Origin: a virus
Strand: one strand, 5' to 3'
Length of the DNA stretch: 64,000 bases
IMG/VR virus record: IMGVR_UViG_3300026613_000033
Coordinates: 505 to 64,504 of that record
In this document: in pieces, positions 1-64,000 of the stretch
Numbering within the stretch: position 1 is the stretch's first letter
How the letters are laid out: each line of letters starts with the position of its first letter
Made by a program: the position numbers and the translations under genes
The notes under the pieces: generated by a model
What the model saw: the letters and a program-made list of their open reading frames with translations, nothing else
The model's database searches: none
What the model was told of the DNA's origin: nothing

Positions 1-414
1 CTTTAAACCAACACGCTGCGAAAAACCAGTATCACGGCTAGAGATAATCAAAACATCATCGTGTGATTCAAATTGGATGTATGGGTAGTTTTTTTCAATG
101 ACGTGCTTCACTTCACCATGTGATAGCAATGCTTCACCATACCATAGTGAAGTTATTTTCTCACCATTCAGGTGACGTGCTATTACTTGTTTAGCAGCAA
201 GTAATTCTGGTGATTCAATGATTGAAGTGTAACGATGAATATATGAATCAGGCTCATATCGTTCAGCAAGTTCTTTTTTTGTACCAACAAGTAGAAACTT
301 TTCATCAAGCCATGACTCTTCCGCTTCAAACATGGCCTTTGACTTGTACTCTTTCAATACAACTCTACGGCCATCTGTTTCTTCAACGACAACACCATAA
401 ACTTTCATTTCCAT
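1..414 (-). CDS. Hypothetical protein, truncated at the left window edge (not in the ORF track)
   Basis: Hand translation from ATG at 414 (GAGGAG RBS just upstream) is open to base 1: MEMKVYGVVVEETDGRRVVLKEY...FSQRVGLK (138 codons). Confidence 0.75.
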   Translation of the reverse strand, partial: MEMKVYGVVVEETDGRRVVLKEYKSKAMFEAEESWLDEKFLLVGTKKELAERYEPDSYIHRYTSIIESPELLAAKQVIARHLNGEKITSLWYGEALLSHGEVKHVIEKNYPYIQFESHDDVLIISSRDTGFSQRVGLK

Positions 415-439
415 TCTCCTCAAATTAATCAACATAGTA

Positions 440-468
440 AGTATTACACATTACTTCTAGGTCGTCAA
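440..468 (-). promoter_or_regulatory. Candidate sigma70-type early promoter
   Basis: Minus strand TTGACG-17 nt-AATACT upstream of the 414 start; the -10 matches only 4/6. Confidence 0.4.
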
Positions 469-721
469 GTGTGGTGATGAAAAAACTTGTTTTTTCTTGT
501 GAGCCATTTATGGCGAACCCAATCAATCATTAAAACCAATAGGGGTTCAATAAAATCAATTGAAAATCAAATACAAGTAAGCGGGAGGGTGTGGCTACCG
601 CAATGGCATGGTGAAGAATATGATTGGACTAGATACTTTTATTAGTAGTGGGTTTTTCGAAAAACGTAAACTTTTCGGAATGAATAAATGATGAGTGGTT
701 GATTTTATATGATGAAAGGTG

Positions 722-744
722 AAAAACCCTACATTGAGTAGGGT
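722..744 (-). terminator. Rho-independent terminator
   Basis: Stem ACCCTAC/GTAGGGT with a 5-nt loop, then a U run on the minus strand, just after the stop at 755. Confidence 0.7.
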
Positions 745-754
745 CTTCTTTGTC

Positions 755-1141
755 TTAGTATCCTAGAGCTTCTTCTAGGTGGATTCTTTTTCTTTCAAGG
801 AACTCAAATTGCTGCTTTTCCATGGTTGTCCATGTGAATTCAGGCTTACCTTTCATGATTTGAATTTCCAAATTCGTATTATCCAATTTGGCTTCCAATA
901 CATTCTTGGTTAAGTATTTTATTTCATCGGCTATTTCATCATTGGATTGTTTTACCATAACATCCGTATGAGCTTTCGCCTTCACATGCATATCTTCATC
1001 GGCTTTTTTAGAAGCTGTTGATGTCTCGTATCGTGTTTCCACGGCGATGACACCACCGATAATTGTGCCGATGAAACCAACAATAGCCGCAGCTAATTCA
1101 ATCTTCTTCTTGAGAGATGAATCTTCTTTCTTACCTGCCAT
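755..1141 (-). CDS. Late single-pass membrane protein (holin-like candidate)
   Basis: Likely start MAGKK at 1141 with GAGG RBS; basic N-terminus, one hydrophobic helix (LAAAIVGFIGTIIGGVIAV), soluble C-terminus; own CATAAATA promoter. Confidence 0.6.
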   Translation of the reverse strand: MAGKKEDSSLKKKIELAAAIVGFIGTIIGGVIAVETRYETSTASKKADEDMHVKAKAHTDVMVKQSNDEIADEIKYLTKNVLEAKLDNTNLEIQIMKGKPEFTWTTMEKQQFEFLERKRIHLEEALGY

Positions 1142-1173
1142 TGTATTCAATCCTCAGTTAGGTTTATTTTTGA

Positions 1174-1181
1174 TATTTATG
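1174..1181 (-). promoter_or_regulatory. T4-type late promoter CATAAATA
   Basis: Overlaps the stop of the upstream ORF, about 33 nt before the 1141 start; the motif recurs before many late genes. Confidence 0.65.
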
Positions 1182-1719
1182 GTATGTAGTATTCGATTAA
1201 AATACTACCACCACCAACGGTTGCATCACCCATAGTTAGTGTCGCAAATGTCTGTTGTTCATCAGAAATTGTAATCTTATTAAAGGATGGATTCACATAC
1301 AAATCGTTTGTGTGTAAGTCAACCACTGTTGTATTAAAGATTGCATCAGCAGCCGATGTATTACCTAACGTCAGTGTCGCGGTAGTACCATCAAAGGCAT
1401 TGTCAATATTAACCATGTATTTAGTTATAATTGCACCAATCGGTAATTCGGAACCAACATTGAATGTACCTGCGTCTAATTGTGTGAAATCAACCGTAAA
1501 CGCGCCTTGGTTTCTTAAATCCGAGTATTGTTTAGTTGAAATCCCCATTGGTGTAACTGGGTCTGATTGTAATACCAATTCACTCTTAATCTCGTTAAGG
1601 AAAGTGTAGTAATATAAATTATCATCGGTTATATTCGTGTATGCGAATTTACCGTTACCCACATTGGCTACACTGAATCCACTCGACACTAGCGATGGAA
1701 AAATTGGCATCCAATTCAT
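1177..1719 (-). CDS. C-terminal part of a frame-split fibre/propeller gene (last propeller blade plus shared C-terminal domain X)
   Basis: No RBS before either ATG; begins with a blade-like segment (FSVANVGNGKFAYTNITDDNLYYYTF) continuing the upstream ORF; C-terminus is homologous to the ends of ORFs 21318 and 26211. Confidence 0.7.
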   Translation of the reverse strand: MNWMPIFPSLVSSGFSVANVGNGKFAYTNITDDNLYYYTFLNEIKSELVLQSDPVTPMGISTKQYSDLRNQGAFTVDFTQLDAGTFNVGSELPIGAIITKYMVNIDNAFDGTTATLTLGNTSAADAIFNTTVVDLHTNDLYVNPSFNKITISDEQQTFATLTMGDATVGGGSILIEYYIP

Positions 1720-4090
1720 CTAAATATGACCACTTATTGGTAATGTAATCAAATTCAAATACAAGCACATCATCAAGGTTTGGAACATCATCATTAACTA
1801 ATGCAACTGTATTCTGTCTAATATAAACCAACTCGTAATCACTCGCAGAAGAACCCAACGTTGTTATAGGTAGACTTATCTCACCACGGAACCATGCTTC
1901 ATTAGAACTGGTTTCAAAGTCTAAACGCAGCATTGATAACTGAGCATTAATACGGTCATACATGGCAACATCTTTGCCATTACCCATACCACATAAAGTC
2001 GTGCCATCTGAGGTGAAGTTATCCAAACTCACTGATTGTTCTGTAATGAAGTCAGTGCCGTCGAATGATGTCATAACAACACCATTAGAACCATCAAACA
2101 CATAAGTGAAATTATTATCGCTAATATATGTAATTGATGTGTAATTCAATACACCAATGATGTCAGTGTTACCCACCTGACTAAATGTTGTACCATTCCA
2201 GTTGTAGCATCTCAAATATGTGTTTGTATTCTTAGTGAATAGAACTATTCGATTGTCGGCTATTGATAATTCACACAACATGGCATCTGTTGAATCAGCA
2301 ATAACCAATGGTGTGCCTACGGCGCTCCACGACCCGTTTGTGAATTCATAAGCCGTTAAAGAACCAACATCCCCATCGATATATGCAATTAAATTTTCAC
2401 CAAGACGACAAATTGAAGGTGAAGTCATGCCACCCGCGATTGCGGTGTTGCCAAAGTTCACCATAGGTTGTAATTCTGTCAAAGGGTCACTTTTGTTATC
2501 GCTGATATATTGTACATCTGTGACTTCACTGCGGTTAGGTGCTAACGCATTGCCCGAACTTGTGTAGGATAAACGAGTAATACTATCCGCATCTTGCGAT
2601 ATTCTATCCATATCATTAACATCGGATGATAAGATAATGGTAGACCTGTTGTTAGAGCCAGTCACACTTGAATACATTTCCAACTTTGCTGTGGAATTAG
2701 CCCCATCGTTTACAGATAGATGGTCAACAGCGGTTGTTGAATCGCCAACTAGTGTGTAATTAGTTTTACCCGCTCGACCTTCTGTATTAGATGCACCGAA
2801 TTCCAAAAAATCAACATTAGCTGAATCTGGTGAATTTTCAACATTAGAACCAATACCAGATGTGAATGTAACACGGTCGCCATTTGCATATTGAGTCATG
2901 TCTAATGATACGTTATCGATAATAACTTGTGGACTACCAATGGAAGATTCTTCAACCATTAGTGACTTAACTGAGTTACCACGGTTGGTGAATGAAAAGG
3001 CATACATAACCTTTGGTTCAATCGTAAATCCGCAACCCGCTATAACTGGTATTTCGCCACCGATTTGAATACTACCGTTATCCATTCTTAGAACGTTACA
3101 ATCGATGTCAGCAACAATATCACCGTTTCCATCTTCTGATAAAACAACTGGTACGTTTGGTTCAATGTCGGTACGTGAAGCGGGTTCATCAGAAGCGTTG
3201 AATGTGAATATGGAACCGTCTGTTACATCACCGATTACGGTGGATGCCACCTGACCTAAACCACGGATGATAAACGTTTTATCGGTTCTATCGACTGGGT
3301 ATGAATTCTCATCAACCGCCACTTCATTAACTGTGTATAGTGTGTCTGCACCTTCTGTGAACAATGGGTCTGGTACATTCACATCAATGTCTAAGTAACC
3401 ACTAAAATCACCTTGACCACCCGTGAAGAAACCGAATGTGTTAATACGAACTAGGCTGTTTAATGCGTCAACATCTGTTAATGTGTGTGTTGCAATTGTG
3501 TCGCCATTTTGTCTTAAAATAATATCAGCACCTTTCATACCAATGTAGAAAACGTCTGAAGCAGAATAGGCAGTAGATGGAATAGGTGTACCAGACGTAT
3601 CACCTACAACTAAGTTACCGATACCATTGGCACCACCGTCTGCGAAAGTGGTTTCATTAAATGCTAAAACTACACCATTAGCGGGGTCTGTTGCATCAGC
3701 GGTATTAATATCAACCTGACTATTACCTAATATCAAATACAAATTAAAAACAGGCGAGCCACCAGTTGCTGTTAAATTACTGGGGTCTATCTTGAAATAG
3801 TAACCTGTGTATTCCGAATATGAATGCGAAATAAACGGCTCAACGTATGTGAAATCTTGCGTTGGCGAAGGGTTAGTCGCAAATGACGCAACTTTACCAT
3901 CGGGTGATATTGTTACATCTGCGCTATTTGTTGCTAATTGTGTGGTGTTAATATTAGCAACTGGAATCCATTCTTCGAGTAATTCACCCGATACGATATT
4001 CCATTTAACACCATCATGTTCATACTCTACACCATTCGGTGCAATCCACGGATTTTCTACATTTGGGTCTGGAAATTGTAAACTAGCCAT
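1655..4090 (-). CDS. Tail fibre / receptor-binding protein with lectin-like region and beta-propeller, N-terminal part of the split gene
   Basis: 811 aa; N-terminus MASLQFP...NGVEYEHDGVKW is typical of T4-like fibre modules; five propeller-like blades near the end; ends in atypical EWIQCSQCG overlapping the next ORF by 65 nt. Confidence 0.75.
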   Translation of the reverse strand: MASLQFPDPNVENPWIAPNGVEYEHDGVKWNIVSGELLEEWIPVANINTTQLATNSADVTISPDGKVASFATNPSPTQDFTYVEPFISHSYSEYTGYYFKIDPSNLTATGGSPVFNLYLILGNSQVDINTADATDPANGVVLAFNETTFADGGANGIGNLVVGDTSGTPIPSTAYSASDVFYIGMKGADIILRQNGDTIATHTLTDVDALNSLVRINTFGFFTGGQGDFSGYLDIDVNVPDPLFTEGADTLYTVNEVAVDENSYPVDRTDKTFIIRGLGQVASTVIGDVTDGSIFTFNASDEPASRTDIEPNVPVVLSEDGNGDIVADIDCNVLRMDNGSIQIGGEIPVIAGCGFTIEPKVMYAFSFTNRGNSVKSLMVEESSIGSPQVIIDNVSLDMTQYANGDRVTFTSGIGSNVENSPDSANVDFLEFGASNTEGRAGKTNYTLVGDSTTAVDHLSVNDGANSTAKLEMYSSVTGSNNRSTIILSSDVNDMDRISQDADSITRLSYTSSGNALAPNRSEVTDVQYISDNKSDPLTELQPMVNFGNTAIAGGMTSPSICRLGENLIAYIDGDVGSLTAYEFTNGSWSAVGTPLVIADSTDAMLCELSIADNRIVLFTKNTNTYLRCYNWNGTTFSQVGNTDIIGVLNYTSITYISDNNFTYVFDGSNGVVMTSFDGTDFITEQSVSLDNFTSDGTTLCGMGNGKDVAMYDRINAQLSMLRLDFETSSNEAWFRGEISLPITTLGSSASDYELVYIRQNTVALVNDDVPNLDDVLVFEFDYITNKWSYLDELDANFSIASVEWIQCSQCG

Positions 4091-4122
4091 ATTAAATTAC
4101 CTTTATACTTTTATTCTCGAAA

Positions 4123-4644
4123 TCATAATTTAATTCTAAGTTCACCAGTGACTGTCTTATAGACATCCCCCGTCAATAGGCCACCCGAACCCGCCGCAGC
4201 ATCATCTGCGTAAGTTGGAAGTGAAATGACACGTAGTGTATTAACAACACTTGAGCTTCCGCCACCGCCGCTACCTATGCCTGAAACAGGAACCCAAGTT
4301 GGAACATTGGGTGCCTCACCAACATACCAAAGATATAAAGAACCACCGTCCACATCAGAAGAATTCCACCAAAGTGTACCTTCAGTCGGTGAAGTTGGCG
4401 CAGTATCTGAAACGATAACTTCCGTTCCGCCACCGCCGCCAATAGCAACCCATTCGCTGTCCTTGTAAATGATTACATCATCTTCGGAAAAATCTGTACC
4501 AGATACATTACCGTCGTCGGCGGCTATGTACATTATACCTTCAGTGGTATCTGTAGGGTACAAACCCGTAGATGGCAACCATTCCTTTTTAAGGATTATA
4601 TTGGTTGTGTTATCACCATAAAATATATCTGAAATTCTTGTCAT
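4123..4644 (-). CDS. Short fibre-like virion protein
   Basis: 173 aa; first ~70 aa are homologous to the N-terminus of the 1533-aa ORF (8611..13212); has the fibre motif VSDTAPTSPTEGTLWWNS and Gly linkers. Confidence 0.7.
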   Translation of the reverse strand: MTRISDIFYGDNTTNIILKKEWLPSTGLYPTDTTEGIMYIAADDGNVSGTDFSEDDVIIYKDSEWVAIGGGGGTEVIVSDTAPTSPTEGTLWWNSSDVDGGSLYLWYVGEAPNVPTWVPVSGIGSGGGGSSSVVNTLRVISLPTYADDAAAGSGGLLTGDVYKTVTGELRIKL

Positions 4645-4679
4645 TTTCTCTTACCGAAAGTTATTCCTGTTAATATCCC

Positions 4680-4687
4680 TATTTATT
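4680..4687 (-). promoter_or_regulatory. Late promoter variant AATAAATA
   Basis: Intergenic, about 36 nt before the 4644 start. Confidence 0.5.
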
Positions 4688-4692
4688 GTAAT

Positions 4693-5535
4693 TTATCCAT
4701 CTATTAAACAGATGTCTGAAATTTCGGTTAATACACCCGATGTGTGAAGCTTTTCTCTACTATGGTCGTTTAAGTCAACTTTCCAAATGGCACACTCAGA
4801 ACCATTGAATGCATTCTGACCTTTCATGAAATCAACAAATGATGACTTCTCACGGATATTAGAAGTAGCAACGTATGCATAACCATCGTGGATGACCAAG
4901 CCTCTCACAAAGCCTTTGAAGTGGTTTGAAATCACTTCTTTATTGGTCATATCCAAGTTGAATCTCAATAAAGAACTTGTGCCAGATTCGATGACATATA
5001 CCTTATCTTCATAAACAACTGGCGAATGTGGTAAAAGCACTTCAGCGTAGGTTTCCTCGTCACTGGTGTGCCATAAACGACCATTATTGAAATCATCTTT
5101 CCAAAAGGAATTGTAAGCCATAGCTGTCACGAAATATCCGCCGTCGTGTGGCTCAAAACCATTCAAATGAATGTAATCCATAGGCTCATCGCCATTTAAG
5201 TGAGAAGGCTTGTACACCACGTTACCATCGATGTCTTTAATAGAACTATCGTTGGTGTCGGCGTAATACATGGTTTCATCAACGCATTTCACTTGATGAC
5301 ACTGCATATGATTGAATTTAATGGCGGGTTTAATATCTATTTTATTCTGAGATAAATTAGAAGCCGATAATTCATAAACGTCGCCGTGTGTTATGATGTG
5401 AACGCCACCTTCTCCATTCGGGCATACACCGCCTACGGAAAATGTAAACGGTAAGTTCACCTTACGTGTTTCACCATTTTCTGTATCAGTGATTAGTAAT
5501 TTCAAATCACTTCTACTTACTGATATTATTTTCAT
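4693..5535 (-). CDS. DUF4915 / TIGR03032-like beta-propeller protein
   Basis: Motifs HLNG...YFVTA, LLPHSP..Y...VYVIESG, GFVRGL...YAYVATS..R match the TIGR03032 pattern as I recall it. Confidence 0.7.
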   Translation of the reverse strand: MKIISVSRSDLKLLITDTENGETRKVNLPFTFSVGGVCPNGEGGVHIITHGDVYELSASNLSQNKIDIKPAIKFNHMQCHQVKCVDETMYYADTNDSSIKDIDGNVVYKPSHLNGDEPMDYIHLNGFEPHDGGYFVTAMAYNSFWKDDFNNGRLWHTSDEETYAEVLLPHSPVVYEDKVYVIESGTSSLLRFNLDMTNKEVISNHFKGFVRGLVIHDGYAYVATSNIREKSSFVDFMKGQNAFNGSECAIWKVDLNDHSREKLHTSGVLTEISDICLIDG

Positions 5536-5571
5536 CCCAGAACCCTCTGATTTTTCTTTATCTGTTATTTA

Positions 5572-8500
5572 TTACACTGAACCGCTGTCATTCAATGTCC
5601 AACCGTAGGTTGTAATTGTGTCTCGGTCAGTTTGACGAGCCGAACTATACTGTGAAGGGAAAGTCCATGTCACGGAAGTGTCGGGGTAGTCGTTTATATT
5701 GGCCGCTATTGTCTGCAACCATGTGTCATAATTCGCTGTACTGAAGGCAGTACCTGTTAATATACTTGTCGCCACCTGTACGCCATCTATATCCCAACCA
5801 CTTATATCTTGGTTGAATAGCGGTGATGAATTCAAGAAGCTTTGCATGTTGATATTCGTTGAGTTTGGAATATTCAATGTCACCGTCGAATTGAAAATAT
5901 CACATGACTCTAAAGACCTAGATATAGTCACATTACCAGATGTATTAATGGTCAAGGAAACATTAGAATCCAGAGCGTCACAACCCAAAAACATTGATTG
6001 GCCATTGAATGCTCCACTCGTCTTAGTGATGTTTAAATTTATTGGTTGGTTGAAACTTGTACACCCGCTCAAGAAAGTATTCATAGTAAGAGTAGAACTA
6101 CCACTGTAAAAAGTGATGCCATCTATAGATGAATTCAATGATGTACACCCTTGGAACATACCGACACAGTTTGTTGTATTGGAAATATCCATCGTCATCA
6201 CTTGGTTCAATGAAGTACACCCTTGGAACATATTATTGAGTGTAGGGTTATTTGCGAAATCCCAACCCGATAAGTTGCGGTCAAAGGCGAAACATTCACG
6301 GAACATACTAGTCATTGTGTTCACACGAGAAACAACCCAAGAAGTAATATCACGGTTGAATACATCACAATATGCAAACATATTAGAGAATGAAATGTTA
6401 CCAGTGGTTTTGAACGTCCAGTTGTCAACATTACCATTAAATGATTCACAATTGTTGAACATCGAATTAAATGTTGAAGACGAAGAAACATCCCATGCGT
6501 CTAAATCCTGATTGAATGATGTCGCATTGATGAACGTCGAATCAAACGTTGTTGACGATGATGTATCCCAATTACTCAACGGCTGATTGAATACTGTGTT
6601 GTTTGCAAACATTGCAGAAAATGAAGTACAACCAACCGTCGTCCATGTGTTAATGGATGCATCGTTGAACGCATCGGAGCCAGAAAACATAGAACTTATG
6701 ATACAATTTGTTAAATCCCAGTTGGCAACGCTATTATTGAATACAACTGTATTTGCGAAAAAGTTTCTCATATCAATGCCAGTTGGGAATGAGAAATTGG
6801 CCATGTTTTGATTGAAAGCACTTGCGCTATTAAACATGTAACTAAGTGATGCCGCCGCAGGCCATGACATAGGTATAGGGCTGTCGAAGCTGCCCGTACC
6901 TTGGAACATAGACCTAGCCGAAGTGACATTCGTTGTATCAAAGAAACTTACATCTTGGTTGAATGCACTCGCATCCTCAAACATAGACCAGAAACTAGTC
7001 GCATTCGTCGTCGTCCATCCAGTGAGAGGTTGATTAAACGCAACTGTATCGGCGAACATCTCGCGGAATGTGGTAACTTGCGATACATCCCATGCGGATA
7101 TGTTACGGTTGAAATCTCTTGTGTTTCTAAACATACCCTGCATATCAACGGGCGCACTAGTATTAATCGTCCAATTATCAAGGTTGTTATTGAATGAGTC
7201 AGCATTGTTGAACATATTGTTAAAGTTCACGCCAGATGAAACATCCCACGTACTCAAATCCTGATTGAAGATATTACAGTTTTGGAACATACCAGAAAAA
7301 TCAGTAACACTAGAAACGTCTAAGTTGGCCACGGATGAATCCATCGCATTAGCGTTACTGAACATATTGGTGACAGACTTCAGTGCCGTCGAAGACCATG
7401 TTACAGCTTGGTTGAAGCTATTCGCATTAGAAAACATCGAATCGGCGAATTCCAAAGACGTTGGTGTCCACGCACTCACTGGTTGGTTGAATTGTGAACT
7501 GGTGAACATACCAATCGCTGTCACAAGTGATGACACATCCCATGCCGAAACGTCGCCGTTAAATATAGCACTAGAAAACATTGAATTAGCATTGGTTACG
7601 TTACCGAAACCGAAGTTAGCTAGTGAGCCATTGAATGACTGAGCATTAAAGAACATACTGGATGTTATTTGCGCGTCAGTGGCCACCCAACTGCTTAAAT
7701 CTTGGTCGAAGTCAACCGCACTAGCGAAAGTATTACTGAAATCCAATACGCTACTCACATCCCAATTACTTAATGGTTGATTGAAATTAGAAGCACTATT
7801 AAACGTGTAACTCATGTCAGTGACACTTGATGTATCCCAATGGTTCAACGATTGATTGAAATTTGTCGCCCCACTGAACATATAATATAATGATTCGGCA
7901 GTTGATGTCACAGTAAATATAGGGCTATTGAAACCTGAATTACTTTGGAACATACGTGAAAAATCAACGACGTTGGAAACATCCCAAGCACTCAAGTCTC
8001 GGTTAAATCCATCGGCGTTATTAAACATATTAGACATATCGGTCGCTGAACTTGTATCCCAACCTGATATATCTGGATTAAATGCATTGTTCGCACCACT
8101 GGCGAATGATGAGAAATCAACGACGTTAGAAACATCCCAAGCGGATATATCTAACCCTGTACTTAATGTAGATGACGCGCCTGCAAAACAACCCGCCAAA
8201 CTCGCGTTTTCAGCGAAATTCGGTTGAGTCGTTGATGTTATTGTATGTAAGCTCGATGAACTTTGGAATGTTAGAAGACGTATAGGCTGCGATGAAAACT
8301 GAACAATTTCTGTTAATCTTGTGAAGAATTGAAATCGCATACTAGGGAAAACCCCTTTGATTGTCACAGTATACAAACCACTAGAAGCATATGTGTGGCC
8401 AAATCCACTTGTACCGAAACTAGGTCTTATGTATTCAACATTACCATCACCCCAGTCAACGCTAAAGTCATATTGCTCGCTTGTATCTAGGGGGATGGAT

Positions 8501-8592
8501 AAAAATGAAGTGGTCGCTTGTACATTAAAAATTAAATCGGTATGCACTTCTCTCACATCGAAAGAAGCGCCTGCCGCTACTACTAAACTCAT
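5572..8592 (-). CDS. PARCEL/DUF285 (BspA-like) repeat adhesin with N-terminal PKD-like domain
   Basis: About 30 repeats of ~25 aa, consensus WDVSxVTxMxxMFxxAxxFNQxLS; N-terminal VDWGDG...HTY...G.YTVTI; typical cap FSTANYDTWL...WTLND. Confidence 0.85.
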   Translation of the reverse strand: MSLVVAAGASFDVREVHTDLIFNVQATTSFLSIPLDTSEQYDFSVDWGDGNVEYIRPSFGTSGFGHTYASSGLYTVTIKGVFPSMRFQFFTRLTEIVQFSSQPIRLLTFQSSSSLHTITSTTQPNFAENASLAGCFAGASSTLSTGLDISAWDVSNVVDFSSFASGANNAFNPDISGWDTSSATDMSNMFNNADGFNRDLSAWDVSNVVDFSRMFQSNSGFNSPIFTVTSTAESLYYMFSGATNFNQSLNHWDTSSVTDMSYTFNSASNFNQPLSNWDVSSVLDFSNTFASAVDFDQDLSSWVATDAQITSSMFFNAQSFNGSLANFGFGNVTNANSMFSSAIFNGDVSAWDVSSLVTAIGMFTSSQFNQPVSAWTPTSLEFADSMFSNANSFNQAVTWSSTALKSVTNMFSNANAMDSSVANLDVSSVTDFSGMFQNCNIFNQDLSTWDVSSGVNFNNMFNNADSFNNNLDNWTINTSAPVDMQGMFRNTRDFNRNISAWDVSQVTTFREMFADTVAFNQPLTGWTTTNATSFWSMFEDASAFNQDVSFFDTTNVTSARSMFQGTGSFDSPIPMSWPAAASLSYMFNSASAFNQNMANFSFPTGIDMRNFFANTVVFNNSVANWDLTNCIISSMFSGSDAFNDASINTWTTVGCTSFSAMFANNTVFNQPLSNWDTSSSTTFDSTFINATSFNQDLDAWDVSSSSTFNSMFNNCESFNGNVDNWTFKTTGNISFSNMFAYCDVFNRDITSWVVSRVNTMTSMFRECFAFDRNLSGWDFANNPTLNNMFQGCTSLNQVMTMDISNTTNCVGMFQGCTSLNSSIDGITFYSGSSTLTMNTFLSGCTSFNQPINLNITKTSGAFNGQSMFLGCDALDSNVSLTINTSGNVTISRSLESCDIFNSTVTLNIPNSTNINMQSFLNSSPLFNQDISGWDIDGVQVATSILTGTAFSTANYDTWLQTIAANINDYPDTSVTWTFPSQYSSARQTDRDTITTYGWTLNDSGSV

Positions 8593-8610
8593 AATTAATA
8601 CACCTTATGA

Positions 8611-11600
8611 TTATAATGCTGTGTGACCTTGGAATACGAATTCGCCTGCAACATCAGATATGAATGTAACAAGTGAGTATTGGCCACCAGTTTTTGTATG
8701 ATTCGATGTATTATTTAGTAAAGCATTTCCGCCCGTACCGTCACCGACAAAATTAACGTCACCAGTATTAGCCTGAACCACTGAGAAAGTGAAACCTAAA
8801 GGTAAGCTATCAGGTACAGTCAAATCCACCGCCGTTGTATTGGTGAAGCGTAAAACCTTACCCGCATCGGATGCCTGTACAGTGTAATTAACGCTATGCT
8901 CATCGATTGTTAAATCTGTGCTACCCGCGTTATCGTCAACATACTTCTTGGTCGCGATGTAAAGGTCTTCGTCACCGCCAGTCATATTCTCAGTTTGTGT
9001 ATCAAGACTGATATTAGTGTTCGCGTTCAATGTCACCGCGCCTGTAGAGGCCGTGATAGTTGAGTTCGCACCAGTGGCGGTAAAGCTACCTGTACCACTT
9101 GTAATTTGAACACCATTACCACTTAGAAGATTCATTAAACCGCTACCGCTTGATAACGTTAAACCAGTACCACCCGCAACGTACATTGTTGTACCACCTA
9201 CGAAAGAGGCAGTAGAACCCGGCGCAGAAGTAATATCAATATTACCATCACTAACAAACGAAGTTAATGTACCGTCAATGTCGAATACCGTCGATAAATT
9301 CCAGTTAGTACCAGACTTAACACCACGGATATATTGACCTGCGAATTTAGACTGATATGTTGTACCTTCACTCAAACCATTGACGTAAATAGTGTCGCCA
9401 CCTTGAGCCTGAAATTCAGGTAAGTAAAGTGGGTTTACAGTTTGGTCAATTAACAACTCAAAAGACGTATCATCGTATGAAGCTGTATCTGGTAAAATCC
9501 AAGTAGAGCTTGCCGCTGTGTCAGTAATTTGTGAAATAACACGGTCGCCAACTTCAATTGTATCTGTAGCAACTGTACCAGAAACCACACGCCAGTTTGA
9601 AATACTGTCATCGACATAACCTTTCGTTGCAACATACAATGCTGAATCATTTCCAGTCATCGCCGAAGTCTGTTGATTCAGACTCACGTTCGTGCTACCT
9701 GAAACAATCGCTTGACCAGTTGTTGACGTAATAGAAGCAACCGTATTACCAGTTACAGAAGCTGAGCTACCAGTTAATACGGCACCTTGGTTCGGCGCTT
9801 CTAATGTAAGGTCAGCGTTCTGTGCGGTGATTGTAATACCTGTACCAACCGACGTTGATTCAATGTCGATGTCGCCAGTCGTTGTGTAATCTTCAGTAAG
9901 GCCACCCGCAGATGAAGCGAATAAGTGCCATTGGCTATTTGTTCTAACACCACGGATATATTGACCATCGAATTCAGCGGTATAACCACCAACGCCAACG
10001 CCGTTCACGAAAATAGAACTAGGTGATGTCAAGTTAGGTAGTGTACCATCGGAATCAATAATCATCTCGAATGAGTAACCTTCGTACTCACTGTTATTCG
10101 GCATGATGAATGAAGTAGGCGTTAATGAGTTACTTGCATTCGCAACTATCTTCTCATCTTTACCGATGGTGTATGTCGCTAACGTAGAACCCGTTACTCT
10201 ATTCCAAGACTTATTCGTACTTACTGATAAGTACCAAGTTGAGTTAATGAAAACACCCTTGACGTATTGACCATCAAAATCAACTGGCCATGTCGTACCT
10301 TGGTTTACACCATTGACATAAATCGTAGAACTCGAAGTGAAGTTTGGTAACACCGAGCCATTTTGTTCAATGACAGCTTCGAAAGATGTGTCATCGTAAT
10401 CCGCTGCACTAGATAAGAACCAGTTTGTGGCTGTTATACCACTGTTACCAGAAGTCGCTATGACAACACGGTCGTCAACCAAAATTGAACCGCCTGTTAA
10501 AGAGGTCGATGCCACCCTTCTCCATGTTGGGTCATACGCATCAGTACCTGCAACATACAAGAACGTACCAACTGACGTTCTGATAACACGAATGTTATCA
10601 CCAATGTTTGATGTGTATGTACTTGAGCCACTATCCACGCCATTGATAATCCAGTTACCAGATGGTGAAGTTAATGTCGGTGTACGTGTATCCAATACAA
10701 TATCAGAAATAGATATTTCGGCATCCAATGGGTTATCTGAACCAAAGGTGATATTCGTTCTACTTGCACCGAAGTATGAATCAACTAAATGCTTTTCACC
10801 ATTTTGAACAACAATACTAGAAACACTAGTACCCGTTGTCACGATGGTTTCATCACTGCCTGTATCAGGTACGGCATTTAAGTCGAAGATGTTCCAGTTT
10901 TGGCCAATCTTCACGAACCTATAGTTGTCGTTACCAGTCTTCGGTAAATTGAACGTACTACTACCCGTTGACACACCATCTTTATGAAAGTAGAAACCAG
11001 ATGATGAGCTACCTGTATAAACAGATGTGAAACCACTTGCTGTACCAACACGGGCACTACTGAATTCAACAACCGTACCGTCGGGCGAGAAAGCGTTTAA
11101 TGTAAGTTGTGCCGTACCCGCCGATGAAGAAACCTCAGAGAAACGATAATTCACATTGGCACGTTCTGTGTTTATTGAGAAAGTACCTCGTGATGAATCC
11201 AATAAGTAATATTTGTAAGGTGGTTCTATGAAACCATACTGCGAATTACCATCATCTATGAAATTGGCGATAATGCCGTAACTACTGAAATCATGATACA
11301 TTTGCTCAAGTGGTATCCTTGAACCCACACCCATATCATTAATCCTAAGCTTCCACGATGAACCACCTTGAAATGTAAAGCTTTCTATATTAACGTTATG
11401 ACCGTTGGCATAAATGTACCAATCGTTATTATTAATAGAGTTGAATGAACCATTTAATGTGATGTCACCATAAAGGTATAAGTAAACAGAGGTAGTTGAC
11501 TGGATGATATAATGTGACACATCACCAGTACCATCCAAGAAAACATTACCAATGTAACGACTTGATGAATCTGTGAAATCCAATAATGGGTCACTGTTCG

Positions 11601-13212
11601 TGTAGTTATTGAATGAAACCCTCACCTTCTTATCAAACATCGGCAAATTACTACCAAATGTTGCACCACCACTCATGTTAATGGATACTGGACTAGAACT
11701 AGCGTCATTTTGGTCATTGTAGTTACCACGGATGACCACCGAACTCCAATCGAGGTTGGCGTAATCCGTTGATGATAAACTCATTGACTGATTAAGATTG
11801 ATTGTAGGATAGCCGCCACCCGTCACATTGGCTAGATAATCATTTAAGTCAGCCACTAATAATGATTCATCGAAGTAAGCATCCGATGGAGCGTATTGGT
11901 TGAATGTACCATAAACGAAAAGTTTTTCTAACGTCGGTGATGCCGCGTTCGGGTCGAATAAACCATCTAGTTTATTAACACCGCCGTTTTCATCGACTAA
12001 TACGATGTCGCCATTAGAGTATGTGATACCGCCGATTGTAGCAGGCACCGTTAAGCTAGATGTATCCAACTTGACGATTTCACGGTAGTATTCTTTTGCA
12101 ATAGGTAATACTTCACTGGTGTCATCTGTTAAAGTTAATGTACGGCTGTACGGCTTAGACACACGAGTGTAATCTGTTGCATCTTCAACGTAGATGATTT
12201 CTTCTGGGATAATATCAGACTCAACTGGTGAACCAGTGATTAACGCCAAACTACCCTGTACTTCTGGTGGGAAATCATCTTGTGTATATGATGTTGACTC
12301 ATTGAAGATAAGTGGGGCACCCGCGATAGTTTGCGTAGGTACAACATTTCTTAGACTGTAGTCTGTGATTGTATCGGTTCCTGATTTATTATAGTAAACC
12401 ACGAATGATGCGTTATCATCAGTCATTTCAGCCGCAGTTGCATAGCCACCGTAAATAGGGATACCAACGATAGTACCGCCAGTCACATCAGTTGTCATAT
12501 CATTGATGTACAACTCAATATCCATGGTGTCATTGCTGTTGTAACGGTATTTGAAACCAATGGTATTAGTTGATGCCATCGAAGGTATAGTGTAATTATT
12601 ACCATTAATGTCAATTTCACCACCAGTGCTACTTAATTGCATAGTGGCTAAAATGACAAACTTATCATTAGCGGGGTTGATGACGAAATCATCACTATTG
12701 AATTGAATAACGTATACTATCGCAGCGTCCGTAGAAGCCGTCACAAACGGGTCAAGTTCAAGGTAAACCGAATAGAATGTATCTAAGTCCATGTCAACGT
12801 CGAATGGATTACCTAATGCAGTGGCCTGACCGTCACCCGTGACTGTGATTTCTTCGGTGATGTAAGAAGCATTAGCGTCTGGACCTGTTAAACCATTTGA
12901 TACAATTAAAGCTGTATTGGTTTCGAAATCAACTGGGTTATCAGAAACTATTGATGAACCAGTGACTTCATATTCAACAAGACCACCGCCGCCAGAAGAG
13001 CTACCGAAACGCCCCCATGCGCCATCCTTATAAAGAATAGAATCACCCGTCACGAACGTTTCTGTGTTCACTGTACCGTCGTCTTCTGCGACATATACGA
13101 AGCCCTCAGACGTATCTGTAGGGAATGCACCAGATGAAGGATTCCATGGCTTTCTCAATAATAAATTTGTTGACCCATCACCGTAGATGAAATCTGAAAT
13201 TGGCTTACTCAT
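8611..13212 (-). CDS. Long tail fibre (1533 aa) with tandem ~95-aa domains and C-terminal tip domain Y
   Basis: Gly/Ser/Thr-rich; repeated units ending FDGQY.RG...W.LS; two ATK.YVD motifs; C-terminus YTVQASDAGK.L.F...T.P...GF.FSVVQ...G.V is homologous to the end of ORF 18295. Confidence 0.8.
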   Translation of the reverse strand: MSKPISDFIYGDGSTNLLLRKPWNPSSGAFPTDTSEGFVYVAEDDGTVNTETFVTGDSILYKDGAWGRFGSSSGGGGLVEYEVTGSSIVSDNPVDFETNTALIVSNGLTGPDANASYITEEITVTGDGQATALGNPFDVDMDLDTFYSVYLELDPFVTASTDAAIVYVIQFNSDDFVINPANDKFVILATMQLSSTGGEIDINGNNYTIPSMASTNTIGFKYRYNSNDTMDIELYINDMTTDVTGGTIVGIPIYGGYATAAEMTDDNASFVVYYNKSGTDTITDYSLRNVVPTQTIAGAPLIFNESTSYTQDDFPPEVQGSLALITGSPVESDIIPEEIIYVEDATDYTRVSKPYSRTLTLTDDTSEVLPIAKEYYREIVKLDTSSLTVPATIGGITYSNGDIVLVDENGGVNKLDGLFDPNAASPTLEKLFVYGTFNQYAPSDAYFDESLLVADLNDYLANVTGGGYPTINLNQSMSLSSTDYANLDWSSVVIRGNYNDQNDASSSPVSINMSGGATFGSNLPMFDKKVRVSFNNYTNSDPLLDFTDSSSRYIGNVFLDGTGDVSHYIIQSTTSVYLYLYGDITLNGSFNSINNNDWYIYANGHNVNIESFTFQGGSSWKLRINDMGVGSRIPLEQMYHDFSSYGIIANFIDDGNSQYGFIEPPYKYYLLDSSRGTFSINTERANVNYRFSEVSSSAGTAQLTLNAFSPDGTVVEFSSARVGTASGFTSVYTGSSSSGFYFHKDGVSTGSSTFNLPKTGNDNYRFVKIGQNWNIFDLNAVPDTGSDETIVTTGTSVSSIVVQNGEKHLVDSYFGASRTNITFGSDNPLDAEISISDIVLDTRTPTLTSPSGNWIINGVDSGSSTYTSNIGDNIRVIRTSVGTFLYVAGTDAYDPTWRRVASTSLTGGSILVDDRVVIATSGNSGITATNWFLSSAADYDDTSFEAVIEQNGSVLPNFTSSSTIYVNGVNQGTTWPVDFDGQYVKGVFINSTWYLSVSTNKSWNRVTGSTLATYTIGKDEKIVANASNSLTPTSFIMPNNSEYEGYSFEMIIDSDGTLPNLTSPSSIFVNGVGVGGYTAEFDGQYIRGVRTNSQWHLFASSAGGLTEDYTTTGDIDIESTSVGTGITITAQNADLTLEAPNQGAVLTGSSASVTGNTVASITSTTGQAIVSGSTNVSLNQQTSAMTGNDSALYVATKGYVDDSISNWRVVSGTVATDTIEVGDRVISQITDTAASSTWILPDTASYDDTSFELLIDQTVNPLYLPEFQAQGGDTIYVNGLSEGTTYQSKFAGQYIRGVKSGTNWNLSTVFDIDGTLTSFVSDGNIDITSAPGSTASFVGGTTMYVAGGTGLTLSSGSGLMNLLSGNGVQITSGTGSFTATGANSTITASTGAVTLNANTNISLDTQTENMTGGDEDLYIATKKYVDDNAGSTDLTIDEHSVNYTVQASDAGKVLRFTNTTAVDLTVPDSLPLGFTFSVVQANTGDVNFVGDGTGGNALLNNTSNHTKTGGQYSLVTFISDVAGEFVFQGHTAL

Positions 13213-13236
13213 TATTGTTATTCTCTTTATTCTTTA

Positions 13237-14385
13237 TTAAATTTTTATTCTTGTGTATCGGCCTGCCGTTCCTTGCTTACCGAATACTAGTAATTCATTA
13301 TGCTTATTCAATTGAACATGATAATCGTAACCGCTACCCCATGGTAAATCGGCTTCAGCTATTGTCGTATACTCTTGGGTGGGTAATACCAAAGATGAGT
13401 AATCACCTGTTACCGTTTTTACAACCCAAGTGTTATCACTATTGTCTCTATAACAAACACTAACTTGCCCATCCGACGACATAACGTAACTTAAATCGAA
13501 AGCGGTGATACCTGTACCACCACTGTAGTCTGTGTCGCCAAAATTTCGCCACACTGTATTCGATGTGTCCACGCCTTCGGCTTCGATGAAATAAAAGTTT
13601 TCGTCGCCTTCGTAAGCGTATAGGTATTGTCCATCGTTGGTTATTCTGGCACGGACGGTGAAATCAGCCGTGTTGTATTTTCTACCAACTATCGTAAGAT
13701 TATTTATGCCGCTACCTTGGTCATAATCGAAGTCAAATACATATTTATTAGAGGTTACGTTGACCACAAAACGCCTTGGGTTATCTAAAGCGAAATCCCA
13801 ATCTTTTATGCTCACTGAACCAAAAGACCAACTTTCGCCACTATCGACGTATGTTGTACCATTGAAATACCATAAGCTGAAAATCCTTGGTGTGTTCGGT
13901 ACAAGGACAACATTACCGTCGGGTGAAACTAAAGGCCCAACCGAAGGATATGAACCCCCGAAATCAGATAAAGCAATTGTGATGTCAATGTCAAATGTCG
14001 CCCAATCATCAGATGATGCCAGTATACGAGCATTATTATTTGTACCCAGATTACCGAGAGCTTGACCCAAAGCAACAATATTACCTTCTTTGTTCGCTGA
14101 AACAGTTTGACCCCACTGGTTATTGTAACTGAAACGAGTAACACCACTTGTGTTGCCATAGCTTTGAAAATCTGTGTAATAAACATTGTAATTTATTATG
14201 TTTGCACCATTGATAAAATCGCGGTATCCAGAAAACAAAACTTTACTTGTACCATTGGCCGAAACTTGGTTTTCATCAGTCACCCATAACCCATCGGTGG
14301 CCACGAATTCTTGGTATTCGGTGTCAGCCGTCAAATCAACGGTAGTCATTCTAAACGTGCCATCTGGCACTACTATGTTACTCAT
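13237..14385 (-). CDS. Beta-propeller protein, paralog 3
   Basis: 382 aa; repeated xSxDGxx blade motifs (VSANKEG, VSPDGN, ITNDGQ, MSSDGQ); tandem with two relatives. Confidence 0.7.
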   Translation of the reverse strand: MSNIVVPDGTFRMTTVDLTADTEYQEFVATDGLWVTDENQVSANGTSKVLFSGYRDFINGANIINYNVYYTDFQSYGNTSGVTRFSYNNQWGQTVSANKEGNIVALGQALGNLGTNNNARILASSDDWATFDIDITIALSDFGGSYPSVGPLVSPDGNVVLVPNTPRIFSLWYFNGTTYVDSGESWSFGSVSIKDWDFALDNPRRFVVNVTSNKYVFDFDYDQGSGINNLTIVGRKYNTADFTVRARITNDGQYLYAYEGDENFYFIEAEGVDTSNTVWRNFGDTDYSGGTGITAFDLSYVMSSDGQVSVCYRDNSDNTWVVKTVTGDYSSLVLPTQEYTTIAEADLPWGSGYDYHVQLNKHNELLVFGKQGTAGRYTRIKI

Positions 14386-15506
14386 TACCTAATACCTCCC
14401 GTCAATGGCTCATATCCCATTTTAACCACCTTGTGATTAAAGCTTTCTCCCCTATAACAAACAATCATTTCAGTCATGCTAAATGGAACGATGTAATTAA
14501 CAATATCGCCGAAAGCTGTTTCCAAATCCGCCACATTTATCTTCGCATGTTGAATCAATGTTGACATATCATAACCAGTTGTGCTATCATCCAATGTCGG
14601 GTAAACGAAACGAACGTAATCGTCGTCGCCACGGTAAGCAACCATAGGTACATACTTTCCATCACTTTTAGCGAAGTTGTATGAGCCATAGAATGCTGTA
14701 CATGATTCGGATTCCATTGATATGACCACTGGGGAACTAGGTGTACTTACGGCACCCACATTCCAGTACAAATCGTTTGCAAAATAGTCGTTATAAAAAA
14801 CCACATCACCCGTATATGAAACCGCCATCGTTGTATCATTGGTGCTATAAAATGGCACAATGTTGTAATATGAGAAAGAACCCATACTGGTTCCAGTTAT
14901 ATCAGCTCGATATATTCTATAATCCTGTTGAACATATTCATAAACCAATGCAAAAACTCTCGAACCGTCAGCCGAAATTTTAATCTGTTGAATACGTGCG
15001 TATGTAGCCAAGTCTCGACTTGAGCGAAGTGCCAAACCAGTACCATTGAACTCACGTAATTCAATTATGGCTTGGTCAGACTGGTGTCTTGCCGCCACTA
15101 AACTTCCATCTTCGTTAAGGTCGAATGCTCTAATCTGACCAGATGATAAAATAACAGAGCCGCTAGAAGACCAATCGTTATCAACGGATGTGTCGTAATA
15201 GTAAACACGTTGAGTACCATTGATATAAGCCATTATTTTTGTGCCGTCATTGCTTATACGACATGATGTGTTAAAAGTTGCATTACGCAAGAAGCTTTGT
15301 TGGTTTTTGTAAGCCTTGAATCGATAAACAGAACCCAATCCAGTTGAATCGTTTGCAAGAGCAACCGTTTTATTCACTGGTGAGAAATCAATCCCATATG
15401 CATATGGCTCAAAATCAACTGCGTTATCACCCGCGCCACTGTCTGGTAGCACTTTATTAACACCAACCCACTTCAATGAGCCGTCATTTGTATTAACGTC
15501 AGTCAT
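14385..15506 (-). CDS. Beta-propeller protein, paralog 2
   Basis: Likely start MTDVNT at 15506 with GGAGG RBS; blades ISNDGT, LNEDGS, ISADGS; C-terminus H.KI...DL...PFSMTEMIVCY is shared with paralog 1. Confidence 0.75.
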   Translation of the reverse strand: MTDVNTNDGSLKWVGVNKVLPDSGAGDNAVDFEPYAYGIDFSPVNKTVALANDSTGLGSVYRFKAYKNQQSFLRNATFNTSCRISNDGTKIMAYINGTQRVYYYDTSVDNDWSSSGSVILSSGQIRAFDLNEDGSLVAARHQSDQAIIELREFNGTGLALRSSRDLATYARIQQIKISADGSRVFALVYEYVQQDYRIYRADITGTSMGSFSYYNIVPFYSTNDTTMAVSYTGDVVFYNDYFANDLYWNVGAVSTPSSPVVISMESESCTAFYGSYNFAKSDGKYVPMVAYRGDDDYVRFVYPTLDDSTTGYDMSTLIQHAKINVADLETAFGDIVNYIVPFSMTEMIVCYRGESFNHKVVKMGYEPLTGGIR

Positions 15507-15507
15507 C

Positions 15508-16680
15508 TTATAATTCCTCCAATTCAAAGCCGTTCGACAATGGTGTGTAACTGACCTTTCTCAGTACATTAGTGGATAAGGCGAAATCGTAATAGCACAC
15601 AATCACTTCACTGAAGCTATAAGGCTTAACCCAAATTGGATTCAAGGTGCCATAAGTTAAATCGTTCTCATCGATTTTTCCGTGCATAACCATATTGTCG
15701 AAGTCACAGTCAAAGGTGTCTTCTGGCGTTGGCGTTGGGTATATGATGTAATAGAAGCCAGTGCCCGATTTGTATGATATGATTGGTATTGAATTAGTCG
15801 CCCCTTTAGGTAAAAAATAATCGTACCCAAATTGTGAGTCATACACTGAACCCGTGCCACCATCGACCATGATTGAATCCCAACTGGACGTACTTTCAGT
15901 AGTACCAGTCAAAGTGTAACCCAAGGTGTCGCCACCTTGACATATACCAAACATTTGCGAACCGTCGTGCGTTAATCCAAACTCACCTTGCGAATAACCA
16001 TCGAATGATGAAAACACCACCTTATTCGCAATCTGTGAACCTATGGTATTACCTGATAAGCTGTAAGTTTTCAAACGTCTACTTGTACCATTAAGGTGTC
16101 CAACCACCAGTCGCGTACCGTCGCCTGAAACTTCAATACCGCGTATCTGATTAGTACCCGCCACAACCTGCACAGAGTTACCTGCGAGCAATGAACCACC
16201 ACTGTATTCATGTGCTTGAATGTTATTATCAGATGCCGCCCCGACAACCACATTACCGTCAGCACTCATACCATGTGGGCAAAGACTAAATCTTGATGTG
16301 AAACTTAGTAGCTCATGTGTCTCCCAATCATCGGTTGTTCTGCGATAAAAAATAGTGTCATTACTCGGTGATGACCTTGTTGTCACAACGTCATTGGCCA
16401 AGCTCGTGTTGCAGTGGTTAGTTATAGTTGAAGAACCAAAATAAGTCTGTTCATCAAGCATTTCCACTTGGGTATTTCTGTACGTCTTAAATTCGTAAAC
16501 CCAAATGTGACCTGCTATATCTGTAGTGAATGTCACACGGGGCTTGTTCATTGTTATACGTGCATGTTTAGGTACTTCGGCGAATGAACCTGAACCAGTC
16601 TTTGACGACGTTAAATCAACGACTTCTCTACCGACGTACTTAACTGCTATATTACCTAGTGGTGTATTAATGTCTGTCAT
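15508..16680 (-). CDS. Beta-propeller protein, paralog 1
   Basis: 390 aa; blades MSADGN, VSGDGT, LTHDGS; C-terminus HGKIDENDL...PYSFSEVIVCY. Confidence 0.75.
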   Translation of the reverse strand: MTDINTPLGNIAVKYVGREVVDLTSSKTGSGSFAEVPKHARITMNKPRVTFTTDIAGHIWVYEFKTYRNTQVEMLDEQTYFGSSTITNHCNTSLANDVVTTRSSPSNDTIFYRRTTDDWETHELLSFTSRFSLCPHGMSADGNVVVGAASDNNIQAHEYSGGSLLAGNSVQVVAGTNQIRGIEVSGDGTRLVVGHLNGTSRRLKTYSLSGNTIGSQIANKVVFSSFDGYSQGEFGLTHDGSQMFGICQGGDTLGYTLTGTTESTSSWDSIMVDGGTGSVYDSQFGYDYFLPKGATNSIPIISYKSGTGFYYIIYPTPTPEDTFDCDFDNMVMHGKIDENDLTYGTLNPIWVKPYSFSEVIVCYYDFALSTNVLRKVSYTPLSNGFELEEL

Positions 16681-16697
16681 CTATAATTACCCCTTAA

Positions 16698-18290
16698 TTA
16701 ATTCACGATAACGATGTAATACGTTTCACCGGGTGTGAATCTAATACTGGTTCCACTTCCACCTACACCATCACCCTTAGCAACACGAGCGGCATCACCG
16801 AATGGACCACCTGTGTATGTTAGTGTACATGTGTCAGAACCACCACTACCGAAAAATGTCCAAGTTGGGGGGTCATTAGATGGGTCAGATGAAGCGCCTT
16901 CCCAAATTCTAATATCACTCCAATAACCTGTACTACCCGCGCCATTGGTGTCGAATACAAGTGCGTTGTCATATGAAAAAGGAAAACACGTCACAGCAAT
17001 ATCATTGTCGAAAAATAAACCGTCGATGTCGTAAGGCCCTATGTCTCTAGGTGATAAGTTACCAAATTCGCCACGAAGATAACCATTCTCACTGGCATTA
17101 CCCCCTGCAATCATTGTTTGAATAACGATGCCGCCGTCTAAGATAGTCCATGAGTGGTTATCCACTAAATCATCACGGTTAATTAAAGCAAGACCGTCGT
17201 AACGAGATGTACCGAAATCAACTGTCACATTACTCTGCACAGATTGAACACCCCAACCATTAAGAATATTGTTGTAAGTGGCGGTGTTCATATCATGGTC
17301 TTCCATGAAGCCAATCGCTGTCGTCAAACTTGTGACATCCCAGTTATTGACACCAAGGTTACTTGATGTCGTATTGATATTGGCTAACATGTAATCAGCA
17401 TTGGATAAACTCGATGTGTCCAATGAGCTTAATACGGTGTCATAAGAAACCGCATTTCTAAATAACTCAGACATATCTGTGACATTTGATGTCTCCCAAG
17501 AAGAAATATCACGGTCGAATAGTGGTGCATCTTTAAACGCCGCCGCCATATTCGTCAGAGCCGTGGTAGTAGTCCATGTGGAAATATCACGGTTGAATAC
17601 ATCAGCGCCTTCAAACATACTTGACATATCTTGTAAAGCAGTGAGTACCCATGTCTCGATGTCGCCATTGAAGCTATCCGCTTGCTTGAACATAGATGCC
17701 ATAGTGGTGACAGCAGAAACATCCCAACTACTTAAATCGGACGTAAACAATGAAGCACCTTCGAACATACCAGACATATCAGTGATACCAGTGGTATTCC
17801 AATTTGATAAATTTGCAACCAATGAAGAGTTATCTTTGAACATGTTGCGCATTGATGTGGCCGTACCAATCGTCGGCGGGTCAATCGCAGAATATCCAGA
17901 CAAATTAGTAGCCCCTTCGAACATGTTCTCGAAGTTTGACCAAGTGTTGTTGCCCCAATTCTTAATCGCCGTTATTTTCGTCACATCAGTAGAGCCACCG
18001 AATATAAGTTCGGGTGCTGTACCGCTAATGGTGATGTCATACTCACCCGCCGTCGTGTATGTGTGTGACATACCAGAAGTCGCCGATGAATTAATTACAT
18101 CACTATTACCATCACCCCAGTCGATGGTGATGTTGTATGCTTCGCCATTGGTCAATGGCATGAAGAATGTGTCATTAGCAGAACCACCCGCTAAGGTGGT
18201 ATCTACTTTAAAGATAAATGTTAAAACTGGTACAGGCGTTGGATTCTCATTTGATTCTAATATTCCAGACCTAAAAGCCGCTGTTGACAT
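16698..18290 (-). CDS. PARCEL/DUF285 (BspA-like) adhesin with PKD-like N-terminus and an extra C-terminal domain
   Basis: Likely start MSTAAFRSGIL at 18290 (GGAGG RBS); IDWGDG...HTY...GEYDITI; about 8 PARCEL repeats; cap YNNILNGW...WTILDGG. Confidence 0.85.
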   Translation of the reverse strand: MSTAAFRSGILESNENPTPVPVLTFIFKVDTTLAGGSANDTFFMPLTNGEAYNITIDWGDGNSDVINSSATSGMSHTYTTAGEYDITISGTAPELIFGGSTDVTKITAIKNWGNNTWSNFENMFEGATNLSGYSAIDPPTIGTATSMRNMFKDNSSLVANLSNWNTTGITDMSGMFEGASLFTSDLSSWDVSAVTTMASMFKQADSFNGDIETWVLTALQDMSSMFEGADVFNRDISTWTTTTALTNMAAAFKDAPLFDRDISSWETSNVTDMSELFRNAVSYDTVLSSLDTSSLSNADYMLANINTTSSNLGVNNWDVTSLTTAIGFMEDHDMNTATYNNILNGWGVQSVQSNVTVDFGTSRYDGLALINRDDLVDNHSWTILDGGIVIQTMIAGGNASENGYLRGEFGNLSPRDIGPYDIDGLFFDNDIAVTCFPFSYDNALVFDTNGAGSTGYWSDIRIWEGASSDPSNDPPTWTFFGSGGSDTCTLTYTGGPFGDAARVAKGDGVGGSGTSIRFTPGETYYIVIVN

Positions 18291-18294
18291 TATT

Positions 18295-21213
18295 TTATGC
18301 CTCCGTCGCACCGCCCACCGTGAATGTACCATCAAGTCGGGATACGAATGTTGCCATTGCGTGTTGACCGCGTGTTCTTACATGTGAATCGACATTGTTT
18401 ACAGTGGCTGTACCACCCCAAACAATCTTACCATCACCCGATTGTATTACTGTGAAAGAGAAGTTATCTCCTAGTCCAGTATTTATGGTCAATGTTATGG
18501 TTGAATTATTATTGAATTCGATTGTTTTACCATTATCCGCAGCATCTACTGTATAAGTCGTGCCTGTCTCAAGAACAACGTCTGTTGATGCGCTACCGCC
18601 ACCCGTTATAATCCACCAACGTGAACTATTACCTGATAGGTATGCATTACGAACAAACTTGATTGTTTGACCTTTCGGCGCTTCATAAACGGTTGTACCA
18701 ATATCAACACCGTTGACGATGAAGTTACCAGATTGTGACGTGAAAGTTACATCAGCGGGTCTACCCGTAACGATGAATTCAACGTATGGTAATTTGTCAT
18801 CACCTGATTGTGGCGTGTCAGTCGGAAGGTTATAATTAATCGTTCCACTATCGGTCTTAACACGAACATGGTAACGTTTGTCAACTTCAATCGTCGTAGA
18901 ACCCGCTTGGCCTGAATCTAAGTAAGTGAAAAGGTCAACCGCTTGGTCACGCATGTCAACAGTATCGGTGAATGTAGAAACACCAGAAATGTTGGTTTCG
19001 CCTAAGTTAGTGATAGTCGAAGTAAAGTCTTGCGTTGTACCGTTAAATGTGTTATCACCCGTGAAGATGTTATCACCATTTAATGTCCATACACCGTCGA
19101 TAGTCCAATCAGAAGTAATCGTCCTAGCTTGGTCAATCTCTTCACCTTCTTCATCACGGAAGAATAAAGAACCGTCGCCGTCGGTGTAAAGTAATTGACC
19201 TGCATTACCATCGGCATTAGGCATCTTGAAGCCTTGTATCCATAGGTTGCCGCCGTTACCCGCCGTTACCTCGAAGTCACCACCCGCTTGAAGAACAAGT
19301 GTTGAACCTGCGTCATCAACGATATTGAACTCACCGCCGTTATTTGCATTGACGTTCATTACAGTATCAACTTCAACCGATGTCGTCATACCGAACGTCG
19401 CTGTCGTTCCTCTGAAATCAATGCTGTCTAAATCGTCAGTTGCACCTATACGAATATTACGATTAAAACGCGCTACGAAAATACTACCATTACCAATATC
19501 AATTGTGCTTGATGTTGAACAGTTAAGTACCGAACTGAATGAATTAATTTCCAAGTAACCCGTTGAATTATTAGTACCAATCGTCACAGTTGGTGACATT
19601 GTGGTAGTTGTGCCAGTGATGTTCACATTACCAGACATATTCACTGTTGAGTTGAAGTTGTTGGTATTAGTGAATGTGTTCTCATCGGCCAATACAGCAA
19701 CGCCAGTTGGTACACTAGAAGCAACTAAGTCATCAACGTATAATTTTGTCGTCGGGTGCGAATTAGTCGTCGGTGTTCCAATTAATACTTCAACGGCAGT
19801 GAAATTATTCGTACCGCTTGTGTACGTGTTGCTTTGATTAATGAAGGCAACGTCCGTCGGTGATGAATTATCAACATATTCTTTAGTGGCGGGTGCATTA
19901 TTCGCGCTACCACCTGTGATAGACGGAACCGTCACGTCAGAGCCTGTAAGGTCTAATGTGCCAGTGTGAGTATCACTACCAGAAAATGTATTATCGCCTG
20001 TGAAGGTGTTATTGCCTGTGAAGGCGTTATTGCCGGGCTGTGTGGCAACTACTATACCGCTATCGTCAATGATTACATTGTTGATGACCGTTGTTTCGCC
20101 TTTTTCGATAATAGCCCAACCAGTTGAACCACCAACGAATACCAATTCGATAGCCATACCGATTTGGTTCATTTCAATGTCTTCAGTCTCGCCATTGATT
20201 GTTTCACCATTACGCAAAATGGTCACTGGGTTAGTTGCGTATGTTGGCTCTAATGGTGCAATCTGAACAATGTAACCATCGATTGGCGATAGTGGTAAAA
20301 TGACATCAAAAGCGCCACCTGTACTATCGGCTAAAATACGGTCTGCATTACTAAGTTGATAACCCGCGCCTGCGTCAGCCGTGGTAACAACTACCCATTC
20401 ATTTAAAACTGTGTCTTCATTTACTATGCGCCACGCATGTTCTTCGCCGACATGGTTAGCGTCTATGTTTGTTACACGAATGGCACCTTGCGAATATACT
20501 ACGGTGACATTGTGTGAGTGTCCTTCATTCGTACTTGATGCAACAACAATCGATGGTGTTGTTTCGTCAATTAATGCAATCAAGTTATCAACCGTTACCG
20601 CCACTGCGTGTGTATGCGATGGCGTACCACCCGCTGTCAATTCAATAAGTACAGAAGCGCCGTCGGTTGTGATATTGTTTATTAATGCGGCATCGCCATA
20701 ATCAACGACTACCCAACCAACCGTCGGGTCGATGTAGTACATTTCAATGGATTTGCCAACTTGGTCAACGATTAAATCTGTCGCTGAACCCATGATGTTT
20801 TCACCACCCGCTGTAGAAATAGTCAGCGGATTAGTGTCGTAAGTTGGATTCAAAGGTATAAATGCAAAACGCATACCTTGACCAGTCGGTGTAGGTAAAG
20901 TTACCTCAACTGGATTTGTGGTTGTGTCAACAACATATTCCGTTTCAACGGAAGGTGTTTGGTCAGTAGAAATCACCACCCAATCTGGGTCAACTACTCC
21001 CGCCTTTTCCCAAGACGTAGGTGTAGCTCCCTTCTTCTCGTAACGGGTGCTATCAACGATGTCGATATAATACGAACCGAGCGTTGCGTTATTTACACTA
21101 GGGTCAGATGATGAATTAGGTTCACCGCTACCCTTTAACGTAATTTGTCGGTTTGCGAATTCGACGTTATTACTTTCAACATGATTATCAAATAGTAAGT
21201 CTGAAACTGCCAT
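18295..21213 (-). CDS. Tail fibre (972 aa): N-terminal anchor A, two gp9/gp10-like domains, HxH segment, tip domain Y
   Basis: N-terminus nearly identical to ORF 21318..23273; duplicated unit (YVVDTT...VTLP...TNPLTI...G.W) occurs twice; NxFTG repeats; TK.YVD motifs. Confidence 0.8.
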   Translation of the reverse strand: MAVSDLLFDNHVESNNVEFANRQITLKGSGEPNSSSDPSVNNATLGSYYIDIVDSTRYEKKGATPTSWEKAGVVDPDWVVISTDQTPSVETEYVVDTTTNPVEVTLPTPTGQGMRFAFIPLNPTYDTNPLTISTAGGENIMGSATDLIVDQVGKSIEMYYIDPTVGWVVVDYGDAALINNITTDGASVLIELTAGGTPSHTHAVAVTVDNLIALIDETTPSIVVASSTNEGHSHNVTVVYSQGAIRVTNIDANHVGEEHAWRIVNEDTVLNEWVVVTTADAGAGYQLSNADRILADSTGGAFDVILPLSPIDGYIVQIAPLEPTYATNPVTILRNGETINGETEDIEMNQIGMAIELVFVGGSTGWAIIEKGETTVINNVIIDDSGIVVATQPGNNAFTGNNTFTGDNTFSGSDTHTGTLDLTGSDVTVPSITGGSANNAPATKEYVDNSSPTDVAFINQSNTYTSGTNNFTAVEVLIGTPTTNSHPTTKLYVDDLVASSVPTGVAVLADENTFTNTNNFNSTVNMSGNVNITGTTTTMSPTVTIGTNNSTGYLEINSFSSVLNCSTSSTIDIGNGSIFVARFNRNIRIGATDDLDSIDFRGTTATFGMTTSVEVDTVMNVNANNGGEFNIVDDAGSTLVLQAGGDFEVTAGNGGNLWIQGFKMPNADGNAGQLLYTDGDGSLFFRDEEGEEIDQARTITSDWTIDGVWTLNGDNIFTGDNTFNGTTQDFTSTITNLGETNISGVSTFTDTVDMRDQAVDLFTYLDSGQAGSTTIEVDKRYHVRVKTDSGTINYNLPTDTPQSGDDKLPYVEFIVTGRPADVTFTSQSGNFIVNGVDIGTTVYEAPKGQTIKFVRNAYLSGNSSRWWIITGGGSASTDVVLETGTTYTVDAADNGKTIEFNNNSTITLTINTGLGDNFSFTVIQSGDGKIVWGGTATVNNVDSHVRTRGQHAMATFVSRLDGTFTVGGATEA

Positions 21214-21270
21214 TAGATGATTCCCTTAGATGTATAACAAAGCGTTATACTTAAACTGTATCTTTACTCA

Positions 21271-21307
21271 CTTATATTTATGGCGCTCCGAAGAGCGCCA
21301 ATATAAG
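21271..21307 (-). terminator. C(UUCG)G hairpin (terminator or stabiliser) overlapping a late promoter
   Basis: Minus strand GGCGCTC-TTCG-GAGCGCC, extendable with a 3-nt bulge; CATAAATA at 21275..21282 lies in its 3' arm; no clean U tract. Confidence 0.6.
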
Positions 21308-21317
21308 TTTTAGTAGA

Positions 21318-23273
21318 TTAAACTACTAAATATTCGACAACTACTACGCCGCCGCCTTGAGTAGAACCGTCTGGCACAATGTCAATTTCTAATTGACGGT
21401 CGCCATCGATAGTCCACGCAAGTTCATTAGCGTATGTGCCTACAGTCGTAGGGTCATTCAAAGCTGTTGTTTGAACAGCGTCAGATGAAAGCGTCGTACC
21501 AATTGTTAAAGTTGGTGCGGTGCCGTCAAACGCCGTGGTGATTACGATTTTACTAGAAAGTACAATTGCACCAACTGGTAAAATGTCACCAATGTCAAGC
21601 GTACCATCAGTATGTGTGAACGTTGCAGTAACGCCGTCCATACCTGTAGAAGCAGCTTGTGCCGCGTCAACGTATGCTTTAACAGAGCTTGAAGTAGGAA
21701 CCTTATCTGTAGAACCAGTTACAACGTCTTCTGTTTGAACTTGTAATGCACCATTATCAAAACCTAAGAATGATGAATTACCAACAGAGTCAACGCGGTC
21801 AACTAGTGTCGATGTTGTTGTATCAGTATTGAAGATGTCGTCAGCGAAGAAGAAGAAATCACTCTCGCCTGCGCCATTTCTTTCAATGGTGCCACCAACA
21901 GCCGTCATACGGAATGCCCAAGTGTCAGTCGTGTCATCAACAGTCGCAACTTCGAAACGCCAGATGTCGCCATTGCCGTCCGTGATTTGCATTATGTCGC
22001 CAACAATTGGTTCAGGTGATAGAGCGATAGTAGAACCACCAGACTGAGCCGATACACGAATGATTGAACCCGCTGATTCAGATGAAACACCAGAAGAGTT
22101 ACTATCAGAAGTAACTGTGATGTCTGTCGTAACAACTTCTTCAGATACAGCAACTTGGAAAACCACTTTACCCGCATCAGTATTTGTTACAACACCGTCA
22201 CCACCTTCGAAGTCGATAGTAGAGTCAGCACCGTAAAGGCCAGTAGGACCTGCGTCGGCATTAACGTTTAAAATCGTACCAGTGATTTTATCAGAATTAA
22301 CACTGTCGATTTTGTCGTTTGTTACCGCGTCGTTTACGATTTGGTCAGTGTCAACAGCATTGTCCGCAATCTTATCGTTTGTCACCGCGTCGTTTGCTAA
22401 TTTAGCAGTAGTGATACTACCGTCAGCAACCGCCGAAGCTTCTTCTTTAAGAGTGTACGTTATCGCATCGGTATCAATCGCAGGGTCGTCATCACCTGTG
22501 TATGCATATACACGGCCTGCGCCCAAAGAACCACTTGAAACAGAAACAGTTTTGTTCGTTTTGAATTCACTGTCTTCGTCAGCGTCTAATGCACGAACCC
22601 ATGAACCTGCTTTCGCTAAGTAGATACCGTTTTCTAAGTCAGAACTACCTGATTGGTTGATTAAAAGTACACGGTCGTCGTTAAGTAACGTTTCGCCGTC
22701 GATTGTAAGTAAACCACCAGTTGAAATGTCGATTTCAGCTTCAGAAACAACTTTTACAGATGTCCAGAATGCACCAACACCCGCTGTCTTGAAGTCAACG
22801 TAAGACTTAACAGATTGTTGCGTAGGAACTTGTGTATCGGAATCCGAAACTAAGTCGTCTTCGTCAACAACCCATGAAGAACCTGAGACATCAGTCTGGT
22901 TGTTCATAGTCGCGCCTGCCGCCGCTACATTGATAGAATCAGTAACGTCAGCTAAAGGCTCGATGCCTGATAACTTGGCCACGTCTGCGTCAGTGAAAGC
23001 ATTGGTATCAGCATTACTTTCGTATAGAGATTTAATCTCAGCAGGCGTAAGGTCTGTTGTCATTTCACGCCAGTCAGCATTAGTAGGACCAATCCTTTCA
23101 AAACGAGCATAGTCGTCAAGGTTTAGGTATACCGTGCCTATTGGCGTATTGATTACACCGTCGTCAGTAGATAGATTCGGTAAGCCAGAACCTTTTAAAA
23201 GAATCTGGCGGTTCGCGAATTCTACGTTATTACTTTCAACGTGGTTATTAAATAGAGTATCAGAAACAGACAT
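21318..23273 (-). CDS. Fibre-like virion protein (651 aa): anchor A, shared ADTNAFTD module, DRVL..NQ module, C-terminal domain X
   Basis: Motifs TIDGETLLNDDRVLLINQ...ENGIY...W.RA.DAD and repeated ITTAKLA/VTNDKIA; C-terminus is homologous to ORFs 1177 and 26211. Confidence 0.8.
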   Translation of the reverse strand: MSVSDTLFNNHVESNNVEFANRQILLKGSGLPNLSTDDGVINTPIGTVYLNLDDYARFERIGPTNADWREMTTDLTPAEIKSLYESNADTNAFTDADVAKLSGIEPLADVTDSINVAAAGATMNNQTDVSGSSWVVDEDDLVSDSDTQVPTQQSVKSYVDFKTAGVGAFWTSVKVVSEAEIDISTGGLLTIDGETLLNDDRVLLINQSGSSDLENGIYLAKAGSWVRALDADEDSEFKTNKTVSVSSGSLGAGRVYAYTGDDDPAIDTDAITYTLKEEASAVADGSITTAKLANDAVTNDKIADNAVDTDQIVNDAVTNDKIDSVNSDKITGTILNVNADAGPTGLYGADSTIDFEGGDGVVTNTDAGKVVFQVAVSEEVVTTDITVTSDSNSSGVSSESAGSIIRVSAQSGGSTIALSPEPIVGDIMQITDGNGDIWRFEVATVDDTTDTWAFRMTAVGGTIERNGAGESDFFFFADDIFNTDTTTSTLVDRVDSVGNSSFLGFDNGALQVQTEDVVTGSTDKVPTSSSVKAYVDAAQAASTGMDGVTATFTHTDGTLDIGDILPVGAIVLSSKIVITTAFDGTAPTLTIGTTLSSDAVQTTALNDPTTVGTYANELAWTIDGDRQLEIDIVPDGSTQGGGVVVVEYLVV

Positions 23274-26179
23274 TATACAGTCTCCTCAATTACTAGCTCA
23301 TATGTACCTGCGGTGAAGTTACCAACGCCGATATTCCAGTCTAGGTTAAAGAAGTAACGACCAGTCGCATCGAAGTCTAATGTTTCAGGAACATTTGAAT
23401 CAACGATGGTGTAACCGTATTGAACAGATGTTGAAGGTGCGCTTGGGAATGAACCCCAACCACCAGAAGTGCCGTCATTGGTTAATGCTTCTTGTGTACT
23501 AGCAAAACCGTTTAGGTCTAAGGATGGGCCATCTGTGTAGGTTAATGTCGTTTCAGTTGGGTAGTTTGGTGAGTTATCGTTTGTGATAACAACTACTTTA
23601 CTGTCGTCAACAACAGTTGTACCGATGTCGGCAATCCAACGTGGCGGTGAACTGATTGAGAAAGTAACAGCACGAGCAACGAAGCCACCAACAACATAGT
23701 TTTCATCACCAGAAGCGATAGTATTAACAGGGATACCTGCCAAGTTAGTCACACCAGAAGCAGCACTAAATGTTGCAGCACCTTGAGGTGAGTTTGCAGG
23801 GTTTTCGTCAATCTCTAAGTTACGAGTTAAACGACCTTGCGTACCGTTGTTATTGTAAGACCATGAAGCGCCTTGCCATGTACCAGATGAAGCAGTTAAG
23901 TCAAAACCACCGTCGATTAAACGCTGTGAACAATCCACTTGAATTAGGTGATTCTCACCTGTAGGTGCTGAACGTAAACGAGCCGCAGGTACAGAGATTG
24001 TCAATTCAGGTGTTGTGTTAGCGATGAATACGATGTCTGTGTCACTACCAGTACGACCATTTTCTGTACGAGTAACATCAACCTGAACGTTTGCAGAGCT
24101 AATGTTGTAACCGCCAGAAGCGTAAGTCGCTGTACGTGTTGCTTCAGTACCATCAAGGTCATCTAATGTAACTTGGCTTAATGGTGTAGACCATGTTGCT
24201 GTACCAGAGATACCTGAGTTACCGATGTTGGTAGAGAAGTTTACAGTCGCTGATTCGCCAGACTTGATAGCTTGTTGTGAAGCAGGGTAGCCTGAAATAG
24301 AAATCGAAGCAGAAGGTGCAACGTTATCACAGATTACTGTGTGTACTTCATCAGTAGAACCGAAGTCAGTTGAGTTAGCGTAATCGCCAGTGAAGTTGTT
24401 GTCGTCAGTAGCACGAGCCGAAATACTACGCGCAGTAGTGTTTACAGTGTTGTGGTTCTGAGTAGTAGCTGTAATAGTGTAGTCGTAACCACCACCATTA
24501 AAGTTACCGCCATTTTGACCAGAAACGTTAAATGTACCGTCTGCAACAGCGTTGTCGTTTGAAGATTGACCGTCATTCAATTCAATCGTTTCAACTTCAA
24601 CGTCAGTTTCGATGTGAACAGTTACACTTACGCCACCCGCTAAACGAGATGAACCAGAAGCCGCATTTTCGTATACGTTACCTACGCCGTCGAATTCGAT
24701 TTTTTGGATGACTGGGCCTGCGCCTACGGTTAATGTAGTAGTTGCAACGTCGCCGTCTTGGTGAGTAGCTTGAATCAAACCATCTGTCGCACCAATTAAA
24801 TCAGCCGTACCAACCCAATAACCGTTGGTTAATGTGAAGTTAGAAACTGGAACAGAAGCACCTAAACCAACCGCGTCAACAGTAGCTGTAGGGATAAAGC
24901 CAGTAGAACCACCTAATGCAGTAACTTCAACACGGATGTCATTCGTATCAGAGAAGATAGAAGTAACTTCGCCGTTTGTGATAGTTGGGTTTACAACTTC
25001 ACCGCCGTTGATGTTTGTCGCATTAGTGATAAAGATTTGCTGAACAGAACCAGAAGCCGCTGCGTCAACGTATGCTTTAACAGATTGCTGTGTTGGAACC
25101 AATTGGTCTGAATCAGAAGCCATGTTGTCTTCATCAACAACCCAACCCGCCGCACTTACGTCGGTATCAACATACATGGTTGCACCCGCCGCACTTACGT
25201 TATCTGAATCAGTAACGTCAGCTAAAGCTTCAATGCCGTCTAACTTAGCTTCATCAGCGTCTGTGAATGCATTGGTGTCAGCATTGTTTTCGTATGCAAT
25301 TTTGATTTCAGCGTCGGTCATATCCGCCGTAGCGCCTGCCTCAATACCTGCTAACTTATCAATGTCAGCTTGAGTAGTCCACTTGTTTGTTTGACCTGTG
25401 TCTGAGATGTCGTCAGTCTCAAGTACAACTGTACCAGTTTGACCGTTTACAGATTCAACTGGTGATGTGATTTTAGCAAACTGTACGAATGTAAGTGGTG
25501 TAGTACCAACTACAATCGGGTTTGGTGTGGTTAAAATCCATGCTGTGCTATCATTGGCTGTACCGTCGATAACAACAGTGTACATACCTTGACTAACTTC
25601 GCCTTGTGGATTACCGTCAGCGTCTTCCGCTCGTGACCATACACCAGAATCAACAACCCAAATACCATTTTCTTCTGGGTTAGTGTCTTGGTTTTTAACA
25701 AGAACACGGTCGCCTGCAACAAGTGCAACACCGTCAATTGTTTGTGTACCAGAAAGAGTGATGTCCGTTTCATTTGTAGTAGTAGCTGCATTACACGCCG
25801 CTTTTGGTTGAAGACCTGCGATTGCATTATCAACGTAAGCTTTGGTTGCCGCGTCAGTGTCAGCAGTTGGTGTATCAGTAATCTCAATGCTAGAGAATTT
25901 TGCTGTACCATCTGCGTTTACAAATGCCGTTTCTGAATCGCCAGTATCTTTGAAAGATATAAGGCGGTCAGTGTCTGACATACCTGCGCCAGTAGCAGAG
26001 TAAATTACTTCACCGCTAGTGGAATCAATGATAATAGGCGCTCCATTATCGTAAGCCATTTGCAACGTAATCGGATTGCCGTCTATTTCAAACGTACCAC
26101 CGTTGTCGCTAATGACTAAGCCGCCTTTACCTAATTGTAAAAGACCGCTTACGCCATCTATATCGAATCTTTTAGTCAT
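23273..26179 (-). CDS. Fibre / virion structural protein (968 aa)
   Basis: DAATKAYVD; GTQTIDGVALVAGDRVLVKNQ...ENGIWVV...W.RAEDADG; KLAGIEAGA; C-terminal ~590 aa are paralogous to ORF 28959..31229. Confidence 0.8.
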   Translation of the reverse strand: MTKRFDIDGVSGLLQLGKGGLVISDNGGTFEIDGNPITLQMAYDNGAPIIIDSTSGEVIYSATGAGMSDTDRLISFKDTGDSETAFVNADGTAKFSSIEITDTPTADTDAATKAYVDNAIAGLQPKAACNAATTTNETDITLSGTQTIDGVALVAGDRVLVKNQDTNPEENGIWVVDSGVWSRAEDADGNPQGEVSQGMYTVVIDGTANDSTAWILTTPNPIVVGTTPLTFVQFAKITSPVESVNGQTGTVVLETDDISDTGQTNKWTTQADIDKLAGIEAGATADMTDAEIKIAYENNADTNAFTDADEAKLDGIEALADVTDSDNVSAAGATMYVDTDVSAAGWVVDEDNMASDSDQLVPTQQSVKAYVDAAASGSVQQIFITNATNINGGEVVNPTITNGEVTSIFSDTNDIRVEVTALGGSTGFIPTATVDAVGLGASVPVSNFTLTNGYWVGTADLIGATDGLIQATHQDGDVATTTLTVGAGPVIQKIEFDGVGNVYENAASGSSRLAGGVSVTVHIETDVEVETIELNDGQSSNDNAVADGTFNVSGQNGGNFNGGGYDYTITATTQNHNTVNTTARSISARATDDNNFTGDYANSTDFGSTDEVHTVICDNVAPSASISISGYPASQQAIKSGESATVNFSTNIGNSGISGTATWSTPLSQVTLDDLDGTEATRTATYASGGYNISSANVQVDVTRTENGRTGSDTDIVFIANTTPELTISVPAARLRSAPTGENHLIQVDCSQRLIDGGFDLTASSGTWQGASWSYNNNGTQGRLTRNLEIDENPANSPQGAATFSAASGVTNLAGIPVNTIASGDENYVVGGFVARAVTFSISSPPRWIADIGTTVVDDSKVVVITNDNSPNYPTETTLTYTDGPSLDLNGFASTQEALTNDGTSGGWGSFPSAPSTSVQYGYTIVDSNVPETLDFDATGRYFFNLDWNIGVGNFTAGTYELVIEETV

Positions 26180-26210
26180 AGTTTAATACCTTTATTGAGT
26201 TAAAAGAAGT

Positions 26211-27200
26211 TTAAATGAAATATTCAACTAAAATCGTACCTGAACCCTGAGTTACCCCAGTGCCCAAAGAAATTTCAGCCGTAATTTGTCGTTCGGTGAC
26301 ATTAGAACCAGTCTTTAACATCAGCGCATTCTCATAAATACCGCTAACTTCCGCCTCAACAAGGTCTGAAGTCATAATGATTGTGCCGTTTGCCTGTGTA
26401 CCAATCTCAATAGTTGTTTCTGTTGAACCGTCGAATGCGTCATCTATTTGTACCTTCGCACTAAAGATGTAAGCATTTTCTGGTATGGTGCCACCAATTA
26501 AAAATGGCGCACCCGCATCAGCGAATGTAAAATCATAAGAACGTCCTAAAACATTCTCAGTGACCGCACCGCCACCAGTAACAATTTCCCATGCATTATC
26601 TCTACGTCCATATATGTTGCCGTCAGATGGTGCATCTTGGATACCCAACTGAGTCGTGTCCAAGTCAGTGAACTGCGTATTGGCAACAGCCGTTATCGCA
26701 GCGTTGACTTTGTATATAGAGCCTTCATGTGTGATGATGTCATCTAAGCTATACGACGTATTTATTGCATAGCCTTTGATACCACCACCGATTTCGTAAG
26801 TCTCAACATCGCTGAACTGTGTGTTGTTCGCCGCAATGATGCTACTCACTACAGTGTAGATATAACCGCCATTAGCTAGTAAGTCACCGACACCGTAATC
26901 TGTTCCCGCCGCATATGGTTGTACCGCACCACCTACGCCGCCGCCACCGCCAATATCAACGGTAGTCCAATCTGAATCCAAGATACCATCTTCCAGTGTC
27001 CAAACTGTCTGTGTATCTATTTGATAAACCCACATCCCTTCTTCACGACGTGCATCAGTAATAGCAAGTCGCGCAGCCGCATCAGCCACCGCACGGAAAC
27101 CGCCTTTACCATATTCGGTAAAATGCGTTGGGTACTTATCTAAAGTATCCGTAGGCGAAATCGGTGATGTGAATTTAATTGTGTTTTCTATAGCCGCCAT
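26211..27200 (-). CDS. Virion protein: YPTH-type N-domain, two CBM5/12-like repeats, foldon-like motif, C-terminal domain X
   Basis: YPTHFTEYGKGGFR...RREEGMWVY; repeats Y..G..Y..GD.....G.IY.V; DAPSDGNIYGRRDNAW. Confidence 0.7.
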   Translation of the reverse strand: MAAIENTIKFTSPISPTDTLDKYPTHFTEYGKGGFRAVADAAARLAITDARREEGMWVYQIDTQTVWTLEDGILDSDWTTVDIGGGGGVGGAVQPYAAGTDYGVGDLLANGGYIYTVVSSIIAANNTQFSDVETYEIGGGIKGYAINTSYSLDDIITHEGSIYKVNAAITAVANTQFTDLDTTQLGIQDAPSDGNIYGRRDNAWEIVTGGGAVTENVLGRSYDFTFADAGAPFLIGGTIPENAYIFSAKVQIDDAFDGSTETTIEIGTQANGTIIMTSDLVEAEVSGIYENALMLKTGSNVTERQITAEISLGTGVTQGSGTILVEYFI

Positions 27201-27205
27201 GCCTA

Positions 27206-28954
27206 TTAAGCCTCTGTAACTTCAATGTTTAATGAACCCGCGAATTGTGTCACCGACCTGTAAATTTCATAGGTTTCGGTCACGGGTGATGTCGCATCAT
27301 TTGTAACACTTATACCAGTTTCCACTTTAGAGAAATTGACGGGTGCATTGTTGTCATTATCAAACCATAAACCCATACCATTACCATCTATTCTAGTAGG
27401 TACACAAATGTAGAAATATGTGTCCGCTGTACCTGTACCAGTCGTGTATGTTCTTTCGTAATTATTGGTAATAATATCTTGGCTTAAACCAACAACATCC
27501 GTTGAATTATTTATAGTAGCTAATTCTGATTTTCCGTAATAAATCCTGTTCGCAAAGCGTAGATTGAAATTAATTGACGCATTACCGTAAACAGCACTTG
27601 TCGCATTCAATGTCCATGACTCATCATCGGTTTCAGTAAGACCAGTTACATCACCAGTTTGTGATGAAGGTAACAATGTCGGAAGCGTACCCGTACCGAT
27701 AACATTCTGTGTATCAGGCGTTTCATTCCACGCCCAATTCAATGTCACCTCAGTAACCGTTTCACCCATATAAGCAAAGCCATTCTGTAACGCGGGTACA
27801 GCAGAAATACTACTTGACACACGAGCCAATGGCGTGTATGGGATATAAACGTTCGCTTGGTCTGGGTCATTCGCATCAGCAATCGCTTGTACATCTGTAC
27901 CCAAGAAATTCAACTTGGTAAAGTTACCAAGACTCGCACCTTGACTTAAAATCTCAAGCGCACCGCCACCTGATAAGGATGTCGTGTCAACGTCGCTGAA
28001 TTGCGTATTGGCCACGTCCGTGATAGCTGTATTAACGCGGTAAAGATTACCTTCATGTGTGATTAAGTCCAACTCAGAATAAGCCACACCCGCCGCATAA
28101 ATCGTGATACCACTATTTTCACCAATCGGGGTAACGTCCATAGAAAGGAATGATGTATTAGCACCCGCACTGATTGCCGTATTAACGCGGTAAATGCCAC
28201 CTTGGTATGTGATGATGTCGTCAACACTAAATGGTGTAAGTTCTGCATAAGCCGCAATACCACCACCAATCATATGACTCTGTACGTCACTGAAGCCTGT
28301 GTTCACTGCGCCATTGATTGCAGTCACAACCGTGTATAACTCACCTTGGTAAGAAATGATGTCACCCGCCACATAAGAATCACCAACGGTGTACGGTTTG
28401 ATAACACCAGTGCCATCGCCTTCGCCAATCATAGAGATGTAAGGTAGGATGTCATTAAACGACGTATTCACTGTATCAGGAATAAGCGTATTAACGGTGT
28501 ATAACTCACCTTCTTGTGCGATGATGTCAAATTGCTGATAGGAAACGCCAACTTGGTATTCTTTAACCACGCCGCTACCACCGCCGCCAGAGCCTATATC
28601 AACGGAAGGCACACCAGTCCATGTACCGCCTGCTTTTGGGCCGTATAGGAGGTTGGTGTTTGTGTTGTACCATAAGTCACCATCGACACCCACGGCATCG
28701 TCATTCGGTGGCGTTTGGAATGAATACATCAATGAACCGTAAATTGTTGGGATGGTTGAATAATCAATCATGTTCCAAAGGTTATTACGACGCTCAAAAC
28801 GTGTCGCCGTGGCGGTATCAAAAAAGTAGTCACCCTCGTTACCGAAAAATGGTGGGCTACCGTCATATCTTTGTAAAGGCTGATAGTTACCCAACTCCGT
28901 GTAAAAGGTAACTAGGAACGCTTGGAATTCCTCTTGAGTTACGAACTCGTCCAT
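27206..28954 (-). CDS. Fibre-associated protein with four CBM5/12-like repeats
   Basis: 582 aa; four ~47-aa repeats (e.g. PYTVGDSYVAGDIISYQGELYTV); G..GD.YY.T...LYGPK..G.W fibre motif. Confidence 0.7.
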   Translation of the reverse strand: MDEFVTQEEFQAFLVTFYTELGNYQPLQRYDGSPPFFGNEGDYFFDTATATRFERRNNLWNMIDYSTIPTIYGSLMYSFQTPPNDDAVGVDGDLWYNTNTNLLYGPKAGGTWTGVPSVDIGSGGGGSGVVKEYQVGVSYQQFDIIAQEGELYTVNTLIPDTVNTSFNDILPYISMIGEGDGTGVIKPYTVGDSYVAGDIISYQGELYTVVTAINGAVNTGFSDVQSHMIGGGIAAYAELTPFSVDDIITYQGGIYRVNTAISAGANTSFLSMDVTPIGENSGITIYAAGVAYSELDLITHEGNLYRVNTAITDVANTQFSDVDTTSLSGGGALEILSQGASLGNFTKLNFLGTDVQAIADANDPDQANVYIPYTPLARVSSSISAVPALQNGFAYMGETVTEVTLNWAWNETPDTQNVIGTGTLPTLLPSSQTGDVTGLTETDDESWTLNATSAVYGNASINFNLRFANRIYYGKSELATINNSTDVVGLSQDIITNNYERTYTTGTGTADTYFYICVPTRIDGNGMGLWFDNDNNAPVNFSKVETGISVTNDATSPVTETYEIYRSVTQFAGSLNIEVTEA

Positions 28955-28958
28955 TCGA

Positions 28959-31229
28959 TTATTCCTCTTCTTCTAATGTGATTACGATGTCAACCGATGA
29001 ACTCGTCCAGAAGAAATCATTTAACCAGAAGAAGTATCTATCTTCAGGTTGAACAACTCTCGCAGGGTCTGAGAAATCAACAACATTCGCACCAAAATCG
29101 GTTGTTAAATTGTTTGTAGATGTCAAATCAACATAATCAGGGTCTGTCGGTGGCAAAGGATTACCTGAATCATCGACAATTCTGTATCTCAATTCTCTAT
29201 TCATAATGGTGAAACCAAACACACCACGTTCAGTCGAATCATCGTATGTAAGCGTATCGCTGTAAGTCATGCTTTGATTACCTAAAGAGGTAACAGTCGC
29301 CGTCACTTTGTTAATGTCCGAAACAGGTACACCCAAGTCGAAACAACGTGATGCATCATTACGGAAGATTCTGAACTTACGAGTGATAAAGCCGCCGATG
29401 TAATAATCCAATTCACCCGCGTCCGCTAATTCCTGTTCATAGTTAATTGGCGATGTCGAAGACAAATCAACATTACCTTGGTTCATACCTTGTAAGTTAT
29501 GGAACTGAGCCGCACCACGTAATGAACCGTCACTCACGCCATCTGGTGGAACCGATGTATCTGTATCATTAACAATCAACGTATTTGTCCAACGTGTGTT
29601 ACCATTGCTCGGTTGCCATGTGCCACCTAAAACACCATACCCCGCTTGTGGGTCGATGCTGAAGTTAGTCAAAGGCTGATTCGAGTCAACACGAATCGTA
29701 TAAGACTGTGGCGCACCAATACTTGGACTATCATTCGTCATATTACCCACACCACCCTCGAAGGCAGTCGGTTGATAGAATGATGGGTCAGCCACACCTA
29801 AACCACCCGATGGGAAACGTGCGTCAAACGTGAATGTCAATTGCGGTGCTTCTGCTACAATAGGAATCAATGTACTAATCGTCCTTGATGTTTGGTTTTG
29901 TGGTTTGAAGATTGTCACACTCAAGTTGGTGCCAGTAACACGATAGGTGTTAAAGCCCGTCTTCAATGTACAAACCTTCGGGTTACTTGGGTCAGTCGGG
30001 TCAACGATGTCGAAGTCTTGACCAGACGTGAACGTGTACTCATACAATGATTCGTCATCGTATGCATTCGTGTTTGTGATGAAGTCAATACGCGCTTCTT
30101 CATTCGGTTCATCAACCATCGCCGTGCGTGTCTGTAAAACGCCATTCTCGAAAATCTGAGCGGCATCAAAGCTACCATTAGGGCGAACGTTGTCGTAACG
30201 AATAAACGTCACACCATCGGCTTGTACGGCCTCAGATGATGTCGTGTAAATGTTACTGGTGAAACCTGCTAAGTTCTTAGCCGAAACAGAATAAGTTCTC
30301 TCACCTTGACCTGTACTATTGGCATTAACTGGAACCGTATAAATGAACTCATTGCCCACTTGACCGCCGCTTGGGTTATTAACCGTCTTAGGCTGTAGTG
30401 CGTTATCTGTGCCACTACCATTAATAATCGTAATAGACGACAATGCCTGCGTAGAAACAACGTCAATTTCCATCGAATCATTTTGCTTAAAGTGAGTCTG
30501 TCCATTTGCCGCATTCGGGTAAATGTTTGAACCACCAATGAAGTTAGATGTAATAACTGGTGAATCAGAAACCACCGCCGAAGCTTCAGCCGTACTACCA
30601 TTAGAATGCGTCGCGATGATGCTACCACCCGATGCCAAATTAGTTACGTCAACCTGAATAGTGTCCACCCAATAACCATGGGATAAATTCAAACCACTGC
30701 TAATAGTCACTTCGTCGGTTGGGGTTTCAGAGTTACCCACTAATAAACCAACTTTCACTTCAGGGATGTATGTCTCATCAGAGATACAACGGATAGTCAC
30801 ATTGACGTATTGGTCAGCCGTTTCAAAAGCGATAACTTCACCAAAGCCATTGGTTGTCACATTCACCGTACCGCCACCGACGGCTGAAATGCCAGTGATG
30901 TATATTTTGCGTTCAGGGATTTCTAAGCTGTCGGTTTCCCATTGATACCAGACACCTTCCACTTGCCCCCAAATATTCAACACTTCTGGTTCAACAGAGG
31001 TATCTACCCAAATCATGCCATTCGTTGGCGCAGTTGGCGCAGTATCGGAAATAATAGCGTACACACTACCACCACCGCCACCAGAGCCGCCACCGACGGA
31101 TATAACTTGGCCATTTTCATCCTTGGTGTAAAGAATACGGTCAGCTAAATTCACACCCAACTGAGCTACGCCTAACTCAGTAGGACTAGGAATCGCCCCC
31201 GCAATTGAACTTCTTATTATTCTTCTCAT
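28959..31229 (-). CDS. Tail fibre-like protein (756 aa)
   Basis: N-terminus RRIIRSS.AGAIPS..ELGVAQLGVNLADRILYTK is a common fibre N-domain; ISDTAPTAPTNGMIW; body paralogous to the C-terminus of ORF 23273..26179. Confidence 0.75.
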   Translation of the reverse strand: MRRIIRSSIAGAIPSPTELGVAQLGVNLADRILYTKDENGQVISVGGGSGGGGGSVYAIISDTAPTAPTNGMIWVDTSVEPEVLNIWGQVEGVWYQWETDSLEIPERKIYITGISAVGGGTVNVTTNGFGEVIAFETADQYVNVTIRCISDETYIPEVKVGLLVGNSETPTDEVTISSGLNLSHGYWVDTIQVDVTNLASGGSIIATHSNGSTAEASAVVSDSPVITSNFIGGSNIYPNAANGQTHFKQNDSMEIDVVSTQALSSITIINGSGTDNALQPKTVNNPSGGQVGNEFIYTVPVNANSTGQGERTYSVSAKNLAGFTSNIYTTSSEAVQADGVTFIRYDNVRPNGSFDAAQIFENGVLQTRTAMVDEPNEEARIDFITNTNAYDDESLYEYTFTSGQDFDIVDPTDPSNPKVCTLKTGFNTYRVTGTNLSVTIFKPQNQTSRTISTLIPIVAEAPQLTFTFDARFPSGGLGVADPSFYQPTAFEGGVGNMTNDSPSIGAPQSYTIRVDSNQPLTNFSIDPQAGYGVLGGTWQPSNGNTRWTNTLIVNDTDTSVPPDGVSDGSLRGAAQFHNLQGMNQGNVDLSSTSPINYEQELADAGELDYYIGGFITRKFRIFRNDASRCFDLGVPVSDINKVTATVTSLGNQSMTYSDTLTYDDSTERGVFGFTIMNRELRYRIVDDSGNPLPPTDPDYVDLTSTNNLTTDFGANVVDFSDPARVVQPEDRYFFWLNDFFWTSSSVDIVITLEEEE

Positions 31230-31259
31230 TTCAGTAAAGCCTTTGATTAATCTTAGCTA

Positions 31260-31267
31260 TATTTATG
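31260..31267 (-). promoter_or_regulatory. Late promoter CATAAATA
   Basis: Intergenic, about 31 nt before the 31229 start. Confidence 0.65.
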
Positions 31268-31274
31268 CAACATT

Positions 31275-32087
31275 TTAAGCGCCTACAAAAGTACCGCCGT
31301 CATCGACATTCACCCAATTGGCACCATTCCAATAGTGCAAGTCTCCATTAACTGGGTTAATCCAAACATCACTCTGTGTTAAGTTAGGATGTGTGGCGAT
31401 TTGTGGCGAAGATGCGCTCGTATAAATGTTCGAAATCTCTTCACCGTTGTGTAAAACATGACCAAATAATTCAATCGTGTTTCTTTCCGCAGGTATTGCA
31501 TTCTCATCACCTAATTTGATGTCAGAAAGCACCTGAAAATCTTCTGCATTGATGTTAAAGTCACCCGCCGATGTCATATTCACATCAAATCCCGCATTCA
31601 CGTTCACATTCCATGACTTCAGGAATAAACCAGAACGACCTACGTTACCTAAGTGTAAATCGCCGCCTTCTGGGTTGATGTATAATGTACCTGCCGAAAA
31701 GCCATTGATGTCATTGGCACCGCCGATAGAATACGATGTACCACGAGATTGAATCGTGTTATTATCGAAACCTAAGTTGACTGTATCGTCACCAATGTAG
31801 AATGGGTCTTGTCCACGCACTTCGACGTTAATCTGATTCATCGAACCAAAGTGAATGTTGTCGAAAATAATCGCGTCAGTGGATGTCCATGACTCCGTAG
31901 CTTCATCCCAGTAAAAACGTGCATTAGTCTTACCGACGTATGAACGGTCAACACTCAAGCCTGCGGAAGTAACAATCGTACTTCCATCCTGAACTTGTGC
32001 ATTCAAAAGAATGTCATTACCATCAACTGTTACCTGAGATAACGCATTATTTTGTGACTTGGCTATGTGTGCATTTTTAGTTTTCAT
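31275..32087 (-). CDS. Short fibre-like protein (270 aa)
   Basis: LYINPEGGDLHLG beta-fibre motif; ends DVWINP..GDLHYWNG..W..VDDGGTF. Confidence 0.65.
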   Translation of the reverse strand: MKTKNAHIAKSQNNALSQVTVDGNDILLNAQVQDGSTIVTSAGLSVDRSYVGKTNARFYWDEATESWTSTDAIIFDNIHFGSMNQINVEVRGQDPFYIGDDTVNLGFDNNTIQSRGTSYSIGGANDINGFSAGTLYINPEGGDLHLGNVGRSGLFLKSWNVNVNAGFDVNMTSAGDFNINAEDFQVLSDIKLGDENAIPAERNTIELFGHVLHNGEEISNIYTSASSPQIATHPNLTQSDVWINPVNGDLHYWNGANWVNVDDGGTFVGA

Positions 32088-32100
32088 TTAACTTCTCCCC

Positions 32101-35100
32101 TTATGCCTTCTGACCAATGACCAAAAAGTCAACATTGATGTCGCCATTAAGACTAGCGTTATCTAAATCACAATGGATAGTGAAGCCATTAGTTCCTTTT
32201 CCTGAGTAAGAAATATCAACGACGGTTAATCCATCTAACTGTGGTGTAAGCTGTATGCTATAATTCGTATTAGCGAAATCACCCATAGAGAAAGAAACAC
32301 TTAGTGAACCAGATGTTGTAACCTGTACTGTGCCCCACTTCGTCATAGTTTGGCCAATAACTTGTTGTTGCTCCGATACCATTGTGAAATCTTCAGTGAT
32401 TTCATTGCCGTCGAAAATTTTCAAGTCATCTGAATTACCATTAGATAAATCACTGCCGTGGCGGACGAAAATCTCACCATTGTCTTCAACAAGGTTCCAC
32501 ACGTTTGTTGATGTACCGCCACCGAACTGAATACCGCCTGTGCCATCCGTACCAACAATCAAACTTTTGTTGATTTCGATGCCATCGTCAGTCGTCATTA
32601 AACGTTCTTCGTTGTTGTAATACAATGAAACGCCGCCTTCGCGAACAGCCGATATAGCACGGTTCTGAGTTGTCGATAATGTGATGTTACCTTCGCCACT
32701 ACCGTCAGTCTTTGTCGAGTGACCAATGTAGATAGTAGAGTCGTTTTCAACACGCATACCCGCACCGATACGACCACCAGTATTACCACCAAGCGCAATC
32801 GTACCACCTTGGAAATGACCACTGCCCGATGTCTGACTTTGTGAACCAGACGTTAAACGTAAGCCGCCATAAACACGCGCACCATTCGACTCAGTTTCAA
32901 TCATCTTAGTACCGTCATGGTATAAGCTAGTTGAACCATTCTTAGTCGCTTCGATTACACGGTCATTGTTTGATGAGAATGAACCCGAATCAGCGAATTG
33001 CATTCTGAACGTGCTGCCGTCTTGGGTCATATCAAAGCCGCTTGATGTATCACCAAATTGGTATGTACCACCTTCAGCTAAAACATTCGCCTCTGTCGTC
33101 ACATTACCCGTTGATACAATAGTGCCATCAACGTATGCATCGTTTTCAAATACAACCTGTGAATCAGTACCCGCATTGATTGTACCAACGCTCAATTTAT
33201 ACGCCGCGTCAACGACTGTATCGCTTTGTAACGTGATTGCATTGCTGCTTGGGTTAGTTGATTCAATTGTGTCTACTGACGCTCTACCGCTCAATACAAC
33301 GTCGCTTGCAACGATGTTGATGTCTAATGTACTTGCATCCACTGGGTCGCCATCGACCGACGAACGAATATGACGTGTCACTAAATCATTCGTTGGACTA
33401 ATCACTAAATCATCAGAAATAGTCAATGGGTCATTCACAATCAACGACTGAAGCGTGTTGATTTTCAATGTACCTTCTACTTCAAGGTCATTACTGACGT
33501 ATGTGCGCGATGGGTTAATAGAAAGATGTGATGCCCATGTGAACGGTTGCCCCGCCACTGAATCTAAACCACCTAATGCCGTACCAAGGAACACTTCACC
33601 GTCAGCGCCGTCTGTATCCATCTTAACAATAGCCGCACCATCATTTGATGTGATGTATTGACCATCCTGAGAAGGGTTAGCACCCGCCCTATGGCCTGAC
33701 TTCAAACTAAAGTCGCCGCTGTTGTCATTGATTGCAATAGACCTCGGTGCATCGTTTTTCGTCGTAGCCGCGAAGTAGATACCCGTCGTCGGTGATGTGA
33801 AGAAGTTCTCTTCACCCGTCACCCTCACTGCGTCATCGATTACAACCAAGTCATTTGAACTTTGGATATTACCGTTCGCCCAAATAGTCGAGCTTGCTGT
33901 TAAACCGCTACCAAATGTTACTGTCGTCGCAGGCGAAATAGGCGTGATATTATTCACTGAGATATTGCCCACTTGAATCGGCGAAATGAAGTTTAATGGG
34001 TCACTCACCGTAGGACTACCAATCGTACCATTCACCGTCATGCTCGCATTCACAGACAATGGTGAATCAACGTCGATGTCGCCGTTTGTCTCACTCTCGA
34101 TACTGCCTTCAATAGTCAATACACCAGTAACGGTGGTATCACCTAAAGACGCACTCTCGATTTCAATAGGTTGGTTATCACGACTATTCAATTGCGTGAT
34201 TTGAACCGCACCGAAATATGACGTTGATAATTCAGGTACACTGATTGCAGTGTCGTCACCAGTGGCGGTTGAGTTTACAATGAATGCACCCTCGTTTATT
34301 GCCAATGAACCAGTCTTAGAATCATCACCGATTTTATTCAAACCGATTTGAACAACGATACCCGAATCATTACGTGAATAAAGAACGCCGTTCTGGAAAC
34401 CGATAGCAAGTTCGCCTTCCATTATCTCCGTGCTGTTTGGTTTAAGGATACTGTCGAAGCTGCGCTTATGACGATAGCCGTATAATGAAACCGTTGAATC
34501 ATTCGATGTGTAACGCCCCGCATCCCAAATAGATTCATCCATCACAAAGTTACCGCTGATAGAAGCCGTCGGTAATAATTGACCTTGTGAAATGATGCCA
34601 CCAAAAATACTACCTTTGTTTGAAGCATTGTTGGTATTGATGATAGTTAAGTCTTGGTCTGTTGAGATAAAGTTAGGTACAAGTGATTCTACGATGTCTC
34701 GAATCGCAGCCGTTTCTAGTACGTCAACTTCGTCTAAAGTTTTCCAACGGACGGTGACAAAATCGCCGGGTAATAGTGGCGTATTAAAGTGGATACCATT
34801 GAACAAGCTGTAACGCTTATGAACGTTTGGTGTGTTGTTGTAATCGTTCGGTTGTGTGTCCGTCAATGAAACACCCGTACCATAAAACGGGTAGAAGTCT
34901 GCACTGTCAATACCGCCTTGAACATACTCAACACCATTCACTGTAACCGTCATGTCAATCGCTTGAATACGAGCGCCGTCAGCGTCGAAGTATGGGTCTT
35001 GTGATGCACGTTCGCCAGTGATGATATTGATAACTGCATTACGCGCAACATTACCCTGTTCAGACACATCCAATAGTGTCACTGGGAATTCACTTTCGTG

Positions 35101-36549
35101 ACGTTGTGGCGGTAATTCAGTAATACCGTTTACGGTGTCGGTGATGAAGAATTCACGCTCGAAACTTAACGTCTTATTAGTACGCTCAATCTCTGTAATA
35201 ATCCAACCGTTTGCCTTACCATTTTCGTAATTAGAAAGACTTGAGTAAACGTATTTCACTTTACGAACAGACGCATCAAACTGTACGAACAAATCTTGAA
35301 CGTATTGTGTGTCGATGCCTTCTAAACCTTCGATGAATTTAAACTTATTCGTGTCAACAACACCGTCGTATGTCGGCTTTGTCACGAAATCACTACCATT
35401 CAATGGAATGCCGTCACGAGTCTTCCAAATAGGACGGATAACAAAAGGTCTGCCCGTGTCATTAACGATGGTAATTGTACGACTTGTATAATCCTCTTCA
35501 TCTTCTAATGATTGTGGGTATGGAAACAAAATTTCCCAATCGGCGATGGTGTAACGTGTACTTGAGTTGTTCTTCAAGATTACTGAGTTACCATTACCGT
35601 CGCCCCACCATTGGTCATCCATCTGAATCGTGTTACACGCCGCATTACTACCTTCCCAATACGGTTCACGCCCCGCCGATGAAGCAGGTATCTGTTTGAA
35701 CGTACTGGTTAATTTAGGGTTGAAGTAAATCGTTGTCGGTTCAGTAGGTGTACCATTCGTTTGTGTCGCACGGTTTGCTGAGAAACATGGGCGCTCAAAT
35801 AACTCACGGCCTTTTAAATCTTCCGCCGCATTAAATGGGTCAAACTTATATACTGTCCAACCAACGTCATCGCCACCATAAACCACTTCAAGGTTTAAGC
35901 CTGCCGATGTGAAGAATAATTCGTCTTGTGCTTCCGTTGGCGGAATTGGTGTATTAGGGAACGTCACTGGCTTGTAAGAACGACTTACACCACCAATATT
36001 AACGTGCGCTGCATTCGGTAATAAACCCGTCACATTCTTGTTGACTTTACCCCAGTTCCATTCACTGATATTCGCGCCAGTGTATTCATATGGCGAAGCA
36101 GAAATAATAACACGGTTGCCGTTGCCTAATGTGTTGTTAAGGTCGCGGATTTTTACCACGTCACCTTTGTTGGCCAATGGTAAAACAATACGGTAGGATT
36201 CATTACTGCCCATAGCAGAAAAGTCGAAAGCGACTTGTTCGCCTCGACTCATAAAAAACATATTTGCGTCGGTGCCGTCTGAGCGGGTTACGCCGGGGCT
36301 TCGGGCGCGTACTTTTTGCCAGAAACCTGAAGGGTGTAACTGTGCATTGAAGTCGTCAATGGTCGCCGCTTGGTTTCTACAACCGTAATACGGGTCAGCC
36401 GTTTCTTCAACAATAGGAACGTCACCATATTGAGAATAAATGTCAACAAAGTTGTTGTTTATTCTACGACCACCTTCACGCGCTGAACTACCATCACCAG
36501 AATCAGCCGCGCTACCAAGGTTTATTAAATTTAGACCGATACCAGTCAT
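32101..36549 (-). CDS. Baseplate-anchored fibre with gp9/gp10-like N-terminus (1482 aa)
   Basis: INLGSAADSGDGSSAREGGRRINNNFVDIY resembles the T4 gp9/gp10 N-terminus; internal KRS...EGELAI...G.LY module; C-terminal KWGTV...SVSF...F....YSIQLT fibre-tip domain. Confidence 0.75.
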   Translation of the reverse strand: MTGIGLNLINLGSAADSGDGSSAREGGRRINNNFVDIYSQYGDVPIVEETADPYYGCRNQAATIDDFNAQLHPSGFWQKVRARSPGVTRSDGTDANMFFMSRGEQVAFDFSAMGSNESYRIVLPLANKGDVVKIRDLNNTLGNGNRVIISASPYEYTGANISEWNWGKVNKNVTGLLPNAAHVNIGGVSRSYKPVTFPNTPIPPTEAQDELFFTSAGLNLEVVYGGDDVGWTVYKFDPFNAAEDLKGRELFERPCFSANRATQTNGTPTEPTTIYFNPKLTSTFKQIPASSAGREPYWEGSNAACNTIQMDDQWWGDGNGNSVILKNNSSTRYTIADWEILFPYPQSLEDEEDYTSRTITIVNDTGRPFVIRPIWKTRDGIPLNGSDFVTKPTYDGVVDTNKFKFIEGLEGIDTQYVQDLFVQFDASVRKVKYVYSSLSNYENGKANGWIITEIERTNKTLSFEREFFITDTVNGITELPPQRHESEFPVTLLDVSEQGNVARNAVINIITGERASQDPYFDADGARIQAIDMTVTVNGVEYVQGGIDSADFYPFYGTGVSLTDTQPNDYNNTPNVHKRYSLFNGIHFNTPLLPGDFVTVRWKTLDEVDVLETAAIRDIVESLVPNFISTDQDLTIINTNNASNKGSIFGGIISQGQLLPTASISGNFVMDESIWDAGRYTSNDSTVSLYGYRHKRSFDSILKPNSTEIMEGELAIGFQNGVLYSRNDSGIVVQIGLNKIGDDSKTGSLAINEGAFIVNSTATGDDTAISVPELSTSYFGAVQITQLNSRDNQPIEIESASLGDTTVTGVLTIEGSIESETNGDIDVDSPLSVNASMTVNGTIGSPTVSDPLNFISPIQVGNISVNNITPISPATTVTFGSGLTASSTIWANGNIQSSNDLVVIDDAVRVTGEENFFTSPTTGIYFAATTKNDAPRSIAINDNSGDFSLKSGHRAGANPSQDGQYITSNDGAAIVKMDTDGADGEVFLGTALGGLDSVAGQPFTWASHLSINPSRTYVSNDLEVEGTLKINTLQSLIVNDPLTISDDLVISPTNDLVTRHIRSSVDGDPVDASTLDINIVASDVVLSGRASVDTIESTNPSSNAITLQSDTVVDAAYKLSVGTINAGTDSQVVFENDAYVDGTIVSTGNVTTEANVLAEGGTYQFGDTSSGFDMTQDGSTFRMQFADSGSFSSNNDRVIEATKNGSTSLYHDGTKMIETESNGARVYGGLRLTSGSQSQTSGSGHFQGGTIALGGNTGGRIGAGMRVENDSTIYIGHSTKTDGSGEGNITLSTTQNRAISAVREGGVSLYYNNEERLMTTDDGIEINKSLIVGTDGTGGIQFGGGTSTNVWNLVEDNGEIFVRHGSDLSNGNSDDLKIFDGNEITEDFTMVSEQQQVIGQTMTKWGTVQVTTSGSLSVSFSMGDFANTNYSIQLTPQLDGLTVVDISYSGKGTNGFTIHCDLDNASLNGDINVDFLVIGQKA

Positions 36550-36581
36550 TGTTATACTCCTAAATATTTCATTTCTGCCCT

Positions 36582-36589
36582 TATTTATG
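36582..36589 (-). promoter_or_regulatory. Late promoter CATAAATA heading the fibre array
   Basis: Intergenic between the gp15 stop and the 36549 start (GGAG RBS). Confidence 0.65.
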
Positions 36590-36594
36590 GCGTG

Positions 36595-38247
36595 TTATGA
36601 ATCGTCTTCCACTGTTACGACGATTTGAACATCAAAGAATTCGACCATGCCCGAACTATCAGTAAACTTGTAAGTCACTGGGTAACGAGGTAATTCCTCG
36701 TAGATGTTCAAGCCGTTATCATTGATGATGGTAATTGCATTCTCAATCTGTTGTGGGGTGTGTCCATTGTAAGGAATCACCGTGCCCACTGTAGACTCAC
36801 TTGTCACGATATTGTATTGTTCGTATTCGTCACTTAATCCAACTTCAGCAAGCTTGCTCAAGATGTCGGAATCGATTGTCAAGTTTTGGTTGTTGTCAAG
36901 ATAACCGTAACCAACCAATGTCGGGTTGTCTTCGCTTGGCACCATCACCAAACTCACTTGACGGTTTACATCCTGATATGACGCATGATGGAACGTGTAC
37001 TTAACTTGTTGCTTCGGTAAGTATTGGTAATAGTTCAAACCTGCTTCCACCAACTCTTCGTACTGTTTCCTTAATTGGTAACGTGTCTCGGCACCAATGT
37101 AATCAATACGAACGTCATCGTCGTAATCCACATCGTTTTCTAAGTCTAAACTCACAATGCTTTCAAAAGACGTACTCACTGGGGTGATGTCGATACTCTT
37201 CGTCAAGTCAACCTCTTGAATACTTGGCCATACATCTTCTGGCGCAATGAAACGTTGGAACGGATGCAAACGACCCTCGCCGATAATTTCGTCACCGACT
37301 ACGCCGCCACCGTCGCCCCAATCATACCCTTGTGGTTTACGCGGGTAATCCGTACCCTGTGTAATGATGTCTTCAGCAATAAAGTCACCATCTTCATCCA
37401 CAACATCAATACGTGTCGTCGATACATGGCCTTCTTTACCGTTTTCTGGCATGAATAGCTCGTCGGTATCTGGGATGCCCACTGGAACATCCGTCGTATC
37501 AAAGTGGTTGATGACGTAGTTAAGGAAAATATGTTCGATAGGCATTTTCTCTGCATTGTCACCGCAGTAATCCGCACCCACTTCGATGTCGATGCCTACA
37601 CCGCCACTACCGCCTGTGCCTACTTGGTAGCCGGGATAGCCGTTGAGCATTCCCCAGTAAGGGATGGTCATGGTGAAATCAAGTGTCCACGTCAATTCAC
37701 GTTTACCCGCCGTGGCCAATTCTCCTTGGAAATCATTATCGAATGAGATACCCACTAAGGTGATGTCACTACGGTCAAACTTACATTCACCGATTTGGTC
37801 TGGGAACGCTTTTACACGCACATTCAATGTCGGTTTGAAGTACGGGATAATCTGCTCAATAATCATAAAACCTTCTGTCAATGTCTTGGCTTTCACATTC
37901 AATTGAAAACCAAGTATCCATGGTGAAGGATGCATCGTGGTAAACTTCTTACTACCGTCTTCGCAGCAACATTCGATTTCCATGGTGTCGCCATCGCCCG
38001 TCACTTTTACTGAGTCATAAAGCATTGAAGAAATACCAAAAGACATCATCGGCAATTGACGGTCAATCATGTTTCTTTCGTCGTCATTGGTTCTCGCGAC
38101 ATGGTGTTTTTCGACACCTTGATACATGATAGGAACGGCTGTTAATTCGTCGTCCTTCTCTGTGTATATATTCGAGAATAATGAACCAAAAACCGTCACA
38201 GCATGTAACGTCGTTGAATTGTTATAAAACAGTTGTTGGCCTTGCAT
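36595..38247 (-). CDS. gp15: Tail sheath stabiliser / tail terminator gp15 with C-terminal extension
   Basis: FGSLFSNIY...VPIMY...LPMMSF...YD...P.PW.L.F.L.......MIIEQIIPYFKP; follows gp14. Confidence 0.85.
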   Translation of the reverse strand: MQGQQLFYNNSTTLHAVTVFGSLFSNIYTEKDDELTAVPIMYQGVEKHHVARTNDDERNMIDRQLPMMSFGISSMLYDSVKVTGDGDTMEIECCCEDGSKKFTTMHPSPWILGFQLNVKAKTLTEGFMIIEQIIPYFKPTLNVRVKAFPDQIGECKFDRSDITLVGISFDNDFQGELATAGKRELTWTLDFTMTIPYWGMLNGYPGYQVGTGGSGGVGIDIEVGADYCGDNAEKMPIEHIFLNYVINHFDTTDVPVGIPDTDELFMPENGKEGHVSTTRIDVVDEDGDFIAEDIITQGTDYPRKPQGYDWGDGGGVVGDEIIGEGRLHPFQRFIAPEDVWPSIQEVDLTKSIDITPVSTSFESIVSLDLENDVDYDDDVRIDYIGAETRYQLRKQYEELVEAGLNYYQYLPKQQVKYTFHHASYQDVNRQVSLVMVPSEDNPTLVGYGYLDNNQNLTIDSDILSKLAEVGLSDEYEQYNIVTSESTVGTVIPYNGHTPQQIENAITIINDNGLNIYEELPRYPVTYKFTDSSGMVEFFDVQIVVTVEDDS

Positions 38248-38253
38248 TTCTTA

Positions 38254-39420
38254 TTACCACCCTTTAGGTACTTGGAACGGCATTGTCTCATTATCGTCAC
38301 CGCCGTTATCATCTTCTTCGTCGTCTTCGCAGTCTTTACAACCGCAACCACAATCATTATCACCACTGCACTCTAAACCTTCTGGTAATGGCACTGGGAA
38401 TGGTTTACCATCTATTGTGTCATCACATGGTAAAATACCATTGCCATTATCGCCTTCGCAGCATTCACAATCACAGTCTTCGTCGTCGCAGTTACAATCG
38501 CATTCAACTTCCCTGCATTCACAATCACAGTTTTCCGTATCTTCGCATTCGCAGTCACAACATGTGCAAATGGTATTACCGTCTTCGTCTTCTTCGCAGT
38601 TGGTACAGTTGCTTCCGCCACCGCTTCCGCTGTCACCACCGTCGCCGACGATTAAGTCACGACCGCCGATATAAAGGTCACGGTTTTGAGCCGTCTTAAC
38701 AACGTCTTTGATATTGCCTGATTCATTACCGTCTTCGTCGATATTGGCGAATACAGCGTCAAGGCCAGATGTACTAAGTTTGTTGATGTCGTCTTGTTCA
38801 TTGAACAAATAGTTTTGCTCGGTGCCGCCATTAGTGAAATCGATGTCTTCATTAGAGTAGTCCATTAATGACATCTGAATCTCGTAATAATACTCACCAC
38901 GCAATTGATACTTGATTGGGTCTTTATTAACGTATGTGATTTCGAATATCTTCGCTCTATTTATCTCGACATGTTCACCCACAACAATCTTAGGGATAGT
39001 TTCGCCGACGTTTTCAGCCTCACCGAATGAAACCAGTATTAAATCGCCCTCTTGTGGCTTAGAAGGCACTTTCCCCGCGTTGTCTGGGTCAAGGTATTCT
39101 TCTCTCCAACGGCCTTTACTGATTTGTATAGTGGCGTTCTGAGACAATCCCAAACCGAACAAGTCATAGTGAACACCTTCACCGCCTGCCCATTCATCAT
39201 AGTGGGCTAATGTACCCTCAATCATAAAAGAGCGTGTGAATTCTGGTGATGTATCTTCACGCCATGCATTTCTGACTTCTTCTTCGTCGCGGATAACGTA
39301 AGTGACGGCGAAGCCGCCAATCTGAATCACTTCATCGACTAGAGTCTGTACTAAATTACGTTCGTTACGATTACCTACACTGGTGCCAGAGTTAAAGAAG
39401 CCATTTATCTTCGCCGCCAT
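38254..39420 (-). CDS. gp14: Neck protein gp14 with Cys/Asp/Glu-rich C-terminal extension
   Basis: E..LVQTLVDEVIQI.G....YV.R, FG..L......IS..RW, P.EGDLI, FEI..V....YQL...Y......DYSNE match gp14. Confidence 0.85.
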   Translation of the reverse strand: MAAKINGFFNSGTSVGNRNERNLVQTLVDEVIQIGGFAVTYVIRDEEEVRNAWREDTSPEFTRSFMIEGTLAHYDEWAGGEGVHYDLFGLGLSQNATIQISKGRWREEYLDPDNAGKVPSKPQEGDLILVSFGEAENVGETIPKIVVGEHVEINRAKIFEITYVNKDPIKYQLRGEYYYEIQMSLMDYSNEDIDFTNGGTEQNYLFNEQDDINKLSTSGLDAVFANIDEDGNESGNIKDVVKTAQNRDLYIGGRDLIVGDGGDSGSGGGSNCTNCEEDEDGNTICTCCDCECEDTENCDCECREVECDCNCDDEDCDCECCEGDNGNGILPCDDTIDGKPFPVPLPEGLECSGDNDCGCGCKDCEDDEEDDNGGDDNETMPFQVPKGW

Positions 39421-39692
39421 TACTTGTCACCGTCGCTTTTCTTCTTAGCTGCCGCTTTCTTCTTTGGCGCAGGCTTTTTAACCAAGTCCGCCACCAAAGC
39501 TTTTAGCTCATCAAGTTCACTCTGAAGCGTGTCAACACGTTTGACCTCTTCTTTCAATTCCTTGATTTCAGCCAATTCTTTTTTGCGCATGGCCACACGT
39601 CTTTTGTGCGCCGTGTATTTAGAATCGTTGTTAAGAACGACGGTGCCATTTGACACCGTGTAATCATTGTTTTCTTTTGCCTTTGCCATCAC
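39420..39692 (-). CDS. Small basic coiled-coil protein
   Basis: 90 aa, tightly coupled to both neighbours; G.V.N.D..Y..HKRR followed by a heptad helix; occupies a slot typical after VrlC-like genes. Confidence 0.65.
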   Translation of the reverse strand: MMAKAKENNDYTVSNGTVVLNNDSKYTAHKRRVAMRKKELAEIKELKEEVKRVDTLQSELDELKALVADLVKKPAPKKKAAAKKKSDGDK

Positions 39693-39699
39693 AAACCCC

Positions 39700-42600
39700 T
39701 TATTCTGTTAATGCGATAACACGCAAGTTTCTCATAAAGCCATAGAAAGCTTCCGACGTTGAATGGTGTACAATCATCACCTTGAAGTCATTGAATTCAG
39801 GTAATGGTGTTTCCTCACCAATGACAATCTCGGCTTGTTGTTCTTCCGCGTTTGTCACTTCAGTGGCGTGGTATACCCATGACACATCTTCGAATGATTC
39901 GTCTGTACCTGATTCCAAAGTCTTGTAATAGATACTGAACTTATTCTCTTCGTACATTTCGTATTCGAACATCACCTTGATTGCCACCGCAGGGTTATTC
40001 AACTCAATCGGAATCGTGACGTGCTTAGACAATGCCTTAGCAGGGTCAACACTTTCCCAACCGTCGTCGCCTTCAGTGATGTCACCTGTAATAACAGGGT
40101 CAGCCACAAGGTTGTTAATCAATGTACGAGTCGTCAATACTTCCATTTCTTCGGTGTCGAACACTGGTGATAAGTAACCGTCATCAGAAGCCCACATATC
40201 GATAGTGGCGGTTAATGATTTAGGGTTATCACCTAATGCACTATTTTCCGCACCCGCATTCACCTCAGATACAACAAGACGTGGTTGGTCTAAAGCGAAT
40301 TCCTCGTTTAATGGAATTGGGAATACACGCAATGCCTGTTCTGGTGGAACTTCGGCATTTGGCTCCGCACTCGCTGAGTGACCATAGTTCTGTGTGTCTA
40401 ATGTTGAGTTGACAAATGTACCGTTTGGTTGTAATACGTTGGCCATAACACGACATGTATCAAACTGGATATTCTGCGACGCTAATACATCGGCACCACC
40501 TTCACCGCTTTGAGTAGCAGGCGAAGTCACTTGGATGGTATAGCTGTTCGCGTCAATCGTCGTAATCGTATGTGGCGCACCATTAATCTCACTCAATGGA
40601 ATACCAAAGAATGTCGAGAATGTATTACCGCTTGATGTGATTGAAACTAAGCCGCCACCGTCATCAACCTCTGTAACTTTAACGTAGGCATCGCCTGCGC
40701 CTGAAATATTCTCAATCACTAATGTGTCATTAACTGCGAAGCCACGACCAACCGCACCGATTTGAACGTTTCTGTCGTACACCGCATCTTTGAATGAAAT
40801 GTTGAACGTCGCATCTTGACCATTACCACGAGTGATTGTGTAATCATCATAGCCAATCAAGTTATTACGGTTCGATGTCGCATTCAAAATACGCACTTTG
40901 TTATTGTTGATTTTGTTCGGCACCAAGTTGTTCTGCATACTATGCGCAGGGTGGAATACCGTAATGATATTAGAGCCAGTTTCGGTTTTTAATGACACGC
41001 CATTTTGCTCGTCACCAATCGCACGGTAATCTGGGTCTAGTTCGTTAATCATTTCAACTTGACCGTTCTCTACGAACTGACAACGACGTAAAGTAAACTT
41101 CAAATCTTTTGTCTGTTCGGCTGTCCATGTAGACGCATTCTGAGACTTAAATAATGAACCAAGGTACGGCTGTGACGAGATGTATTCATCTGTGTCAATT
41201 GTACGTTTACCCATTTCAGAAATGTATACGGCATTACGACCAGAAGGCGTTTTTAATACCAATGCATATTCTGTGTCTGCACGTAAGTAAACTGGGTAAT
41301 CGAACTGCGCACGACTTTGTTGTCTACCGTTCGTTGACGTGTACAATTTGTTTGCACGAGGCCAGTTTGGGTTAGACTCGAATGACATATCGCCGGGGTA
41401 CATTTTCACATAAGAACCCGGCACCGTATTACCCGTCGGATAACCGTTGTCACACGTTACGATTTCGACTGATACGAATGGGCCGTATGATTTTGGGTTT
41501 CTCCAATGGAACGTGATGAAGTTGATGAATTGGTTCGCTGAGTCGAATTGAATCTTCTCGTTGTTTGTGAAGTAATCGTCTTCATCAAGTTCACCAAAGC
41601 CTGCCGCAATTTGGTTAGCAGGTACATTACCGCCACGGGCAATTAATGCTTCATTAAATCCGTATACACCGAAGTTAGTTAATAAGCGACGAATCTCATT
41701 AGGATTCTTCCAACGCTCACCACCTTCGATGAATTGTGGGAAAATATCAACGCTCGAAACAAAGCAATCTTTCTCAATTAAGAATGACTGTGCAATAGGG
41801 TCATACCAACGTGTACGACTGCCTCTTAAATTACTTGAAACGCTACGCTGTAATGTCGTGCTTCTGCTTGTACGAGTCGATGTCGCCGAACGACGAACCG
41901 CCGTGATGTTACGAGTGTGTGTCAAGTGTTGACCGCTCGCTTCATACACCGCATCAGCCGATGAAATAGCGTCATCTTCTGTAGCAATCTGGAAAGTACG
42001 CTTGCCACAATTAAACTTACCCGCAGGCAAAGCAAATACACCGTAGCAGTTACCTAGCTCATCGGTCATTAACTCACCCTTCTCACCAAGTACACCACCT
42101 TCGATGATGTTATCTTCGTACTGGGCACAATACTGTGTCACATCCTTTCTATCGAACTTCGCAAATACCTTCGTATTCGGACGCATCATTTCAACACGGA
42201 ATGTGATGTTACGACCTCTCATTTTATCGATAGATGCAACCGTCGTTGTAATACCACGGTCATTGAATGATACAACACGGTCTGTATTCGTCGTTGTTCG
42301 CACTGTACGGGTCGCCACGCGAGTATCGATACGTCTTACCGTACTACTACGCAAGTTGATACGAGCTTCCCTAGAACGCAATTCACGGCCAATCTGACCT
42401 GTTCTACGGTTGACGAAGTTGAACGATGTACGGAAACCACTAAAACGAGTAGAAACCGTTGTCGAACGACGTGTCACTGGACGTAACCAACTACTGAACG
42501 TGCTTGCATTACTTGTACGACGTACTTGACCATTTGAGAATACAACAACAAGGTTATTTCTGTTGCTGTGTGTACGCCAGAAATCCTTCGATGGTGATAG

Positions 42601-45600
42601 GCGCATTGTACCCGCCCATGTCCATGCATCGTATGGGTTAATTTTGATAATACCCGTCGCTTTAGGTTGACGAATCAAGTTCACTTGTCTGTAGTCCAAT
42701 GTGATTAAACCGTCATTGTCTCGGAAGTTACTACCCGCACCCGTAAACTTTTCCATATTCACAGTCTCATAACCCTTCGCAGGGATAAGAGCGCGTTCGG
42801 TGTCGTCAACAATCATCGTGTTGTCTGGGTCATCAATGTCTGTACGAGTTTCATCGCTGAACGTATCCGCCATGAAACCTAATTTAAGACGTTCTTGGCC
42901 AGTGATGCCATTAGTTGTCACATCACTTAATGCCGCCAACTCAATCGAGTTAAGAGAAACGATTTCTTGCAATTGGTCTAATGACTCTTGCAACTCACCG
43001 ATGTCACGCATTGTGTAGCGACGGTTGTTGATTGTCTCTAAAGTAATCTCGTCTAAGTAGCGAGTATAAGGCGGTAATGTAACCACGTTAATCTTCATCG
43101 CATCATCAACTTCTGAAGCAGGCGCAGGGTCAATCGACGGCGCACCTTGTACGTTGATGAAGTCACCATCTTTCGTTAAGTAGATAGTATCAATACGACC
43201 TTCATAAACTGTCAAGTCCGCCACAATCTCGGTGCCGCTCACTGGGTAACGTACAGGACTACCAAATTCGCGATTGTCAAAGTAGAAAGGAACCACTGTA
43301 CGGTCAGCCGTCACATTAGAGTAAACCTGCAATGGACGGAAGTCGAAGAAGTCTCTTAAATCTTGGAAGTTCGCTTCATTGAAGTTTGATGGGTCATAAA
43401 TTGACCTACGGAACATCTTGTCTTCACCAATAGATGGCGTATTGTACGTTGACGCATCAGAGAAGTAAGTAGGCACCGTATCCTGTACAGTAAGGTGTGA
43501 GAATAATACAGAGATTACACCCGTCGCACGTTCGGCATCTTCTTTATATTTCAAACGACCTACAAGCGTCATATTCTTACGTTGACCAGTGTCAATTAAG
43601 AAACGGTTTGTGATGTCAGTCGATGAAGACTCTTCAAAGAATGAAATGTCGTTTTTCAATTGTTGACGGATTACAGTACCGTTATCACTAACCTGTAAAA
43701 TTTCTTCGCCTTGTAAGAAACCGCTACCCTCAATCTTAACAACTTCTACCTCTAATTCGTTACCCGTCGCATTCTCTAATTGCATAGATGGGTCGATATT
43801 AACAATGTTGGCATTGTCGTATAAGAATTGCGTGGTGTCCGTACTACCCTGAATAGAGTTTGAACGGAATACGATAGCTGTCGTACCAGAAGAAACACCA
43901 TGAAGAACACGACCGATTGCGAATGCCGCCGTAGGCACTGTCGGTTCAATCATTCTTAATGTGTGTCCGCGTGGCGGTAAAGGCACGTCATTGTCGTCTT
44001 GTGTTTCAAGTACAACTAAACATTTCTGAACGTCCACTTCTAATGCAACGATACGGTCATCAGCACGGTAGCCTAGCGCGTAGTTGCCATATGGAATAAA
44101 GCCTTGCGCAGGGGCATAGTCTTGAGCAATTTCGTGTTCAGTGATTGTCGCACCAGTAGCTGTACCCATATTAACTGGAACCACTGGAAAAGGTGTCGTC
44201 ATTGTATCTGGGAATGTCATCACCACCCACTCATCATTAACCGCGCCTTTGTCGCCGTCTGGGTGTGCTGAACCATCACTGATTGATTCCCATGCATTCG
44301 TACCCGCCGCCGCTGAAAGCGCGTTTCTCACCTTACCTGCAATCTGCGAAGTAGAGTCACCAGTCGTCAAAGATACAGTAACACCATACACATCCCAATC
44401 ACCATCGACGGCGATACTGCCCGATGAAACATGGAACGCTGTGATTTGTGGCATCACTGGCATAGCTTGTTGACCAAATTGGTCAGTGAACGCCGCCGCA
44501 TCATAACGATAGTTTTTGAATTCTAAGTTTTTAGTACGCGCCGTTTGCTCCGTGTGATATACAGGCGGGTTAAACGTCGTACCATCCCACTCAATCGCTT
44601 CATACGAAATTTTATCCGCACTTTGCATAGTGTATGTTGTGTTGAAAACAGTCGCACTAGGACGGCCTATTAATGACAACGCATCAGCCGTTGGGTTATT
44701 CACCCATAGAGTCGGTTGGTTGGTGTCGTTTGTTCTAATTTCAGTGACGAAACGGAAGTTGTCATTAGTCTGACTACCGCCACGACGAACGATGTCGAAT
44801 AGCGATAATGTCTTAACGCCGATGTCGTCATTGATTTGTTGAATACGAGCTTCACCTAAGATTTGTTGGCCACTGCCGATGTCACCCCAAAGCTCAACAA
44901 CGCCGGGTTGTGGACCTGTGCCGTTCCACTGTAAACCAACGCCATACTCAATATCGAATAACTGAATACCCGTCGGTGTCGTGCTACCTAATGCATCAAC
45001 AATCTGAACAACGTTACCCGTTCTTACTGGCGTAGGAACCTGTGTCAAAACACTGGTTGTTCTCGGACGCGGGGCTTCTAAACGTGTCGTACCTTCTTTC
45101 TCGATTTCGTAACCACGAACGTATGCCTTAGACGCACCAAGGGCTAATGTGTATGAATCCGTATCTTCGATTTCAACGCCATTGTCGTCTAAGAAAGTTT
45201 GGTCTACGGTTTCCTCGATTTCCGCTAGGAACGGGTTAAGGTAGTAATCACCAGACTCGTCATAAGTACGCGATGCCATGATGTCAACAATCGCCGAATA
45301 CTGTACTTCATCAGAAAGGTTTTTAAGAATCTCATTCTGCTCAACACGTAATAGTTCGATGAAGTTTTGGTCACGGTCTTCTTCAAGGCCACGCGACGCT
45401 AAAGTCAATTCAGCTTTAAGACGGTGTGCGCCTTCCGTACCAAACGAACTACTACCGCTCGCATTATCATAAAGCGATGGGTCTTCAGATGCATCAATGA
45501 AGCTAGATGTGATAACGAAACCAATCTTACCGTCGAATAAAGCCTCTGTTGTCGCGTCCACCGCTTCAGGGTTTTCTAAACCATCACCATAGTCAAGCGT

Positions 45601-46293
45601 CGTCGTCAATAGAATTAATTGAGGGTTGGCCAAAATGAAGTTACCGTCAACGTAGTATGTACCTTCTTGGTTACGTGCAATGACACCCTGTACAGTACGG
45701 CCAAATACACATGCATACGTTTGGTTGATTTCACCAACGTTATCTTCAACCAAAGCTTCCAACTGTTCTGAGAAAAGGAAACGTTCGACTTCACTGCCTT
45801 CTTGGTAATCGACACCACCGATTTCCGTATTGCCTGCCGCACGTTCAACAATCTCCGCATTCATTGTGCCCGATTGTAAGTAAGAAACGATAATACGAAT
45901 CGGTTTGTCTGAAGTGGCGGTTTCATCAATAACGTCTAATACCGTCGCCTTGATACCTGTATCACGACCAGTGATTGTCAAACCCTTCAAACGCTGAACG
46001 TCTTCTGGGGTATATGCCAAACTAGTTGATTCGTTGATGCTGTTCAAAAGCGTGTATTCGTTGATTAACAATACATCCAAGTTACCAATGCTTACACCGC
46101 CGTCTAGGATGTTGGAACCATTTCGGAAGAAGTGGTCGCCGAAGCTTTCCATTTGGCTTTTAAGAATGGATTGTAGTGTGGTTAATTCACGGGCTTGTAC
46201 TGGCTTGCCGGGTCTGAATAAGACGTGAACGAAGCCTTTCGTTTCATCAAAGTCGTCATAGTATGGCTTGATGTTTAAATTCTGTAATGGCAC
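39700..46293 (-). CDS. VrlC-like / DUF4815 large baseplate structural protein (2197 aa)
   Basis: PYYDDFD..K.F..VLFRPG.PVQARELTTLQSIL..Q.E.FG.H.F.NGS, RTYDESGDY, KAYVRGYEI, DPIAQSF, QPYLGSLFKSQNASTWT.EQ..DLKF. Confidence 0.9.
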   Translation of the reverse strand: MPLQNLNIKPYYDDFDETKGFVHVLFRPGKPVQARELTTLQSILKSQMESFGDHFFRNGSNILDGGVSIGNLDVLLINEYTLLNSINESTSLAYTPEDVQRLKGLTITGRDTGIKATVLDVIDETATSDKPIRIIVSYLQSGTMNAEIVERAAGNTEIGGVDYQEGSEVERFLFSEQLEALVEDNVGEINQTYACVFGRTVQGVIARNQEGTYYVDGNFILANPQLILLTTTLDYGDGLENPEAVDATTEALFDGKIGFVITSSFIDASEDPSLYDNASGSSSFGTEGAHRLKAELTLASRGLEEDRDQNFIELLRVEQNEILKNLSDEVQYSAIVDIMASRTYDESGDYYLNPFLAEIEETVDQTFLDDNGVEIEDTDSYTLALGASKAYVRGYEIEKEGTTRLEAPRPRTTSVLTQVPTPVRTGNVVQIVDALGSTTPTGIQLFDIEYGVGLQWNGTGPQPGVVELWGDIGSGQQILGEARIQQINDDIGVKTLSLFDIVRRGGSQTNDNFRFVTEIRTNDTNQPTLWVNNPTADALSLIGRPSATVFNTTYTMQSADKISYEAIEWDGTTFNPPVYHTEQTARTKNLEFKNYRYDAAAFTDQFGQQAMPVMPQITAFHVSSGSIAVDGDWDVYGVTVSLTTGDSTSQIAGKVRNALSAAAGTNAWESISDGSAHPDGDKGAVNDEWVVMTFPDTMTTPFPVVPVNMGTATGATITEHEIAQDYAPAQGFIPYGNYALGYRADDRIVALEVDVQKCLVVLETQDDNDVPLPPRGHTLRMIEPTVPTAAFAIGRVLHGVSSGTTAIVFRSNSIQGSTDTTQFLYDNANIVNIDPSMQLENATGNELEVEVVKIEGSGFLQGEEILQVSDNGTVIRQQLKNDISFFEESSSTDITNRFLIDTGQRKNMTLVGRLKYKEDAERATGVISVLFSHLTVQDTVPTYFSDASTYNTPSIGEDKMFRRSIYDPSNFNEANFQDLRDFFDFRPLQVYSNVTADRTVVPFYFDNREFGSPVRYPVSGTEIVADLTVYEGRIDTIYLTKDGDFINVQGAPSIDPAPASEVDDAMKINVVTLPPYTRYLDEITLETINNRRYTMRDIGELQESLDQLQEIVSLNSIELAALSDVTTNGITGQERLKLGFMADTFSDETRTDIDDPDNTMIVDDTERALIPAKGYETVNMEKFTGAGSNFRDNDGLITLDYRQVNLIRQPKATGIIKINPYDAWTWAGTMRLSPSKDFWRTHSNRNNLVVVFSNGQVRRTSNASTFSSWLRPVTRRSTTVSTRFSGFRTSFNFVNRRTGQIGRELRSREARINLRSSTVRRIDTRVATRTVRTTTNTDRVVSFNDRGITTTVASIDKMRGRNITFRVEMMRPNTKVFAKFDRKDVTQYCAQYEDNIIEGGVLGEKGELMTDELGNCYGVFALPAGKFNCGKRTFQIATEDDAISSADAVYEASGQHLTHTRNITAVRRSATSTRTSRSTTLQRSVSSNLRGSRTRWYDPIAQSFLIEKDCFVSSVDIFPQFIEGGERWKNPNEIRRLLTNFGVYGFNEALIARGGNVPANQIAAGFGELDEDDYFTNNEKIQFDSANQFINFITFHWRNPKSYGPFVSVEIVTCDNGYPTGNTVPGSYVKMYPGDMSFESNPNWPRANKLYTSTNGRQQSRAQFDYPVYLRADTEYALVLKTPSGRNAVYISEMGKRTIDTDEYISSQPYLGSLFKSQNASTWTAEQTKDLKFTLRRCQFVENGQVEMINELDPDYRAIGDEQNGVSLKTETGSNIITVFHPAHSMQNNLVPNKINNNKVRILNATSNRNNLIGYDDYTITRGNGQDATFNISFKDAVYDRNVQIGAVGRGFAVNDTLVIENISGAGDAYVKVTEVDDGGGLVSITSSGNTFSTFFGIPLSEINGAPHTITTIDANSYTIQVTSPATQSGEGGADVLASQNIQFDTCRVMANVLQPNGTFVNSTLDTQNYGHSASAEPNAEVPPEQALRVFPIPLNEEFALDQPRLVVSEVNAGAENSALGDNPKSLTATIDMWASDDGYLSPVFDTEEMEVLTTRTLINNLVADPVITGDITEGDDGWESVDPAKALSKHVTIPIELNNPAVAIKVMFEYEMYEENKFSIYYKTLESGTDESFEDVSWVYHATEVTNAEEQQAEIVIGEETPLPEFNDFKVMIVHHSTSEAFYGFMRNLRVIALTE

Positions 46294-46334
46294 TGGTGTG
46301 TCTCCATTGTAATGCTATTGAGTTTTGATTAGTG

Positions 46335-46360
46335 CTATTTATGGAAAAAAGTTAGATTTT
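46335..46360 (-). promoter_or_regulatory. Late promoter CATAAATA (46336..46343) inside a 26-nt element repeated at 57063..57088
   Basis: 24/26 identity between the two copies. Confidence 0.7.
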
Positions 46361-46893
46361 TACTCACCTTTGAGCTTTTTTAAGTCACTTTTATACTTTT
46401 CGAGTATCAATGCCTTCTGTTCTTCCGTCAATTTAGGCTTATTTTCTTCCAATTCGGCTATGCTATCGGCGTAATCAACACGTTCTACCTTGAAACTCTC
46501 GGCGAAGGCGTTGTAATGGGCTTCATCTGAAATGTAGTGAACGTAATCGTTCATATTTTCATTCTGGCGGTTGATGACTTCACTTACACTGAAATCCACT
46601 TTCTCACAACGAACTTCAAATGGCTTGTCTATGCCGAACATGTTGCAATACATATCTTGGTAATGACGGTCATGCACGAAATAATCTTCGTCGGGTAAAG
46701 TGTCAACCAATGTACCCTTACCCTCACGACGGTCATGCACGAAATCTGTCATTTCTTTTTCGACAACATCTATCTTGAAATCCATGCCCTTTCCGATAAG
46801 TCGTTTTAACGCGGCGATGTCGCTTTCATCACAATTGAAGTTCTCGCAGTAAAGCTTCAAATCGTCGTCGTTTCGTATGCTTCTTAATGTCAT
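46360..46893 (-). CDS. Hypothetical protein (early-type island)
   Basis: 177 aa, charged, translationally coupled to 46890..47207; internal FVHDR duplication. Confidence 0.7.
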   Translation of the reverse strand: MTLRSIRNDDDLKLYCENFNCDESDIAALKRLIGKGMDFKIDVVEKEMTDFVHDRREGKGTLVDTLPDEDYFVHDRHYQDMYCNMFGIDKPFEVRCEKVDFSVSEVINRQNENMNDYVHYISDEAHYNAFAESFKVERVDYADSIAELEENKPKLTEEQKALILEKYKSDLKKLKGE

Positions 46894-47207
46894 AATTTTT
46901 GTCCTAGTTTCTGTGCATATATTTTATTTAAGTGGTCTGAAAAGGAACGGTCTAATCGTCTGCAAATTGCATCCACATCACCGTCGTATTCCACACTGTC
47001 AATAACGTCATCTCTGTTGAACAAATACACTGTATTGTCTTCGGCTTCATACATGATATAAGCCAATGAATATTTACCTGAGTCGATGGCATTAATAGAT
47101 GTCGGGTAGTGAAGATAGTTACATATATCTTCATGGCATTCCCAACTATGAAGGTCATGCAAACATTGCATTAAACTGTGGTTAATTTTTCTCATGATAT
47201 ACGCCAT
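46890..47207 (-). CDS. Hypothetical protein
   Basis: 105-aa ORF; its stop overlaps the next start. Confidence 0.6.
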   Translation of the reverse strand: MAYIMRKINHSLMQCLHDLHSWECHEDICNYLHYPTSINAIDSGKYSLAYIMYEAEDNTVYLFNRDDVIDSVEYDGDVDAICRRLDRSFSDHLNKIYAQKLGQKL

Positions 47208-47331
47208 TTATGTGTGTTTTGTTTGATTATTTATGTCCACTATTTGGGCGCATAAATGCAAGTCCGCCACTGAAACGGTATACACTAGCGTAGCTTTAGG
47301 ATGGAAAGATTGAATCCATTATTTGAGATGT

Positions 47332-47356
47332 AAAAAAAGCGCCTTTCGGCGCTTTT
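47332..47356 (-). terminator. Rho-independent terminator
   Basis: Minus strand AAAAGCGCC-GAAA-GGCGCTTTT followed by a U run, right after the stop at 47360. Confidence 0.85.
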
Positions 47357-47359
47357 CTT

Positions 47360-47809
47360 TTATTGGTATTTTTTCATCAGCTTACCCGTCTTAGTAAGCT
47401 TGTCTTGGTAGGCTAATGCGTCCGCCACAAACGCTTCCATTTCTGCGTCATCTTTTGCATTTCTGCGCACTTCCATATCAGCCGATAACGTATGAGAAAA
47501 CTTCCCGTGGAACGTGTAGTAAGTGTTGCCATTAACTTCGCATTCATTAACATCGATGCTCTTAACATTGATGCGAACTCTACCTCTGTCGATACGGATG
47601 AACATACCCACTTCAACGTCTTTGGCTTTCAACGTCAACTTGTCTTCTAAGTATTTTTTAGCGGCGGCTCCGCGTGGGGTAAACTTGTACTTACGGCCAT
47701 GGCAACCATAGCAGACAGTGCCGTCTTTTAAGTTAAAAGAATATTCACCAGTGCCATGACAGCGTGGGCAAGTGATGGTTTCAAAAAGGTCTTTAGCTTG
47801 GTGTTTCAT
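47360..47809 (-). CDS. Early protein with DnaJ-type CxxCxGxG zinc finger
   Basis: CPRCHGTG and CYGCHGRK; GAGGGG RBS; own promoter and terminator. Confidence 0.75.
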   Translation of the reverse strand: MKHQAKDLFETITCPRCHGTGEYSFNLKDGTVCYGCHGRKYKFTPRGAAAKKYLEDKLTLKAKDVEVGMFIRIDRGRVRINVKSIDVNECEVNGNTYYTFHGKFSHTLSADMEVRRNAKDDAEMEAFVADALAYQDKLTKTGKLMKKYQ

Positions 47810-47833
47810 ATATTCCCCTCAGTCGATGTAACC

Positions 47834-47862
47834 ATAATACATAACTAAGGGGATAAATGCAA
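47834..47862 (-). promoter_or_regulatory. Sigma70-type early promoter
   Basis: TTGCAT-17 nt-TATTAT with TG before the -10 and an upstream A tract. Confidence 0.75.
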
Positions 47863-47869
47863 ATGCTTT

Positions 47870-48433
47870 TTACATTTTTGTGTATGAGATGTGGGATTCG
47901 AGTGATTTGATTAAGCTTTTTATCTCACCACGGCTCATATCACGGTCGAGTTCTGGAACATGGACGATTTCTTCGCGATATTCCTTACGCTCTTTTTCGA
48001 TTGCACCCATGATTACACTACAGGGGGCATACAAGTCGGTGTCGTAGTTATCCATGTGACCACGGCGCATGATAGCAATGGCTAAGTTTTTACCATCGTT
48101 GCGAGCGGCGAAGTTGAATGCACGGGATTCGTATAACTCTTCAATGGTTCTAAAGCGTTCACCCATTGCAATACGATTATCAGGATGGTTGATTTTCCCA
48201 CCCTTGTACAGAACTAAGTCCACAATAATGTAAACATGTACCGCATTATTGGCAACAAGATAATGGTAAATGCTGTTATTGATATTGGTACACAACTTTT
48301 TAATCTTACCATTGGTGTTCAATTTCTTTTTGGCACGAGCCATTCGCCAATCGCTAATGCGGGTTGATGCATTCGCCAACTTCACATGATACGGGTTCAC
48401 TTTGGGTAATGGTTTAAGCTTAACTTCCGACAT
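47870..48433 (-). CDS. Hypothetical basic early protein
   Basis: Likely start MSEVK at 48433 after GAGGAG; 187 aa. Confidence 0.7.
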   Translation of the reverse strand: MSEVKLKPLPKVNPYHVKLANASTRISDWRMARAKKKLNTNGKIKKLCTNINNSIYHYLVANNAVHVYIIVDLVLYKGGKINHPDNRIAMGERFRTIEELYESRAFNFAARNDGKNLAIAIMRRGHMDNYDTDLYAPCSVIMGAIEKERKEYREEIVHVPELDRDMSRGEIKSLIKSLESHISYTKM

Positions 48434-48471
48434 GTTCAATCTCCTCTATTGATGGTTTATTTTTCAAACCC

Positions 48472-48500
48472 ACAATAGCAAAAATGGCTGCGTAATGCAA
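48472..48500 (-). promoter_or_regulatory. Sigma70-type early promoter
   Basis: TTGCAT-17 nt-TATTGT with an upstream A tract. Confidence 0.7.
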
Positions 48501-48548
48501 CCATTTTTTAAGCTTTTGTATAAGTGAGAGTGTATGAACTATAAATAC

Positions 48549-48574
48549 AAAAAGTCCTTATAATTCAAGGACTT
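48549..48574 (-). terminator. Terminator of the gp25-gp8 operon
   Basis: AAGTCCTT-7 nt-AAGGACTT followed by Us, overlapping the gp8 stop. Confidence 0.65.
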
Positions 48575-50078
48575 AGAATGCGAAAATAAATGTGAAAACT
48601 TCCATCTGGCCTTCAATACGGTTTAAAGGCTTACGGTTTTCTATCTGCAACACCTCACCAGAATATGGCATGATGTATGGACGTTGAAACTGTTCAATGA
48701 TGTCTGACCTTAATGGTACACCGTCATCGACTTTCAATCTATAGTATTCTCCAACAACTGGATGCTGTGATGGGTCAATGGAACCATCAGGGTATAATGC
48801 GCCAGTCGGGATACACGAAATCAATGTACCGTCTTGGAAGCCTTCAGCCGATGTACCGACACCGACAATTAAAGCCTGCTTACGTTGGCCACTGGCTTCC
48901 GCCGTCACCTTCTCTAAAACAGAATCTTCCGCCACCCCTTCGATACCCGTTCTCACAGTCATCTTATAAGTCATGTCGTAATAATCCGCTTGAGCAACAC
49001 CGCCTGTTCTTTCGTCGATGGGGTTACGCACCAATGAGATTGTACGGAAGTCATTTCGACTCACCGCTCCCTCGTCGTCTGGGGCAAAATATTTACGGCA
49101 ATTCACGACAACGTAGTTCGCGCCCAATTCTTGGGCAACGTCGGTGCCATGTCCTAAGTTAGGGGAAATGTTCGCCACCAATTCAGGTAACACACTATCG
49201 TCATTGGTTGCCACATCAGGTAAACGCACGGTGACACTACCTGAATAACCGCTACCCGCCGCCAACAACTCAATATATTGAACTTGGCCATACTCAACAT
49301 GAGCATTCGCACGGTAGTTCTCTACAGGCTCACTTAGTGTGGTGCCGTTGAAGACCTCTAATTCCCAATCTCCGTCGTTTAAGTTCATACCCTTGTCGAG
49401 TATCGAAGTTGAGTAGATTTCGCCTACAACGCCGTTTATACGCGCATTATTAAGCTGATATGCCTGCGTACCTTCGATAAGGTCGGATAATTGGTCTTCT
49501 GTTGGGTTATCGGGTACTGGCATGAAGTCCTTAGTCAAGAATGAAGACTCTTGGAAAGGGGTTATTGAGTACATGTACTTCCAGATGTAGCCGTCGCCCG
49601 TCGTGAATGGGGTGATGTCTTGTGATTCTGGTGGCACCGTTGACGGTAATGCCAGTCCAGTCTCTGTGTCGATAGGCGTGTAAAGGCATTTGTAAACGTT
49701 GATGAACTTGATGCCGCCGATGGTAGTCTCATACATAACATAGTATGGGGTGTCGTGGCGGACGACATTGATTTGGTTATTGTATGCCGTGTAATACTCA
49801 CCCACTTGCCAATCAATACGGGTCGTACAAAGTGCCGCCGAATTCGGTTCAAGCTTCTTAGCTGTGATGGCATAATCATACACCGCCTTCTTCGCTTGCT
49901 GCGGAATCACCGTAGGGTCTGGAATCACAACGTCATTGTTTGGGTCGTTGTCGATTGGAATTGGATTAGACGTGAATGCATATAAAGATTCATTAGACGA
50001 CATCCCAAGGTTACGGAAGTAATCTAGGAATGCGCGTGATTGAAATAATGCAAAAGATGTTGTCGTTCTTGCCGTCAT
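48573..50078 (-). CDS. gp8: Baseplate wedge gp8
   Basis: LYAF, AKK......R.DW..G..Y, NVYKCL, GDGYIWKYMYSI, DFR.ISLV.NP, YSGEVL.IENR..L.R...Q.E.F..IF.F. Confidence 0.9.
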   Translation of the reverse strand: MTARTTTSFALFQSRAFLDYFRNLGMSSNESLYAFTSNPIPIDNDPNNDVVIPDPTVIPQQAKKAVYDYAITAKKLEPNSAALCTTRIDWQVGEYYTAYNNQINVVRHDTPYYVMYETTIGGIKFINVYKCLYTPIDTETGLALPSTVPPESQDITPFTTGDGYIWKYMYSITPFQESSFLTKDFMPVPDNPTEDQLSDLIEGTQAYQLNNARINGVVGEIYSTSILDKGMNLNDGDWELEVFNGTTLSEPVENYRANAHVEYGQVQYIELLAAGSGYSGSVTVRLPDVATNDDSVLPELVANISPNLGHGTDVAQELGANYVVVNCRKYFAPDDEGAVSRNDFRTISLVRNPIDERTGGVAQADYYDMTYKMTVRTGIEGVAEDSVLEKVTAEASGQRKQALIVGVGTSAEGFQDGTLISCIPTGALYPDGSIDPSQHPVVGEYYRLKVDDGVPLRSDIIEQFQRPYIMPYSGEVLQIENRKPLNRIEGQMEVFTFIFAF

Positions 50079-50111
50079 TGTCTGACCTTTATTTTAATTT
50101 ATTTGGTGTTT

Positions 50112-50119
50112 TATTTATT
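50112..50119 (-). promoter_or_regulatory. Late promoter variant AATAAATA before gp8
   Basis: Intergenic, about 34 nt before the gp8 start. Confidence 0.45.
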
Positions 50120-50134
50120 GACAAAAGCGGACGA

Positions 50135-53100
50135 TTATTCATCGCCCACTTTCTGCCATTTCGCACTGAATGCTTCGTCGCCTGTGAACGTATATAGCTC
50201 CGTTCTATTCGGCACATAAGTGGTGTATGTGAGTGTACCATCAATCGCCTTAATCAAGTCAAAGTCCTTCAATAAGAACACTTGGTTTTGGCGCGGTCTT
50301 TCACGTTGCAATGCTTGGTTTACGCCATCGAATTCAAACACGGATGTGTAGTCTTCTGGGTATACCACCGCTGAGTATTTAACCTTACGTTCATCGTCGA
50401 ATTTTATATACGGTGTGTCCGATATTTCGATTTCAGTCATACGGTTGTACTCGGTCAATACTGGTTCAGACAACTCCGTACCATTGTCGCGATTGATAGT
50501 CGTCGTATCTTCCAATATCACCTTACGGATACCACTGCCATATGAAGACAAGTCGATGTCGTCACCGACCACCCTAGCCGCGTCTGGATTAGCCGTGTAA
50601 TACCAGTTTCTGTAGTCAACACTTTCGGCGGTGTATATCTCCATGGTCGCTTCGTAGTTAGCCATCTTCGCAGGGAAATTAGCCACGGAAGCATCGTACC
50701 AAATTTGGTACTGTGTGTAACCGCCGATAGGCGATGTCATACCCTGTATCACCACCTTACTTTCAGGCAAGTAATACTCATAGATAATCGATGGGTCATT
50801 CGCGTCATAGACAATGCCATCAATGACTTCATAGTCGATACCCGCCTCTTGTAGAATCGCCTTAATGAAGCCTAATGTGTCGTCTTCATAATTGGCCAAA
50901 CGAATGTCATACTCATACTGTGCGTCTAAGTAATCTTCGTACTCTTGTAAGTCTTCGTCGTATTGCGCACGAGCCGCCAAATCAATCTGGTATTGAGCGT
51001 TGGCCGTGTCGAATTCTTCACGCTGAATGTTGTAGTCATTGACGTATTGAATGTAGTCATTCATACGCTTGGTATTAACTAAACGGAACGTGTTGTATTC
51101 TTGTAATAGAGCCGTGTACTCATCATACTCAATCGTCGCTTGGATATACTCGTTGTAGTCATTCAAGTCTTCCAAGTATTGTGCGTATTCGATTTGGTAC
51201 TGATTCCATAGCGACGTTTCATCTGCCCAAACAATGTAAGCTTCTTGGTACGCTTCTTGTGTTGGGTAATCATTTGGGTCAGGTTCAGGACCGGGATTCG
51301 GTACAGGCGTAGGCTCCGTCGGTTCAATCACCATCGTAGGCTGTTGAGCCGTGACACCAACGAAAACCAAATTAGGGTAATCACCCGTGTTCGGTTGCTC
51401 GATGAATACAGGAATAAACAACCATGTGCCCGTGTCGATGTCGCCAGTTTCTGGAATCACTGGGTCGCCATAGAAAGGAACGCCGTTGTTAAGTTCAAAC
51501 GTGTTGAAGTAAGGTTCTAGCGCAAGCAAATAATCCGCTTGTGAATCAACGCCGTTCTCCCACTGGTACACCGCATCACTGATTTCGCCGTTGGCCACAT
51601 CAGGGTCACTGCCGTCTAAGTTCTGATACGTCGGCTGTCCTAATGCCACTGGTTCGATAACGTCCAATACAGGCACTTCTACAAACGCAGGCTCATTCAC
51701 CACCACTGGCGGTTCGTCAATGTACGGTAAGAAGTATGTGTTGTATGGTGCAATCGGGTCAATTGTCAAATCAGGCTGTTCAACCTCAATACCTGCTATA
51801 CCCACGCCCCAATCTTCGGCCTCGTACCAACTGTCGTCTTTATGCTTAGGCTGTGTATCCTCTAAACGCCATCTCGTGCCATCTTGGTTTTCGCTAATGT
51901 CGATGTTCTTTAAACGGTCGCCCACATATCTTGTGTAATAATGACGTACCGATGTCGTATCGGTTTCTTCTTCACGCTGAGTCACATTGATGTTCGTAGG
52001 TGATGACGGGATGGTGTCATCAAATGGAACACCCATTGGCTCATAAGACCACCATGAATCACCGAAGTAACCTTCTGTAATCCATTCTTCATCGCCGGGT
52101 GTGAAATTACCATAGTTGTCGTATGTACCTAAGATTTCATTCAGGTCATCTTGAATACCACCAACCTCTTCGCCTGTTTCTGGGTCGAATTGTAGGTTTA
52201 CACTGTTGTCGATAGAGAAGTCCATTGTACCTTGCTTTAAACCGACTCGTGTCGAAGGCTGCAATGACGATAATGACTCATCTGAGTATGGGTCGTCATC
52301 GACTTCTGTATAAGGCAGTCTATCAGGCGACAAGTTGACTTCAATGGTATCTTGCTTCAACGGATTGACACCACGTTGGTCAGCGGGGAACGCTGAGTTG
52401 ATGTAAACATCTTCTTGCGTGTATACGCCTTTACGCTCTTTGGTGATGTCGATGTAACGTATTGGTGTGTTACCCGCAGGGAAATCTAGCTTCTCACGAC
52501 GCAAGAAATTACCGTCATAGTTGGTGAAACTACCATAAACGAAACGAGCCGCATTCGGCGTTACCGCAGGCGTACCCCAAATACTATGGTTGTGGCGGTA
52601 ATCATATAAATCGTATGAGTGCTTAGCCCAACCTGCATAGTAATAACCCTCGTCAGCCGATGTCGTCGAAGAAACATAACCCGGCTCAAACTCATTATCA
52701 TCATCGCCCGTATAAACATTATTCAAAACGGGTGGCGCACGTTCAGGCACCAATACCCTCGATACCGTTGGTGTTTGCTGATAACGGTTGTATTGGTCAT
52801 CTGGCATGTTGATGAAAATGTCATTCCAGAAGCTGAAATAATCTATCTCATACTCGAAACGCTGTACGTTTGTTTCGTCATTGATTTCTAAGAAAAACGC
52901 AGGCGAATATTGCACGTCGTATTGGTAGTCGATTTTCCAACCACCCGTGTATTCACGGCCTTGCTCATAACGTGGTACAACGTTTAAATCTTCGACACCA
53001 TTTAATACACGGTTGGGGAAAGAGTACGATAATTCTTTGTCGTCATACAAGCCGTCTTGGGCGTACTTGAACGTTTCAGAAATCGTCGTTCTGCCTTCCA

Positions 53101-54895
53101 ATAATTCGTCGTCGAAGGTGCTTACTTCTGACACCACACGGAAACCCGCAGGGTGAACAGCGTCCTTAAATGGAACCATCCAGTCCACCGCCGAATATGG
53201 CGATTTTATGAAGTAGGCATACTCGTGATAAAACTCGGCATCGTGTATTCTGGTACTCGCTGAAGACAACACTTGACGTTCGTTTGAGTTGACAGTTTCT
53301 TCTCTCGAAATTGTACCGTAGTCGAAGCTCGCCGCCGACAATTGAAGTAATTGAAAATCGTAACAAGCACACAACTCTTGAATGATGATACCCGTACTAT
53401 TCTGAGGCACCACGATTCTAAATGGCGTACTGTTCTGATTACCACGGTTTGATAAAAACGTCGGTGTAGGGAAACGTAAACGTCCACCATTAGAAGCCGT
53501 CGCATATGCCGCCACTATCGTCACACGCGCACCACCTTCACTGATTGTATTCACACGACCACCATAGCCTGTGCTTTCCCAACGGTCATTCGCCCATTTC
53601 TGTATCTCTACAACGGGTTTACCTGCAATTAAGGTAGGGTCAGCCACCAAGAAAGAACACATGCTCTTAACATTCACGGTGTCAATAGACAAGGCACTAC
53701 CATTATCGACGCTGCTTAGCTTATTGATACGCCCCGCTTGTGGTAGGATACTGTTGAATTGGAATCCAGTACCATTGGCTGTATTGATGGTTTCGCCGTC
53801 GTCATTGACACGATAGTCTAAAGGTGATGGTGTGTCATTAAACGTCACTGGCGTGGAATCCACACTAAACACCACTGGGTCATATTCTGTGGCGGTGGCC
53901 ACATAGAACTGACTGCCGTTTGCAATAGAAACTCGCACGACACTACCTAGCACTAATTCACCCGTTTCGTCATCATCGACTTGCTCTTGTGTCACTACTT
54001 CATCGGCGTATAAGTGGAATGGAGAAGTGCTTGGTGAGAAGGGGAAATAATCACCCACGTGGTAATCTGTACCGGTGTTAAAAATATTGATTTTGTCTAT
54101 GGCACCACGGCTTGTATTCGACACATTATAAATCGCCGACGAATTCAATGTATCGTGTAATTGTGGGGTCACTTCGATACGGTCATAAACACGGAAACCA
54201 TATGCATCATTGATGTTACCATTGAAGTCAACGACAGTAGAAACGATTGGACTATTCACACGAGTACGTTCGAAAATAAACGTCGCCAAATCACCCACTT
54301 CGGGTATCTTGATAAGACGGTTATTGAACGTCACTTCCACACGATTCTCGAAACGGTTTGCCGCCACAATATCCAGTTTCTGACCAAGGATTTCAATAGA
54401 GCGTAATTCCTCAAAACGACTCACGTTTTGGTACGCACCACTGCTCACATCGATATTCACTTTATTGCGTGATGAAAGGTCTATAGACGACAAGTAAAGT
54501 ACGTCATCTTTTGTGAAATAGACATCAGGGTCGATACCAAACATAAGCTTGAAGAACAGACGGAAACTACCCGACGTACCTTTACGCTCATACATGTTTT
54601 TGGCGCGTTTAACCAAACGTCTTCTATCATCTACACTGCCCACATCCCATTCAGAGGCGAACGCCGCAAACTCGTCAACGAAGTATTCGACAAAACGCTC
54701 ATCAACGTAGTCGATGTCGGCGAAGTCTGGTGAAAGCGCCGTCGTTACATTGTTGTCCAACCATTCATAGTAGACTGTCAAGAAGTCTTCCATGTTGGAA
54801 CCTTCATCTTCAATCCAATCGGGTATTTGCTCTTTGATTAAATGGTATGTTTGAGCGAACCGTGGTCTTCTGATTAAATCGTCGTCATTAAACAT
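50135..54895 (-). CDS. gp7: Baseplate wedge initiator gp7 with large insertion (1586 aa)
   Basis: QIPDWI...FL..YYEWL, Y..KGT..SF...FK..FG, IHD..FY..YAY, VHPAGF; located between gp6 and gp8. Confidence 0.85.
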   Translation of the reverse strand: MFNDDDLIRRPRFAQTYHLIKEQIPDWIEDEGSNMEDFLTVYYEWLDNNVTTALSPDFADIDYVDERFVEYFVDEFAAFASEWDVGSVDDRRRLVKRAKNMYERKGTSGSFRLFFKLMFGIDPDVYFTKDDVLYLSSIDLSSRNKVNIDVSSGAYQNVSRFEELRSIEILGQKLDIVAANRFENRVEVTFNNRLIKIPEVGDLATFIFERTRVNSPIVSTVVDFNGNINDAYGFRVYDRIEVTPQLHDTLNSSAIYNVSNTSRGAIDKINIFNTGTDYHVGDYFPFSPSTSPFHLYADEVVTQEQVDDDETGELVLGSVVRVSIANGSQFYVATATEYDPVVFSVDSTPVTFNDTPSPLDYRVNDDGETINTANGTGFQFNSILPQAGRINKLSSVDNGSALSIDTVNVKSMCSFLVADPTLIAGKPVVEIQKWANDRWESTGYGGRVNTISEGGARVTIVAAYATASNGGRLRFPTPTFLSNRGNQNSTPFRIVVPQNSTGIIIQELCACYDFQLLQLSAASFDYGTISREETVNSNERQVLSSASTRIHDAEFYHEYAYFIKSPYSAVDWMVPFKDAVHPAGFRVVSEVSTFDDELLEGRTTISETFKYAQDGLYDDKELSYSFPNRVLNGVEDLNVVPRYEQGREYTGGWKIDYQYDVQYSPAFFLEINDETNVQRFEYEIDYFSFWNDIFINMPDDQYNRYQQTPTVSRVLVPERAPPVLNNVYTGDDDNEFEPGYVSSTTSADEGYYYAGWAKHSYDLYDYRHNHSIWGTPAVTPNAARFVYGSFTNYDGNFLRREKLDFPAGNTPIRYIDITKERKGVYTQEDVYINSAFPADQRGVNPLKQDTIEVNLSPDRLPYTEVDDDPYSDESLSSLQPSTRVGLKQGTMDFSIDNSVNLQFDPETGEEVGGIQDDLNEILGTYDNYGNFTPGDEEWITEGYFGDSWWSYEPMGVPFDDTIPSSPTNINVTQREEETDTTSVRHYYTRYVGDRLKNIDISENQDGTRWRLEDTQPKHKDDSWYEAEDWGVGIAGIEVEQPDLTIDPIAPYNTYFLPYIDEPPVVVNEPAFVEVPVLDVIEPVALGQPTYQNLDGSDPDVANGEISDAVYQWENGVDSQADYLLALEPYFNTFELNNGVPFYGDPVIPETGDIDTGTWLFIPVFIEQPNTGDYPNLVFVGVTAQQPTMVIEPTEPTPVPNPGPEPDPNDYPTQEAYQEAYIVWADETSLWNQYQIEYAQYLEDLNDYNEYIQATIEYDEYTALLQEYNTFRLVNTKRMNDYIQYVNDYNIQREEFDTANAQYQIDLAARAQYDEDLQEYEDYLDAQYEYDIRLANYEDDTLGFIKAILQEAGIDYEVIDGIVYDANDPSIIYEYYLPESKVVIQGMTSPIGGYTQYQIWYDASVANFPAKMANYEATMEIYTAESVDYRNWYYTANPDAARVVGDDIDLSSYGSGIRKVILEDTTTINRDNGTELSEPVLTEYNRMTEIEISDTPYIKFDDERKVKYSAVVYPEDYTSVFEFDGVNQALQRERPRQNQVFLLKDFDLIKAIDGTLTYTTYVPNRTELYTFTGDEAFSAKWQKVGDE

Positions 54896-56654
54896 CTGTC
54901 TTTATCACCACTACTGAGTTTTTACTTGAAAGCCTAAAGTTTGTTTCTTGTGTAGCTTTAATTATGCCCGAAGCAGGCTGTGCCCTTAACGAGAAGTTAC
55001 TGTTACCATAGCCATTAAATGGTGTGATGCGAATAAAGCCAGTAGAATATTCAATACTGCCTTGCTTTTCGTTTACATACACCTTCACGCCATCTTCTTG
55101 AACGTAATAGCGACGGATATTACCGTAACCGTCATCGTTTAAGAAGTATTCTAGGCCAGTGATAGGGTCACTGATAGACGTAGACAATATTACGCCGTCG
55201 TCGTCCTTAGAATAACCGTCAAAGGGGTGATACAACGGTACGTTGAATTCTAGTTCGGTTTCCACCAAGTCATTGTCGCTGAATACAATCTCTTTATTCA
55301 GACGTACATCGACGGTGATGTTTTTAAGGCCAGTCACCACGGCTTCGATGCTATTGGATAAGTCCATGGTTGAATACTCACGGTCGAAGCCACTGATTGT
55401 GACACCGTAGCTGTCAATAGCCCCTTGTGCCTGTATCTTGGATACGTCCGCTGAGTAGCCTGCTTGTTTAGGGTTGACAATCATTTCGACGACTGGGTAG
55501 ATGTCGATGACGTTGACTGGGGTGAAGATGGTTTTGATTGGGCCTACGTTTTTGGAGCGTAGGAATTGAATAATCGCATCTTGTTGGTCAACGGTGATGT
55601 CTTCGTCGTTTTGGTCAATGGCTGCAAAGAACACGTTACCGAAGTCATTGTCTCTAGTCTCTTCACCGCCCCATACGGCCACCGACTTGACAAACGGGAA
55701 ATTCTTTTCAATCAAGTATTTGTAATCCGCAGGCGTTACCGCACGGTTTGCCGCTGAGAAGTGTAAAGGCGCGTACTTCTTGATTGTCTCTATTGTCTCA
55801 CGCTCACTACCGCCGTATGACTTCTTCACCGCACTCACTTCAATGTCTGCATACCCTTGGATAGGGTTTGATGTGAAATCAGAAAGGCCATTCGCTTCAG
55901 CGAGGTTTTGTGCAACGATGTAGTCGGCGCGTAACTCATTCGACTGAGAATACATCTTACCAAATACGCCATCGCCGAACGTCACTTCATAACGTCCATC
56001 GTAGTTCTCTCTGATAGAAAAGACGTTCGTATTCTCGTCCACTTCTGCGATGTCTATGTCAACATTCATCTGTTGCGAAGCCACGTCATCGACATACACA
56101 TTAAGCGTACTAAGGTCAACACGAGGTGATGAAATCACAAACCCATTATCATACAATGGCGCTTCAATTTCAATGCGTCTGCCTTCGTATACAATGACGT
56201 TTTCGAACACGGCAAAACCTTCACTGTCTGGGTAGGCAATGTAGTCAACGGCTGTGAAAAAATCGAAGCCTGCTTCCGTAAAAAATTTACTGCCTGTCGG
56301 CAGTACGACGAACTCTGGCGTAGTACCATTAAAGCTTAAAATCTTCACCGTCAATTCTGCGCGAGAAGCAATCGATGACGACGGCAAATAACCGCCAAGT
56401 GTGTTACCCGCGCTCACCGCCATTTCACGTTTTTGTGTGGTGCCCAAAAGCATCTCTGCACTGAAGCGGTTTGCGACGAATGCATTCTGAGAAGTGTTGT
56501 ACGCAAGTAAGTCCATCATTAAATTTAATGCACTACCTTCGGCTGTAAAATCCCATTCTGAATAACGGTCAATCCCCTCGTAATGAGCGATAATATTTTC
56601 TTTGTTTTGAATGAAATCAAGATTGTACTTTTTGATATTATCGTCGTTCATCAT
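54888..56654 (-). CDS. gp6: Baseplate wedge gp6
   Basis: LDF...K......, EGSALN..MDLLAYNT, E.IETIK..AP..F.A.NRAVT..DY, VAVWGGEE. Confidence 0.92.
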   Translation of the reverse strand: MMNDDNIKKYNLDFIQNKENIIAHYEGIDRYSEWDFTAEGSALNLMMDLLAYNTSQNAFVANRFSAEMLLGTTQKREMAVSAGNTLGGYLPSSSIASRAELTVKILSFNGTTPEFVVLPTGSKFFTEAGFDFFTAVDYIAYPDSEGFAVFENVIVYEGRRIEIEAPLYDNGFVISSPRVDLSTLNVYVDDVASQQMNVDIDIAEVDENTNVFSIRENYDGRYEVTFGDGVFGKMYSQSNELRADYIVAQNLAEANGLSDFTSNPIQGYADIEVSAVKKSYGGSERETIETIKKYAPLHFSAANRAVTPADYKYLIEKNFPFVKSVAVWGGEETRDNDFGNVFFAAIDQNDEDITVDQQDAIIQFLRSKNVGPIKTIFTPVNVIDIYPVVEMIVNPKQAGYSADVSKIQAQGAIDSYGVTISGFDREYSTMDLSNSIEAVVTGLKNITVDVRLNKEIVFSDNDLVETELEFNVPLYHPFDGYSKDDDGVILSTSISDPITGLEYFLNDDGYGNIRRYYVQEDGVKVYVNEKQGSIEYSTGFIRITPFNGYGNSNFSLRAQPASGIIKATQETNFRLSSKNSVVVIKTDV

Positions 56655-57025
56655 TGAACCCTTTCTAATGTTAAGTTGTATTCTGATTTGATGCCGCCAC
56701 GACGCAATGAATAGCTGATAGCAACATCTAATGTTGTGTTGGTTTGATTCACGGAAACATCAAGCAAGTTGACACGAGGTTCGAACGTTTCTAAGTTGAT
56801 GCGAATTTTCTCGTTTAACCAATTGACACGGAACGGGTCGAAGTTCTCGAATAAAAGGTTGTTGACACCTACGCCCATTTGGTTGACGTTCAACGGTCTG
56901 TCATTGACTGTAGAAAGAATGATGCACTTCATCGCTTGGCGAATGCTTTCTTCATCTTCTTTCACCACTAAGTCGCCCGTCAATGGGTGAAGCTTAAAGC
57001 GGAAATCTATGTCTTTATTAGCCAT
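56651..57025 (-). CDS. gp25: Baseplate wedge gp25
   Basis: DIDF.F..HP.TGDL....DEESIRQAM..IILST..DRP...G.G...LLFE, I...FEPRV. Confidence 0.9.
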   Translation of the reverse strand: MANKDIDFRFKLHPLTGDLVVKEDEESIRQAMKCIILSTVNDRPLNVNQMGVGVNNLLFENFDPFRVNWLNEKIRINLETFEPRVNLLDVSVNQTNTTLDVAISYSLRRGGIKSEYNLTLERVQ

Positions 57026-57062
57026 ACGCTTATTTTTCCAGTAAATTTATTAGGTTGTTCCC

Positions 57063-57088
57063 CTATTTATGGAAAAATGTCAGATTTT
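57063..57088 (-). promoter_or_regulatory. Late promoter CATAAATA (57064..57071) in the second copy of the 26-nt element
   Basis: About 39 nt before the gp25 start; 24/26 identical to 46335..46360. Confidence 0.7.
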
Positions 57089-57146
57089 GGTGGCGGAATT
57101 TATGAAAAGCTCGGTACTTACTGATAAACTACCGATGAAAGGATAC

Positions 57147-57174
57147 AAAAAAGGGCGCTCAAGGCACCCTTTTG
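57147..57174 (-). terminator. Rho-independent terminator
   Basis: GGGTGC/GCGCCC stem with one G-U pair, flanked by A and U runs, after the stop at 57198. Confidence 0.7.
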
Positions 57175-57197
57175 ATTAAATTATGTGGTGGGATGTA

Positions 57198-57422
57198 TTA
57201 AGCAGCGGCTTGTGCTGCTTTATTGTATTGAATGGCGAAGTCCATTTGCTCACGAGGGTTACTACCATCAAACATCATGTCAAGTACGTCACCGTTCGCG
57301 TCAACAACCAAAGCGTCACCGCCAACAAGGTCAAATTTGTAGTCGTAGTTATCGTTCTCAAAAACACCCTTACGTGCTTCAACCCAACCGTATGCCACCA
57401 ATGCGTCTTTTAAATGTTTCAT
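57198..57422 (-). CDS. Small hypothetical early protein
   Basis: Likely start MKHLKD at 57422 after GAGGA; 74 aa; own promoter and terminator. Confidence 0.7.
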   Translation of the reverse strand: MKHLKDALVAYGWVEARKGVFENDNYDYKFDLVGGDALVVDANGDVLDMMFDGSNPREQMDFAIQYNKAAQAAA

Positions 57423-57453
57423 TCTTTTCTTCCTCAATTCATCTTATGTATAC

Positions 57454-57482
57454 ATAATAACGAATGTTTGAGGATTTGTAAA
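57454..57482 (-). promoter_or_regulatory. Early promoter
   Basis: TTTACA-17 nt-TATTAT with an upstream A tract; resembles the T4 early -35 GTTTAC. Confidence 0.7.
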
Positions 57483-57501
57483 GAACTTTTTTAATTATTT
57501 T

Positions 57502-58059
57502 TCACTTAATTGTCGAAAAGTAGGGAGGCATAACAACAGGACCATTCGACGTAATCTTAATCTCAATCACCGTCCATATAATCGTGAAAACCACCGACTC
57601 AATACGGTCGAATAAGTTGACGAAATATGGCGTGTATTCTCTAGTCGTATACCCCGACATTATCGCTGAATAAAACGCACCGACTTTACTGGCAGCGTCG
57701 TTCGTCACCGACAATGGTAAGTCATGCACCGCCACTTTCGGAATGAGTGCGACGGTCGCCCAATACGCCGCCAATGCCTGCGCCAATATCAACGCATTAC
57801 CTTTCGAACCATTACCGACAAAGCTATTGAATGCTTTCTCTAATATGGCCTTCTGTCCGCCGTTGTTTTGAGCGCCGATGACGACACCCGTTCTGGCGTA
57901 GTTGTCGTGACTGTCCGCGAATACCTTTCCTAATTTGACACCTTGGTCGATGGTGTTATGGTAATCGTCCGTCATCACGGGTTCGCCACTGCTATTGAGT
58001 CCACACAATAGGGCATATTGGTCGTAAAGGTTTTGGCCTTGTGTCGCTGTTGATTGCAT
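57502..58059 (-). CDS. Hypothetical virion protein directly after gp5
   Basis: 185 aa, GAG RBS, co-oriented; no PAAR motif visible. Confidence 0.7.
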   Translation of the reverse strand: MQSTATQGQNLYDQYALLCGLNSSGEPVMTDDYHNTIDQGVKLGKVFADSHDNYARTGVVIGAQNNGGQKAILEKAFNSFVGNGSKGNALILAQALAAYWATVALIPKVAVHDLPLSVTNDAASKVGAFYSAIMSGYTTREYTPYFVNLFDRIESVVFTIIWTVIEIKITSNGPVVMPPYFSTIK

Positions 58060-58074
58060 AATGATGTTCTCTTG

Positions 58075-59097
58075 TTACGCTTGGATGAGTACAGTCTTAC
58101 TATAAACGGCACCACCGTTCGCACCAGTACCCGCTTGGAAACCTGAAACGGCGGGTGATGTCGGGCTACCTAAGTTGCCGATATGTGTATGTGTGTTTAA
58201 CCATGGTAATAATTCAGTTTCAATCCATGTTGCCAGTTTTTCGCCTAATACAGCCGACTCAGATGATTCCACACCTATGTTCAAGTTCGGTGCCTTTAAT
58301 GTGAAGTCGCCTACTGAGTTATGTGTGAATGTACCCGCGTTGTCGATGTTGTAGTTTGCATCGACGGTGATGTTCTTGTCCATGATGACATGTTGGTTAC
58401 TGGCACCCGCCGTCATATCGAATTTGTCGCCCACGCTTTTGTATACCACCGCTGAGTTGGTCATCTCGGTGAAGCTTCCGCTCTTATGATACGTCAATAT
58501 GCGCTCGTTCTCTGGGGTATCATCCACTTCGAATAGATGCCCTTGTTCAGTCTCGGTGACTTTGCTGTTTGGGTATGTACTCATGTTCATGGTAGATTCT
58601 GGTTCGTTCCATGAGCCGCCACCGTCGGTGGTTATTTCCATCTCTGTCGATTCGACACGAGCGGTATGAACAGGGTGTACATACTCTTCTGTGTTATTAC
58701 GCGCTTGAATATTGGTGTCTGGTTGGTTTAGGTAGGCTTCGTCGAGAAGTTTTTGTGTAAAACCGTACTCTTCGCTATCCCTAGACACTTGGCTACCAAG
58801 TAATATCATGGCCACCTCTGTATTCATCCCTGCGATGGTGCCTAGTATCAATGGCATTTGGTAATGTTCGTCTAAGAAGACAACTATCATCATTTGGCCT
58901 AGCATAACGCCAGTCGGTGATTTACCCACGCCTGAAAACGTACCGTCGAAGCACCCCGCCGCCGCTTGCGCCCATGGAAGCCCTTCAGTAGGCAATACGG
59001 TTTTATTAGCTGTGTGTACACCGAAAACCCTCACACGGATACGACCTGCTTCAAGAGGGTCTAAAACGTCTTCTACGATACCAAATTTCAAGTTCAT
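58075..59097 (-). CDS. gp5: Baseplate spike gp5 (OB fold plus beta-helix, no lysozyme)
   Basis: GIVEDVLDPLEAGRIRVRVFGVH...LPWA, YPNSKVTETEQGHLFEVDDTPENERI..YHKSGSF; HTH near the C-terminus. Confidence 0.9.
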   Translation of the reverse strand: MNLKFGIVEDVLDPLEAGRIRVRVFGVHTANKTVLPTEGLPWAQAAAGCFDGTFSGVGKSPTGVMLGQMMIVVFLDEHYQMPLILGTIAGMNTEVAMILLGSQVSRDSEEYGFTQKLLDEAYLNQPDTNIQARNNTEEYVHPVHTARVESTEMEITTDGGGSWNEPESTMNMSTYPNSKVTETEQGHLFEVDDTPENERILTYHKSGSFTEMTNSAVVYKSVGDKFDMTAGASNQHVIMDKNITVDANYNIDNAGTFTHNSVGDFTLKAPNLNIGVESSESAVLGEKLATWIETELLPWLNTHTHIGNLGSPTSPAVSGFQAGTGANGGAVYSKTVLIQA

Positions 59098-59099
59098 GT

Positions 59100-60374
59100 T
59101 TACTTACCTAATTTACTATTTTTGTACAAGCGGTTTGCGTCGAATGCCTCACCTCTGCTTGCCAATGTTAATGTTGTTCTTGCCAGTTCATTTTTAGCAA
59201 ATACTTGTTTTGTTTCTATGACAAATCGTTCGCCTGAGTAAACGGGGTCGGATATGTATTCGGCGTTTTTTGCGCCTGCGATGTCAGATGCAATATCGAC
59301 AAAGAATGTGTTACCGACTTCCATGTAAATACTTGACCAGACGACGACGGATATGGTGTCTTGTAATGAAAAACCACGACGATTTAATTCGTACTCTTTG
59401 AAGTGTTTCGATGGTGTCACTTCTTCGTACCTTGCTGTGTTCACTGTCGTCAAAACACGGTCTGCGTCTTTCTTCTCATCGGCCAATAAATTGAACGTAT
59501 ATCCGCTCACCGTTTTGTTCTTTTCGTACTTGTATTCTTCGTACACTTTTCTGAATGGGTCGATGAATTCGTTGACGTTTGAAAACTCTTTATACTCGCG
59601 TCTATTCTCACTAGAGCGCATGTCCAAAGGGGCGTAACTATGTATACGGAAAAACTCATTTGTCTTCACTTCTTCTTTCGCACTTTCTGTTGTATTACGA
59701 CCGAAATCAGGCGACCTATTAGCGAGTGTTTTCACCTCACCAATACGCCAGTAATTATTGAACTTTTCTGTGAACGATTCTGGCGACGCAATGGAATAAC
59801 CCTCTTTCGATTTCATCAACCAAGAGCGCATTTGTTTACCACCCGATGTGAGTGAGTAGCGTATCACATCGTTGACGAAATCGACGGGTTCCATACCGCT
59901 TGGGATGATGGCGTATTCGGGTTCTGTTGTGTCCACCTGAAACCATTCGAATTCGGTTTCGCCCCTACGGGCAATGATGTCCAACATTTGCTTAGAATCC
60001 TTCTCATTGAAGTATAAGCAATTCTTATCTAGGTTGGCCTTATAGTATTCTGTCGATACGCATACCAACTGTGCGAGTTTGTTTACGTCATCACCTGATA
60101 AGCCAACGTCAACGACGGTGAATGCCCTTTGGAAACGATGGCCATTCATACTGTAATTGAATTTGATTTCTGTACCTGAAACAATAGGCAATTGGTTTAC
60201 TATGTTGGCGGTGTTGGTGATGTTAAAAACACCCACTTCATACGGGCGTGAAATATCCTGATAAATCTCACCCATGATGTACATTTCGTTAAAGTAATTC
60301 CAACTGTCGCCAGTGGTGATAGTAGAGTCAAGGAATTCCCATTCACCCGCGATACTGTTCTCAATCTTTGGCAT
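59100..60374 (-). CDS. Baseplate hub protein (gp27-like)
   Basis: 424 aa between gp53 and gp5; IYQDI..PY..G...I.....I...LPI.SG.E N-terminus; C-terminal SGE.FV...KQVF.....T.L.L. Confidence 0.6.
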   Translation of the reverse strand: MPKIENSIAGEWEFLDSTITTGDSWNYFNEMYIMGEIYQDISRPYEVGVFNITNTANIVNQLPIVSGTEIKFNYSMNGHRFQRAFTVVDVGLSGDDVNKLAQLVCVSTEYYKANLDKNCLYFNEKDSKQMLDIIARRGETEFEWFQVDTTEPEYAIIPSGMEPVDFVNDVIRYSLTSGGKQMRSWLMKSKEGYSIASPESFTEKFNNYWRIGEVKTLANRSPDFGRNTTESAKEEVKTNEFFRIHSYAPLDMRSSENRREYKEFSNVNEFIDPFRKVYEEYKYEKNKTVSGYTFNLLADEKKDADRVLTTVNTARYEEVTPSKHFKEYELNRRGFSLQDTISVVVWSSIYMEVGNTFFVDIASDIAGAKNAEYISDPVYSGERFVIETKQVFAKNELARTTLTLASRGEAFDANRLYKNSKLGK

Positions 60375-60375
60375 A

Positions 60376-60993
60376 TTATAAAGCTCGTTTCATTTGGTCT
60401 ACTAGTTCTTGAGTAGGCATTCTTATGTAGCGTCTTGATTCATTCACAGCGGCTTCATATTCGTAAATAGAAATAGGGATTGCACCCTTAGTTCCACGCG
60501 GCACCCAATCGCCATCTTCGGTTTCGAAATGGTGTGGATGGGCTTCTAAAATACCGCCGTCTTCGGTGTAATAATATTGCGCTGTCCAATTGTTTGTTTC
60601 GTTACCTTCGAAGCGTAAATGTTCGTATGTAGTACGCGCTGAGTTCTCTTCGTCATACACCCAACCGTCACCGTCTGGACGGTATAATTTGATGTAGTAT
60701 TTGTCGAAGATGTAGTTCAACAATTGGTTTTGGTTCATGTACCATTCAGTGCGTCTATCCACGATTCTATTGGCGACCAAAATCACCCAATAAAGTGTGG
60801 GGTCGTCATAGGCGGTAGCGGCCAATGATTCAGGTGTGTCCGTTTCATTCACTGGGTACAAGTCAAACTGTACATTGGTTTGGTTAAACCAGTCTTCTGA
60901 TATTTGGTACACGACGGTGAAGTCATTGGCGGTGATGACGGTATTAGCATCAACGCGCCAAGCGATTTCTGGTAGCTTTCGCATTATTTCCAT
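60376..60993 (-). CDS. gp53: Baseplate wedge gp53
   Basis: DTPESLA...YDDP.LYWVILVAN.IVD...EW, ISIYEYE...NE.RR.I..P. Confidence 0.9.
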   Translation of the reverse strand: MEIMRKLPEIAWRVDANTVITANDFTVVYQISEDWFNQTNVQFDLYPVNETDTPESLAATAYDDPTLYWVILVANRIVDRRTEWYMNQNQLLNYIFDKYYIKLYRPDGDGWVYDEENSARTTYEHLRFEGNETNNWTAQYYYTEDGGILEAHPHHFETEDGDWVPRGTKGAIPISIYEYEAAVNESRRYIRMPTQELVDQMKRAL

Positions 60994-61005
60994 GATAATC
61001 CCCTA

Positions 61006-62100
61006 TTAAAAACGTGGCGGGTTAAGTATTTTGTGTTTCGCCTTATCCATCGGCTCGATTTCAGAGAAGTCAAGCTGTATCTGTTTAGATATTGGCGCAC
61101 CATCGGCGTGAATACTGTCCACTTGGTCATTTGGTGTATCACTGACGTTCTGTAAGTAGCAGAAGCCCGTCTTTGGGTAGTATGGGTTTTCCGCCACCTC
61201 ACCCTGCTCATTCATGTAGTAGTAATCGATTTTAAACTCATACGGGTATGAGAATGTGAAACCATTGTTTTCTGGTAACATGCCCGATTCAAGGATACGA
61301 ACGATTTCCTGTAAGTATGTTGAGTCGGCACTATTGGTTGGCACCAAGTTGAACGTGAAGTTAAACACACGATGTTTTACACCCTTGAACAACTGGAACG
61401 AATACGGGTTGATGACACGACCGCTCGATAGCTGTAATGCATTACCGATAACTGGCGCTGAGATGACGTGCTGTTTTAACTGTTCGCCGAATAAGTTGTC
61501 GATGTTACGAATGTCACCACCGATGATACCCGTACCATTTTTCACCAACTGGCCTAAACCACTACCGACTTCTTCGGCGGCGATTTCTACACCCGTGTTA
61601 TTGATACCCATACCCGCTTGAAGGGGTAAACATACCATACCGACTAAATCCATTCTTGAACCGTCGTAGCTGTATTCACCGATGGTATTACCATATGCTT
61701 TCACGGTGTTGGTGGTGTCTTCGAATAAGTTCTTGGCCTTACCCAATAAGCTGTCGGACGGGTTTGATTTTCGTATCTGTGTATCGTCTAAGTTCTTGGC
61801 CAATGTCTCACGCTTGTACATTGAGATTTGCACCCATGCAGGGTATTCAGATGAAGCCAAGTTATAAGGGAAATACATCACATCACCGTTTTCAGCGAAA
61901 CCTGAAGCGTAGTTACTTGGACGTACACCCGTGCTATCCTCTAATGAACGGCTATTTGGGTCTTCTTTCAAGAATTCATCAGCGATAGACGCGATACCAT
62001 TCGCCGACGATGCAAGCTGTCTAATCTTATCTCGTGGGCTACCTGAAATACCAGTCGATGTCACACTATTTAATTTCGTGAATGTGTTAAATGATGGCAT
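61006..62100 (-). CDS. gp48: Baseplate tail-tube cap gp48
   Basis: V.LP, INPY..QLF.GV..R.F.F.F.L.P, YP..F.I.Y, C.L..V, DGAPI....L.F.EIEP. Confidence 0.85.
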   Translation of the reverse strand: MPSFNTFTKLNSVTSTGISGSPRDKIRQLASSANGIASIADEFLKEDPNSRSLEDSTGVRPSNYASGFAENGDVMYFPYNLASSEYPAWVQISMYKRETLAKNLDDTQIRKSNPSDSLLGKAKNLFEDTTNTVKAYGNTIGEYSYDGSRMDLVGMVCLPLQAGMGINNTGVEIAAEEVGSGLGQLVKNGTGIIGGDIRNIDNLFGEQLKQHVISAPVIGNALQLSSGRVINPYSFQLFKGVKHRVFNFTFNLVPTNSADSTYLQEIVRILESGMLPENNGFTFSYPYEFKIDYYYMNEQGEVAENPYYPKTGFCYLQNVSDTPNDQVDSIHADGAPISKQIQLDFSEIEPMDKAKHKILNPPRF

Positions 62101-62133
62101 GTTTGTGTTCCTAAAATGCGTTACTATTGGTCT

Positions 62134-62165
62134 TATTTATGGCAGAAATAAAATTTCAATAAATA
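62134..62165. promoter_or_regulatory. Divergent late promoter pair
   Basis: CATAAATA on minus (62134..62141) before gp48; AATAAATA on plus (62158..62165) before ORF 62212. Confidence 0.65.
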
Positions 62166-62211
62166 GTAAGATACACTTGTTGTTAATTGTACAATTAAAG
62201 GAAAAACAATC

Positions 62212-62601
62212 ATGAATAATTTCAGACCTGCCGACATTGCCAGTGCTTATATTGGTGGCGTAATCAAAGACGAAACAAGACAAGCAGGCGACGAAAAAGT
62301 TGACTTCGCTCGCATCCTTGAGAGTCTTAACACATACATCCAAGGTAAGATTGGTAAATCACCACGCATCACGATGGAATCAATCAACGAAAGCACTTAC
62401 GCATTACAGTCAGCGGACGTAAACACAATGGCCGCATTCGACCAAGTGATTATCGAAGACACGGCTGCTATGTGGCGTAATGGTAAGCTTTGCTGCGAAT
62501 TCAACTGGAAATACGTTGAAAAGAGTGGTCGAATAATCAAAGGTGACAAGCTTTGTCGCGTTGAGCTTACTGCCGATGGCACGATTGTAGCACAGTCATA
62601 A
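62212..62601 (+). CDS. Small late protein of unknown function
   Basis: AAGGA RBS; 129 aa; stop overlaps the next start. Confidence 0.7.
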   Translation: MNNFRPADIASAYIGGVIKDETRQAGDEKVDFARILESLNTYIQGKIGKSPRITMESINESTYALQSADVNTMAAFDQVIIEDTAAMWRNGKLCCEFNWKYVEKSGRIIKGDKLCRVELTADGTIVAQS

Positions 62602-62894
62602 TGAAAAGCTTACAAAAAGTCATAGCGGAAAACACCCCAGAAGCTAAGACGGCTAAAGAGTATGTTAAAAGATTGGATGACTTAGCGGATAAAGTTGAGT
62701 CATTAGAAAAACAATATACTAATAAAGTCTCTGGCAAAGCTGCTAAAGGCTTATACAAATTAGGTCTTAATGATAGTATAAGTCATTCCGAAATGTTGGT
62801 TAAAGATAAGCATGGTCGTGTAACAGATGCCTTTGAAGAACTTCAAATGGCATTAACTGATTTGGCCAATACTATTGATAATTACCATTTATGA
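62601..62894 (+). CDS. Putative internal head protein with T4-like capsid-targeting sequence
   Basis: N-terminus MKSLQKVIAE versus the T4 IPII/IPIII targeting sequence MKTYQEFIAE; 97 aa; late context. Confidence 0.55.
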   Translation: MKSLQKVIAENTPEAKTAKEYVKRLDDLADKVESLEKQYTNKVSGKAAKGLYKLGLNDSISHSEMLVKDKHGRVTDAFEELQMALTDLANTIDNYHL

Positions 62895-62905
62895 TACATC
62901 CCCTA

Positions 62906-62940
62906 TAAAAAGAAACCCGCTCAATGGCGGGTTTTTTTTT
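62906..62940. terminator. Bidirectional terminator between convergent genes
   Basis: AAACCCGC-TCAATG-GCGGGTTT with an A run before and a T run after. Confidence 0.85.
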
Positions 62941-63676
62941 ATTTCTGTGATTTGACAATATCGTTTAATCTGTCAATATAGGAATCAAGGATGTGGTCAC
63001 GGAATGCGTCGAAAGGACGTTCCTTACCAATGATAACCCATAGACGGCTAATGAAAATGTCACGCCATATCTTACGACGGGATGGGTTGATTATCACATC
63101 ACCGTGGCGGTCAATATAAATCACCGTTTCATGCTTAGGTAAAATACCGTGGTTATAGAAGAACGCGATACGACATACGATGTCGCTTTGGTTGACAACA
63201 CGGATATACTCAGTGCCTTCCACCTTGCGTTTCTTCTTACATGAGTTAGGTTCACCGAATGTGTACACCTTGTCAACGCGCATCTTCATAGACAATAGCT
63301 TACATACCGCACCACCTAGTGAGTGACCGAATATGACGACTTCTTTACCATCAGTGTTGATGTTTTCTTTGATATAGCGTAATACACGGTTACACGATGA
63401 CAGAAAGCCTTGGTGGGCTGTACCTATCACCTCATCTTCTTCTTCCTGAATACGAATGTCGATTAAGAGGTCTTCAAGGTCTTTTGTGCCACCGATAGCG
63501 ATGATTACTTTCTCGTCATTTTCGAAGATGAACGCATCTACCTTAATGTCGGGAACCTTGTGATATTCCATAGGCGTTGATTCGCCTAGTACAACTTTCG
63601 TTCCATTTTCAGGAAAACCGTCTTTAGTGCATTCTTTCAGCATATAACAAGCATTTAAAAGCTTTTCGTAAAGCAT
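62939..63676 (-). CDS. Class-3 lipase (alpha/beta hydrolase)
   Basis: IAIGGT, AHQGF, GHSLGG nucleophile elbow, YTFGEP, RVVNQSDIV, C-terminal DH; likely start MLYEK at 63676 after GGAG (245 aa), not the 63913 start in the ORF track. Confidence 0.85.
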   Translation of the reverse strand: MLYEKLLNACYMLKECTKDGFPENGTKVVLGESTPMEYHKVPDIKVDAFIFENDEKVIIAIGGTKDLEDLLIDIRIQEEEDEVIGTAHQGFLSSCNRVLRYIKENINTDGKEVVIFGHSLGGAVCKLLSMKMRVDKVYTFGEPNSCKKKRKVEGTEYIRVVNQSDIVCRIAFFYNHGILPKHETVIYIDRHGDVIINPSRRKIWRDIFISRLWVIIGKERPFDAFRDHILDSYIDRLNDIVKSQK

Positions 63677-63688
63677 AAGTTTTTTCTC

Positions 63689-63718
63689 CATAAATAAGAA
63701 CATAAAACAATATTTATT
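63689..63718. promoter_or_regulatory. Overlapping divergent late promoters
   Basis: CATAAATA on plus (63689..63696) before ORF 63741; AATAAATA on minus (63711..63718) before the lipase. Confidence 0.55.
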
Positions 63719-63740
63719 GCAAAACCAATTGGAGTTCAAA

Positions 63741-64000
63741 ATGAGCGATATTAAAGAAATCTTTGAAAATTCTGAATACGAACTAGTAAGAGAAATGAAA
63801 GCCGTAGCAGAAGCTGCAATGTATGATTTCGTTGGCGAACAGCAAATCAAAGAAAGCATCGGTATCGAAGACGACCTTAAAGACACAGTATTAGAATACG
63901 CACAAAAGTACAACCGTGCTGAGTTCTTTGAAAAAATCCGTGCTTTAGGTTTACCACGTACTAGCCCAATCGTTGAAGCTGTATTGCCTATTTTAAAGGA
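63741..64000 (+). CDS. Late protein, truncated at the right edge (not in the ORF track)
   Basis: GGAG RBS; hand translation MSDIKEIFENSEYELVREMK...VEAVLPILK is open to the end of the window. Confidence 0.7.
   Translation, partial: MSDIKEIFENSEYELVREMKAVAEAAMYDFVGEQQIKESIGIEDDLKDTVLEYAQKYNRAEFFEKIRALGLPRTSPIVEAVLPILK

Follow-up and report, generated by a model that had tools for sequence, protein, structure and literature searches.

A cluster of co-oriented genes from an uncultured phage probably represents the host-recognition module of a T4-like myovirus, which would combine modular fibres with anchor-less lectin-like proteins and grow by recombination and cassette import. The assignment of the region to host recognition in a T4-like myovirus is supported, and the account of its composition and growth is held with moderate confidence. 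What was observed directly is the homology of the modules, their domain families, the synteny and the sharing of a cassette.

The contig, an IMG/VR fragment of 71 kb, has an estimated completeness of about 32%; a stretch of 64,000 nucleotides of it was analysed (hereafter the window). To judge from its genes, the uncultured phage is a deep-branching, distant T4 relative and a large myovirus. T4-type genes (gp5, 6, 7, 8, neck and gp15) were recognized upstream of the cluster by Pfam and PHROG searches, gp14/gp15 lie directly upstream of it, and the first cluster product, G1, is gp10-like (Table 1). Between positions 36549 and 1177 the minus strand carries 18 ORFs of at least 100 aa, 11,690 aa in total, all of them long, intact, tightly packed and provided with plausible starts. 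About 35 kb and 18 late genes are given over to tail-fibre-type proteins. The motif CATAAATA occurs 12 times in the window (4.2 +/- 2.3 expected), ten times on the coding strand, and its resemblance to TATAAATA, the late promoter of T4, suggests that it may serve as a promoter. Alignment with relatives suggests that G9 truly starts at Met16 of its listed ORF, which lies 5 nt past the G8 stop.

Table 1. Genes, domains and promoter-like motifs of the fibre cluster (window positions; residues refer to the respective protein)
Feature	Position	Strand	Length (aa)	Description
CATAAATA	36582..36589	(-)		late-promoter-like motif upstream of G1
CATAAATA, further copies	31260-31267; 21275-21282			before G3; before G8
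CATAAATA, further copies	18480-18487; 13701-13708; 1174-1181			
G1	32101..36549	(-)	1482	gp10-like baseplate-periphery protein, long extension
G1 gp9/gp10 N-domain	36094-36528			residues 8-152; PF07880 33.4 bits (cut-off 25), 39 bits in a second search
G2	31275..32087	(-)	270	at the place of gp11 in the T4 gene order
G3	28959..31229	(-)	756	fibre; body paralogous to G6 body
G4	27206..28954	(-)	582	CBM5/12 repeats, residues 96-330 (27965-28669)
G5	26211..27200	(-)	329	CBM5/12, residues 59-187; predicted jellyroll knob X, residues 221-329 (26214-26540)
G6	23273..26179	(-)	968	N-terminal anchor C, shaft modules, body residues 380-947
G7	21318..23273	(-)	651	mosaic: anchor A (23064-23273), shaft modules, knob X residues 517-651 (21321-21725)
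G8	18295..21213	(-)	972	primary-type fibre: anchor A (21004-21213), two XD1 copies, shaft, tip Y
G8 XD1 copy 1	20680-20991			residues 75-178
G8 XD1 copy 2	20083-20403			residues 271-377
G8 HxH motifs				residues 200 and 232, between the XD1 copies
G8 tip Y	18298-18594			residues 874-972
G9	16698..18290	(-)	about 530	DUF285 (BspA-type LRR); PF03382 228.7 bits (cut-off 25)
G10	15508-16680	(-)	about 380	first of three diverged paralogues within 13237..16680
G11	14385-15527	(-)	about 380	second paralogue
G12	13237-14385	(-)	about 380	third paralogue
G13	8611..13212	(-)	1533	fibre: anchor B (12982-13212), long shaft, tip Y residues 1429-1533 (8614-8928)
G14	5572..8592	(-)	1006	about ten DUF285 repeats; PF03382 538 bits, 10 stretches (cut-off 25)
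G15	4693..5535	(-)	280	DUF4915 protein; PF16261 90.6 bits; weak DUF5050 match
G16	4123..4644	(-)	173	anchor B (4426-4644), short shaft piece
G17	1655..4090	(-)	811	own ATG and ribosome-binding site; in-frame TAA 9 nt upstream
G18	1177..1719	(-)	180	knob X residues 48-180 (1180-1578)

The original prediction described 16-17 consecutive co-oriented genes that reuse modules, and proposed an all-versus-all comparison of their proteins as well as a comparison of gene content across relatives. When the 18 cluster proteins were compared all against all by BLASTP and phmmer, 12 related pairs were detected, compared to none in each of 20 residue shuffles, and 14 of the 18 proteins have at least one module in common with another, the exceptions being G1, G2, G15 and G17. 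The named modules align significantly at the predicted gene ends: anchor A at the N-termini of G8 and G7 (51% identity over 88 aa, E 2.9e-20), anchor B at the N-termini of G13 and G16 (53% over 62 aa, E 1.3e-18), domain X at the C-termini of G18, G7 and G5 (27-36%, E 1e-10 to 5e-9) and tip Y at the C-termini of G13 and G8 (36% over 103 aa, E 3e-13). The shaft modules of G7 and G6 are 57% identical over 134 aa (E 2e-32), and both proteins contain the expected literal motifs DRVL..NQ and ADTNAFTD (at 157 and 300, respectively, in G6), in reverse order in G7. Two further claims were equally borne out, namely the large body common to G6 and G3 (24.6% over 647 aa, E 7e-19) and the CBM-like repeats of G5 and G4, which match PF02839 in both proteins (31.2 bits in G5, 54 bits in two stretches in G4; cut-off 26.2) and are 51% identical over 104 aa. 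The TK.YVD linkers, expected in at least five genes, are found in only three with the strict pattern; the relaxed pattern [TSV]K.Y[VSIL][DN] yields nine sites in five genes, with 0.14 expected from shuffles and a single site among the remaining 8,527 aa that the window encodes.

The shared modules are old, with 25-57% amino-acid identity and a DNA identity of at most 75% over 138 nt, and long near-identical DNA repeats were not found in the region. Hypervariable fibre genes are prone to misassembly and the contig is a metagenome assembly, which might in principle have strung together allelic fibre variants of related strains. The paralogues are, however, too diverged for strain alleles, and near-identical repeats are lacking; moreover, the order of G8-G18 is reproduced in independent contigs of 347 kb and 410 kb and partly in two other relatives, L003 and L004. 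An assembly artefact is therefore scarcely credible.

Several fibre genes have recognizable relatives elsewhere. G6 and G7 match tail-fibre PHROGs, and residues 259-393 of G6 match the solved fibre gp28 of cyanophage P-SCSP1u (PDB 8i4m, E 1.8e-21). An 821-aa protein of L003 shares 38% identity with the G6 body over 606 aa, and anchor C of G6 recurs in the 347-kb phage, G001, and in L013. The G7 shaft has 9,507 cluster-level relatives; L003 has no G7 between its G6-like and G8-like genes. The N-terminus of G3 resembles a long tail fibre distal subunit (phrog_1699 at residues 6-48), and its residues 51-125 resemble residues 69-134 of G16 (phmmer E 4e-7). The C-terminus of G1 gives a weak Gp53-like_C match, and no PHROG, PDB or phage BLAST match was obtained for this protein. 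G2, for which Pfam and PHROG returned no match, may be a gp11 counterpart by position; no similarity to gp11 or gp12 was detected in G2 and G3, which occupy the gp11/gp12 positions after G1. Homology to gp11, gp12 and gp34-38 was not found in the cluster, and a weak GP11 match was seen only in a 2197-aa DUF4815 protein outside it.

The comparison of gene content revealed that G8-G18 recur in the same order in G001, with 30-80% identity and counterparts for 9 of the 11 genes. The G001 order runs from a G8-like fibre gene through a DUF285 gene, the three genes for propellers, a fibre gene with anchor B and a DUF4915 gene to the gene of a protein that begins with anchor B and ends with X. The Y tip of the G8-like fibre is 80% identical, the N-terminal 353 aa of G13 are 32% identical to a 967-aa fibre, and G15 is 35% identical to a 265-aa protein at the same position. 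The three propeller paralogues lie at the same place in both phages, and their tree indicates fast turnover with no one-to-one orthology. Whole-genome tblastn gave no G001 match for the core virion proteins of the window, and the gp15 proteins of the two phages are only 19% identical. By these alignments, half of the fibre set is common, as a block, to a very different giant phage. Mosaic fibres of P2, Mu, P1, lambda and T-even phages share segments at equivalent positions, with exchange between unrelated phages. In the cluster, too, fibre genes that otherwise differ have common segments at corresponding places; unlike in classical shuffling, these are reused within one genome across 14 genes, and what is exchanged includes about ten genes in a set order.

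The end of the block raises the question of decay. G16 is 59% identical over 107 aa to the N-terminus of a single 1041-aa ORF of G001 and G18 42% identical over 131 aa to its C-terminus, so the window spreads over three ORFs, as anchor B (G16), a body (G17) and X (G18), what G001 has in one; part of the array may therefore be split or decaying. No G17 homologue was found in G001 by whole-genome tblastn. G16 and G18 share a reading frame, G17 is read in another and overlaps G18 at its end, and the age of the shared modules would also fit a history in which split or superseded fibre genes were left behind by repeated cassette replacement, module reuse being its record. That part of the array is such debris is nevertheless quite improbable, given 18 intact, packed and co-oriented ORFs with plausible starts, the start codon and ribosome-binding site of G17 itself, the same genes kept intact in relatives and an identical G7 in two independent contigs (71,367 and 70,587 bases).

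The head families that exceed the Pfam cut-offs are DUF285 LRR, CBM5/12 and DUF4915. The CBM5/12 domains of G4 and G5 are predicted carbohydrate-binding modules. G10-G12 (23% identity over 393 aa between G10 and G11) are probably beta-propellers, since the Atlas model of G12 (pTM 0.71) has TM 0.58-0.69 to WD40/lactonase propellers; the AF2 model of G12 has a pLDDT of 37.7. G15 is probably propeller-like as well. For G17 the Atlas model is poor (pTM 0.35) and the FG-GAP/lactonase leads are weak. No lyase or hydrolase beta-helix was matched by Pfam, PHROG or PDB sequence searches in any of the 18 proteins. The heads thus appear lectin-like and non-enzymatic to the extent that this can be read from absent depolymerase-family matches, the large bodies of G1, G3, G6, G13 and G17 having no assigned fold. 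The predicted LRR-like, propeller and CBM heads accordingly found their counterparts in DUF285, CBM5/12 and one Atlas propeller, whereas the idea that they stand instead of depolymerases draws on absent Pfam matches.

A recurrent pairing links the DUF285 proteins to the Y tips. A Y-tipped fibre gene is followed by a DUF285 gene in five of five contexts (twice in the window, and in L003, L004 and G001); the sole DUF285 gene of G001 adjoins its sole Y tip, and the G001 fibre that lacks Y has no DUF285 gene after it. In a complex prediction, three Y tips with G9 scored 0.42, compared to 0.00 for the best control, in a range where a pass, unless backed by a strong prior, is wrong more often than right. 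Between runs, at least 82% of the contacts agree, and the partner pLDDT is at least 76. In the calibration, 58 of 80 solved complexes attained this mark, as did 2 of 110 mismatched pairs; of these, scores at or below 0.60 account for only 7 of the 80 solved complexes and for both mismatches that passed. Docking of G9 on the Y tip is thus weakly supported by modelling.

Proteins encoded next to fibre genes need not be virion components. T4 gp38 and gp57A and the Tfa proteins of P2, Mu and lambda, whose genes adjoin fibre genes, are absent from the virion. By this precedent, many of the small anchor-less proteins (the propeller trio, the DUF4915 protein, G2, G16 and perhaps also the DUF285 proteins) might act as chaperones in fibre assembly or be late proteins without a structural role, and the receptor-binding repertoire would then be far below 16-18. 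They have no recognizable fibre anchor or shaft, and the propeller paralogues change fast without one-to-one orthologues between the two phages, although fast divergence fits receptor-facing proteins equally well. LRR, propeller and CBM are typical binding folds, unlike those of known fibre chaperones, the DUF285 arrays (545-1006 aa) are large for such a role, and the docking of G9 on the Y tip, weak as its prediction is, also speaks against a chaperone function, which is considered unlikely.

Domain X is confidently modelled as a jellyroll knob resembling phage cement proteins and fibre ends. Its model has a pLDDT of 88.5. The BFVD matches at TM 0.70-0.77 are phage proteins of greater length, and those lower down (TM 0.54-0.59) include annotated tail fibre, tail and structural proteins. 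X is C-terminal in nine of nine proteins found to carry it. It is conceivable that X and Y are not distal tips but internal joints or knees, and that consecutive genes encode segments joined end to end into a few composite fibres, perhaps of four to six types, in the manner of the long tail fibre of T4 (gp34-35-36-37 with gp38). An X-ending gene is followed by an anchor-C gene in four of six contexts (G5 to G6 in the window, two in G001 and one in L013), a DUF285 gene follows every Y-ending gene, and neighbouring genes overlap at their start and stop codons or leave a few nucleotides between these, suggesting coupled translation. On the other hand, G7, which ends in X, is followed by a promoter-bearing gap and an anchor-A gene, G18 by a small membrane/coiled-coil ORF, and the P0157 context lacks the X to anchor C pattern; six anchor types are also difficult to reconcile with a purely serial design. 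Composite fibres remain a minority option that deserves attention.

The original prediction further envisaged a larger branched or multi-site adhesion apparatus, with known branched complexes that dock through gp10-like domains as its precedent. G8 matches PF07880 at 28.1 bits, and its profile matches residues 72-172 of CBA120 TSP4-N (E 2.5e-9; hhalign probability 95.2%), G8 residues 65-169 aligning with TSP4 residues 69-174. The two G8 copies of XD1 are 31% identical (E 2.5e-19), and both match TSP4 XD1. XD1 has been described as a spacer unable to bind trimeric partners (PMC8825819). A single-sequence phmmer search of all window proteins with the XD2/XD3 docking platforms (TSP4 residues 183-340 and TSP2 residues 1-175) gave nothing significant, knob X being the best match (E 0.038). 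The homology of G8 to TSP4-N therefore upholds one part of the claim, and since the XD1 spacer was matched and XD2/XD3 were not, the branched topology is one that we infer. The gp10-like domains found in the cluster are all of the XD1 type.

Taken as a modular host-recognition apparatus, the cluster would encode one gp10-like baseplate-periphery protein (G1) and at least eight proteins of the trimeric-fibre type built from a small set of exchangeable parts. At the N-termini, gp10-N, A (in two proteins), B (in two) and C would serve as anchors; shaft repeats of a commodity kind would follow, with TKxYVD-type junctions between them, and then the C-terminal ends (jellyroll knob X three times, tip Y twice). 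The anchor-less lectin-like proteins (DUF285 LRR twice, the propeller trio and DUF4915) would be supplied from just downstream of the fibres. Each anchor type may fit a different socket on an enlarged baseplate or on another fibre, and the virion would consequently show several fibre types at once, with different non-enzymatic heads. The DUF285 proteins may cap the Y tips, like the gp38 adhesin on gp37 in T2-type phages. The set would expand through module duplication and recombination, as suggested by G7, a mosaic of its neighbours, and by the permuted module order of G6 and G7, and also by import of whole multi-gene cassettes such as G8-G18, common to the 347-kb phage. Presence of the proteins in the virion, the docking of each part and a branched, serial or multi-site topology are to be read as conjecture. 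A more specific version is put forward only tentatively: a plug-and-socket non-enzymatic network, in which Y tips would receive DUF285 proteins and X knobs would receive fibres with anchor C, and in which G8-G18 would be mobile as a unit between large phages whose virion cores have become unrecognizable to each other by BLAST.

Known systems share some of these features. As in the Ackermannviridae phage CBA120 with its branched TSP1-4 tailspike complex, genes for several receptor-binding proteins adjoin one another, and the primary protein (here G8) has an N-terminal anchor, a glycine linker and a gp9/gp10-type XD1. The cluster differs in having 18 genes instead of 4, two XD1 copies in G8 with an HxH segment between them, no XD2/XD3 docking domains detected by phmmer among the window proteins, LRR, propeller, CBM or jellyroll heads instead of beta-helix glycosidases, and a T4-like phage backbone. 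With T4 it has in common the core gp5, 6, 7, 8, 14 and 15, a gp10-N domain at the head of the cluster and, much as in gp37/gp38, a fibre gene paired with a downstream gene for a putative tip protein; unlike in T4, the cluster follows gp15, not gp8/gp9, and has far more genes. Hyperbranched fibres are known from Alcyoneusvirus RaK2/phiK64-1 and from phiKp24. In these large myoviruses 9-14 fibre genes lie clustered, and the N-terminal structural parts of the fibres have been proposed to set the order of attachment (PMC10253068, PMC9700779). The phage studied here is likewise a large myovirus with clustered fibre genes. The fibres of RaK2/phiK64-1 and phiKp24 are, however, beta-helical depolymerases of Klebsiella K-type capsules, a domain not detected in the cluster, in which several putative heads are separate anchor-less genes. 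The marine Vibrio jumbo myovirus pir03 encodes large DUF285/PARCEL/BspA-like proteins that were annotated only and not linked to fibres (PMC7765460). A weak XD1-type match was also found in pir03; unlike there, each DUF285 gene of the window directly follows a Y-tipped fibre gene.

Judged by its genes, the cluster would be a large and putatively non-enzymatic version of the arsenals of multiple fibres that phages of Klebsiella and E. coli are already known to carry. Such arsenals have so far been known mainly from phages of Klebsiella and other enterobacteria with capsule or O-antigen depolymerases. The practical value is limited, as the cluster is known at the gene level. The conserved junctions of Y tip with DUF285 and of X knob with anchor C name specific candidate protein pairs. 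The cluster suggests that a multi-fibre strategy exists in an environmental T4-like lineage, with lectin-type heads, some of them encoded as separate genes. An ordered multi-gene block in two very distant large phages offers a concrete example of host-recognition genes transferred as a whole cassette; if the plug-and-socket reading were true, such a block would be a transferable host-range organ, instead of the swapping of single fibre genes.

An all-versus-all BLASTP comparison of the 18 ORFs between 36549 and 1177 (11,690 amino acids in sum; G1 to G18 in the order of transcription) found 12 related protein pairs, compared to none in twenty residue-shuffled sets, and recovered every shared module of the original prediction at the gene ends where it had been placed. 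Anchor A is common to G7 and G8 and anchor B to G13 and G16; domain X forms the end of G5, G7 and G18, and tip Y that of G8 and G13. G6 and G7 both contain the ADTNAFTD and DRVL..NQ shaft modules, G3 and G6 have a body of about 600 amino acids in common, and CBM5/12 repeats are carried by both G4 and G5. The TK.YVD junction, originally noted in at least five genes, is limited to three in its strict form and occurs in five when slightly relaxed (nine sites compared to 0.14 expected). An additional pair, G9 and G14, consists of two proteins with strong DUF285 matches, and G10, G11 and G12 are paralogues of one another. The order of the two shaft modules is reversed between G6 and G7, which shows rearrangement and not duplication alone. 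Amino acid identity between shared parts is 25-57%, the best DNA repeat spans 138 nt at 75%, and the shared parts are old, as judged from their sequences. Invertible or switchable fibre segments were rejected because no more than four inverted repeats, all weak and 25-29 nt in length, and no near-identical direct repeats were detected.

The window comprises bases 505-64504 of a 71,367-base IMG/VR virus contig with a CheckV completeness of about 32%. All its substantial ORFs lie on the minus strand, and T4-type virion genes stand upstream of the fibre cluster (see table). In the DUF4815 protein, residues 634-670 match GP11 weakly; this protein may be an enlarged baseplate-periphery protein with extra sockets. 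The closest isolates are marine T4-like phages with about 30% identity in gp6, including the Pelagibacter phages Mosig and HTVC008M, the Methylophilales phage Melnitz and cyanomyoviruses. No close relative at the DNA level was present in the phage collection (INPHARED megablast with 22 kb), and an IMG/VR search with gp15 returned no relatives. The motif CATAAATA occurs 12 times in the window compared to 4.2 expected; ten copies are on the coding strand, and the usual distance to the start codon that follows is 30-70 nt. TATAAATA is found in just one copy per strand.

Features of the window and of related contigs
Feature	Contig	Position	Strand	Remark
Lipase-like protein	window	62939-63913		matched at BLAST level in G001, alone among non-fibre window proteins
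Tail tube cap-like gene	window	61006-62100	minus	T4-type virion gene
gp5-like hub	window	58075-59097	minus	T4-type virion gene
gp6	window	54888-56654	minus	T4-type virion gene
gp7	window	50135-54895	minus	T4-type virion gene
gp8	window	48573-50078	minus	T4-type virion gene
DUF4815 protein, 2197 aa	window	39700-46293	minus	phrog_358, E 7e-295; between gp8 and neck gene
Neck protein	window	38254-39420	minus	T4-type virion gene
gp15	window	36595-38247	minus	T4-type virion gene
X to anchor C junction	window	26179-26214
Late-promoter-like motif	window	21275-21282		immediately before shared block
HxH motifs of G8	window	20500-20620		residues 200-234
Probable G9 start	window	18290-18335		start at 18290, 5 nt after G8 stop
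G16, G17, G18	window	1177-4644		173 aa (anchor B), 811 aa (body), 180 aa (knob X)
Counterpart of G16-G18	L011	2079-5204		one ORF in G001
CATAAATA	window	1174-1181		precedes 131-aa ORF
131-aa ORF	window	755-1150		after G18; hydrophobic segment, coiled-coil-like tail, not fibre-like
G8-like fibre, 1141 aa	G001			45% identity overall, 80% in tip Y
DUF285	G001			46% identity
Three propeller paralogues	G001
Fibre with anchor B, 967 aa	G001
DUF4915	G001
1041-aa protein	G001			anchor B start (59% to G16), X end (42% to G18)
Second X-ending fibre, 978 aa	G001	163270-166200
G6/G7-type shaft module	G001	176127-176582		far from shared cassette
X to anchor C junctions	G001	around 166,200 and 331,210
X to anchor C junction	L013	10503-10547

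Part of the cluster recurs in other phages. Only two close homologues of G8 were found among 5.8 billion proteins. On an ENA contig, L003, a gene with a G6-like body comes first and is followed by G8-like, DUF285 and propeller genes in this order; a Logan contig, L004, has a G8-like gene followed by DUF285. G7 is absent from L003 and combines anchor A, a G6-type shaft and X, so that it looks like a mosaic gained in this lineage. In IMG/VR, the alignment of the G6 family returned short shaft matches only. In JGI metagenomes, the sole match to a Y-tip alignment was a 410-kb assembly that also encodes the 1041-aa protein of G001, a 347-kb, 94%-complete IMG/VR phage contig; the two are probably the same phage. 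G001 holds the cassette genes in the order of the window. When all 36 window proteins were compared by tblastn with the whole of G001, matches were confined to the cassette proteins, X and shaft pieces and the lipase-like protein (29% identity over 265 aa; a second copy matches more weakly), while gp5, 6, 7, 8, 14, 15, the tube cap and the DUF4815 protein had none. That G001 is an unrelated phage type was nevertheless rejected, since an HMM search revealed a T4-type gp15 (PF16724, E 6e-33) missed by protein-level searches. Given 19% identity in gp15 and an otherwise BLAST-silent core, the fibre block is far more alike than the virion core, and horizontal transfer of an ordered multi-gene block is the simplest reading. 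A late-promoter-like motif sits at the border of this block. The propeller paralogues of the window and G001 are not one-to-one orthologues and two of the G001 copies stem from a duplication specific to that lineage, a sign of rapid turnover of these genes. Further X-ending and shaft-bearing regions are found in G001, and it appears to carry several fibre loci.

The original prediction also proposed a branched or multi-site apparatus, with the known branched complexes docked via gp10-like domains as its model. A gp9/gp10 N-terminal domain was found in G1 above the Pfam cut-off; the rest of this protein has no matches elsewhere, residues 1-450 retrieved only G1 itself from the 5.8-billion-protein index, and tblastn of its N-terminus against phages gave no match. 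G8 contains a duplicated domain of about 100 aa (residues 75-178 and 271-377, 31% mutual identity). A profile built from G8 and the two homologues from metagenomes matched the crystal structure sequence of the CBA120 TSP4 N-terminus (residues 72-172, E 2.5e-9), and hhalign aligned G8 to TSP4 residues 69-174 with a probability of 95%. The matched segment is XD1, which follows the anchor domain via a tetra-glycine linker and acts as a spacer unable to bind trimeric partners, XD2 and XD3 being the docking platforms (PMC8825819). Anchor A of G8 therefore occupies the place of the TSP4 baseplate anchor. The hallmark of branching was not detected: searches with TSP4 XD2-XD3 and the TSP2 N-terminus gave nothing significant in the window. 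Between the XD1 copies of G8 lie two HxH motifs that are kept in the homologues and recall the HxH sites that bind metal in the beta-helices of trimeric fibres.

For the G6/G7 shaft, a match was found in gp28, a fibre of cyanopodovirus P-SCSP1u with a solved structure. At E up to 1e-3 the shaft has 9,507 matching cluster representatives, within proteins of 250 to 3,900 aa, and is a commodity fibre repeat. No significant hit came from PDB sequence searches with G1, G13, G3, G4 or the profiles of X and Y, and no solved relative of tip Y was detected. Knob X, modelled from a nine-sequence alignment (pLDDT 88.5, pTM 0.78), is predicted to fold into a jellyroll of eight strands. Its matches among predicted viral structures are longer phage proteins (TM 0.70-0.77), and the annotations tail fibre, tail and structural occur among the weaker ones (TM 0.54-0.59).

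LRR-like, propeller and CBM heads had been proposed as well. DUF285, CBM5/12 and one propeller-like model agree with this proposal; no fold is assigned to G17 or to the G3, G6 and G13 bodies. The propeller-like model is the Atlas's own for G12 (pTM 0.71; TM 0.58-0.69 to WD40 and lactonase propellers), an AF2 model from our 4-sequence alignment being unusable (pLDDT 37.7). Atlas look-ups for G17 (pTM 0.35) and G6 (pTM 0.32) rest on poor models and are leads only. G15 is a DUF4915 protein.

In all five cases seen (G8, G13, L003, L004 and G001), a DUF285 gene lies just a few nucleotides after the Y-tipped fibre gene. The sole DUF285 gene of G001 adjoins its sole Y tip, and its fibre without Y has no DUF285 gene after it. 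The TTG start listed for G9 is probably wrong, as relatives align from Met16. Complex prediction with three copies of the Y region and G9, both as alignments, gave a verdict of weak support, with a score of 0.42 (runs 0.42, 0.30 and 0.54; best control 0.00), with contact agreement of at least 82% and a partner pLDDT of at least 76. Of 80 solved complexes, 58 attained that mark, as did 2 of 110 mismatched pairs; at 0.60 or under, only 7 of the 80 and both passing mismatches attained it. Together with gene order, docking of the predicted DUF285 head on Y is plausible but unproven; a rival reading takes such proteins for chaperones, not heads.

X is C-terminal in all nine proteins found with it. 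In four of six contexts, the X-ending gene directly precedes a gene with anchor C, the G6-type N-terminus (MTK.F/YD...LGK.G), which hints that X may be a joint instead of a free tip and that X and anchor C may be a docking pair; composite serial fibres are the corresponding rival to separately mounted ones. Partial decay of the array is another rival, and in its favour the counterpart of G16, G17 and G18 in G001 is a single ORF, in which anchor B and X flank a different middle part. G16 is in frame with G18 but not with G17, which has an ATG and a ribosome-binding site of its own. One gene split by a simple frameshift is unsupported at the G16/G17 junction, where an in-frame TAA lies 9 nt upstream of the G17 ATG. 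An assembly artefact is a further rival reading. In L013, fibre genes are likewise trailed by a small ORF resembling the one after G18.

The nearest systems are the CBA120 TSP complex, the fibres of Alcyoneusvirus RaK2/phiK64-1 (PMC10253068) and the fourteen-fibre phage phiKp24 (PMC9700779), all built on beta-helical depolymerases. The present cluster is larger, uses non-enzymatic binding folds as far as detectable, and has some heads split from their fibres. In Pelagibacter phage Mosig, one of the closest isolates, about five genes within 9 kb are annotated as fibres. Because both the shuffling of modules between fibre genes and the existence of multi-RBP arsenals are already established, the cluster is rated a variant of known systems, part of it being, by sequence comparison, a transferable block. 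A branched (CBA120), a serial (T4 long fibre) and a multi-site arrangement on an enlarged baseplate are candidate topologies. The whole cluster most probably constitutes a multi-fibre host-recognition apparatus, in which the anchor type would set the mounting site of each trimer and commodity shafts its reach, and in which interchangeable ends would either bind directly (X, CBM) or, in the case of Y, hold a separately encoded lectin-like head (DUF285).

Follow-up and report, generated by a model that had tools for sequence, protein, structure and literature searches.

An overlapping pair of ORFs at the end of a fibre gene cluster

The stretch of DNA analysed here (64,000 nt, hereafter the window) corresponds to bases 505-64504 of a 71,367-bp IMG/VR viral contig with a CheckV completeness of ~32%. 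All long ORFs of the window are carried on the minus strand. PHROG matches identified a T4-like tail and baseplate module, including the baseplate hub/lysozyme, wedge subunits, tube cap, tail sheath stabiliser and head-closure (neck) proteins, and this module is followed by a long series of fibre-like genes. The source is an uncultured, environmental T4-like jumbo (giant) phage. The last large gene of the fibre-like run is split into two overlapping ORFs that lie in different reading frames (Table 1), and many further fibre-like genes are present in the window besides this one. No tRNA genes were found in the window.

The upstream ORF (811 aa) finishes with a 14-codon out-of-frame tail, encoding the peptide SIASVEWIQCSQCG, and is closed by a TAA codon at 1657-1655, so that its product ends in ...DELDANFSIASVEWIQCSQCG*. 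The downstream ORF (180 aa) contains ATG codons at 1719 and 1710, with a +1-frame TAG (1722-1720) directly upstream of the former, and was called as a 177-aa gene by the JGI gene caller. At the T5 run (1703-1699) the mRNA reads GCC AAU UUU UCC AUC, with AAU UUU UCC as the 0-frame codons. Joining the two frames at UUU_U gave a 970-aa protein with the junction ...DANF-PSLVSSGFSV... (junction peptide DANFPSLVSSGFSVANVGNGK). This reproduces the fusion proposed in an initial annotation of the locus, in which the coordinates of both ORFs, of their overlap and of the T5 run were all correct. The annotation had also drawn attention to two neighbouring genes of almost the same length (968 and 972 aa). 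Neither neighbour shows any similarity to the fusion, and the near-equal length is therefore a coincidence.

Table 1 Features of the split fibre gene and related domain copies in the window
Feature	Coordinates	Strand	Description	Basis
Upstream piece, 811-aa ORF (P0001)	1655..4090	-	N-terminal half of the fibre and five propeller blades	
Downstream ORF, 180 aa	1177..1719	-	+1 frame; stop TAA at 1179-1177	
Overlap of both open frames	1655..1719	-	Any +1 event here would give the fusion	
T5 run	1699..1703	-	Most likely site of a one-base insertion; only obvious +1 slip site (UUU_U)	
Fused residues 537-557 (LTELQPMVNFGNTAIAGGMTS)	2420..2482	-	Resembles the 'W.QVGN.L.I' outer blade strand	P0015 alignment, repeat consensus
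Propeller blades 1-5	1703..2419	-	0 frame; fused residues 558-796	Repeat HMM, AF2, Foldseek
Sixth (closing) blade, strands A-C (FSVANVGNGKFAYTNITDDNLYYYTF)	1600..1677	-	+1 frame	P0015 alignment, repeat HMM, AF2
Domain X (phrog_4042), C-terminal beta-sandwich head domain	1180..1569	-	+1 frame	
Other domain X copies	21321-21800, 26214-26600	-	C-termini of the 651-aa (21318..23273) and 329-aa (26211..27200) genes	

The two ORFs are pieces of one ancestral fibre gene

We used the C-terminal half of the fused protein (P0002, fused residues 501-970, with the junction at P0002 residue 297) as the query in an exhaustive HMMER search of a 1.8-billion representative library, which returned 518 relatives of a repeat of ~46 aa. 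One uninterrupted homologue (P0015) is colinear with the fusion over fused residues 537-841 (P0002 37-341), running straight across the junction. A repeat HMM built from the homologues located units at fused residues 558, 606, 652, 699, 753 and 805 (58, 106, 152, 199, 253 and 305 in P0002 numbering), five before the break and one after it. Six is also the modal array length among the homologues (99 of 156 arrays). Many of these proteins end in the strand pattern ...IAF.D....LR.YRF, which is supplied here by the segment after the junction, GKFAYTNITDDNLYYYTF; a six-repeat array with this ending is reached in the fused reading only.

Structure prediction was in agreement with the repeat analysis. 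The first AF2 model of the fused C-terminal half was poor (pLDDT 57.5) and was used for secondary structure only. A model restricted to P0002:30-345 reached a pLDDT of 73.4, with blades 1-4 above 85 and blades 5-6 weak at ~50-64, and consisted of four-stranded blades followed by three more strands past the junction. These three strands form the sixth blade, whose LR.YRF-type ending is that of the homologues. The segment preceding blade 1 (fused residues 537-557) would close the propeller as its N-terminal 'velcro' strand, judging from its resemblance to an outer blade strand; this putative strand was not formed in the AF2 model. The top Foldseek matches of the propeller model were all beta-propellers, most of them six-bladed, and included Pizza6, SAKe6, Kelch, NHL and the AAL and RSL lectins, as well as Sec13 and Seh1. 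Five blades in the 811-aa ORF and the next blade in the +1 ORF, as first read from the letters, are thus what the repeat HMM, the six-unit arrays of the homologues and AF2/Foldseek agree on.

The repeat itself has the consensus LRxYxFDGTxWxQVGN...PALAALxxTDVAFID (window 1703-2482 and homologues P0004-P0151) and usually occurs in arrays of six, which frequently form the C-terminal part of phage-like proteins. Fusions of the repeat with DUF2612 (P0004, P0008) or with Laminin_G_3 (P0006) occur among the homologues. Pfam assigned no family to the two pieces or to their fusion, even at E <= 1. The repeats look like an undescribed, widespread, phage-type family of six-bladed propellers, and the 518 hits document this family, for which Pfam has no model, as a by-product of the present analysis.

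Beyond the sixth blade, the +1 frame encodes domain X. In all cases detected, domain X forms the C-terminal end of a longer protein, as seen in P0010, P0011 and P0046 and in the 651-aa and 329-aa genes of the window, and its structural neighbours in the protein Atlas are the ends of phage fibre proteins. The copies in the three fibre genes share ~35% identity with each other, which suggests that one tip domain is reused modularly on different shafts. The initial annotation had stated that this domain also ends two other fibre genes. That is true of the 651-aa and 329-aa genes, but not of the two neighbours of 968 and 972 aa. As a second by-product, the analysis thereby documents that three fibres of the same phage carry a recurrent head domain (phrog_4042) at their C-termini.

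The 180-aa ORF was further examined for start signals. In most genes of the window the start codon is preceded, at a distance of 6-12 nt, by an AGG/GAGG-type site, whereas no SD-like site was found in the sequence upstream of either ATG (1719 or 1710), and the earlier reading of this ORF as lacking a ribosome-binding site was confirmed. The alignment with P0015, the count of six repeats, the propeller model, the C-terminal position of domain X and the missing start signals together establish that the 811-aa and 180-aa ORFs derive from a single ancestral fibre gene encoding 970 aa.

The break lies at or next to the T5 run

The break is bounded by the +1-frame TAG (1720) and the 0-frame TAA (1657), and with codon usage taken into account the switch of frame falls within 1699-1719. 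Codon usage was evaluated against a reference of windows from real genes in which both frames are open. For the 14 overlap codons after the T run, the log-likelihood ratio was +6.4 in favour of the +1 frame. This value lies at the 32nd percentile if the +1 frame is coding; for a coding 0 frame, P = 0.0012, and the density ratio is ~88. The six codons before the T run weakly favoured the 0 frame. Codon usage therefore flips from the 0 to the +1 frame around the T run, which places the frame change at or just before 1699-1703 and supports a break at or next to the T5 run. The 0-frame tail had been noted as out of character for the 811-aa protein, and the codon-usage result is in line with this.

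The same tail bears a superficial likeness to blade 4 (QCSQCGNGK vs LCGMGNGK). A slip immediately ahead of the stop, at the final sense codon (GGG_UAA_C), by which the tail would be retained in the fusion, was ruled out by the codon-usage test. We found no other frame-broken genes in the window. Two +1 ORF overlaps that had the appearance of frameshift pairs (18295/18335 and 15508/15527) proved to be artefacts of TTG-start ORF calling. The real starts of the genes concerned (16698..18335 and 14385..15527, both minus strand) are ATG codons at ~18289 and ~15505, each behind a GGAGG.

The same break is present in a second assembly

A second contig, Ga0311272_100322 (JGI 3300029585; 70,587 bp), contains the same T5 run, and the 811-aa and 177-aa products that it encodes are identical to those of the window. 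A comparison of the two over 30 kb showed 4 SNPs and 0 indels (99.99% identical). The ends and lengths of the two contigs are different, and they are therefore separate assemblies of nearly the same phage. Since the same T5 occurs in both, a random assembly error is unlikely, and the one-base break is likely to be real in the phage DNA.

This contig was the only other copy of the broken gene found, and no intact (T4) relative was recovered. Orthologues of the split gene were absent from GenBank phages, IMG/VR, JGI metagenomes and the 5.8- and 15-billion-protein collections. GenBank phages gave no match in near or protein-level searches, IMG/VR contained no relatives of P0001, and word-based homologue searches with the C-terminal half, the N-terminal half and the 180-aa ORF returned self hits only. 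Likewise, a search for the exact flanks with T3 to T7 between them had no match among viral and metagenome contigs, a set in which the window's own and near-identical records were possibly hidden.

Origin of the break

Four mechanisms had been put forward for the break, namely programmed +1 frameshifting, a homopolymer phase switch, a recent inactivating insertion and a sequencing error. Under the last of these, the true genome would have T4 and a normal 970-aa gene. The break does fall at a homopolymer, and removing one T yields a sensible protein with the expected repeat spacing. Against an error, the two contigs both have T5 and differ by SNPs only, which argues for an accurate consensus. 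A run of five is also short for a systematic homopolymer error, and no further frame break occurs in the window, the two apparent overlaps being ordinary GGAGG and ATG genes. The second, independent contig thus makes a sequencing error very unlikely. That the break of a fibre gene coincides with a homopolymer would equally fit a reversible ON/OFF switch, in which slipped-strand mispairing maintains a population of T4 (ON) and T5 (OFF) genomes with differing host range. The tract is only 5 nt, and known contingency tracts are considerably longer; such a run is also too short for transcriptional slippage, which was set aside. Coding sequence in the window contains 27 T5, 8 T6, 33 A5 and 3 A6 runs, and the T5 and T6 runs break no gene. 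Switching of receptor-binding genes by polyG tracts has been described in Campylobacter phages (Sorensen et al. 2021, Cell Rep 35:109214, cited in PMC10877375), and the present case is similar in that a homopolymer lies in a receptor-binding gene and its length decides whether the full protein is made. Unlike the T5 studied here, which resembles dozens of others in the window and has the same length in both assemblies, the Campylobacter tracts are, by the account in PMC10877375, long and visibly polymorphic. Being too short and too common in the coding sequence of the window, the T5 run is highly improbable as a phase switch. The two ORFs could also be translated as two proteins, the blade of the 180-/177-aa product docking in the open five-blade propeller and the head being provided in trans. 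Both frames are open, two ATG codons are available and the 177-aa gene was called by JGI. Open six-bladed propellers that are completed in trans exist, Sec13 and Seh1 are among the fold matches, and the Atlas contains viral clusters of ~170-200 aa with a similar head fold, which are leads only (scores <0.9). However, besides the missing SD-like sites, the ATG codons lie 53-62 nt upstream of the stop of the 811-aa ORF, a poor geometry for termination-reinitiation. The word-based search found no short stand-alone sequence homologue of the 180-aa ORF, and the sequence homologues of domain X all form the C-terminal part of a longer protein. Codon usage moreover puts the frame change at the T run and not at a gene boundary. 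Separate synthesis of the two pieces is therefore extremely unlikely.

Programmed, that is selected, +1 frameshifting would involve a slip of tRNA-Phe from UUU (1702-1700) to UUU (1701-1699) with the rare UCC in the A site, and would fix the proportions of a short form (811 aa) and a 970-aa form with closing blade and head. The P-site codon in UUU_U re-pairs perfectly in the +1 frame, and UCC is rare in the genes of the window (4% of Ser codons, 0.34% overall, the 9th rarest codon). The downstream ORF is fully intact, and both assemblies have the break as their consensus. In bacteria, UUU_Ynn sites are documented as especially +1-prone, and one is apparently used for YopN-TyeA; a rhizobial ICE gene has UUU as its shift codon, and UCC follows the +1 site CCC in cps of Listeria phage PSA (all PMC5009743). 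Several observations count against this reading. There is no SD-like element 3 nt upstream of UUU_U (the upstream sequence is UUGGAUGCCAAU), and RNA folding near the shift site gave no significant structure (z = -1.20 and -1.45). The shift would occur inside the propeller, between blades 5 and 6, leaving the short form without its closing sixth blade, whereas the known frameshifts in phage structural genes (PSA, A118, T3/T7, lambda G-T) are at the end of a complete functional unit, which they lengthen by an extension (PMC5009743). UUU_UCC is found in frame at 4491 and 5442, in two adjacent intact genes, and UUU_U is not avoided in frame in the genes of the window (53 observed vs 62 expected). 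Finally, a T4 to T5 insertion is by itself enough to generate the motif of UUU_U and rare UCC. As any such insertion makes UUU_U followed by an out-of-frame, probably rare triplet, the motif and the rarity of UCC are not independent evidence for recoding. A genuine +1 site would likewise show UUU_U followed by a rare codon. With no stimulator, a break within a domain and no positive support beyond UUU_U and the rare UCC, the proposal of programmed frameshifting with two isoforms did not gain ground, and we regard it as unlikely. Its specific form, a selected site at which a fixed minority of ribosomes shift without a classical stimulator, yielding a low-copy, full-length, headed fibre beside an abundant headless form, is likewise unlikely.

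Among the four mechanisms, the recent inactivating insertion fits the observations best, and we lean towards a real one-base insertion by which an accessory fibre was inactivated in the manner of lambda PaPa stf; any +1 slippage would be no more than leaky. The ancestral product would have been an accessory receptor-binding fibre comprising an N-terminal fibre part, a six-bladed beta-propeller and a C-terminal head domain, with GCC AAU UUU CCA (A N F P) as the reading at the site. An extra T in the former T4 run, most likely inserted by replication slippage, would have moved the last blade and the head domain to the +1 frame. The main product would now be the 811-aa protein with a five-blade, incomplete propeller and no head, and this headless form is probably non-functional or unstable. 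Since the downstream 174 codons are still intact, the lesion would be recent. Loss of the fibre would be tolerated because the phage has many other fibre genes, comparable to laboratory lambda with its frameshifted stf, and the split fibre is by this analogy presumably dispensable to the phage. UUU_Ynn is +1-prone and the next codon, UCC, is rare, so that a small, unselected full-length fraction is possible; leaky slippage of this kind may yield some full-length protein.

Some findings bear against the insertion. No T4 version was found in any relative, and we thus infer the insertion. The broken allele is moreover the consensus in two samples, with a downstream ORF that has not decayed, and selection for a frameshift-dependent product would leave the same intact downstream ORF.

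Comparison with known systems

In lambda PaPa, a frameshift in stf removes the non-essential side fibres (PMC12617516, citing Hendrix & Duda 1992, Science 258:1145). In the outline given by that source, the likeness to the present gene is close, in that an accessory fibre gene is divided into two ORFs by a one-base frameshift and lambda remains viable through other adsorption proteins. The same outline indicates a difference in history, since for lambda the intact ancestor (Ur-lambda) has been identified and the fibres were lost in the laboratory. In contrast, the gene studied here belongs to an environmental T4-like jumbo phage, its break lies inside a propeller and no intact allele is known.

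The Yersinia YopN-TyeA pair (PMC5009743) shares the UUU_U class of site and the lack of an adjacent stop codon, and low-level +1 frameshifting there joins two adjacent frames in a hybrid protein. YopN and TyeA are, however, complete proteins that are also made separately (PMC5009743), whereas the two ORFs here encode fragments of one domain. The downstream piece here has no start signals of its own, and any +1 shift into it would be putative. A comparable combination of a homopolymer indel with rare ribosomal slippage that partly offsets it is known from the 'savior' indels in the G-run of herpesvirus thymidine kinase (PMC5009743). The leaky full-length product considered here follows the same concept. 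In the herpesvirus system frameshifting has been measured and the reason for its selection is known (PMC5009743); for the fibre gene both are hypothetical.

The Listeria phages PSA, A118 and A500 (Zimmer 2003; Dorscht 2009; via PMC5009743) offer a further parallel as far as PMC5009743 relates them. A phage virion gene with a P-site codon capable of re-pairing is involved in both cases, two products with a common N-terminus would result, and PSA cps also has UCC as the next codon. As reported in the same place, the Listeria shift takes place at CCC, beside a stop codon or a pseudoknot, which is not so here. It occurs towards the 3' end of a gene that is complete, provides an additional domain and is conserved in relatives, none of which was seen for the fibre gene.

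The two leading readings differ in what they would mean. Were a selected +1 shift true, phage receptor-binding proteins would have their first case of programmed +1 frameshifting, and the phage a means to set fibre stoichiometry or to display two tips. Recoding would thereby be extended to receptor-binding proteins, with a minimal, stimulator-free +1 site available for study. If the break is an ordinary lesion, the main value lies in annotation, the two ORFs being recorded as one disrupted 970-aa fibre gene, and phages with broken accessory fibre genes gain an added environmental example.

Further observations on neighbouring genes

The two in-frame UUU_UCC sites elsewhere in the window lie at 4484-4495 (gene 4123..4644, minus strand) and 5437-5442 (gene 4693..5535, minus strand), and the one at 4491 sits in an identical AUUUUUCC with a T5 run. 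Across all minus-strand genes of the window, UUU_C is depleted in frame (15 observed vs 36 expected), for which codon-pair bias, or else avoidance of a particular class of +1-prone site, may be responsible.

The gene at 4693..5535, two genes upstream of the broken fibre gene, encodes a 280-aa protein with a match to DUF4915 (E 1.5e-25) and a weak match to DUF5050, and may be a second, unrelated propeller-like protein. Also within the fibre cluster, the gene at 5572..8592 (minus strand) encodes a protein of 1006 aa that consists nearly entirely of DUF285 repeats (ten matched stretches, E 1.7e-164).

Follow-up and report, generated by a model that had tools for sequence, protein, structure and literature searches.

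In T-even phages of the T2, T6 and S16 type, the tip of the long tail fibre (gp37) is capped by a separately encoded adhesin (gp38). A stretch of DNA from an uncultured giant T4-like myovirus, in which two fibre genes ending in the same domain (Y) are each directly followed by a gene for an LRR protein with a PKD-like module and DUF285 (PARCEL) repeats, raises the question whether these LRR proteins are carried by the fibres encoded just ahead of them and, if so, on which part of the fibre they are mounted. Our answer, to which we assign a probability of about 0.65, is that the DUF285 proteins are fibre-associated adhesins; that their docking site is Y itself is a tentative proposal, standing at somewhat below even odds. 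The window (the whole stretch of 64,000 nucleotides analysed here) belongs to a contig of 71,367 bp with an estimated completeness of 32% and represents a baseplate and fibre module, in which homologues of gp5, gp6, gp7, gp8, gp13/14 and gp15 are encoded. The features concerned are as follows:

18295..21213, minus strand: fibre 1, 972 aa, ending in knob Y
18298..18621, minus strand: domain Y of fibre 1, residues 865-972 (knob about 875-972), AlphaFold2 model
16698..18290, minus strand: short PKD-like and DUF285 LRR protein, 530 aa from the ATG at 18290
13237..16680, minus strand: three tandem paralogues of ~380 aa between both pairs, with ~20% mutual identity
8611..13212, minus strand: fibre 2, 1533 aa, with knob Y at about residues 1429-1533
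5572..8592, minus strand: long PKD-like and DUF285 LRR protein, 1006 aa, with about 32 LRR units

That both Y-ended fibre genes are followed by a PKD-like and DUF285/PARCEL gene, as an earlier sequence-only reading had described, was confirmed at these coordinates on the minus strand. The junctions are tight: in pair 1 (fibre 1 and the short protein) 4 nt separate the stop codon from the ATG, which is preceded by GGAGG 9 nt upstream, and in pair 2 (fibre 2 and the long protein) the distance amounts to 18 nt with AAGGTG upstream. For the short gene, the correct start codon is the ATG at position 18290 and not the TTG at 18335, in agreement with that reading. From 21213 down to 1177 the genes all share one strand, with tiny gaps, and a late-promoter-like motif, CATAAATA, is found at 21275-21282 in the intergenic space upstream of fibre 1. 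The three paralogues between the pairs have their N-terminus in common, gave no match in Pfam and PHROG scans and are preceded by a DUF285 gene also in the related loci L009, L185 and L186; they may be part of the same fibre module as the pairs.

Domain Y comprises the last ~100 residues of both fibres, which align with 36% identity along 103 aa (E 3e-14). When 48 Y domains were made into a profile, it matched fibre 1 (E 3.7e-40) and fibre 2 (E 5.9e-30) and only these two ORFs of the window, while DUF285 matches across the whole 71,367-bp contig fall in the two downstream ORFs only, which bears out the claim that Y and DUF285 are confined to these genes. In the AlphaFold2 model, Y of fibre 1 is an all-beta domain with a mean pLDDT of 92.5. 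Its best match among solved structures is the C-terminal knob of the capsid-spike protein gp52 of Pseudomonas phage Pa223 (PDB 9ny6; Foldseek TM 0.80, E 5e-6; VIA Z 14.0, rmsd 3.4 over 105 residues), accompanied by a weak profile match (E 0.044). A KP1 baseplate protein was matched with a VIA Z of 9.9, the gp10-like XD domains of CBA120 TSP4 with a VIA Z of 8.7 and an rmsd of 3.2 over 100 residues (structure only), and T4 gp9 and gp10 with a Foldseek TM of 0.47-0.53, the latter being a structural likeness only. Such gp10-like XD domains, as in CBA120 TSP4 and the KP1 baseplate protein, are docking platforms for other tailspikes. A gp37 tip was not listed among the structural matches of Y by Foldseek or VIA, and no TNF or C1q chain was listed by VIA-align. 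The Pa223 authors assign a TNF fold to their knob and consider possible host binding by the spike itself (bioRxiv 10.1101/2025.06.11.659172).

The spread of Y is far wider than that of the pairs. At 50% identity, 2040 clusters contain it, nearly always 0-3 residues from the protein C-terminus and in proteins of 98 to 3206 aa, including minor tail proteins of Gordonia phages, roseophage virion proteins and pectate-lyase-type tailspikes. Y is a widespread, unnamed C-terminal knob of fibres and tailspikes without a Pfam family, and it is not a dedicated socket. Among orthologues of fibre 1 it is the best-conserved part (63-73% identity versus 40-56% elsewhere), and the bead just ahead of it is swapped (10-16% identity). 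This strong conservation suits a trimerisation or folding nucleus equally well. The window's own Y found no match by tblastn against phages, for which a near-consensus Y was needed, and related-locus searches with a single Y, of fibre 1 or of fibre 2, returned zero viral relatives. Likewise, megablast with a 19-kb part of the region found nothing among 50,697 phage records, and a metagenome search with a narrow alignment retrieved only an already known 410-kb contig.

Ahead of Y, fibre 1 consists of beta-sandwich beads (at about residues 78-172, 272-372 and 766-866) linked by shaft segments. The first bead is a candidate gp10-type adaptor: residues 88-159 matched T4_gp9_10_N (PF07880) with E 6e-5 and 23.6 bits at a cut-off of 25 bits, and residues 92-170 matched the N-terminal domain of CBA120 TSP4 (7rfv_A residues 98-175) with a phmmer E of 3.3e-4. 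Fibre 2 carries an N-terminal anchor module common to other fibres of the window, several beads and two needle segments with the motif ATKxYVDD; a PDB sequence search with it gave no match. The gp37 family was matched by neither fibre in Pfam or PHROGs.

Both downstream proteins score far above the PF03382 gathering score of 25 bits, the long protein (5572-8592) with 538.1 bits in 10 stretches and the short protein (16698-18290) with 228.7 bits in 3 stretches, and in Pfam and PHROG scans both proteins matched DUF285-type families only, with no match to gp38. Counted by tryptophan periodicity (~25 aa), the short protein has about 9 and the long protein about 32 repeat units, close to the ~8 and ~30 given in the sequence-only reading, whose idea that repeat number would tune reach or specificity is a conjecture. 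For the short protein a layout emerges of a ~21-aa disordered N-terminus, a beta-sandwich, the LRR units, a helical cap and a variable, beta-rich C-terminal domain of ~150 aa, whereas the long protein ends in a typical DUF285 C-terminal cap with no extra C-terminal domain. The PKD-like assignment of the N-terminal module, which contains the motif DWGDGN and is 32% identical between the short and the long protein, rests in the short protein on PKD and PKD_4 matches (PF00801 and PF18911) of 20.3 and 19.9 bits (E 6e-4 to 8e-4), below the cut-offs of 23.5 and 27; the long protein gave no PKD match in the Pfam scan, and database homologues of the module carry PF00801 or PF18911 in precomputed lists. 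AlphaFold2 predicts a confident beta-sandwich for residues 22-110 of the short protein (pLDDT about 90), a pLDDT below 50 for residues 1-21, 70-94 for the LRR part and low values for the C-terminus. Orthologues nevertheless retain the sequence of residues 1-21 ('SGILESNEN'), for which disorder is predicted. Identity among these orthologues is highest in the PKD module (60-69%), followed by the LRR part (43-55%), and lowest in the C-terminal domain (33-38%). The DUF285 module has no PDB sequence relative. Pair 2 was also considered as a recent duplicate of pair 1, and this was rejected because of the low identity between their Y domains (36%) and PKD modules (32%).

Jumbo phages and cyanophages often encode LRR proteins of the DUF285/BspA type, and in OBP and pEt-SU the genes for them sit among genes annotated as virion structural or baseplate genes. 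We found no paper that assigns a role to phage proteins of this type and no published proteomic data that place a phage DUF285 protein in the virion; the jumbo-phage review of Iyer et al. does not mention DUF285, PARCEL, BspA or LRR.

Whether the adjacency of Y and DUF285 has meaning beyond this contig can be judged from the co-occurrence of both across phages. Within the lineage of this phage, a Y-ended fibre gene directly ahead of a PKD and DUF285 gene was found at six distinct orthologous loci, with stop and start overlapping. In the relative L009, the orthologue of fibre 2 (P0008, 967 aa) has the N-terminal ~360 aa in common with fibre 2 and has neither Y nor a downstream DUF285 gene, a DUF4915 gene being directly next; in this comparison, Y and the DUF285 gene of fibre 2 come or go together. 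Sphingomonas phage PAU, a cultured jumbo phage (219 kb) that is not otherwise related, has its sole Y gene, gp102, 4 nt upstream of its sole DUF285 gene, gp103, among neighbour genes unrelated to those of the window. Outside these cases the association dissolves: DUF285 was present in 1 of 50 Y-bearing viral contigs, there 50 kb from Y, and in IMG/VR none of 80 Y loci had DUF285 within 6 kb and none of 80 viral PKD and DUF285 loci had Y within 7 kb. Y is absent in pEt-SU, OBP and LR756500, it was found inside none of 80 viral PKD and DUF285 ORFs, and the closest Y domains outside the lineage (58-59% identity) have other genes downstream. The proposed rule that Y is followed by a PARCEL gene therefore holds for the six orthologous loci and for PAU and fails in both IMG/VR samples, and the idea of a Y dedicated to a PARCEL partner has to be given up, as Y commonly occurs without such a gene (49 of 50 contigs, 80 of 80 neighbourhoods).

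The suggested multimer prediction of a Y trimer with an adhesin N-terminus lends weak support to docking in pair 1. For residues 1-235 of the short adhesin, an ipSAE of 0.48 was obtained (runs 0.44, 0.53 and 0.48) versus 0.02 for the best of three controls; contacts agreed by at least 74% between runs and the pLDDT of the partner was at least 89. In the calibration, the mark was reached by 58 of 80 solved complexes and by 2 of 110 mismatched pairs, scores up to 0.60 being held by just 7 of the solved complexes and by both passing mismatches, and a weak pass such as 0.48 is more often wrong than right, except where the guess was likely beforehand.

Taken together, we propose the following arrangement. 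The virion would carry two long trimeric fibres of the bead-on-a-string type, each tipped by the small all-beta knob Y, and the DUF285 gene behind each fibre gene, tightly packed and probably co-transcribed with it, encodes a product that has no recognisable virion-anchor domain. The DUF285 proteins would serve as additional receptor-binding proteins, carried on the virion by the fibre whose gene lies directly ahead, most likely with their N-terminal peptide and PKD module attached to Y. The outcome would be a two-component fibre, branched or capped, in which the conserved Y and PKD parts serve as the joint while contact with the host surface may fall to the LRR and C-terminal parts. Since Y usually occurs without such a partner, physical docking of the adhesin on Y is plausible but unproven.

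Several other explanations have to be weighed against this arrangement. Y may be a distal receptor-binding and/or trimerisation knob and the DUF285 proteins virion adhesins in their own right, with an attachment site other than Y, such as the gp10-like beads in the N-terminal region of fibre 1 or the baseplate itself. Their adjacency to Y would then reflect no more than the common grouping of fibre genes into a late operon, passed on within the lineage. Thousands of fibres and tailspikes that end in Y with no DUF285 nearby speak for this, as do the best structural match of Y, which in the Pa223 spike is a distal knob that stands free, the gp10/TSP4-like beads of fibre 1 as alternative docking sites, and the same-strand run of genes with tiny gaps from 21213 to 1177. 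Against it stand fibre 2, which has either both Y and the DUF285 gene or neither, and the adjoining sole Y and sole DUF285 genes of PAU; moreover, Y is the most conserved and not the most variable part of the fibre, and the complex prediction gave a weak pass with clean controls. We regard independent attachment as somewhat unlikely.

A further departure from fibre docking would place the DUF285 proteins outside the virion, expressed late and acting in or on the infected cell without a physical link to the fibre, for instance as LRR proteins, either displayed on the cell surface or released, with a role in receptor masking, in superinfection exclusion or in binding to other cells. In other phages the N-terminal extensions fused to the PKD and DUF285 module are heterogeneous (Hoc-like Ig, extra DUF285 and others), with no recognisable fibre anchor among them, and the literature offers no proteomic sign of virion association, both of which would fit such a role. 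It is nevertheless distinctly improbable, given that no signal peptide, lipobox or membrane anchor was seen at either N-terminus when the translations were read by eye, that the genes lie within the fibre operon with the late-promoter-like motif ahead, that the DUF285 genes of OBP and pEt-SU are flanked by annotated virion structural or baseplate genes, and that the adjacency to Y is conserved. Least probable of all, and in our estimate very remote, is that the downstream proteins act mainly as chaperone-like assembly factors for Y-ended fibres, whether or not they stay bound afterwards. T4 gp38 and the Tfa proteins of Mu and lambda are fibre assembly factors whose genes come right after that of the fibre; this position, together with co-inheritance with the C-terminal domain of the fibre, is their classic signature. 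Proteins of 530 and 1006 aa with a PKD sandwich and a long LRR solenoid are, however, unlike known fibre chaperones; Y folds confidently alone in the model and occurs in thousands of proteins with differing downstream genes, and the distal end of the partner is its most variable part, as expected of a binding surface and not of a chaperone.

Compared with known systems, the combination of a Y fibre with an LRR protein would be a variation on the theme of a fibre with a separate adhesin. As in the T-even phages, the adhesin gene directly follows the fibre gene, the C-terminal domain and the downstream gene form one cassette, and a conserved joint is combined, as proposed here, with a variable binding surface. 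The gp37/gp38-like logic advanced in the sequence-only reading thus stands for gene order and co-inheritance and finds zero homology to gp37 or gp38 in Pfam and PHROGs; the two systems are related neither in sequence nor in fold, a T-even gp38 being an adhesin of ~260 aa with glycine-rich motifs, whereas PKD and LRR solenoid proteins of 530-1006 aa are encoded here, and Y is generic and mostly used without this partner, the binding being predicted only, and weakly. The branched complexes of CBA120 TSP2/TSP4 and G7C gp66/gp63.1 offer a second parallel in the gp10/TSP4-like domain of fibre 1, in the fold of Y, which resembles TSP4, and in the idea of a small beta-sandwich on one fibre that holds the N-terminus of another receptor-binding protein. 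Their adaptor domains are N-proximal and their partners are tailspike enzymes with an N-terminal adaptor of their own, whereas here the candidate socket, the knob, lies at the very C-terminus of the fibre, and its partner would be an LRR protein. The Pa223 gp52 spike shares a trimeric fibre with triple beta-helix and terminal knob, but it is located on the capsid and not on the tail, and no partner protein has been reported on its knob. The jumbo-phage DUF285 proteins (PAU gp103, OBP_145, pEt-SU_084, vB_pir03 ORF200 and ORF287) belong to the same Pfam family, have the same N-terminal PKD-like 'DWGDG' module and lie adjacent to structural genes, and PAU gp102/gp103 also share the order of Y and then DUF285; unlike the window, with its two small or medium separate copies each paired with a Y-ended fibre, they are mostly single proteins of giant size (1700-6400 aa) that lack a neighbouring Y gene. 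Finally, the DUF7941 'fibre cloud' proteins of chimalliviruses display LRR or carbohydrate-binding heads on the virion periphery (Goslar preprint, 10.64898/2026.04.21.720040). They have in common with the arrangement proposed here that the heads of a giant phage are hung via a small dedicated attachment module, but this module is a different one and forms a single polypeptide with the head, with zero homology to Y or to the N-terminal peptide of the window adhesins.

If the LRR proteins ride on Y-tipped fibres, a large class of 'hypothetical' phage genes would receive a function, giant phages could gain binding specificities without rebuilding the fibre, and a natural two-part scaffold would be available for the study of host recognition. 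If they do not bind, the pair is still a conserved cassette that helps to annotate fibre modules in uncultured T4-like giant phages, and Y is in either case a fibre-end domain of more than 2000 protein clusters. A broader version of the docking proposal, which we consider unlikely, is that Y is a general mounting knob and that the next gene encodes a small lectin-type head without an anchor in many marine and soil phages. Exchangeable heads (LamG/ConA-like, DUF285 LRR and others) would then dock via a short N-terminal peptide, amounting to a widespread and so far unnamed two-component receptor-binding system. Fusions of Y with DUF285 or LamG were not seen in the best 120 of 2213 Y proteins, and Pfam scans of the genes that follow Y yielded no match for Gordonia phage Tolls, roseophage RD-1410Ws-07 or Ruegeria phage V16. 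The first gene after Y was LamG/ConA-like in half of the sampled loci (32 of 64), and LRR-like or SGNH esterase-like in single loci of the same sample.

The two DUF285 (PARCEL/BspA-type leucine-rich repeat, LRR) proteins encoded in the window are, with a probability of roughly 0.65, accessory adhesins carried on the fibres. The sequence analysed comprises bases 505–64504 of a 71,367-bp IMG/VR virus contig, for which CheckV estimates a completeness of 32%, so that a genome of >200 kb is expected. Nearly all window genes lie on the minus strand, where a T4-type tail and baseplate module identified by PHROG matches (gp5 hub/lysozyme, wedge proteins gp6/gp7/gp8, head-closure proteins, tail-sheath stabiliser) is followed downstream by a run of fibre-like genes, in which two pairs of fibre and DUF285 genes occupy 21213 down to 5572:

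18295–21213, minus strand: fibre 1, 972 aa, ending in domain Y
16698–18290, minus strand: short DUF285 protein, 530 aa
8611–13212, minus strand: fibre 2, 1533 aa, ending in domain Y
5572–8592, minus strand: long DUF285 protein, 1006 aa

Domain Y, the last ~100 residues common to both fibres (36% identity, E 3e-14), is matched in the window by a profile of 48 domains just in these two proteins (E 3.7e-40 and 5.9e-30). Behind each fibre gene lies a DUF285 gene with its own Shine-Dalgarno sequence, at a gap of 4 nt in pair 1 and 18 nt in pair 2; both products score far above the Pfam cut-off (229 bits for the short, 538 bits for the long protein), and no DUF285 was found elsewhere on the contig. 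At the N-terminus of both partner proteins is a 'DWGDGN' beta-sandwich module (32% identity between them), whose PKD assignment is sub-threshold by sequence and which forms a confident sandwich in the predicted model, and a 25-residue tryptophan periodicity gives ~9 repeats in the short and ~32 in the long protein. The arrangement described by the sequence-only reading, two Y-ended fibre genes each followed by a PKD-like plus DUF285 gene, is thereby borne out by alignment, Pfam scores and gene gaps, as is the restriction of Y to two ORFs in the window and of DUF285 to two genes on the contig.

Several independent lines of evidence point to a specific link between Y and DUF285 in this lineage. 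A Y-ended fibre gene lies directly ahead of a DUF285 gene in six distinct orthologous loci (the window, a 347–410-kb relative and four shorter contigs), the stop and start overlapping in the orthologous pairs (window pair 1: 4 nt gap), and the DUF285 proteins of the shorter contigs are ~46–57% identical to those of the window. Fibre 2 of the 347–410-kb relative has the N-terminus of the window's fibre 2 but lacks Y; it runs directly into a DUF4915 gene, and a second DUF285 gene is absent. Knob and partner gene were therefore gained or lost together. Comparison of orthologues shows fibre 1 to be most conserved in Y (63–73% vs 40–56% identity), although the bead just ahead of Y has been exchanged (10–16%), and in the partner protein the PKD module is the most (60–69%) and the C-terminal domain the least conserved part (33–38%). 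Such a pattern would be expected if a conserved joint carried a variable outer face; a trimerisation role would likewise keep Y conserved. No anchor domain is recognisable in the partner, whose first 21 residues are conserved yet predicted to be disordered. The 219-kb Sphingomonas jumbo phage PAU encodes exactly one Y gene (gp102, 197 aa) and one DUF285 gene (gp103, 1857 aa), 4 nt apart and in the same order as in the window, among surrounding genes unrelated to those of the window. PAU gp102 (L096:7368–7961) is a mini-fibre, in which the motif 'GDYLI...GDLYRKENGIW', typical of fibre N-termini, is directly followed by the Y knob. The proposed 'gp37/gp38-like logic' is a fair analogy to T-even phages for the gene organisation in this lineage, but the window genes have no homology to gp37 or gp38.

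That the DUF285 adhesins dock on Y itself is a more tentative proposal, to which we give somewhat less than even odds, and a putative role of Y as a socket for swappable solenoid adhesins in this phage is unproven. Complex prediction with three Y domains and residues 1–235 of the short adhesin of pair 1 yielded an ipSAE of 0.48 (runs 0.44, 0.53 and 0.48), compared with 0.02 for the best of three controls; the runs agree in at least 74% of contacts, with a partner pLDDT of at least 89. In calibration, the mark was reached by 58 of 80 solved complexes and 2 of 110 mismatched pairs, and scores of 0.60 or below comprised just seven of those solved complexes and both passing mismatches. The predicted contact between the Y trimer and the adhesin N-terminus is hence a weak pass, and a pass at 0.48 taken alone would more often be wrong than right. 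As the main rival, Y may be nothing more than the distal knob of the fibre itself, with the LRR proteins attaching elsewhere or acting independently. Y is a generic fibre-end knob, because of its wide C-terminal spread and its matches to solved structures. An exhaustive HMMER search (E ≤ 0.001) found it in 2040 clusters at 50% identity, almost always at the extreme C-terminus of proteins of 98 to 3206 aa, a few of which carry many tandem copies; in 80 viral loci it usually stops 0–3 residues ahead of the stop codon. In cultured phages it ends 'minor tail proteins' of Gordonia phages, 'virion proteins' of roseophages and tail proteins of Ruegeria phages, and in metagenomic proteins it also occurs behind pectate-lyase-type tailspike domains. 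A Pfam scan assigned Y to no family. Among solved structures, the best match to its confident AlphaFold2 model (pLDDT 92.5) is the knob at the C-terminus of the Pa223 capsid spike, a trimer (Foldseek TM 0.80, E 5e-6; VIA Z 14.0); the authors of that structure describe the knob as sitting distally on a triple beta-helix and suggest a role in adsorption (bioRxiv 10.1101/2025.06.11.659172). Lower scores were obtained with a baseplate protein of Klebsiella phage KP1 (Z 9.9), the gp10-like domains at the N-terminus of CBA120 TSP4 (Z 8.7) and a tailspike of an Acinetobacter phage, matched in its C-terminal domain (Z 8.7); phages employ this fold class for free distal ends as well as for adaptors.

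Taken as a general rule, a Y socket for swappable solenoid adhesins finds no support, since Y commonly occurs without a DUF285 partner, the outcome that the sequence-only reading had itself named as counting against it. DUF285 was present in one of 50 Y-bearing viral contigs, there 50 kb from Y, and in none of the five that are at least 90% complete. No DUF285 gene lay within 6 kb of Y in 80 loci, nor any Y within 7 kb of viral PKD+DUF285 in 80 loci. The two closest Y domains outside the lineage (58–59% identity) are followed by unrelated genes, and Y was not found in the jumbo phages pEt-SU, OBP and LR756500, which carry DUF285. DUF285 belongs overwhelmingly to cellular proteins ('BspA family LRR surface protein') and is likewise common in jumbo phages, cyanophage ACG-2014f, Prevotella phages and Listeria phages, where the proteins are annotated but unstudied; the OBP and pEt-SU genes sit among structural genes, and about half of viral PKD+DUF285 modules have varied N-terminal regions fused ahead of them.

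In 32 of 64 IMG/VR viral loci, many of them mutually related so that the counts are not independent, the gene immediately downstream of Y belongs to one BLAST cluster of ~255-aa (sometimes ~475-aa) proteins (L012–L067, e.g., L012:6279–7043 and L027:1060–2484). Tested members match the LamG/concanavalin-A-like lectin family above the Pfam cut-off; the proteins of the cluster lack an anchor domain and are encoded behind Y on no fewer than three unrelated fibre backbones. In single loci the next gene is LRR-like or SGNH-esterase-like, and other loci have unknown genes or a portal gene there. A Y knob followed by a small anchor-less lectin-type protein may be a widespread two-gene unit, which, if real, would include the DUF285 pairs as one of its forms.

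Some giant proteins from metagenomes (P0010, P0011, P0046) contain long series of tandem Y domains (22 stretches in 3206 aa, 16 in 2401 aa), so that Y is not confined to the terminal knob position and can also form a repeated bead inside a protein. In the window, three tandem ~380-aa paralogues (13237–16680, minus strand; ~20% mutual identity, no family match), which always stand behind the short DUF285 gene in relatives L009, L185 and L186, may be further components of the same fibre module. A DUF4915 protein (4693–5535, minus strand; E 1.5e-25) lies behind the fibre-2 unit in the window and in the 347–410-kb relative. Residues 1 to ~75 of fibre 2 are an N-terminal anchor module common to several fibres, recurring at 52–59% identity at the start of a 173-aa ORF (4123–4644, minus strand) and of another fibre of the relative (L009:21958–23426). 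The motif CATAAATA occurs 12 times (21275–21282, 18480–18487, 13701–13708 and nine other sites) versus 4.2 expected, a count reached in 0 of 100 shuffles; copies are mostly intergenic, on the minus strand and ahead of late genes, and one falls within the final stretch of the fibre 1 gene that encodes Y, ~190 nt ahead of the short DUF285 gene. Between neck and baseplate genes, a 2197-aa protein (39700–46293, minus strand) matches phrog_358, of unknown function (E 7e-295). Adjacent structural-region proteins (26211–27200 and 27206–28954, minus strand) contain CBM_5_12 carbohydrate (chitin-type) binding modules (E 2e-7 and 2e-14).

Follow-up and report, generated by a model that had tools for sequence, protein, structure and literature searches.

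A cysteine-rich extension of the docking arm in a gp14 neck protein homolog from an uncultured marine T4-like phage

Gene identity and layout of the locus

The window analyzed here is a stretch of 64,000 nucleotides (positions 505 to 64,504 of IMG/VR record IMGVR_UViG_3300026613_000033) from an uncultured marine T4-like phage, whose 71-kb contig includes the whole structural module and was estimated by CheckV to represent about 32% of the genome. The ORF at 38254..39420 on the minus strand encodes a homolog of the T4 neck protein gp14, as a first-pass annotation had named it, and is followed by a gp15 gene. The features of the two genes are as follows.

36595..38247, minus strand: gp15 tail-sheath stabilizer/terminator homolog, 550 aa (PF16724, E 1.8e-34)
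38254..39420, minus strand: complete gene for the neck protein gp14 (head closure Hc2), 388 aa plus stop codon (ORF and translation)
38836..39420, minus strand: gp14 core, residues 1-195, an N-terminal helix and a beta-barrel with the stopper-loop region (AlphaFold2, BLASTP)
38650..38835, minus strand: proximal part of the C-terminal arm, residues 196-257, acidic, with short predicted helices (invariant clade columns, pLDDT)
38608..38649, minus strand: Gly/Ser-rich linker, residues 258-271 (translation)
38458..38607, minus strand: Cys block 1, residues 272-321, 17 Cys (Cys positions, direct repeats)
38449-38559, minus strand: four tandem units of 9-10 aa, CDC(E/N)C plus an acidic spacer, residues 288-324, forming the main part of block 1 (unit table)
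38377..38436, minus strand: first half of the terminal docking motif, residues 329-348, I-L-P-C-D-D-T-I-D-G-K-P-F-P-V-P-L-P-E-G (alignments A1 and A2)
38281..38370, minus strand: Cys block 2, residues 351-380, 5 Cys including CGCGC and a poly-Asp/Glu run, inserted inside the docking motif (translation)
38257..38280, minus strand: terminal motif PFQVPKGW, residues 381-388 (clade alignment)

The gp14 assignment follows from HMM matches, from a fold match to T4 gp14 and from the position directly upstream of gp15. The protein matched PF11649 with 39.7 bits (E 4.7e-10; curated cut-off 25) as well as PHROGs 679 (E 8e-25) and 460 (E 2e-24), both annotated as head closure Hc2, and a profile built from the clade retrieved the T4 gp14 chains 9mkb and 9lu4 at E values of about 9e-8. 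In a Foldseek comparison, the best match was T4 gp14 9mkb (E 9.7e-10), with 9lu5 and 9lu7 also found and other phage stopper/neck proteins ranking below. BLASTP aligned residues 18-194 with residues 37-182 of T4 gp14, the identity over the core being only about 24%. With a 100-sequence alignment, AlphaFold2 gave pLDDT values mostly of 69-96 at residues of about 18-195, dipping to 50-61 at about 131-150; on a 7-sequence alignment the mean pLDDT was 35 overall. The gp15 gene starts 7 nt past the gp14 stop codon, and the gp14-gp15 order is shared by related contigs and 68 IMG/VR loci.

Relatives keep two motifs, L-x-C-D-D-T-(L/I)-D-G-x-P and F-x-L-P-x-G-W, in the same frame, which confirms the reading frame on both sides of the Cys blocks. 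Two plus-strand ORFs (38283-38699 and 38417-38674) were rejected as genes, being by-products of the repeat composition opposite a minus-strand frame that these flanking motifs fix.

Composition of the cysteine-rich segment

The segment singled out in the first-pass annotation (38254-38612) corresponds to gp14 residues 270-388 and the stop codon, and translation bore out its description as a Cys-rich tail that follows a Gly linker, carries 23 Cys in CxC and CC clusters in an Asp/Glu background and ends in PFQVPKGW. The protein has exactly 23 Cys, all of them at residues 272-364 and none at residues 1-271. The 22 Cys-to-Cys gaps include 11 of the CxC, 2 of the CC and 2 of the CxxC type. These 93 residues consist of 25% Cys and 33% Asp plus Glu, with a single Phe as the sole aromatic; His is absent, as are Tyr and Trp. 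By comparison, the remaining ORFs of the window hold 110 Cys in about 20,400 residues (about 0.54%), a rate at which at least 23 Cys in 93 residues would arise with a probability of about 2e-31. An Fe-S cluster site was considered and rejected, as the canonical CX2CX2CX3C-type spacing is absent.

In alignment A1, the proximal arm ahead of the linker is invariant at many positions from residue 203 to 251, and its AlphaFold2 pLDDT values are 46-63; it corresponds to the start of the flexible arm of T4 gp14, from residue 183 onward (BLASTP; PMC12929629). The last 133 residues of the homolog have a net charge of -39, compared with -12 for the T4 arm, and AlphaFold2, which does not model metals, gave the tail no confident fold (pLDDT 43-49). 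Direct repeats with a 27-nt spacing occur in block 1. Block 2 is flanked on both sides by PF-x-VP, which suggests a duplication.

The docking arm and its expected partner

In the T4 virion, gp14 is a hexamer whose ring sits between a dodecamer of gp13 and a hexamer of gp15 (PMC12929587). Residues 178-256 form a flexible acidic arm that is disordered in vitro and that, in the virion, grips the gp15 ring at its positively charged side, while the channel gate consists of the stopper loops of the gp14 core (PMC12929587, PMC12929629); in the T4 neck structures of 2026, this C-terminal arm clamps the tail onto the DNA-filled head. The earlier statement that T4 gp14 has no such tail is therefore inaccurate, and only the Cys blocks are new. 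The two proteins share an HMM family, a core fold, the place upstream of gp15 and a flexible acidic arm that ends in a P-F-containing motif. The T4 protein, however, has an arm of about 74-79 residues and one Cys in its whole length, whereas the arm described here comprises about 194 residues with 23 Cys and two inserted blocks.

The gp15 of the clade is the expected docking partner of this arm. It too departs from its T4 counterpart, which has 272 aa and no Cys: at 550 aa it is twice as long, and alignment A3 of six clade members shows four invariant Cys (C94, C95, C155 and C228). When two gp15 chains (residues 1-260) were modeled together with residues 322-388 of gp14, the predicted complex scored 0.01, a value that speaks neither for nor against binding. 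Because the homologous T4 arm binds the side of the gp15 ring, we infer that the Cys blocks would face outward at the neck-tail joint, away from the DNA channel.

This placement bears on the functions first suggested for the tail, a virion-borne metal reservoir for the host or a redox/ion sensor gating the DNA-exit channel, which we regard as highly improbable. The Cys density would give real metal-binding capacity (PMC4292183), and the Ferrojan Horse hypothesis proposes tail-borne metals in marine phages (bioRxiv 10.1101/674382). A sensor at the exit channel is, however, hard to reconcile with a T4 arm that lies outside the gp15 ring and a gate made of core stopper loops (PMC12929587, PMC12929629). 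The assumed six copies per virion are a fair extrapolation from the hexameric T4 protein (PMC12929587), but six chains with about 6-7 ions each, judged by metallothionein stoichiometry, would amount to about 40 ions per virion, which is quantitatively trivial and a negligible nutrient supply. The module is also missing from the closest relative.

Relatives and distribution

About six relatives were found, all from marine metagenomes, with 1, 1, 4, 7, 8 and 14 tail Cys compared with the 23 seen here. The closest, P0002 (71% identical over the aligned part), has one tail Cys and lacks both blocks; since it does without them, the Cys blocks are, on this comparison, apparently accessory and dispensable for neck function. 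P0006, with a core only 53% identical, carries a homologous block with 13 Cys, and a CxC remnant of block 1 is present in P0003 and P0004. The block 2 insert occurs in P0001, P0003 and P0004, is short and without a CxC cluster in P0005, and is missing from P0002, P0006 and P0007. The sole tail Cys kept in six of the seven clade members is C332, in the first half of the docking motif. Six members end in F-x-L-P-x-G-W and P0007 in D-L-E-N-W, so that the final W is invariant in all seven.

A family-wide C-terminal motif, (I/L)-D-(F/W)-x-E-x-N-P-F-G, was present in two sets of other gp14 proteins (95 of 144 and 58 of 68) and is matched by residues 329-348. In the search of gp14 homologs for the tail that the first-pass annotation had proposed, the Cys-rich form was found nowhere among 212 other gp14 genes, comprising 144 representatives (at most 5 Cys in the whole protein) and 68 IMG/VR genes (no more than 2 Cys in the final 130 residues). 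The only other contig with the same protein, JGI 3300029585, is identical over 7.2 kb and hence does not represent an independent observation. The 23-Cys form is known from a single metagenomic genome, and such blocks are nearly unique to this phage.

Searches of IMG/VR with alignment A1, and of the JGI metagenome contigs with A1 as well as A2, yielded no further relatives. A collection of 50,697 phage records, queried by megablast with 4 kb and by tblastn with the tail, likewise yielded none, and a word-based search of 5.8 billion proteins with the tail retrieved only the protein itself. With the tail as the query, the ESM Atlas gave no usable feature match, and its structure matches were all below TM 0.31.

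Repeat conservation and the possibility of a tolerated expansion

One explanation of the blocks is that replication slippage or unequal crossing-over amplified a small ancestral CxC seed in a disordered linker, giving a mere longer spacer without specific Cys chemistry, whose added length would let the arm reach around the enlarged 550-aa gp15. The strong variation in Cys count across the seven clade members (1, 1, 4, 7, 8, 14 and 23) is in keeping with this, as are the absence of both blocks from the closest relative, the disorder of the corresponding region in T4 (PMC12929587) and its low pLDDT here, the tandem 27-nt architecture typical of slippage products and the doubled length of the clade gp15.

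The repeats themselves point the other way. When the four units of block 1 were compared, their CxCxC cores were identical at 10-15 of 15 nt and their spacers at 4-7 of 12 nt, corresponding to 83% versus 46% nucleotide identity between copies (Fisher p = 6e-5 to 7e-7), and the 12 core Cys codons showed zero nonsynonymous changes, their differences being synonymous only. Because the cores are so much better conserved between repeats than the spacers, the cysteines look selected. Tandem Repeats Finder detected a single array, 22 nt long with a 9-nt period, which lies in the acidic run of block 2, and none over block 1; the block 1 copies are therefore old, yet their Cys have been kept. A homologous Cys block also persists in the lineage with the 53% identical core, Cys is otherwise avoided (about 0.5% of this proteome, and likewise in the 212 other gp14 proteins), and useless reactive thiols in number on the virion surface should be costly. 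We consider an expansion of this kind somewhat unlikely. Variability among relatives, which the first-pass annotation had taken as a sign of low-complexity drift, was encountered in part: tail Cys numbers run from 1 to 23, with one in the closest relative, but the conservation of the CxCxC cores within the array argues against pure drift.

Comparison with metallothioneins, phytochelatins and disulfide-linked tails

The characterization of the tail as metallothionein-like held for its composition: 23 of 93 residues are Cys, in CxC, CC and CxxC arrangements dominated by CxC, with few aromatics and no His. In size it departs from the small, free proteins that operationally define metallothioneins, as it is inserted within a structural protein of 388 aa and is followed in frame by a conserved motif. 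No match to any Pfam or NCBIfam family, metallothioneins included, was obtained even at E = 10 with residues 262-388, residues 270-330 or the P0006 tail.

Peptides of the (Glu-Cys)n type that are made on ribosomes are reported to bind metals, Cd among them (PMC4292183, citing Bae et al. 2000). Metallothioneins and the synthetic phytochelatins (Glu-Cys)n-Gly (such as EC8-EC20; PMC4292183 and references therein) resemble the gp14 segment in their Cys content of about 25%, their dominance of CxC and their near lack of aromatics and His, and the alternation of acidic residues and Cys in (Glu-Cys)n is close to the gp14 array. Natural metallothioneins, in contrast, are far less acidic, and the gp14 segment is an insertion in a virion structural protein.

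For disulfides, a precedent is provided by the cyanophage Pam3, whose myophage tail has disulfide cross-links in the baseplate and fibers (PMC9942802). It is likewise an aquatic myophage, in which Cys-rich loops of virion proteins serve as covalent, redox-sensitive joints (PMC9942802). The Pam3 cross-links, however, lie in the baseplate, involve a few defined Cys and were demonstrated by cryo-EM, MS and DTT, whereas the array of 23 Cys described here lies in a neck protein and is known from sequence. No sulfhydryl oxidase, thioredoxin or oxygenase was found among the small ORFs of the window.

Comparison with radical-SAM thioether ladders

In Cys-Xn-Asp/Glu motifs with n = 0-6, the PapB enzyme joins the Cys to the acidic residue (PMC9413430), and the Cys-Asp/Glu/Asn ladder of gp14 could by analogy be a ranthipeptide-type substrate that a PapB-like rSAM/SPASM maturase staples into Cys-to-Asp/Glu thioether rings, yielding a rigid neck segment resistant to proteases and redox changes. 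All four repeat units carry Cys3-X3-(D/E)7 and Cys5-X3-(D/E)9, a regularity that is only weakly significant given the acidic spacers. A pattern scan of viral contigs also identified a similar ladder in another phage (L015, IMGVR_UViG_3300021592_000001), where a protein longer than 1,766 aa that contains an F5/8 type C domain ends in tandem 8-9-aa units of CDCEC or CGCDC plus acidic residues. This gene is followed downstream by a 127-aa ORF and, after that, by an rSAM gene whose best NCBIfam match, over its full length, is the PapB family NF047865 (E 2e-53). The proximity of this CDCEC ladder to a PapB-like rSAM enzyme lends the thioether chemistry some plausibility. A looser pattern, C-(D/E)-C-(D/E)-C, searched on DNA, returned mainly simple hexanucleotide repeats.

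The PapB/PapA freyrasin system (PMC9413430) and L015 share with gp14 the repeated Cys-Xn-Asp/Glu motifs, and L015 shares in addition the near-identical tandem CDCEC-plus-acidic units of 8-9 residues, there carried by a large phage protein that has a domain of carbohydrate-binding type. In the known cases, however, the maturase adjoins a ladder located at the very C terminus, whereas the gp14 ladder is internal and has no small partner gene and no maturase on its contig; the L015 phage, for its part, has no T4-type gp14. No match to PF04055 (Radical_SAM), PF13186 (SPASM) or NF047865 was found on the 71-kb contig, an absence that is not conclusive because, by the CheckV estimate, about 68% of the genome lies outside it. 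In related contigs, the gene tables for the region around gp14 list no Radical_SAM, SPASM or PapB-family gene either, P0006 lacks fixed Cys-to-acidic-residue offsets, and gp14 has no evident leader or recognition element. Thioether stapling of the gp14 tail appears quite unlikely.

Proposed explanation

We tentatively favor, at somewhat short of even confidence, an accessory "bead", held together by metal-thiolate bonding or by disulfides, on the outside of the neck-tail joint. The Cys-rich tail would be the ordinary flexible, acidic gp15-docking arm of gp14, lengthened in a marine lineage. It may have grown from about 74 residues, as in T4, to about 194 through two insertions of CxCxC units with Asp/Glu spacers, block 1 probably having expanded through tandem duplication of a 27-30-nt unit. 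Docking would still be performed by the conserved arm ends, L-x-C-D-D-T-I-D-G-x-P-F and F-x-V/L-P-K-G-W. The blocks between them would most likely collapse into compact thiol-based knots, which may be Zn(II)-type metal-thiolate clusters acquired in the reducing cytoplasm and/or disulfides formed once the virion is in oxic seawater. By analogy with the T4 virion, six such beads on the outer neck-tail surface would stiffen or lock the strap between head and tail, and they may act jointly with the four invariant Cys of gp15.

Several observations made above can be set beside this proposal. Counting for it are the retention of the family C-terminal motif around the insertions, the CxC-dominated spacing with almost no aromatics or His, as in metal-thiolate proteins, and the Cys block kept in P0006 despite a core identity of 53%. 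Counting against it are the nearly identical 9-aa CDCEC unit that in another phage adjoins a PapB-like radical-SAM enzyme, which would imply a different chemistry, and the occurrence of one tail Cys in P0002 and of the large form in one metagenomic genome. The lack of any family match for the tail, its low pLDDT and an acidity that sets it apart from classical metallothioneins also weigh against it. A Cys lock that closes the neck-tail joint, in which the CxCxC array of gp14 and the Cys of gp15 would form metal-thiolate clusters, a disulfide ring or enzyme-made thioether staples, seems to us unlikely.

Significance

If the blocks are a tolerated expansion, the docking arm would be able to absorb a large change in length and composition while its terminal motif is kept. 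With about 130 residues involved, the arm offers a compact, testable case. If a Cys lock exists, head-tail attachment or stability in seawater would depend on the metal or redox state, a dependence undescribed for any phage neck, and this would be the first case in which a phage head-tail joint makes use of thiol chemistry, be it based on metals, disulfides or thioethers.

Identity and neighborhood of the gp14 gene

The neck gene under study and its downstream neighbor occupy the following positions in the window.

38254..39420, minus strand: gp14 neck protein gene, one 388-codon ORF
36595-38247, minus strand: gp15 homologue of 550 aa, the next gene downstream of gp14 (PF16724, E 1.8e-34)

Residues 15-130 of the predicted gp14 (P0001) matched the Pfam family T4_neck-protein (PF11649, E 4.7e-10), the protein matched PHROGs 679 and 460 ("head closure Hc2"), and a profile of the clade formed by P0001 and its six marine relatives (P0002 to P0007) matched T4 gp14 chains of known structure. 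When AlphaFold2 was run with 100 homologues, the core was modeled mostly with confidence (pLDDT 69-96 for the majority of residues 18-195), and the closest known structure to the model was T4 gp14 (9mkb). Based on the profile matches, the modeled core, and the downstream gp15 neighbor, the gene is identified as gp14 of a divergent T4-like myovirus, in agreement with the first-pass annotation, whose copy number of six per virion was also judged right. The gp15 homologue is twice as long as T4 gp15. The 71-kb IMG/VR viral contig that carries the gene has an estimated completeness of ~32%.

On its upstream side, gp14 is preceded by genes for a 90-aa virion protein (PHROG 473) and for a DUF4815 protein of 2,197 aa. 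These two occupy the place of gp13 (39420-46293, minus strand), whose gene is not adjacent to gp14, and the same order of DUF4815, PHROG 473, and gp14 recurs in the 79.8-kb contig of a relative. The DUF4815 protein has a weak gp11-like stretch. Within a small-gene island upstream of it, a 149-aa ORF with 5 Cys (47363-47809, minus strand) gave weak, subthreshold matches to zinc-ribbon-like families (DUF7567 and Anti-TRAP).

Cysteine content and repeat architecture of the tail

All 23 Cys of the window gp14 fall within residues 272-364, with none in residues 1-271. Against the background of ~0.54% Cys across the other ~20,400 ORF residues of the window, the probability of this density by chance is ~2e-31. 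The 93-residue stretch is 25% Cys and 33% Asp plus Glu, contains a single Phe, and lacks His, Tyr, and Trp; CxC accounts for half of the Cys-to-Cys gaps, much as the first-pass annotation had described. The Cys blocks follow directly on a Gly/Ser linker, and PFQVPKGW forms the C terminus. AlphaFold2 gave no confident fold for the tail. Searches with the tail sequence came back empty for Pfam and NCBIfam (E-value limit relaxed to 10), for a set of 50,697 phage records, and for a word search of a large protein collection. Two Cys-rich inserts were distinguished.

Residues 272-321: block 1, 17 Cys, containing four tandem units
Residues 351-380: block 2, five Cys, some in a CGCGC cluster, and then a poly-D/E run

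The block 1 units (CDCEC-EDTEN, CDCEC-REVE, CDCNC-DDED, and CDCEC-CEGD) were detected by a repeat finder as direct repeats at 27-nt spacing. Comparison of the copies showed 10-15 of 15 identical positions in the CxCxC cores (15 nt) versus 4-7 of 12 in the spacers (Fisher p of 7e-7 over all pairs, 6e-5 with one copy compared against the three others), and the 12 core Cys codons differ solely as TGT or TGC. Tandem Repeats Finder did not call block 1 as an array, which indicates that the duplications are not recent. Block 2 is flanked by two PF-x-VP copies, which suggests that the terminal motif was duplicated.

The tail as a modified docking arm

The first-pass annotation had stated that T4 gp14 has no such tail, which is wrong as put: T4 residues 178-256 form an arm that is acidic and disordered in the isolated neck (PMC12929587, PMC12929629), with a net charge of -12 and the C-terminal end SSPFDNDFMD. 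In the T4 virion, this arm attaches to the positively charged flank of the gp15 ring (PMC12929587, PMC12929629). Window gp14 residues 18-194 aligned by BLASTP with T4 gp14 residues 37-182, and since the core alignment stops there, residues 195-388 correspond to the T4 arm (~194 residues versus ~74). The Cys-rich tail is a modified docking arm rather than an added appendage. Given this homology, the Cys blocks are predicted to lie on the outer side of the neck-tail joint and not in the DNA channel, which in T4 is gated by stopper loops of the gp14 core (PMC12929587, PMC12929629); the earlier placement at the DNA-exit channel is unsupported.

A (N/D/S/T/H)-P-(F/W) motif was found in the last 20 residues of 95 of 144 gp14 representatives from other clades and in 58 of 68 gp14 genes adjoining gp15 in IMG/VR contigs, the typical form being (I/L)-D-F-x-E-x-N-P-F-G. 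The clade variant, L-x-C-D-D-T-(L/I)-D-G-x-P-F-x-L-P-x-G-W, is unbroken in P0002 and P0006, is interrupted by inserted sequence in P0001, P0003, P0004, and P0005, and is divergent in P0007, where it has neither Cys nor PF. C332, inside this docking motif, is retained in six of the seven members.

Homologues (P0008-P0151, loci L029-L108, and T4 at L004:4556-5323) mostly end in (I/L)-D-(F/W)-x-E-x-N-P-F-G-(E/D)-(F/Y), the T4 counterpart being SSPFDNDFMD at residues 246-256. Since this lies past the "hook" of the T4 virion structure (residues 231-245; PMC12929587, PMC12929629), the binding site of the family motif may not yet be described.

In the expected partner, gp15, four Cys (C94, C95, C155, and C228) are invariant in the N-terminal domains of six clade proteins, including the gp15 paired with the Cys-poor P0002; T4 gp15 has none. 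C228 lies just beyond the part of the protein that can be aligned with T4 gp15 residues 1-192 and would be near the start of the T4 gp14-binding segment (residues 203-245). These Cys could form a Zn site or disulfides, either within gp15 or with gp14 C332.

Distribution among relatives

Searches of 5.8 billion clustered proteins and, exhaustively with HMMER, of 1.84 billion representatives yielded only six relatives with such an arm, all of them marine metagenomic, Tara Oceans included.

Cysteines in the gp14 tail of the six relatives
P0002: 1 (closest relative, 71% identity over the aligned part)
P0007: 1
P0005: 4
P0003: 7
P0004: 8
P0006: 14

The full 23-Cys form is known from one environmental genome, a second carrying contig being identical over 7.2 kb. 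Block 1 is common to the window gp14 and P0006, including the C-E-C-C end immediately ahead of the docking motif, and a CxC remnant is kept at this position in P0003 and P0004. On the contig of P0006 (L005:1-945), stop codons occur where the gp14 N terminus is expected and the gene downstream is not gp15; truncation or rearrangement of the copy, or an assembly artifact, may account for this. Outside the clade, none of 212 gp14 proteins examined was Cys rich: the 144 representatives had at most 5 Cys in the entire protein, and the 68 IMG/VR genes at most 2 within the 130 C-terminal residues.

The module is clearly accessory, being absent from P0002. The first-pass annotation regarded variability among relatives as telling against its reading, and this applies in part: tail Cys counts range from 1 to 14 in the six relatives, but the cores are kept between copies. 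That the blocks are a tolerated expansion ranks second and seems rather unlikely. The restriction of the Cys to one clade and their retention in old repeat copies and across lineages indicate that they are probably not noise and favor a thiol-based function over purely neutral expansion.

Possible chemistry of the cysteine ladder

One thiol-based alternative is that the ladder is the substrate of a PapB-like radical-SAM enzyme forming Cys-Asp/Glu thioethers. PapB makes such thioethers in Cys-Xn-Asp/Glu motifs (PMC9413430), and all four block 1 units contain Cys3-X3-(D/E) and Cys5-X3-(D/E). A pattern scan of IMG/VR for paired CDCEC-type cores separated by 12 nt yielded a ladder-plus-maturase cassette (L015:3-7023, at about 149.4-156.4 kb on the 188-kb viral contig IMGVR_UViG_3300021592_000001). 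It encodes a protein longer than 1,766 aa that carries an F5/8 type C domain and, at its C terminus, tandem 8-9-aa units of CDCEC/CGCDC plus acidic residues, then a 127-aa ORF without a family match and a radical-SAM enzyme of 381 aa. Among NCBIfam families, this enzyme fitted the PapB ranthipeptide maturases best (NF047865, E 2e-53, full length, below the equivalog cutoff). That phage lacks a T4-type gp14, its ladder sitting on the F5/8 type C protein. Against thioethers in gp14, the ladder there is internal rather than terminal, and its acidic offsets from Cys are not retained in P0006. No Radical_SAM, SPASM, or PapB-family gene was found on the 71-kb contig (~32% of the genome), and the gene tables of related contigs list no such maturase near gp14. 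Because two-thirds of the genome is unseen, thioethers are kept as an improbable explanation despite these points.

Short acidic CxCxC arrays that lead into very long stretches of poly-Asp/Glu or Ser/Thr-rich sequence were also observed in proteins of two viral contigs of about 262-270 kb (L011 and L012) and a 44-kb contig (L014). These proteins have hydrophobic, putatively membrane-spanning stretches and look like products of large eukaryote-type viruses.

For the gp14 tail, made in the cytoplasm, Zn-type metal-thiolate clustering would be the simplest chemistry for such a sequence, and in a virion in oxic seawater disulfides would become possible. Both have precedents: ribosomally made (Glu-Cys)n peptides bind metals, Cd among them (PMC4292183), and cyanophage Pam3 has tail joints locked by disulfides (PMC9942802). 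The "metal reservoir" of the first-pass annotation found no support. With these two precedents, we rank first, though tentatively, a docking strap bearing compact metal-thiolate or disulfide beads that would stiffen or lock the outer neck-tail joint.
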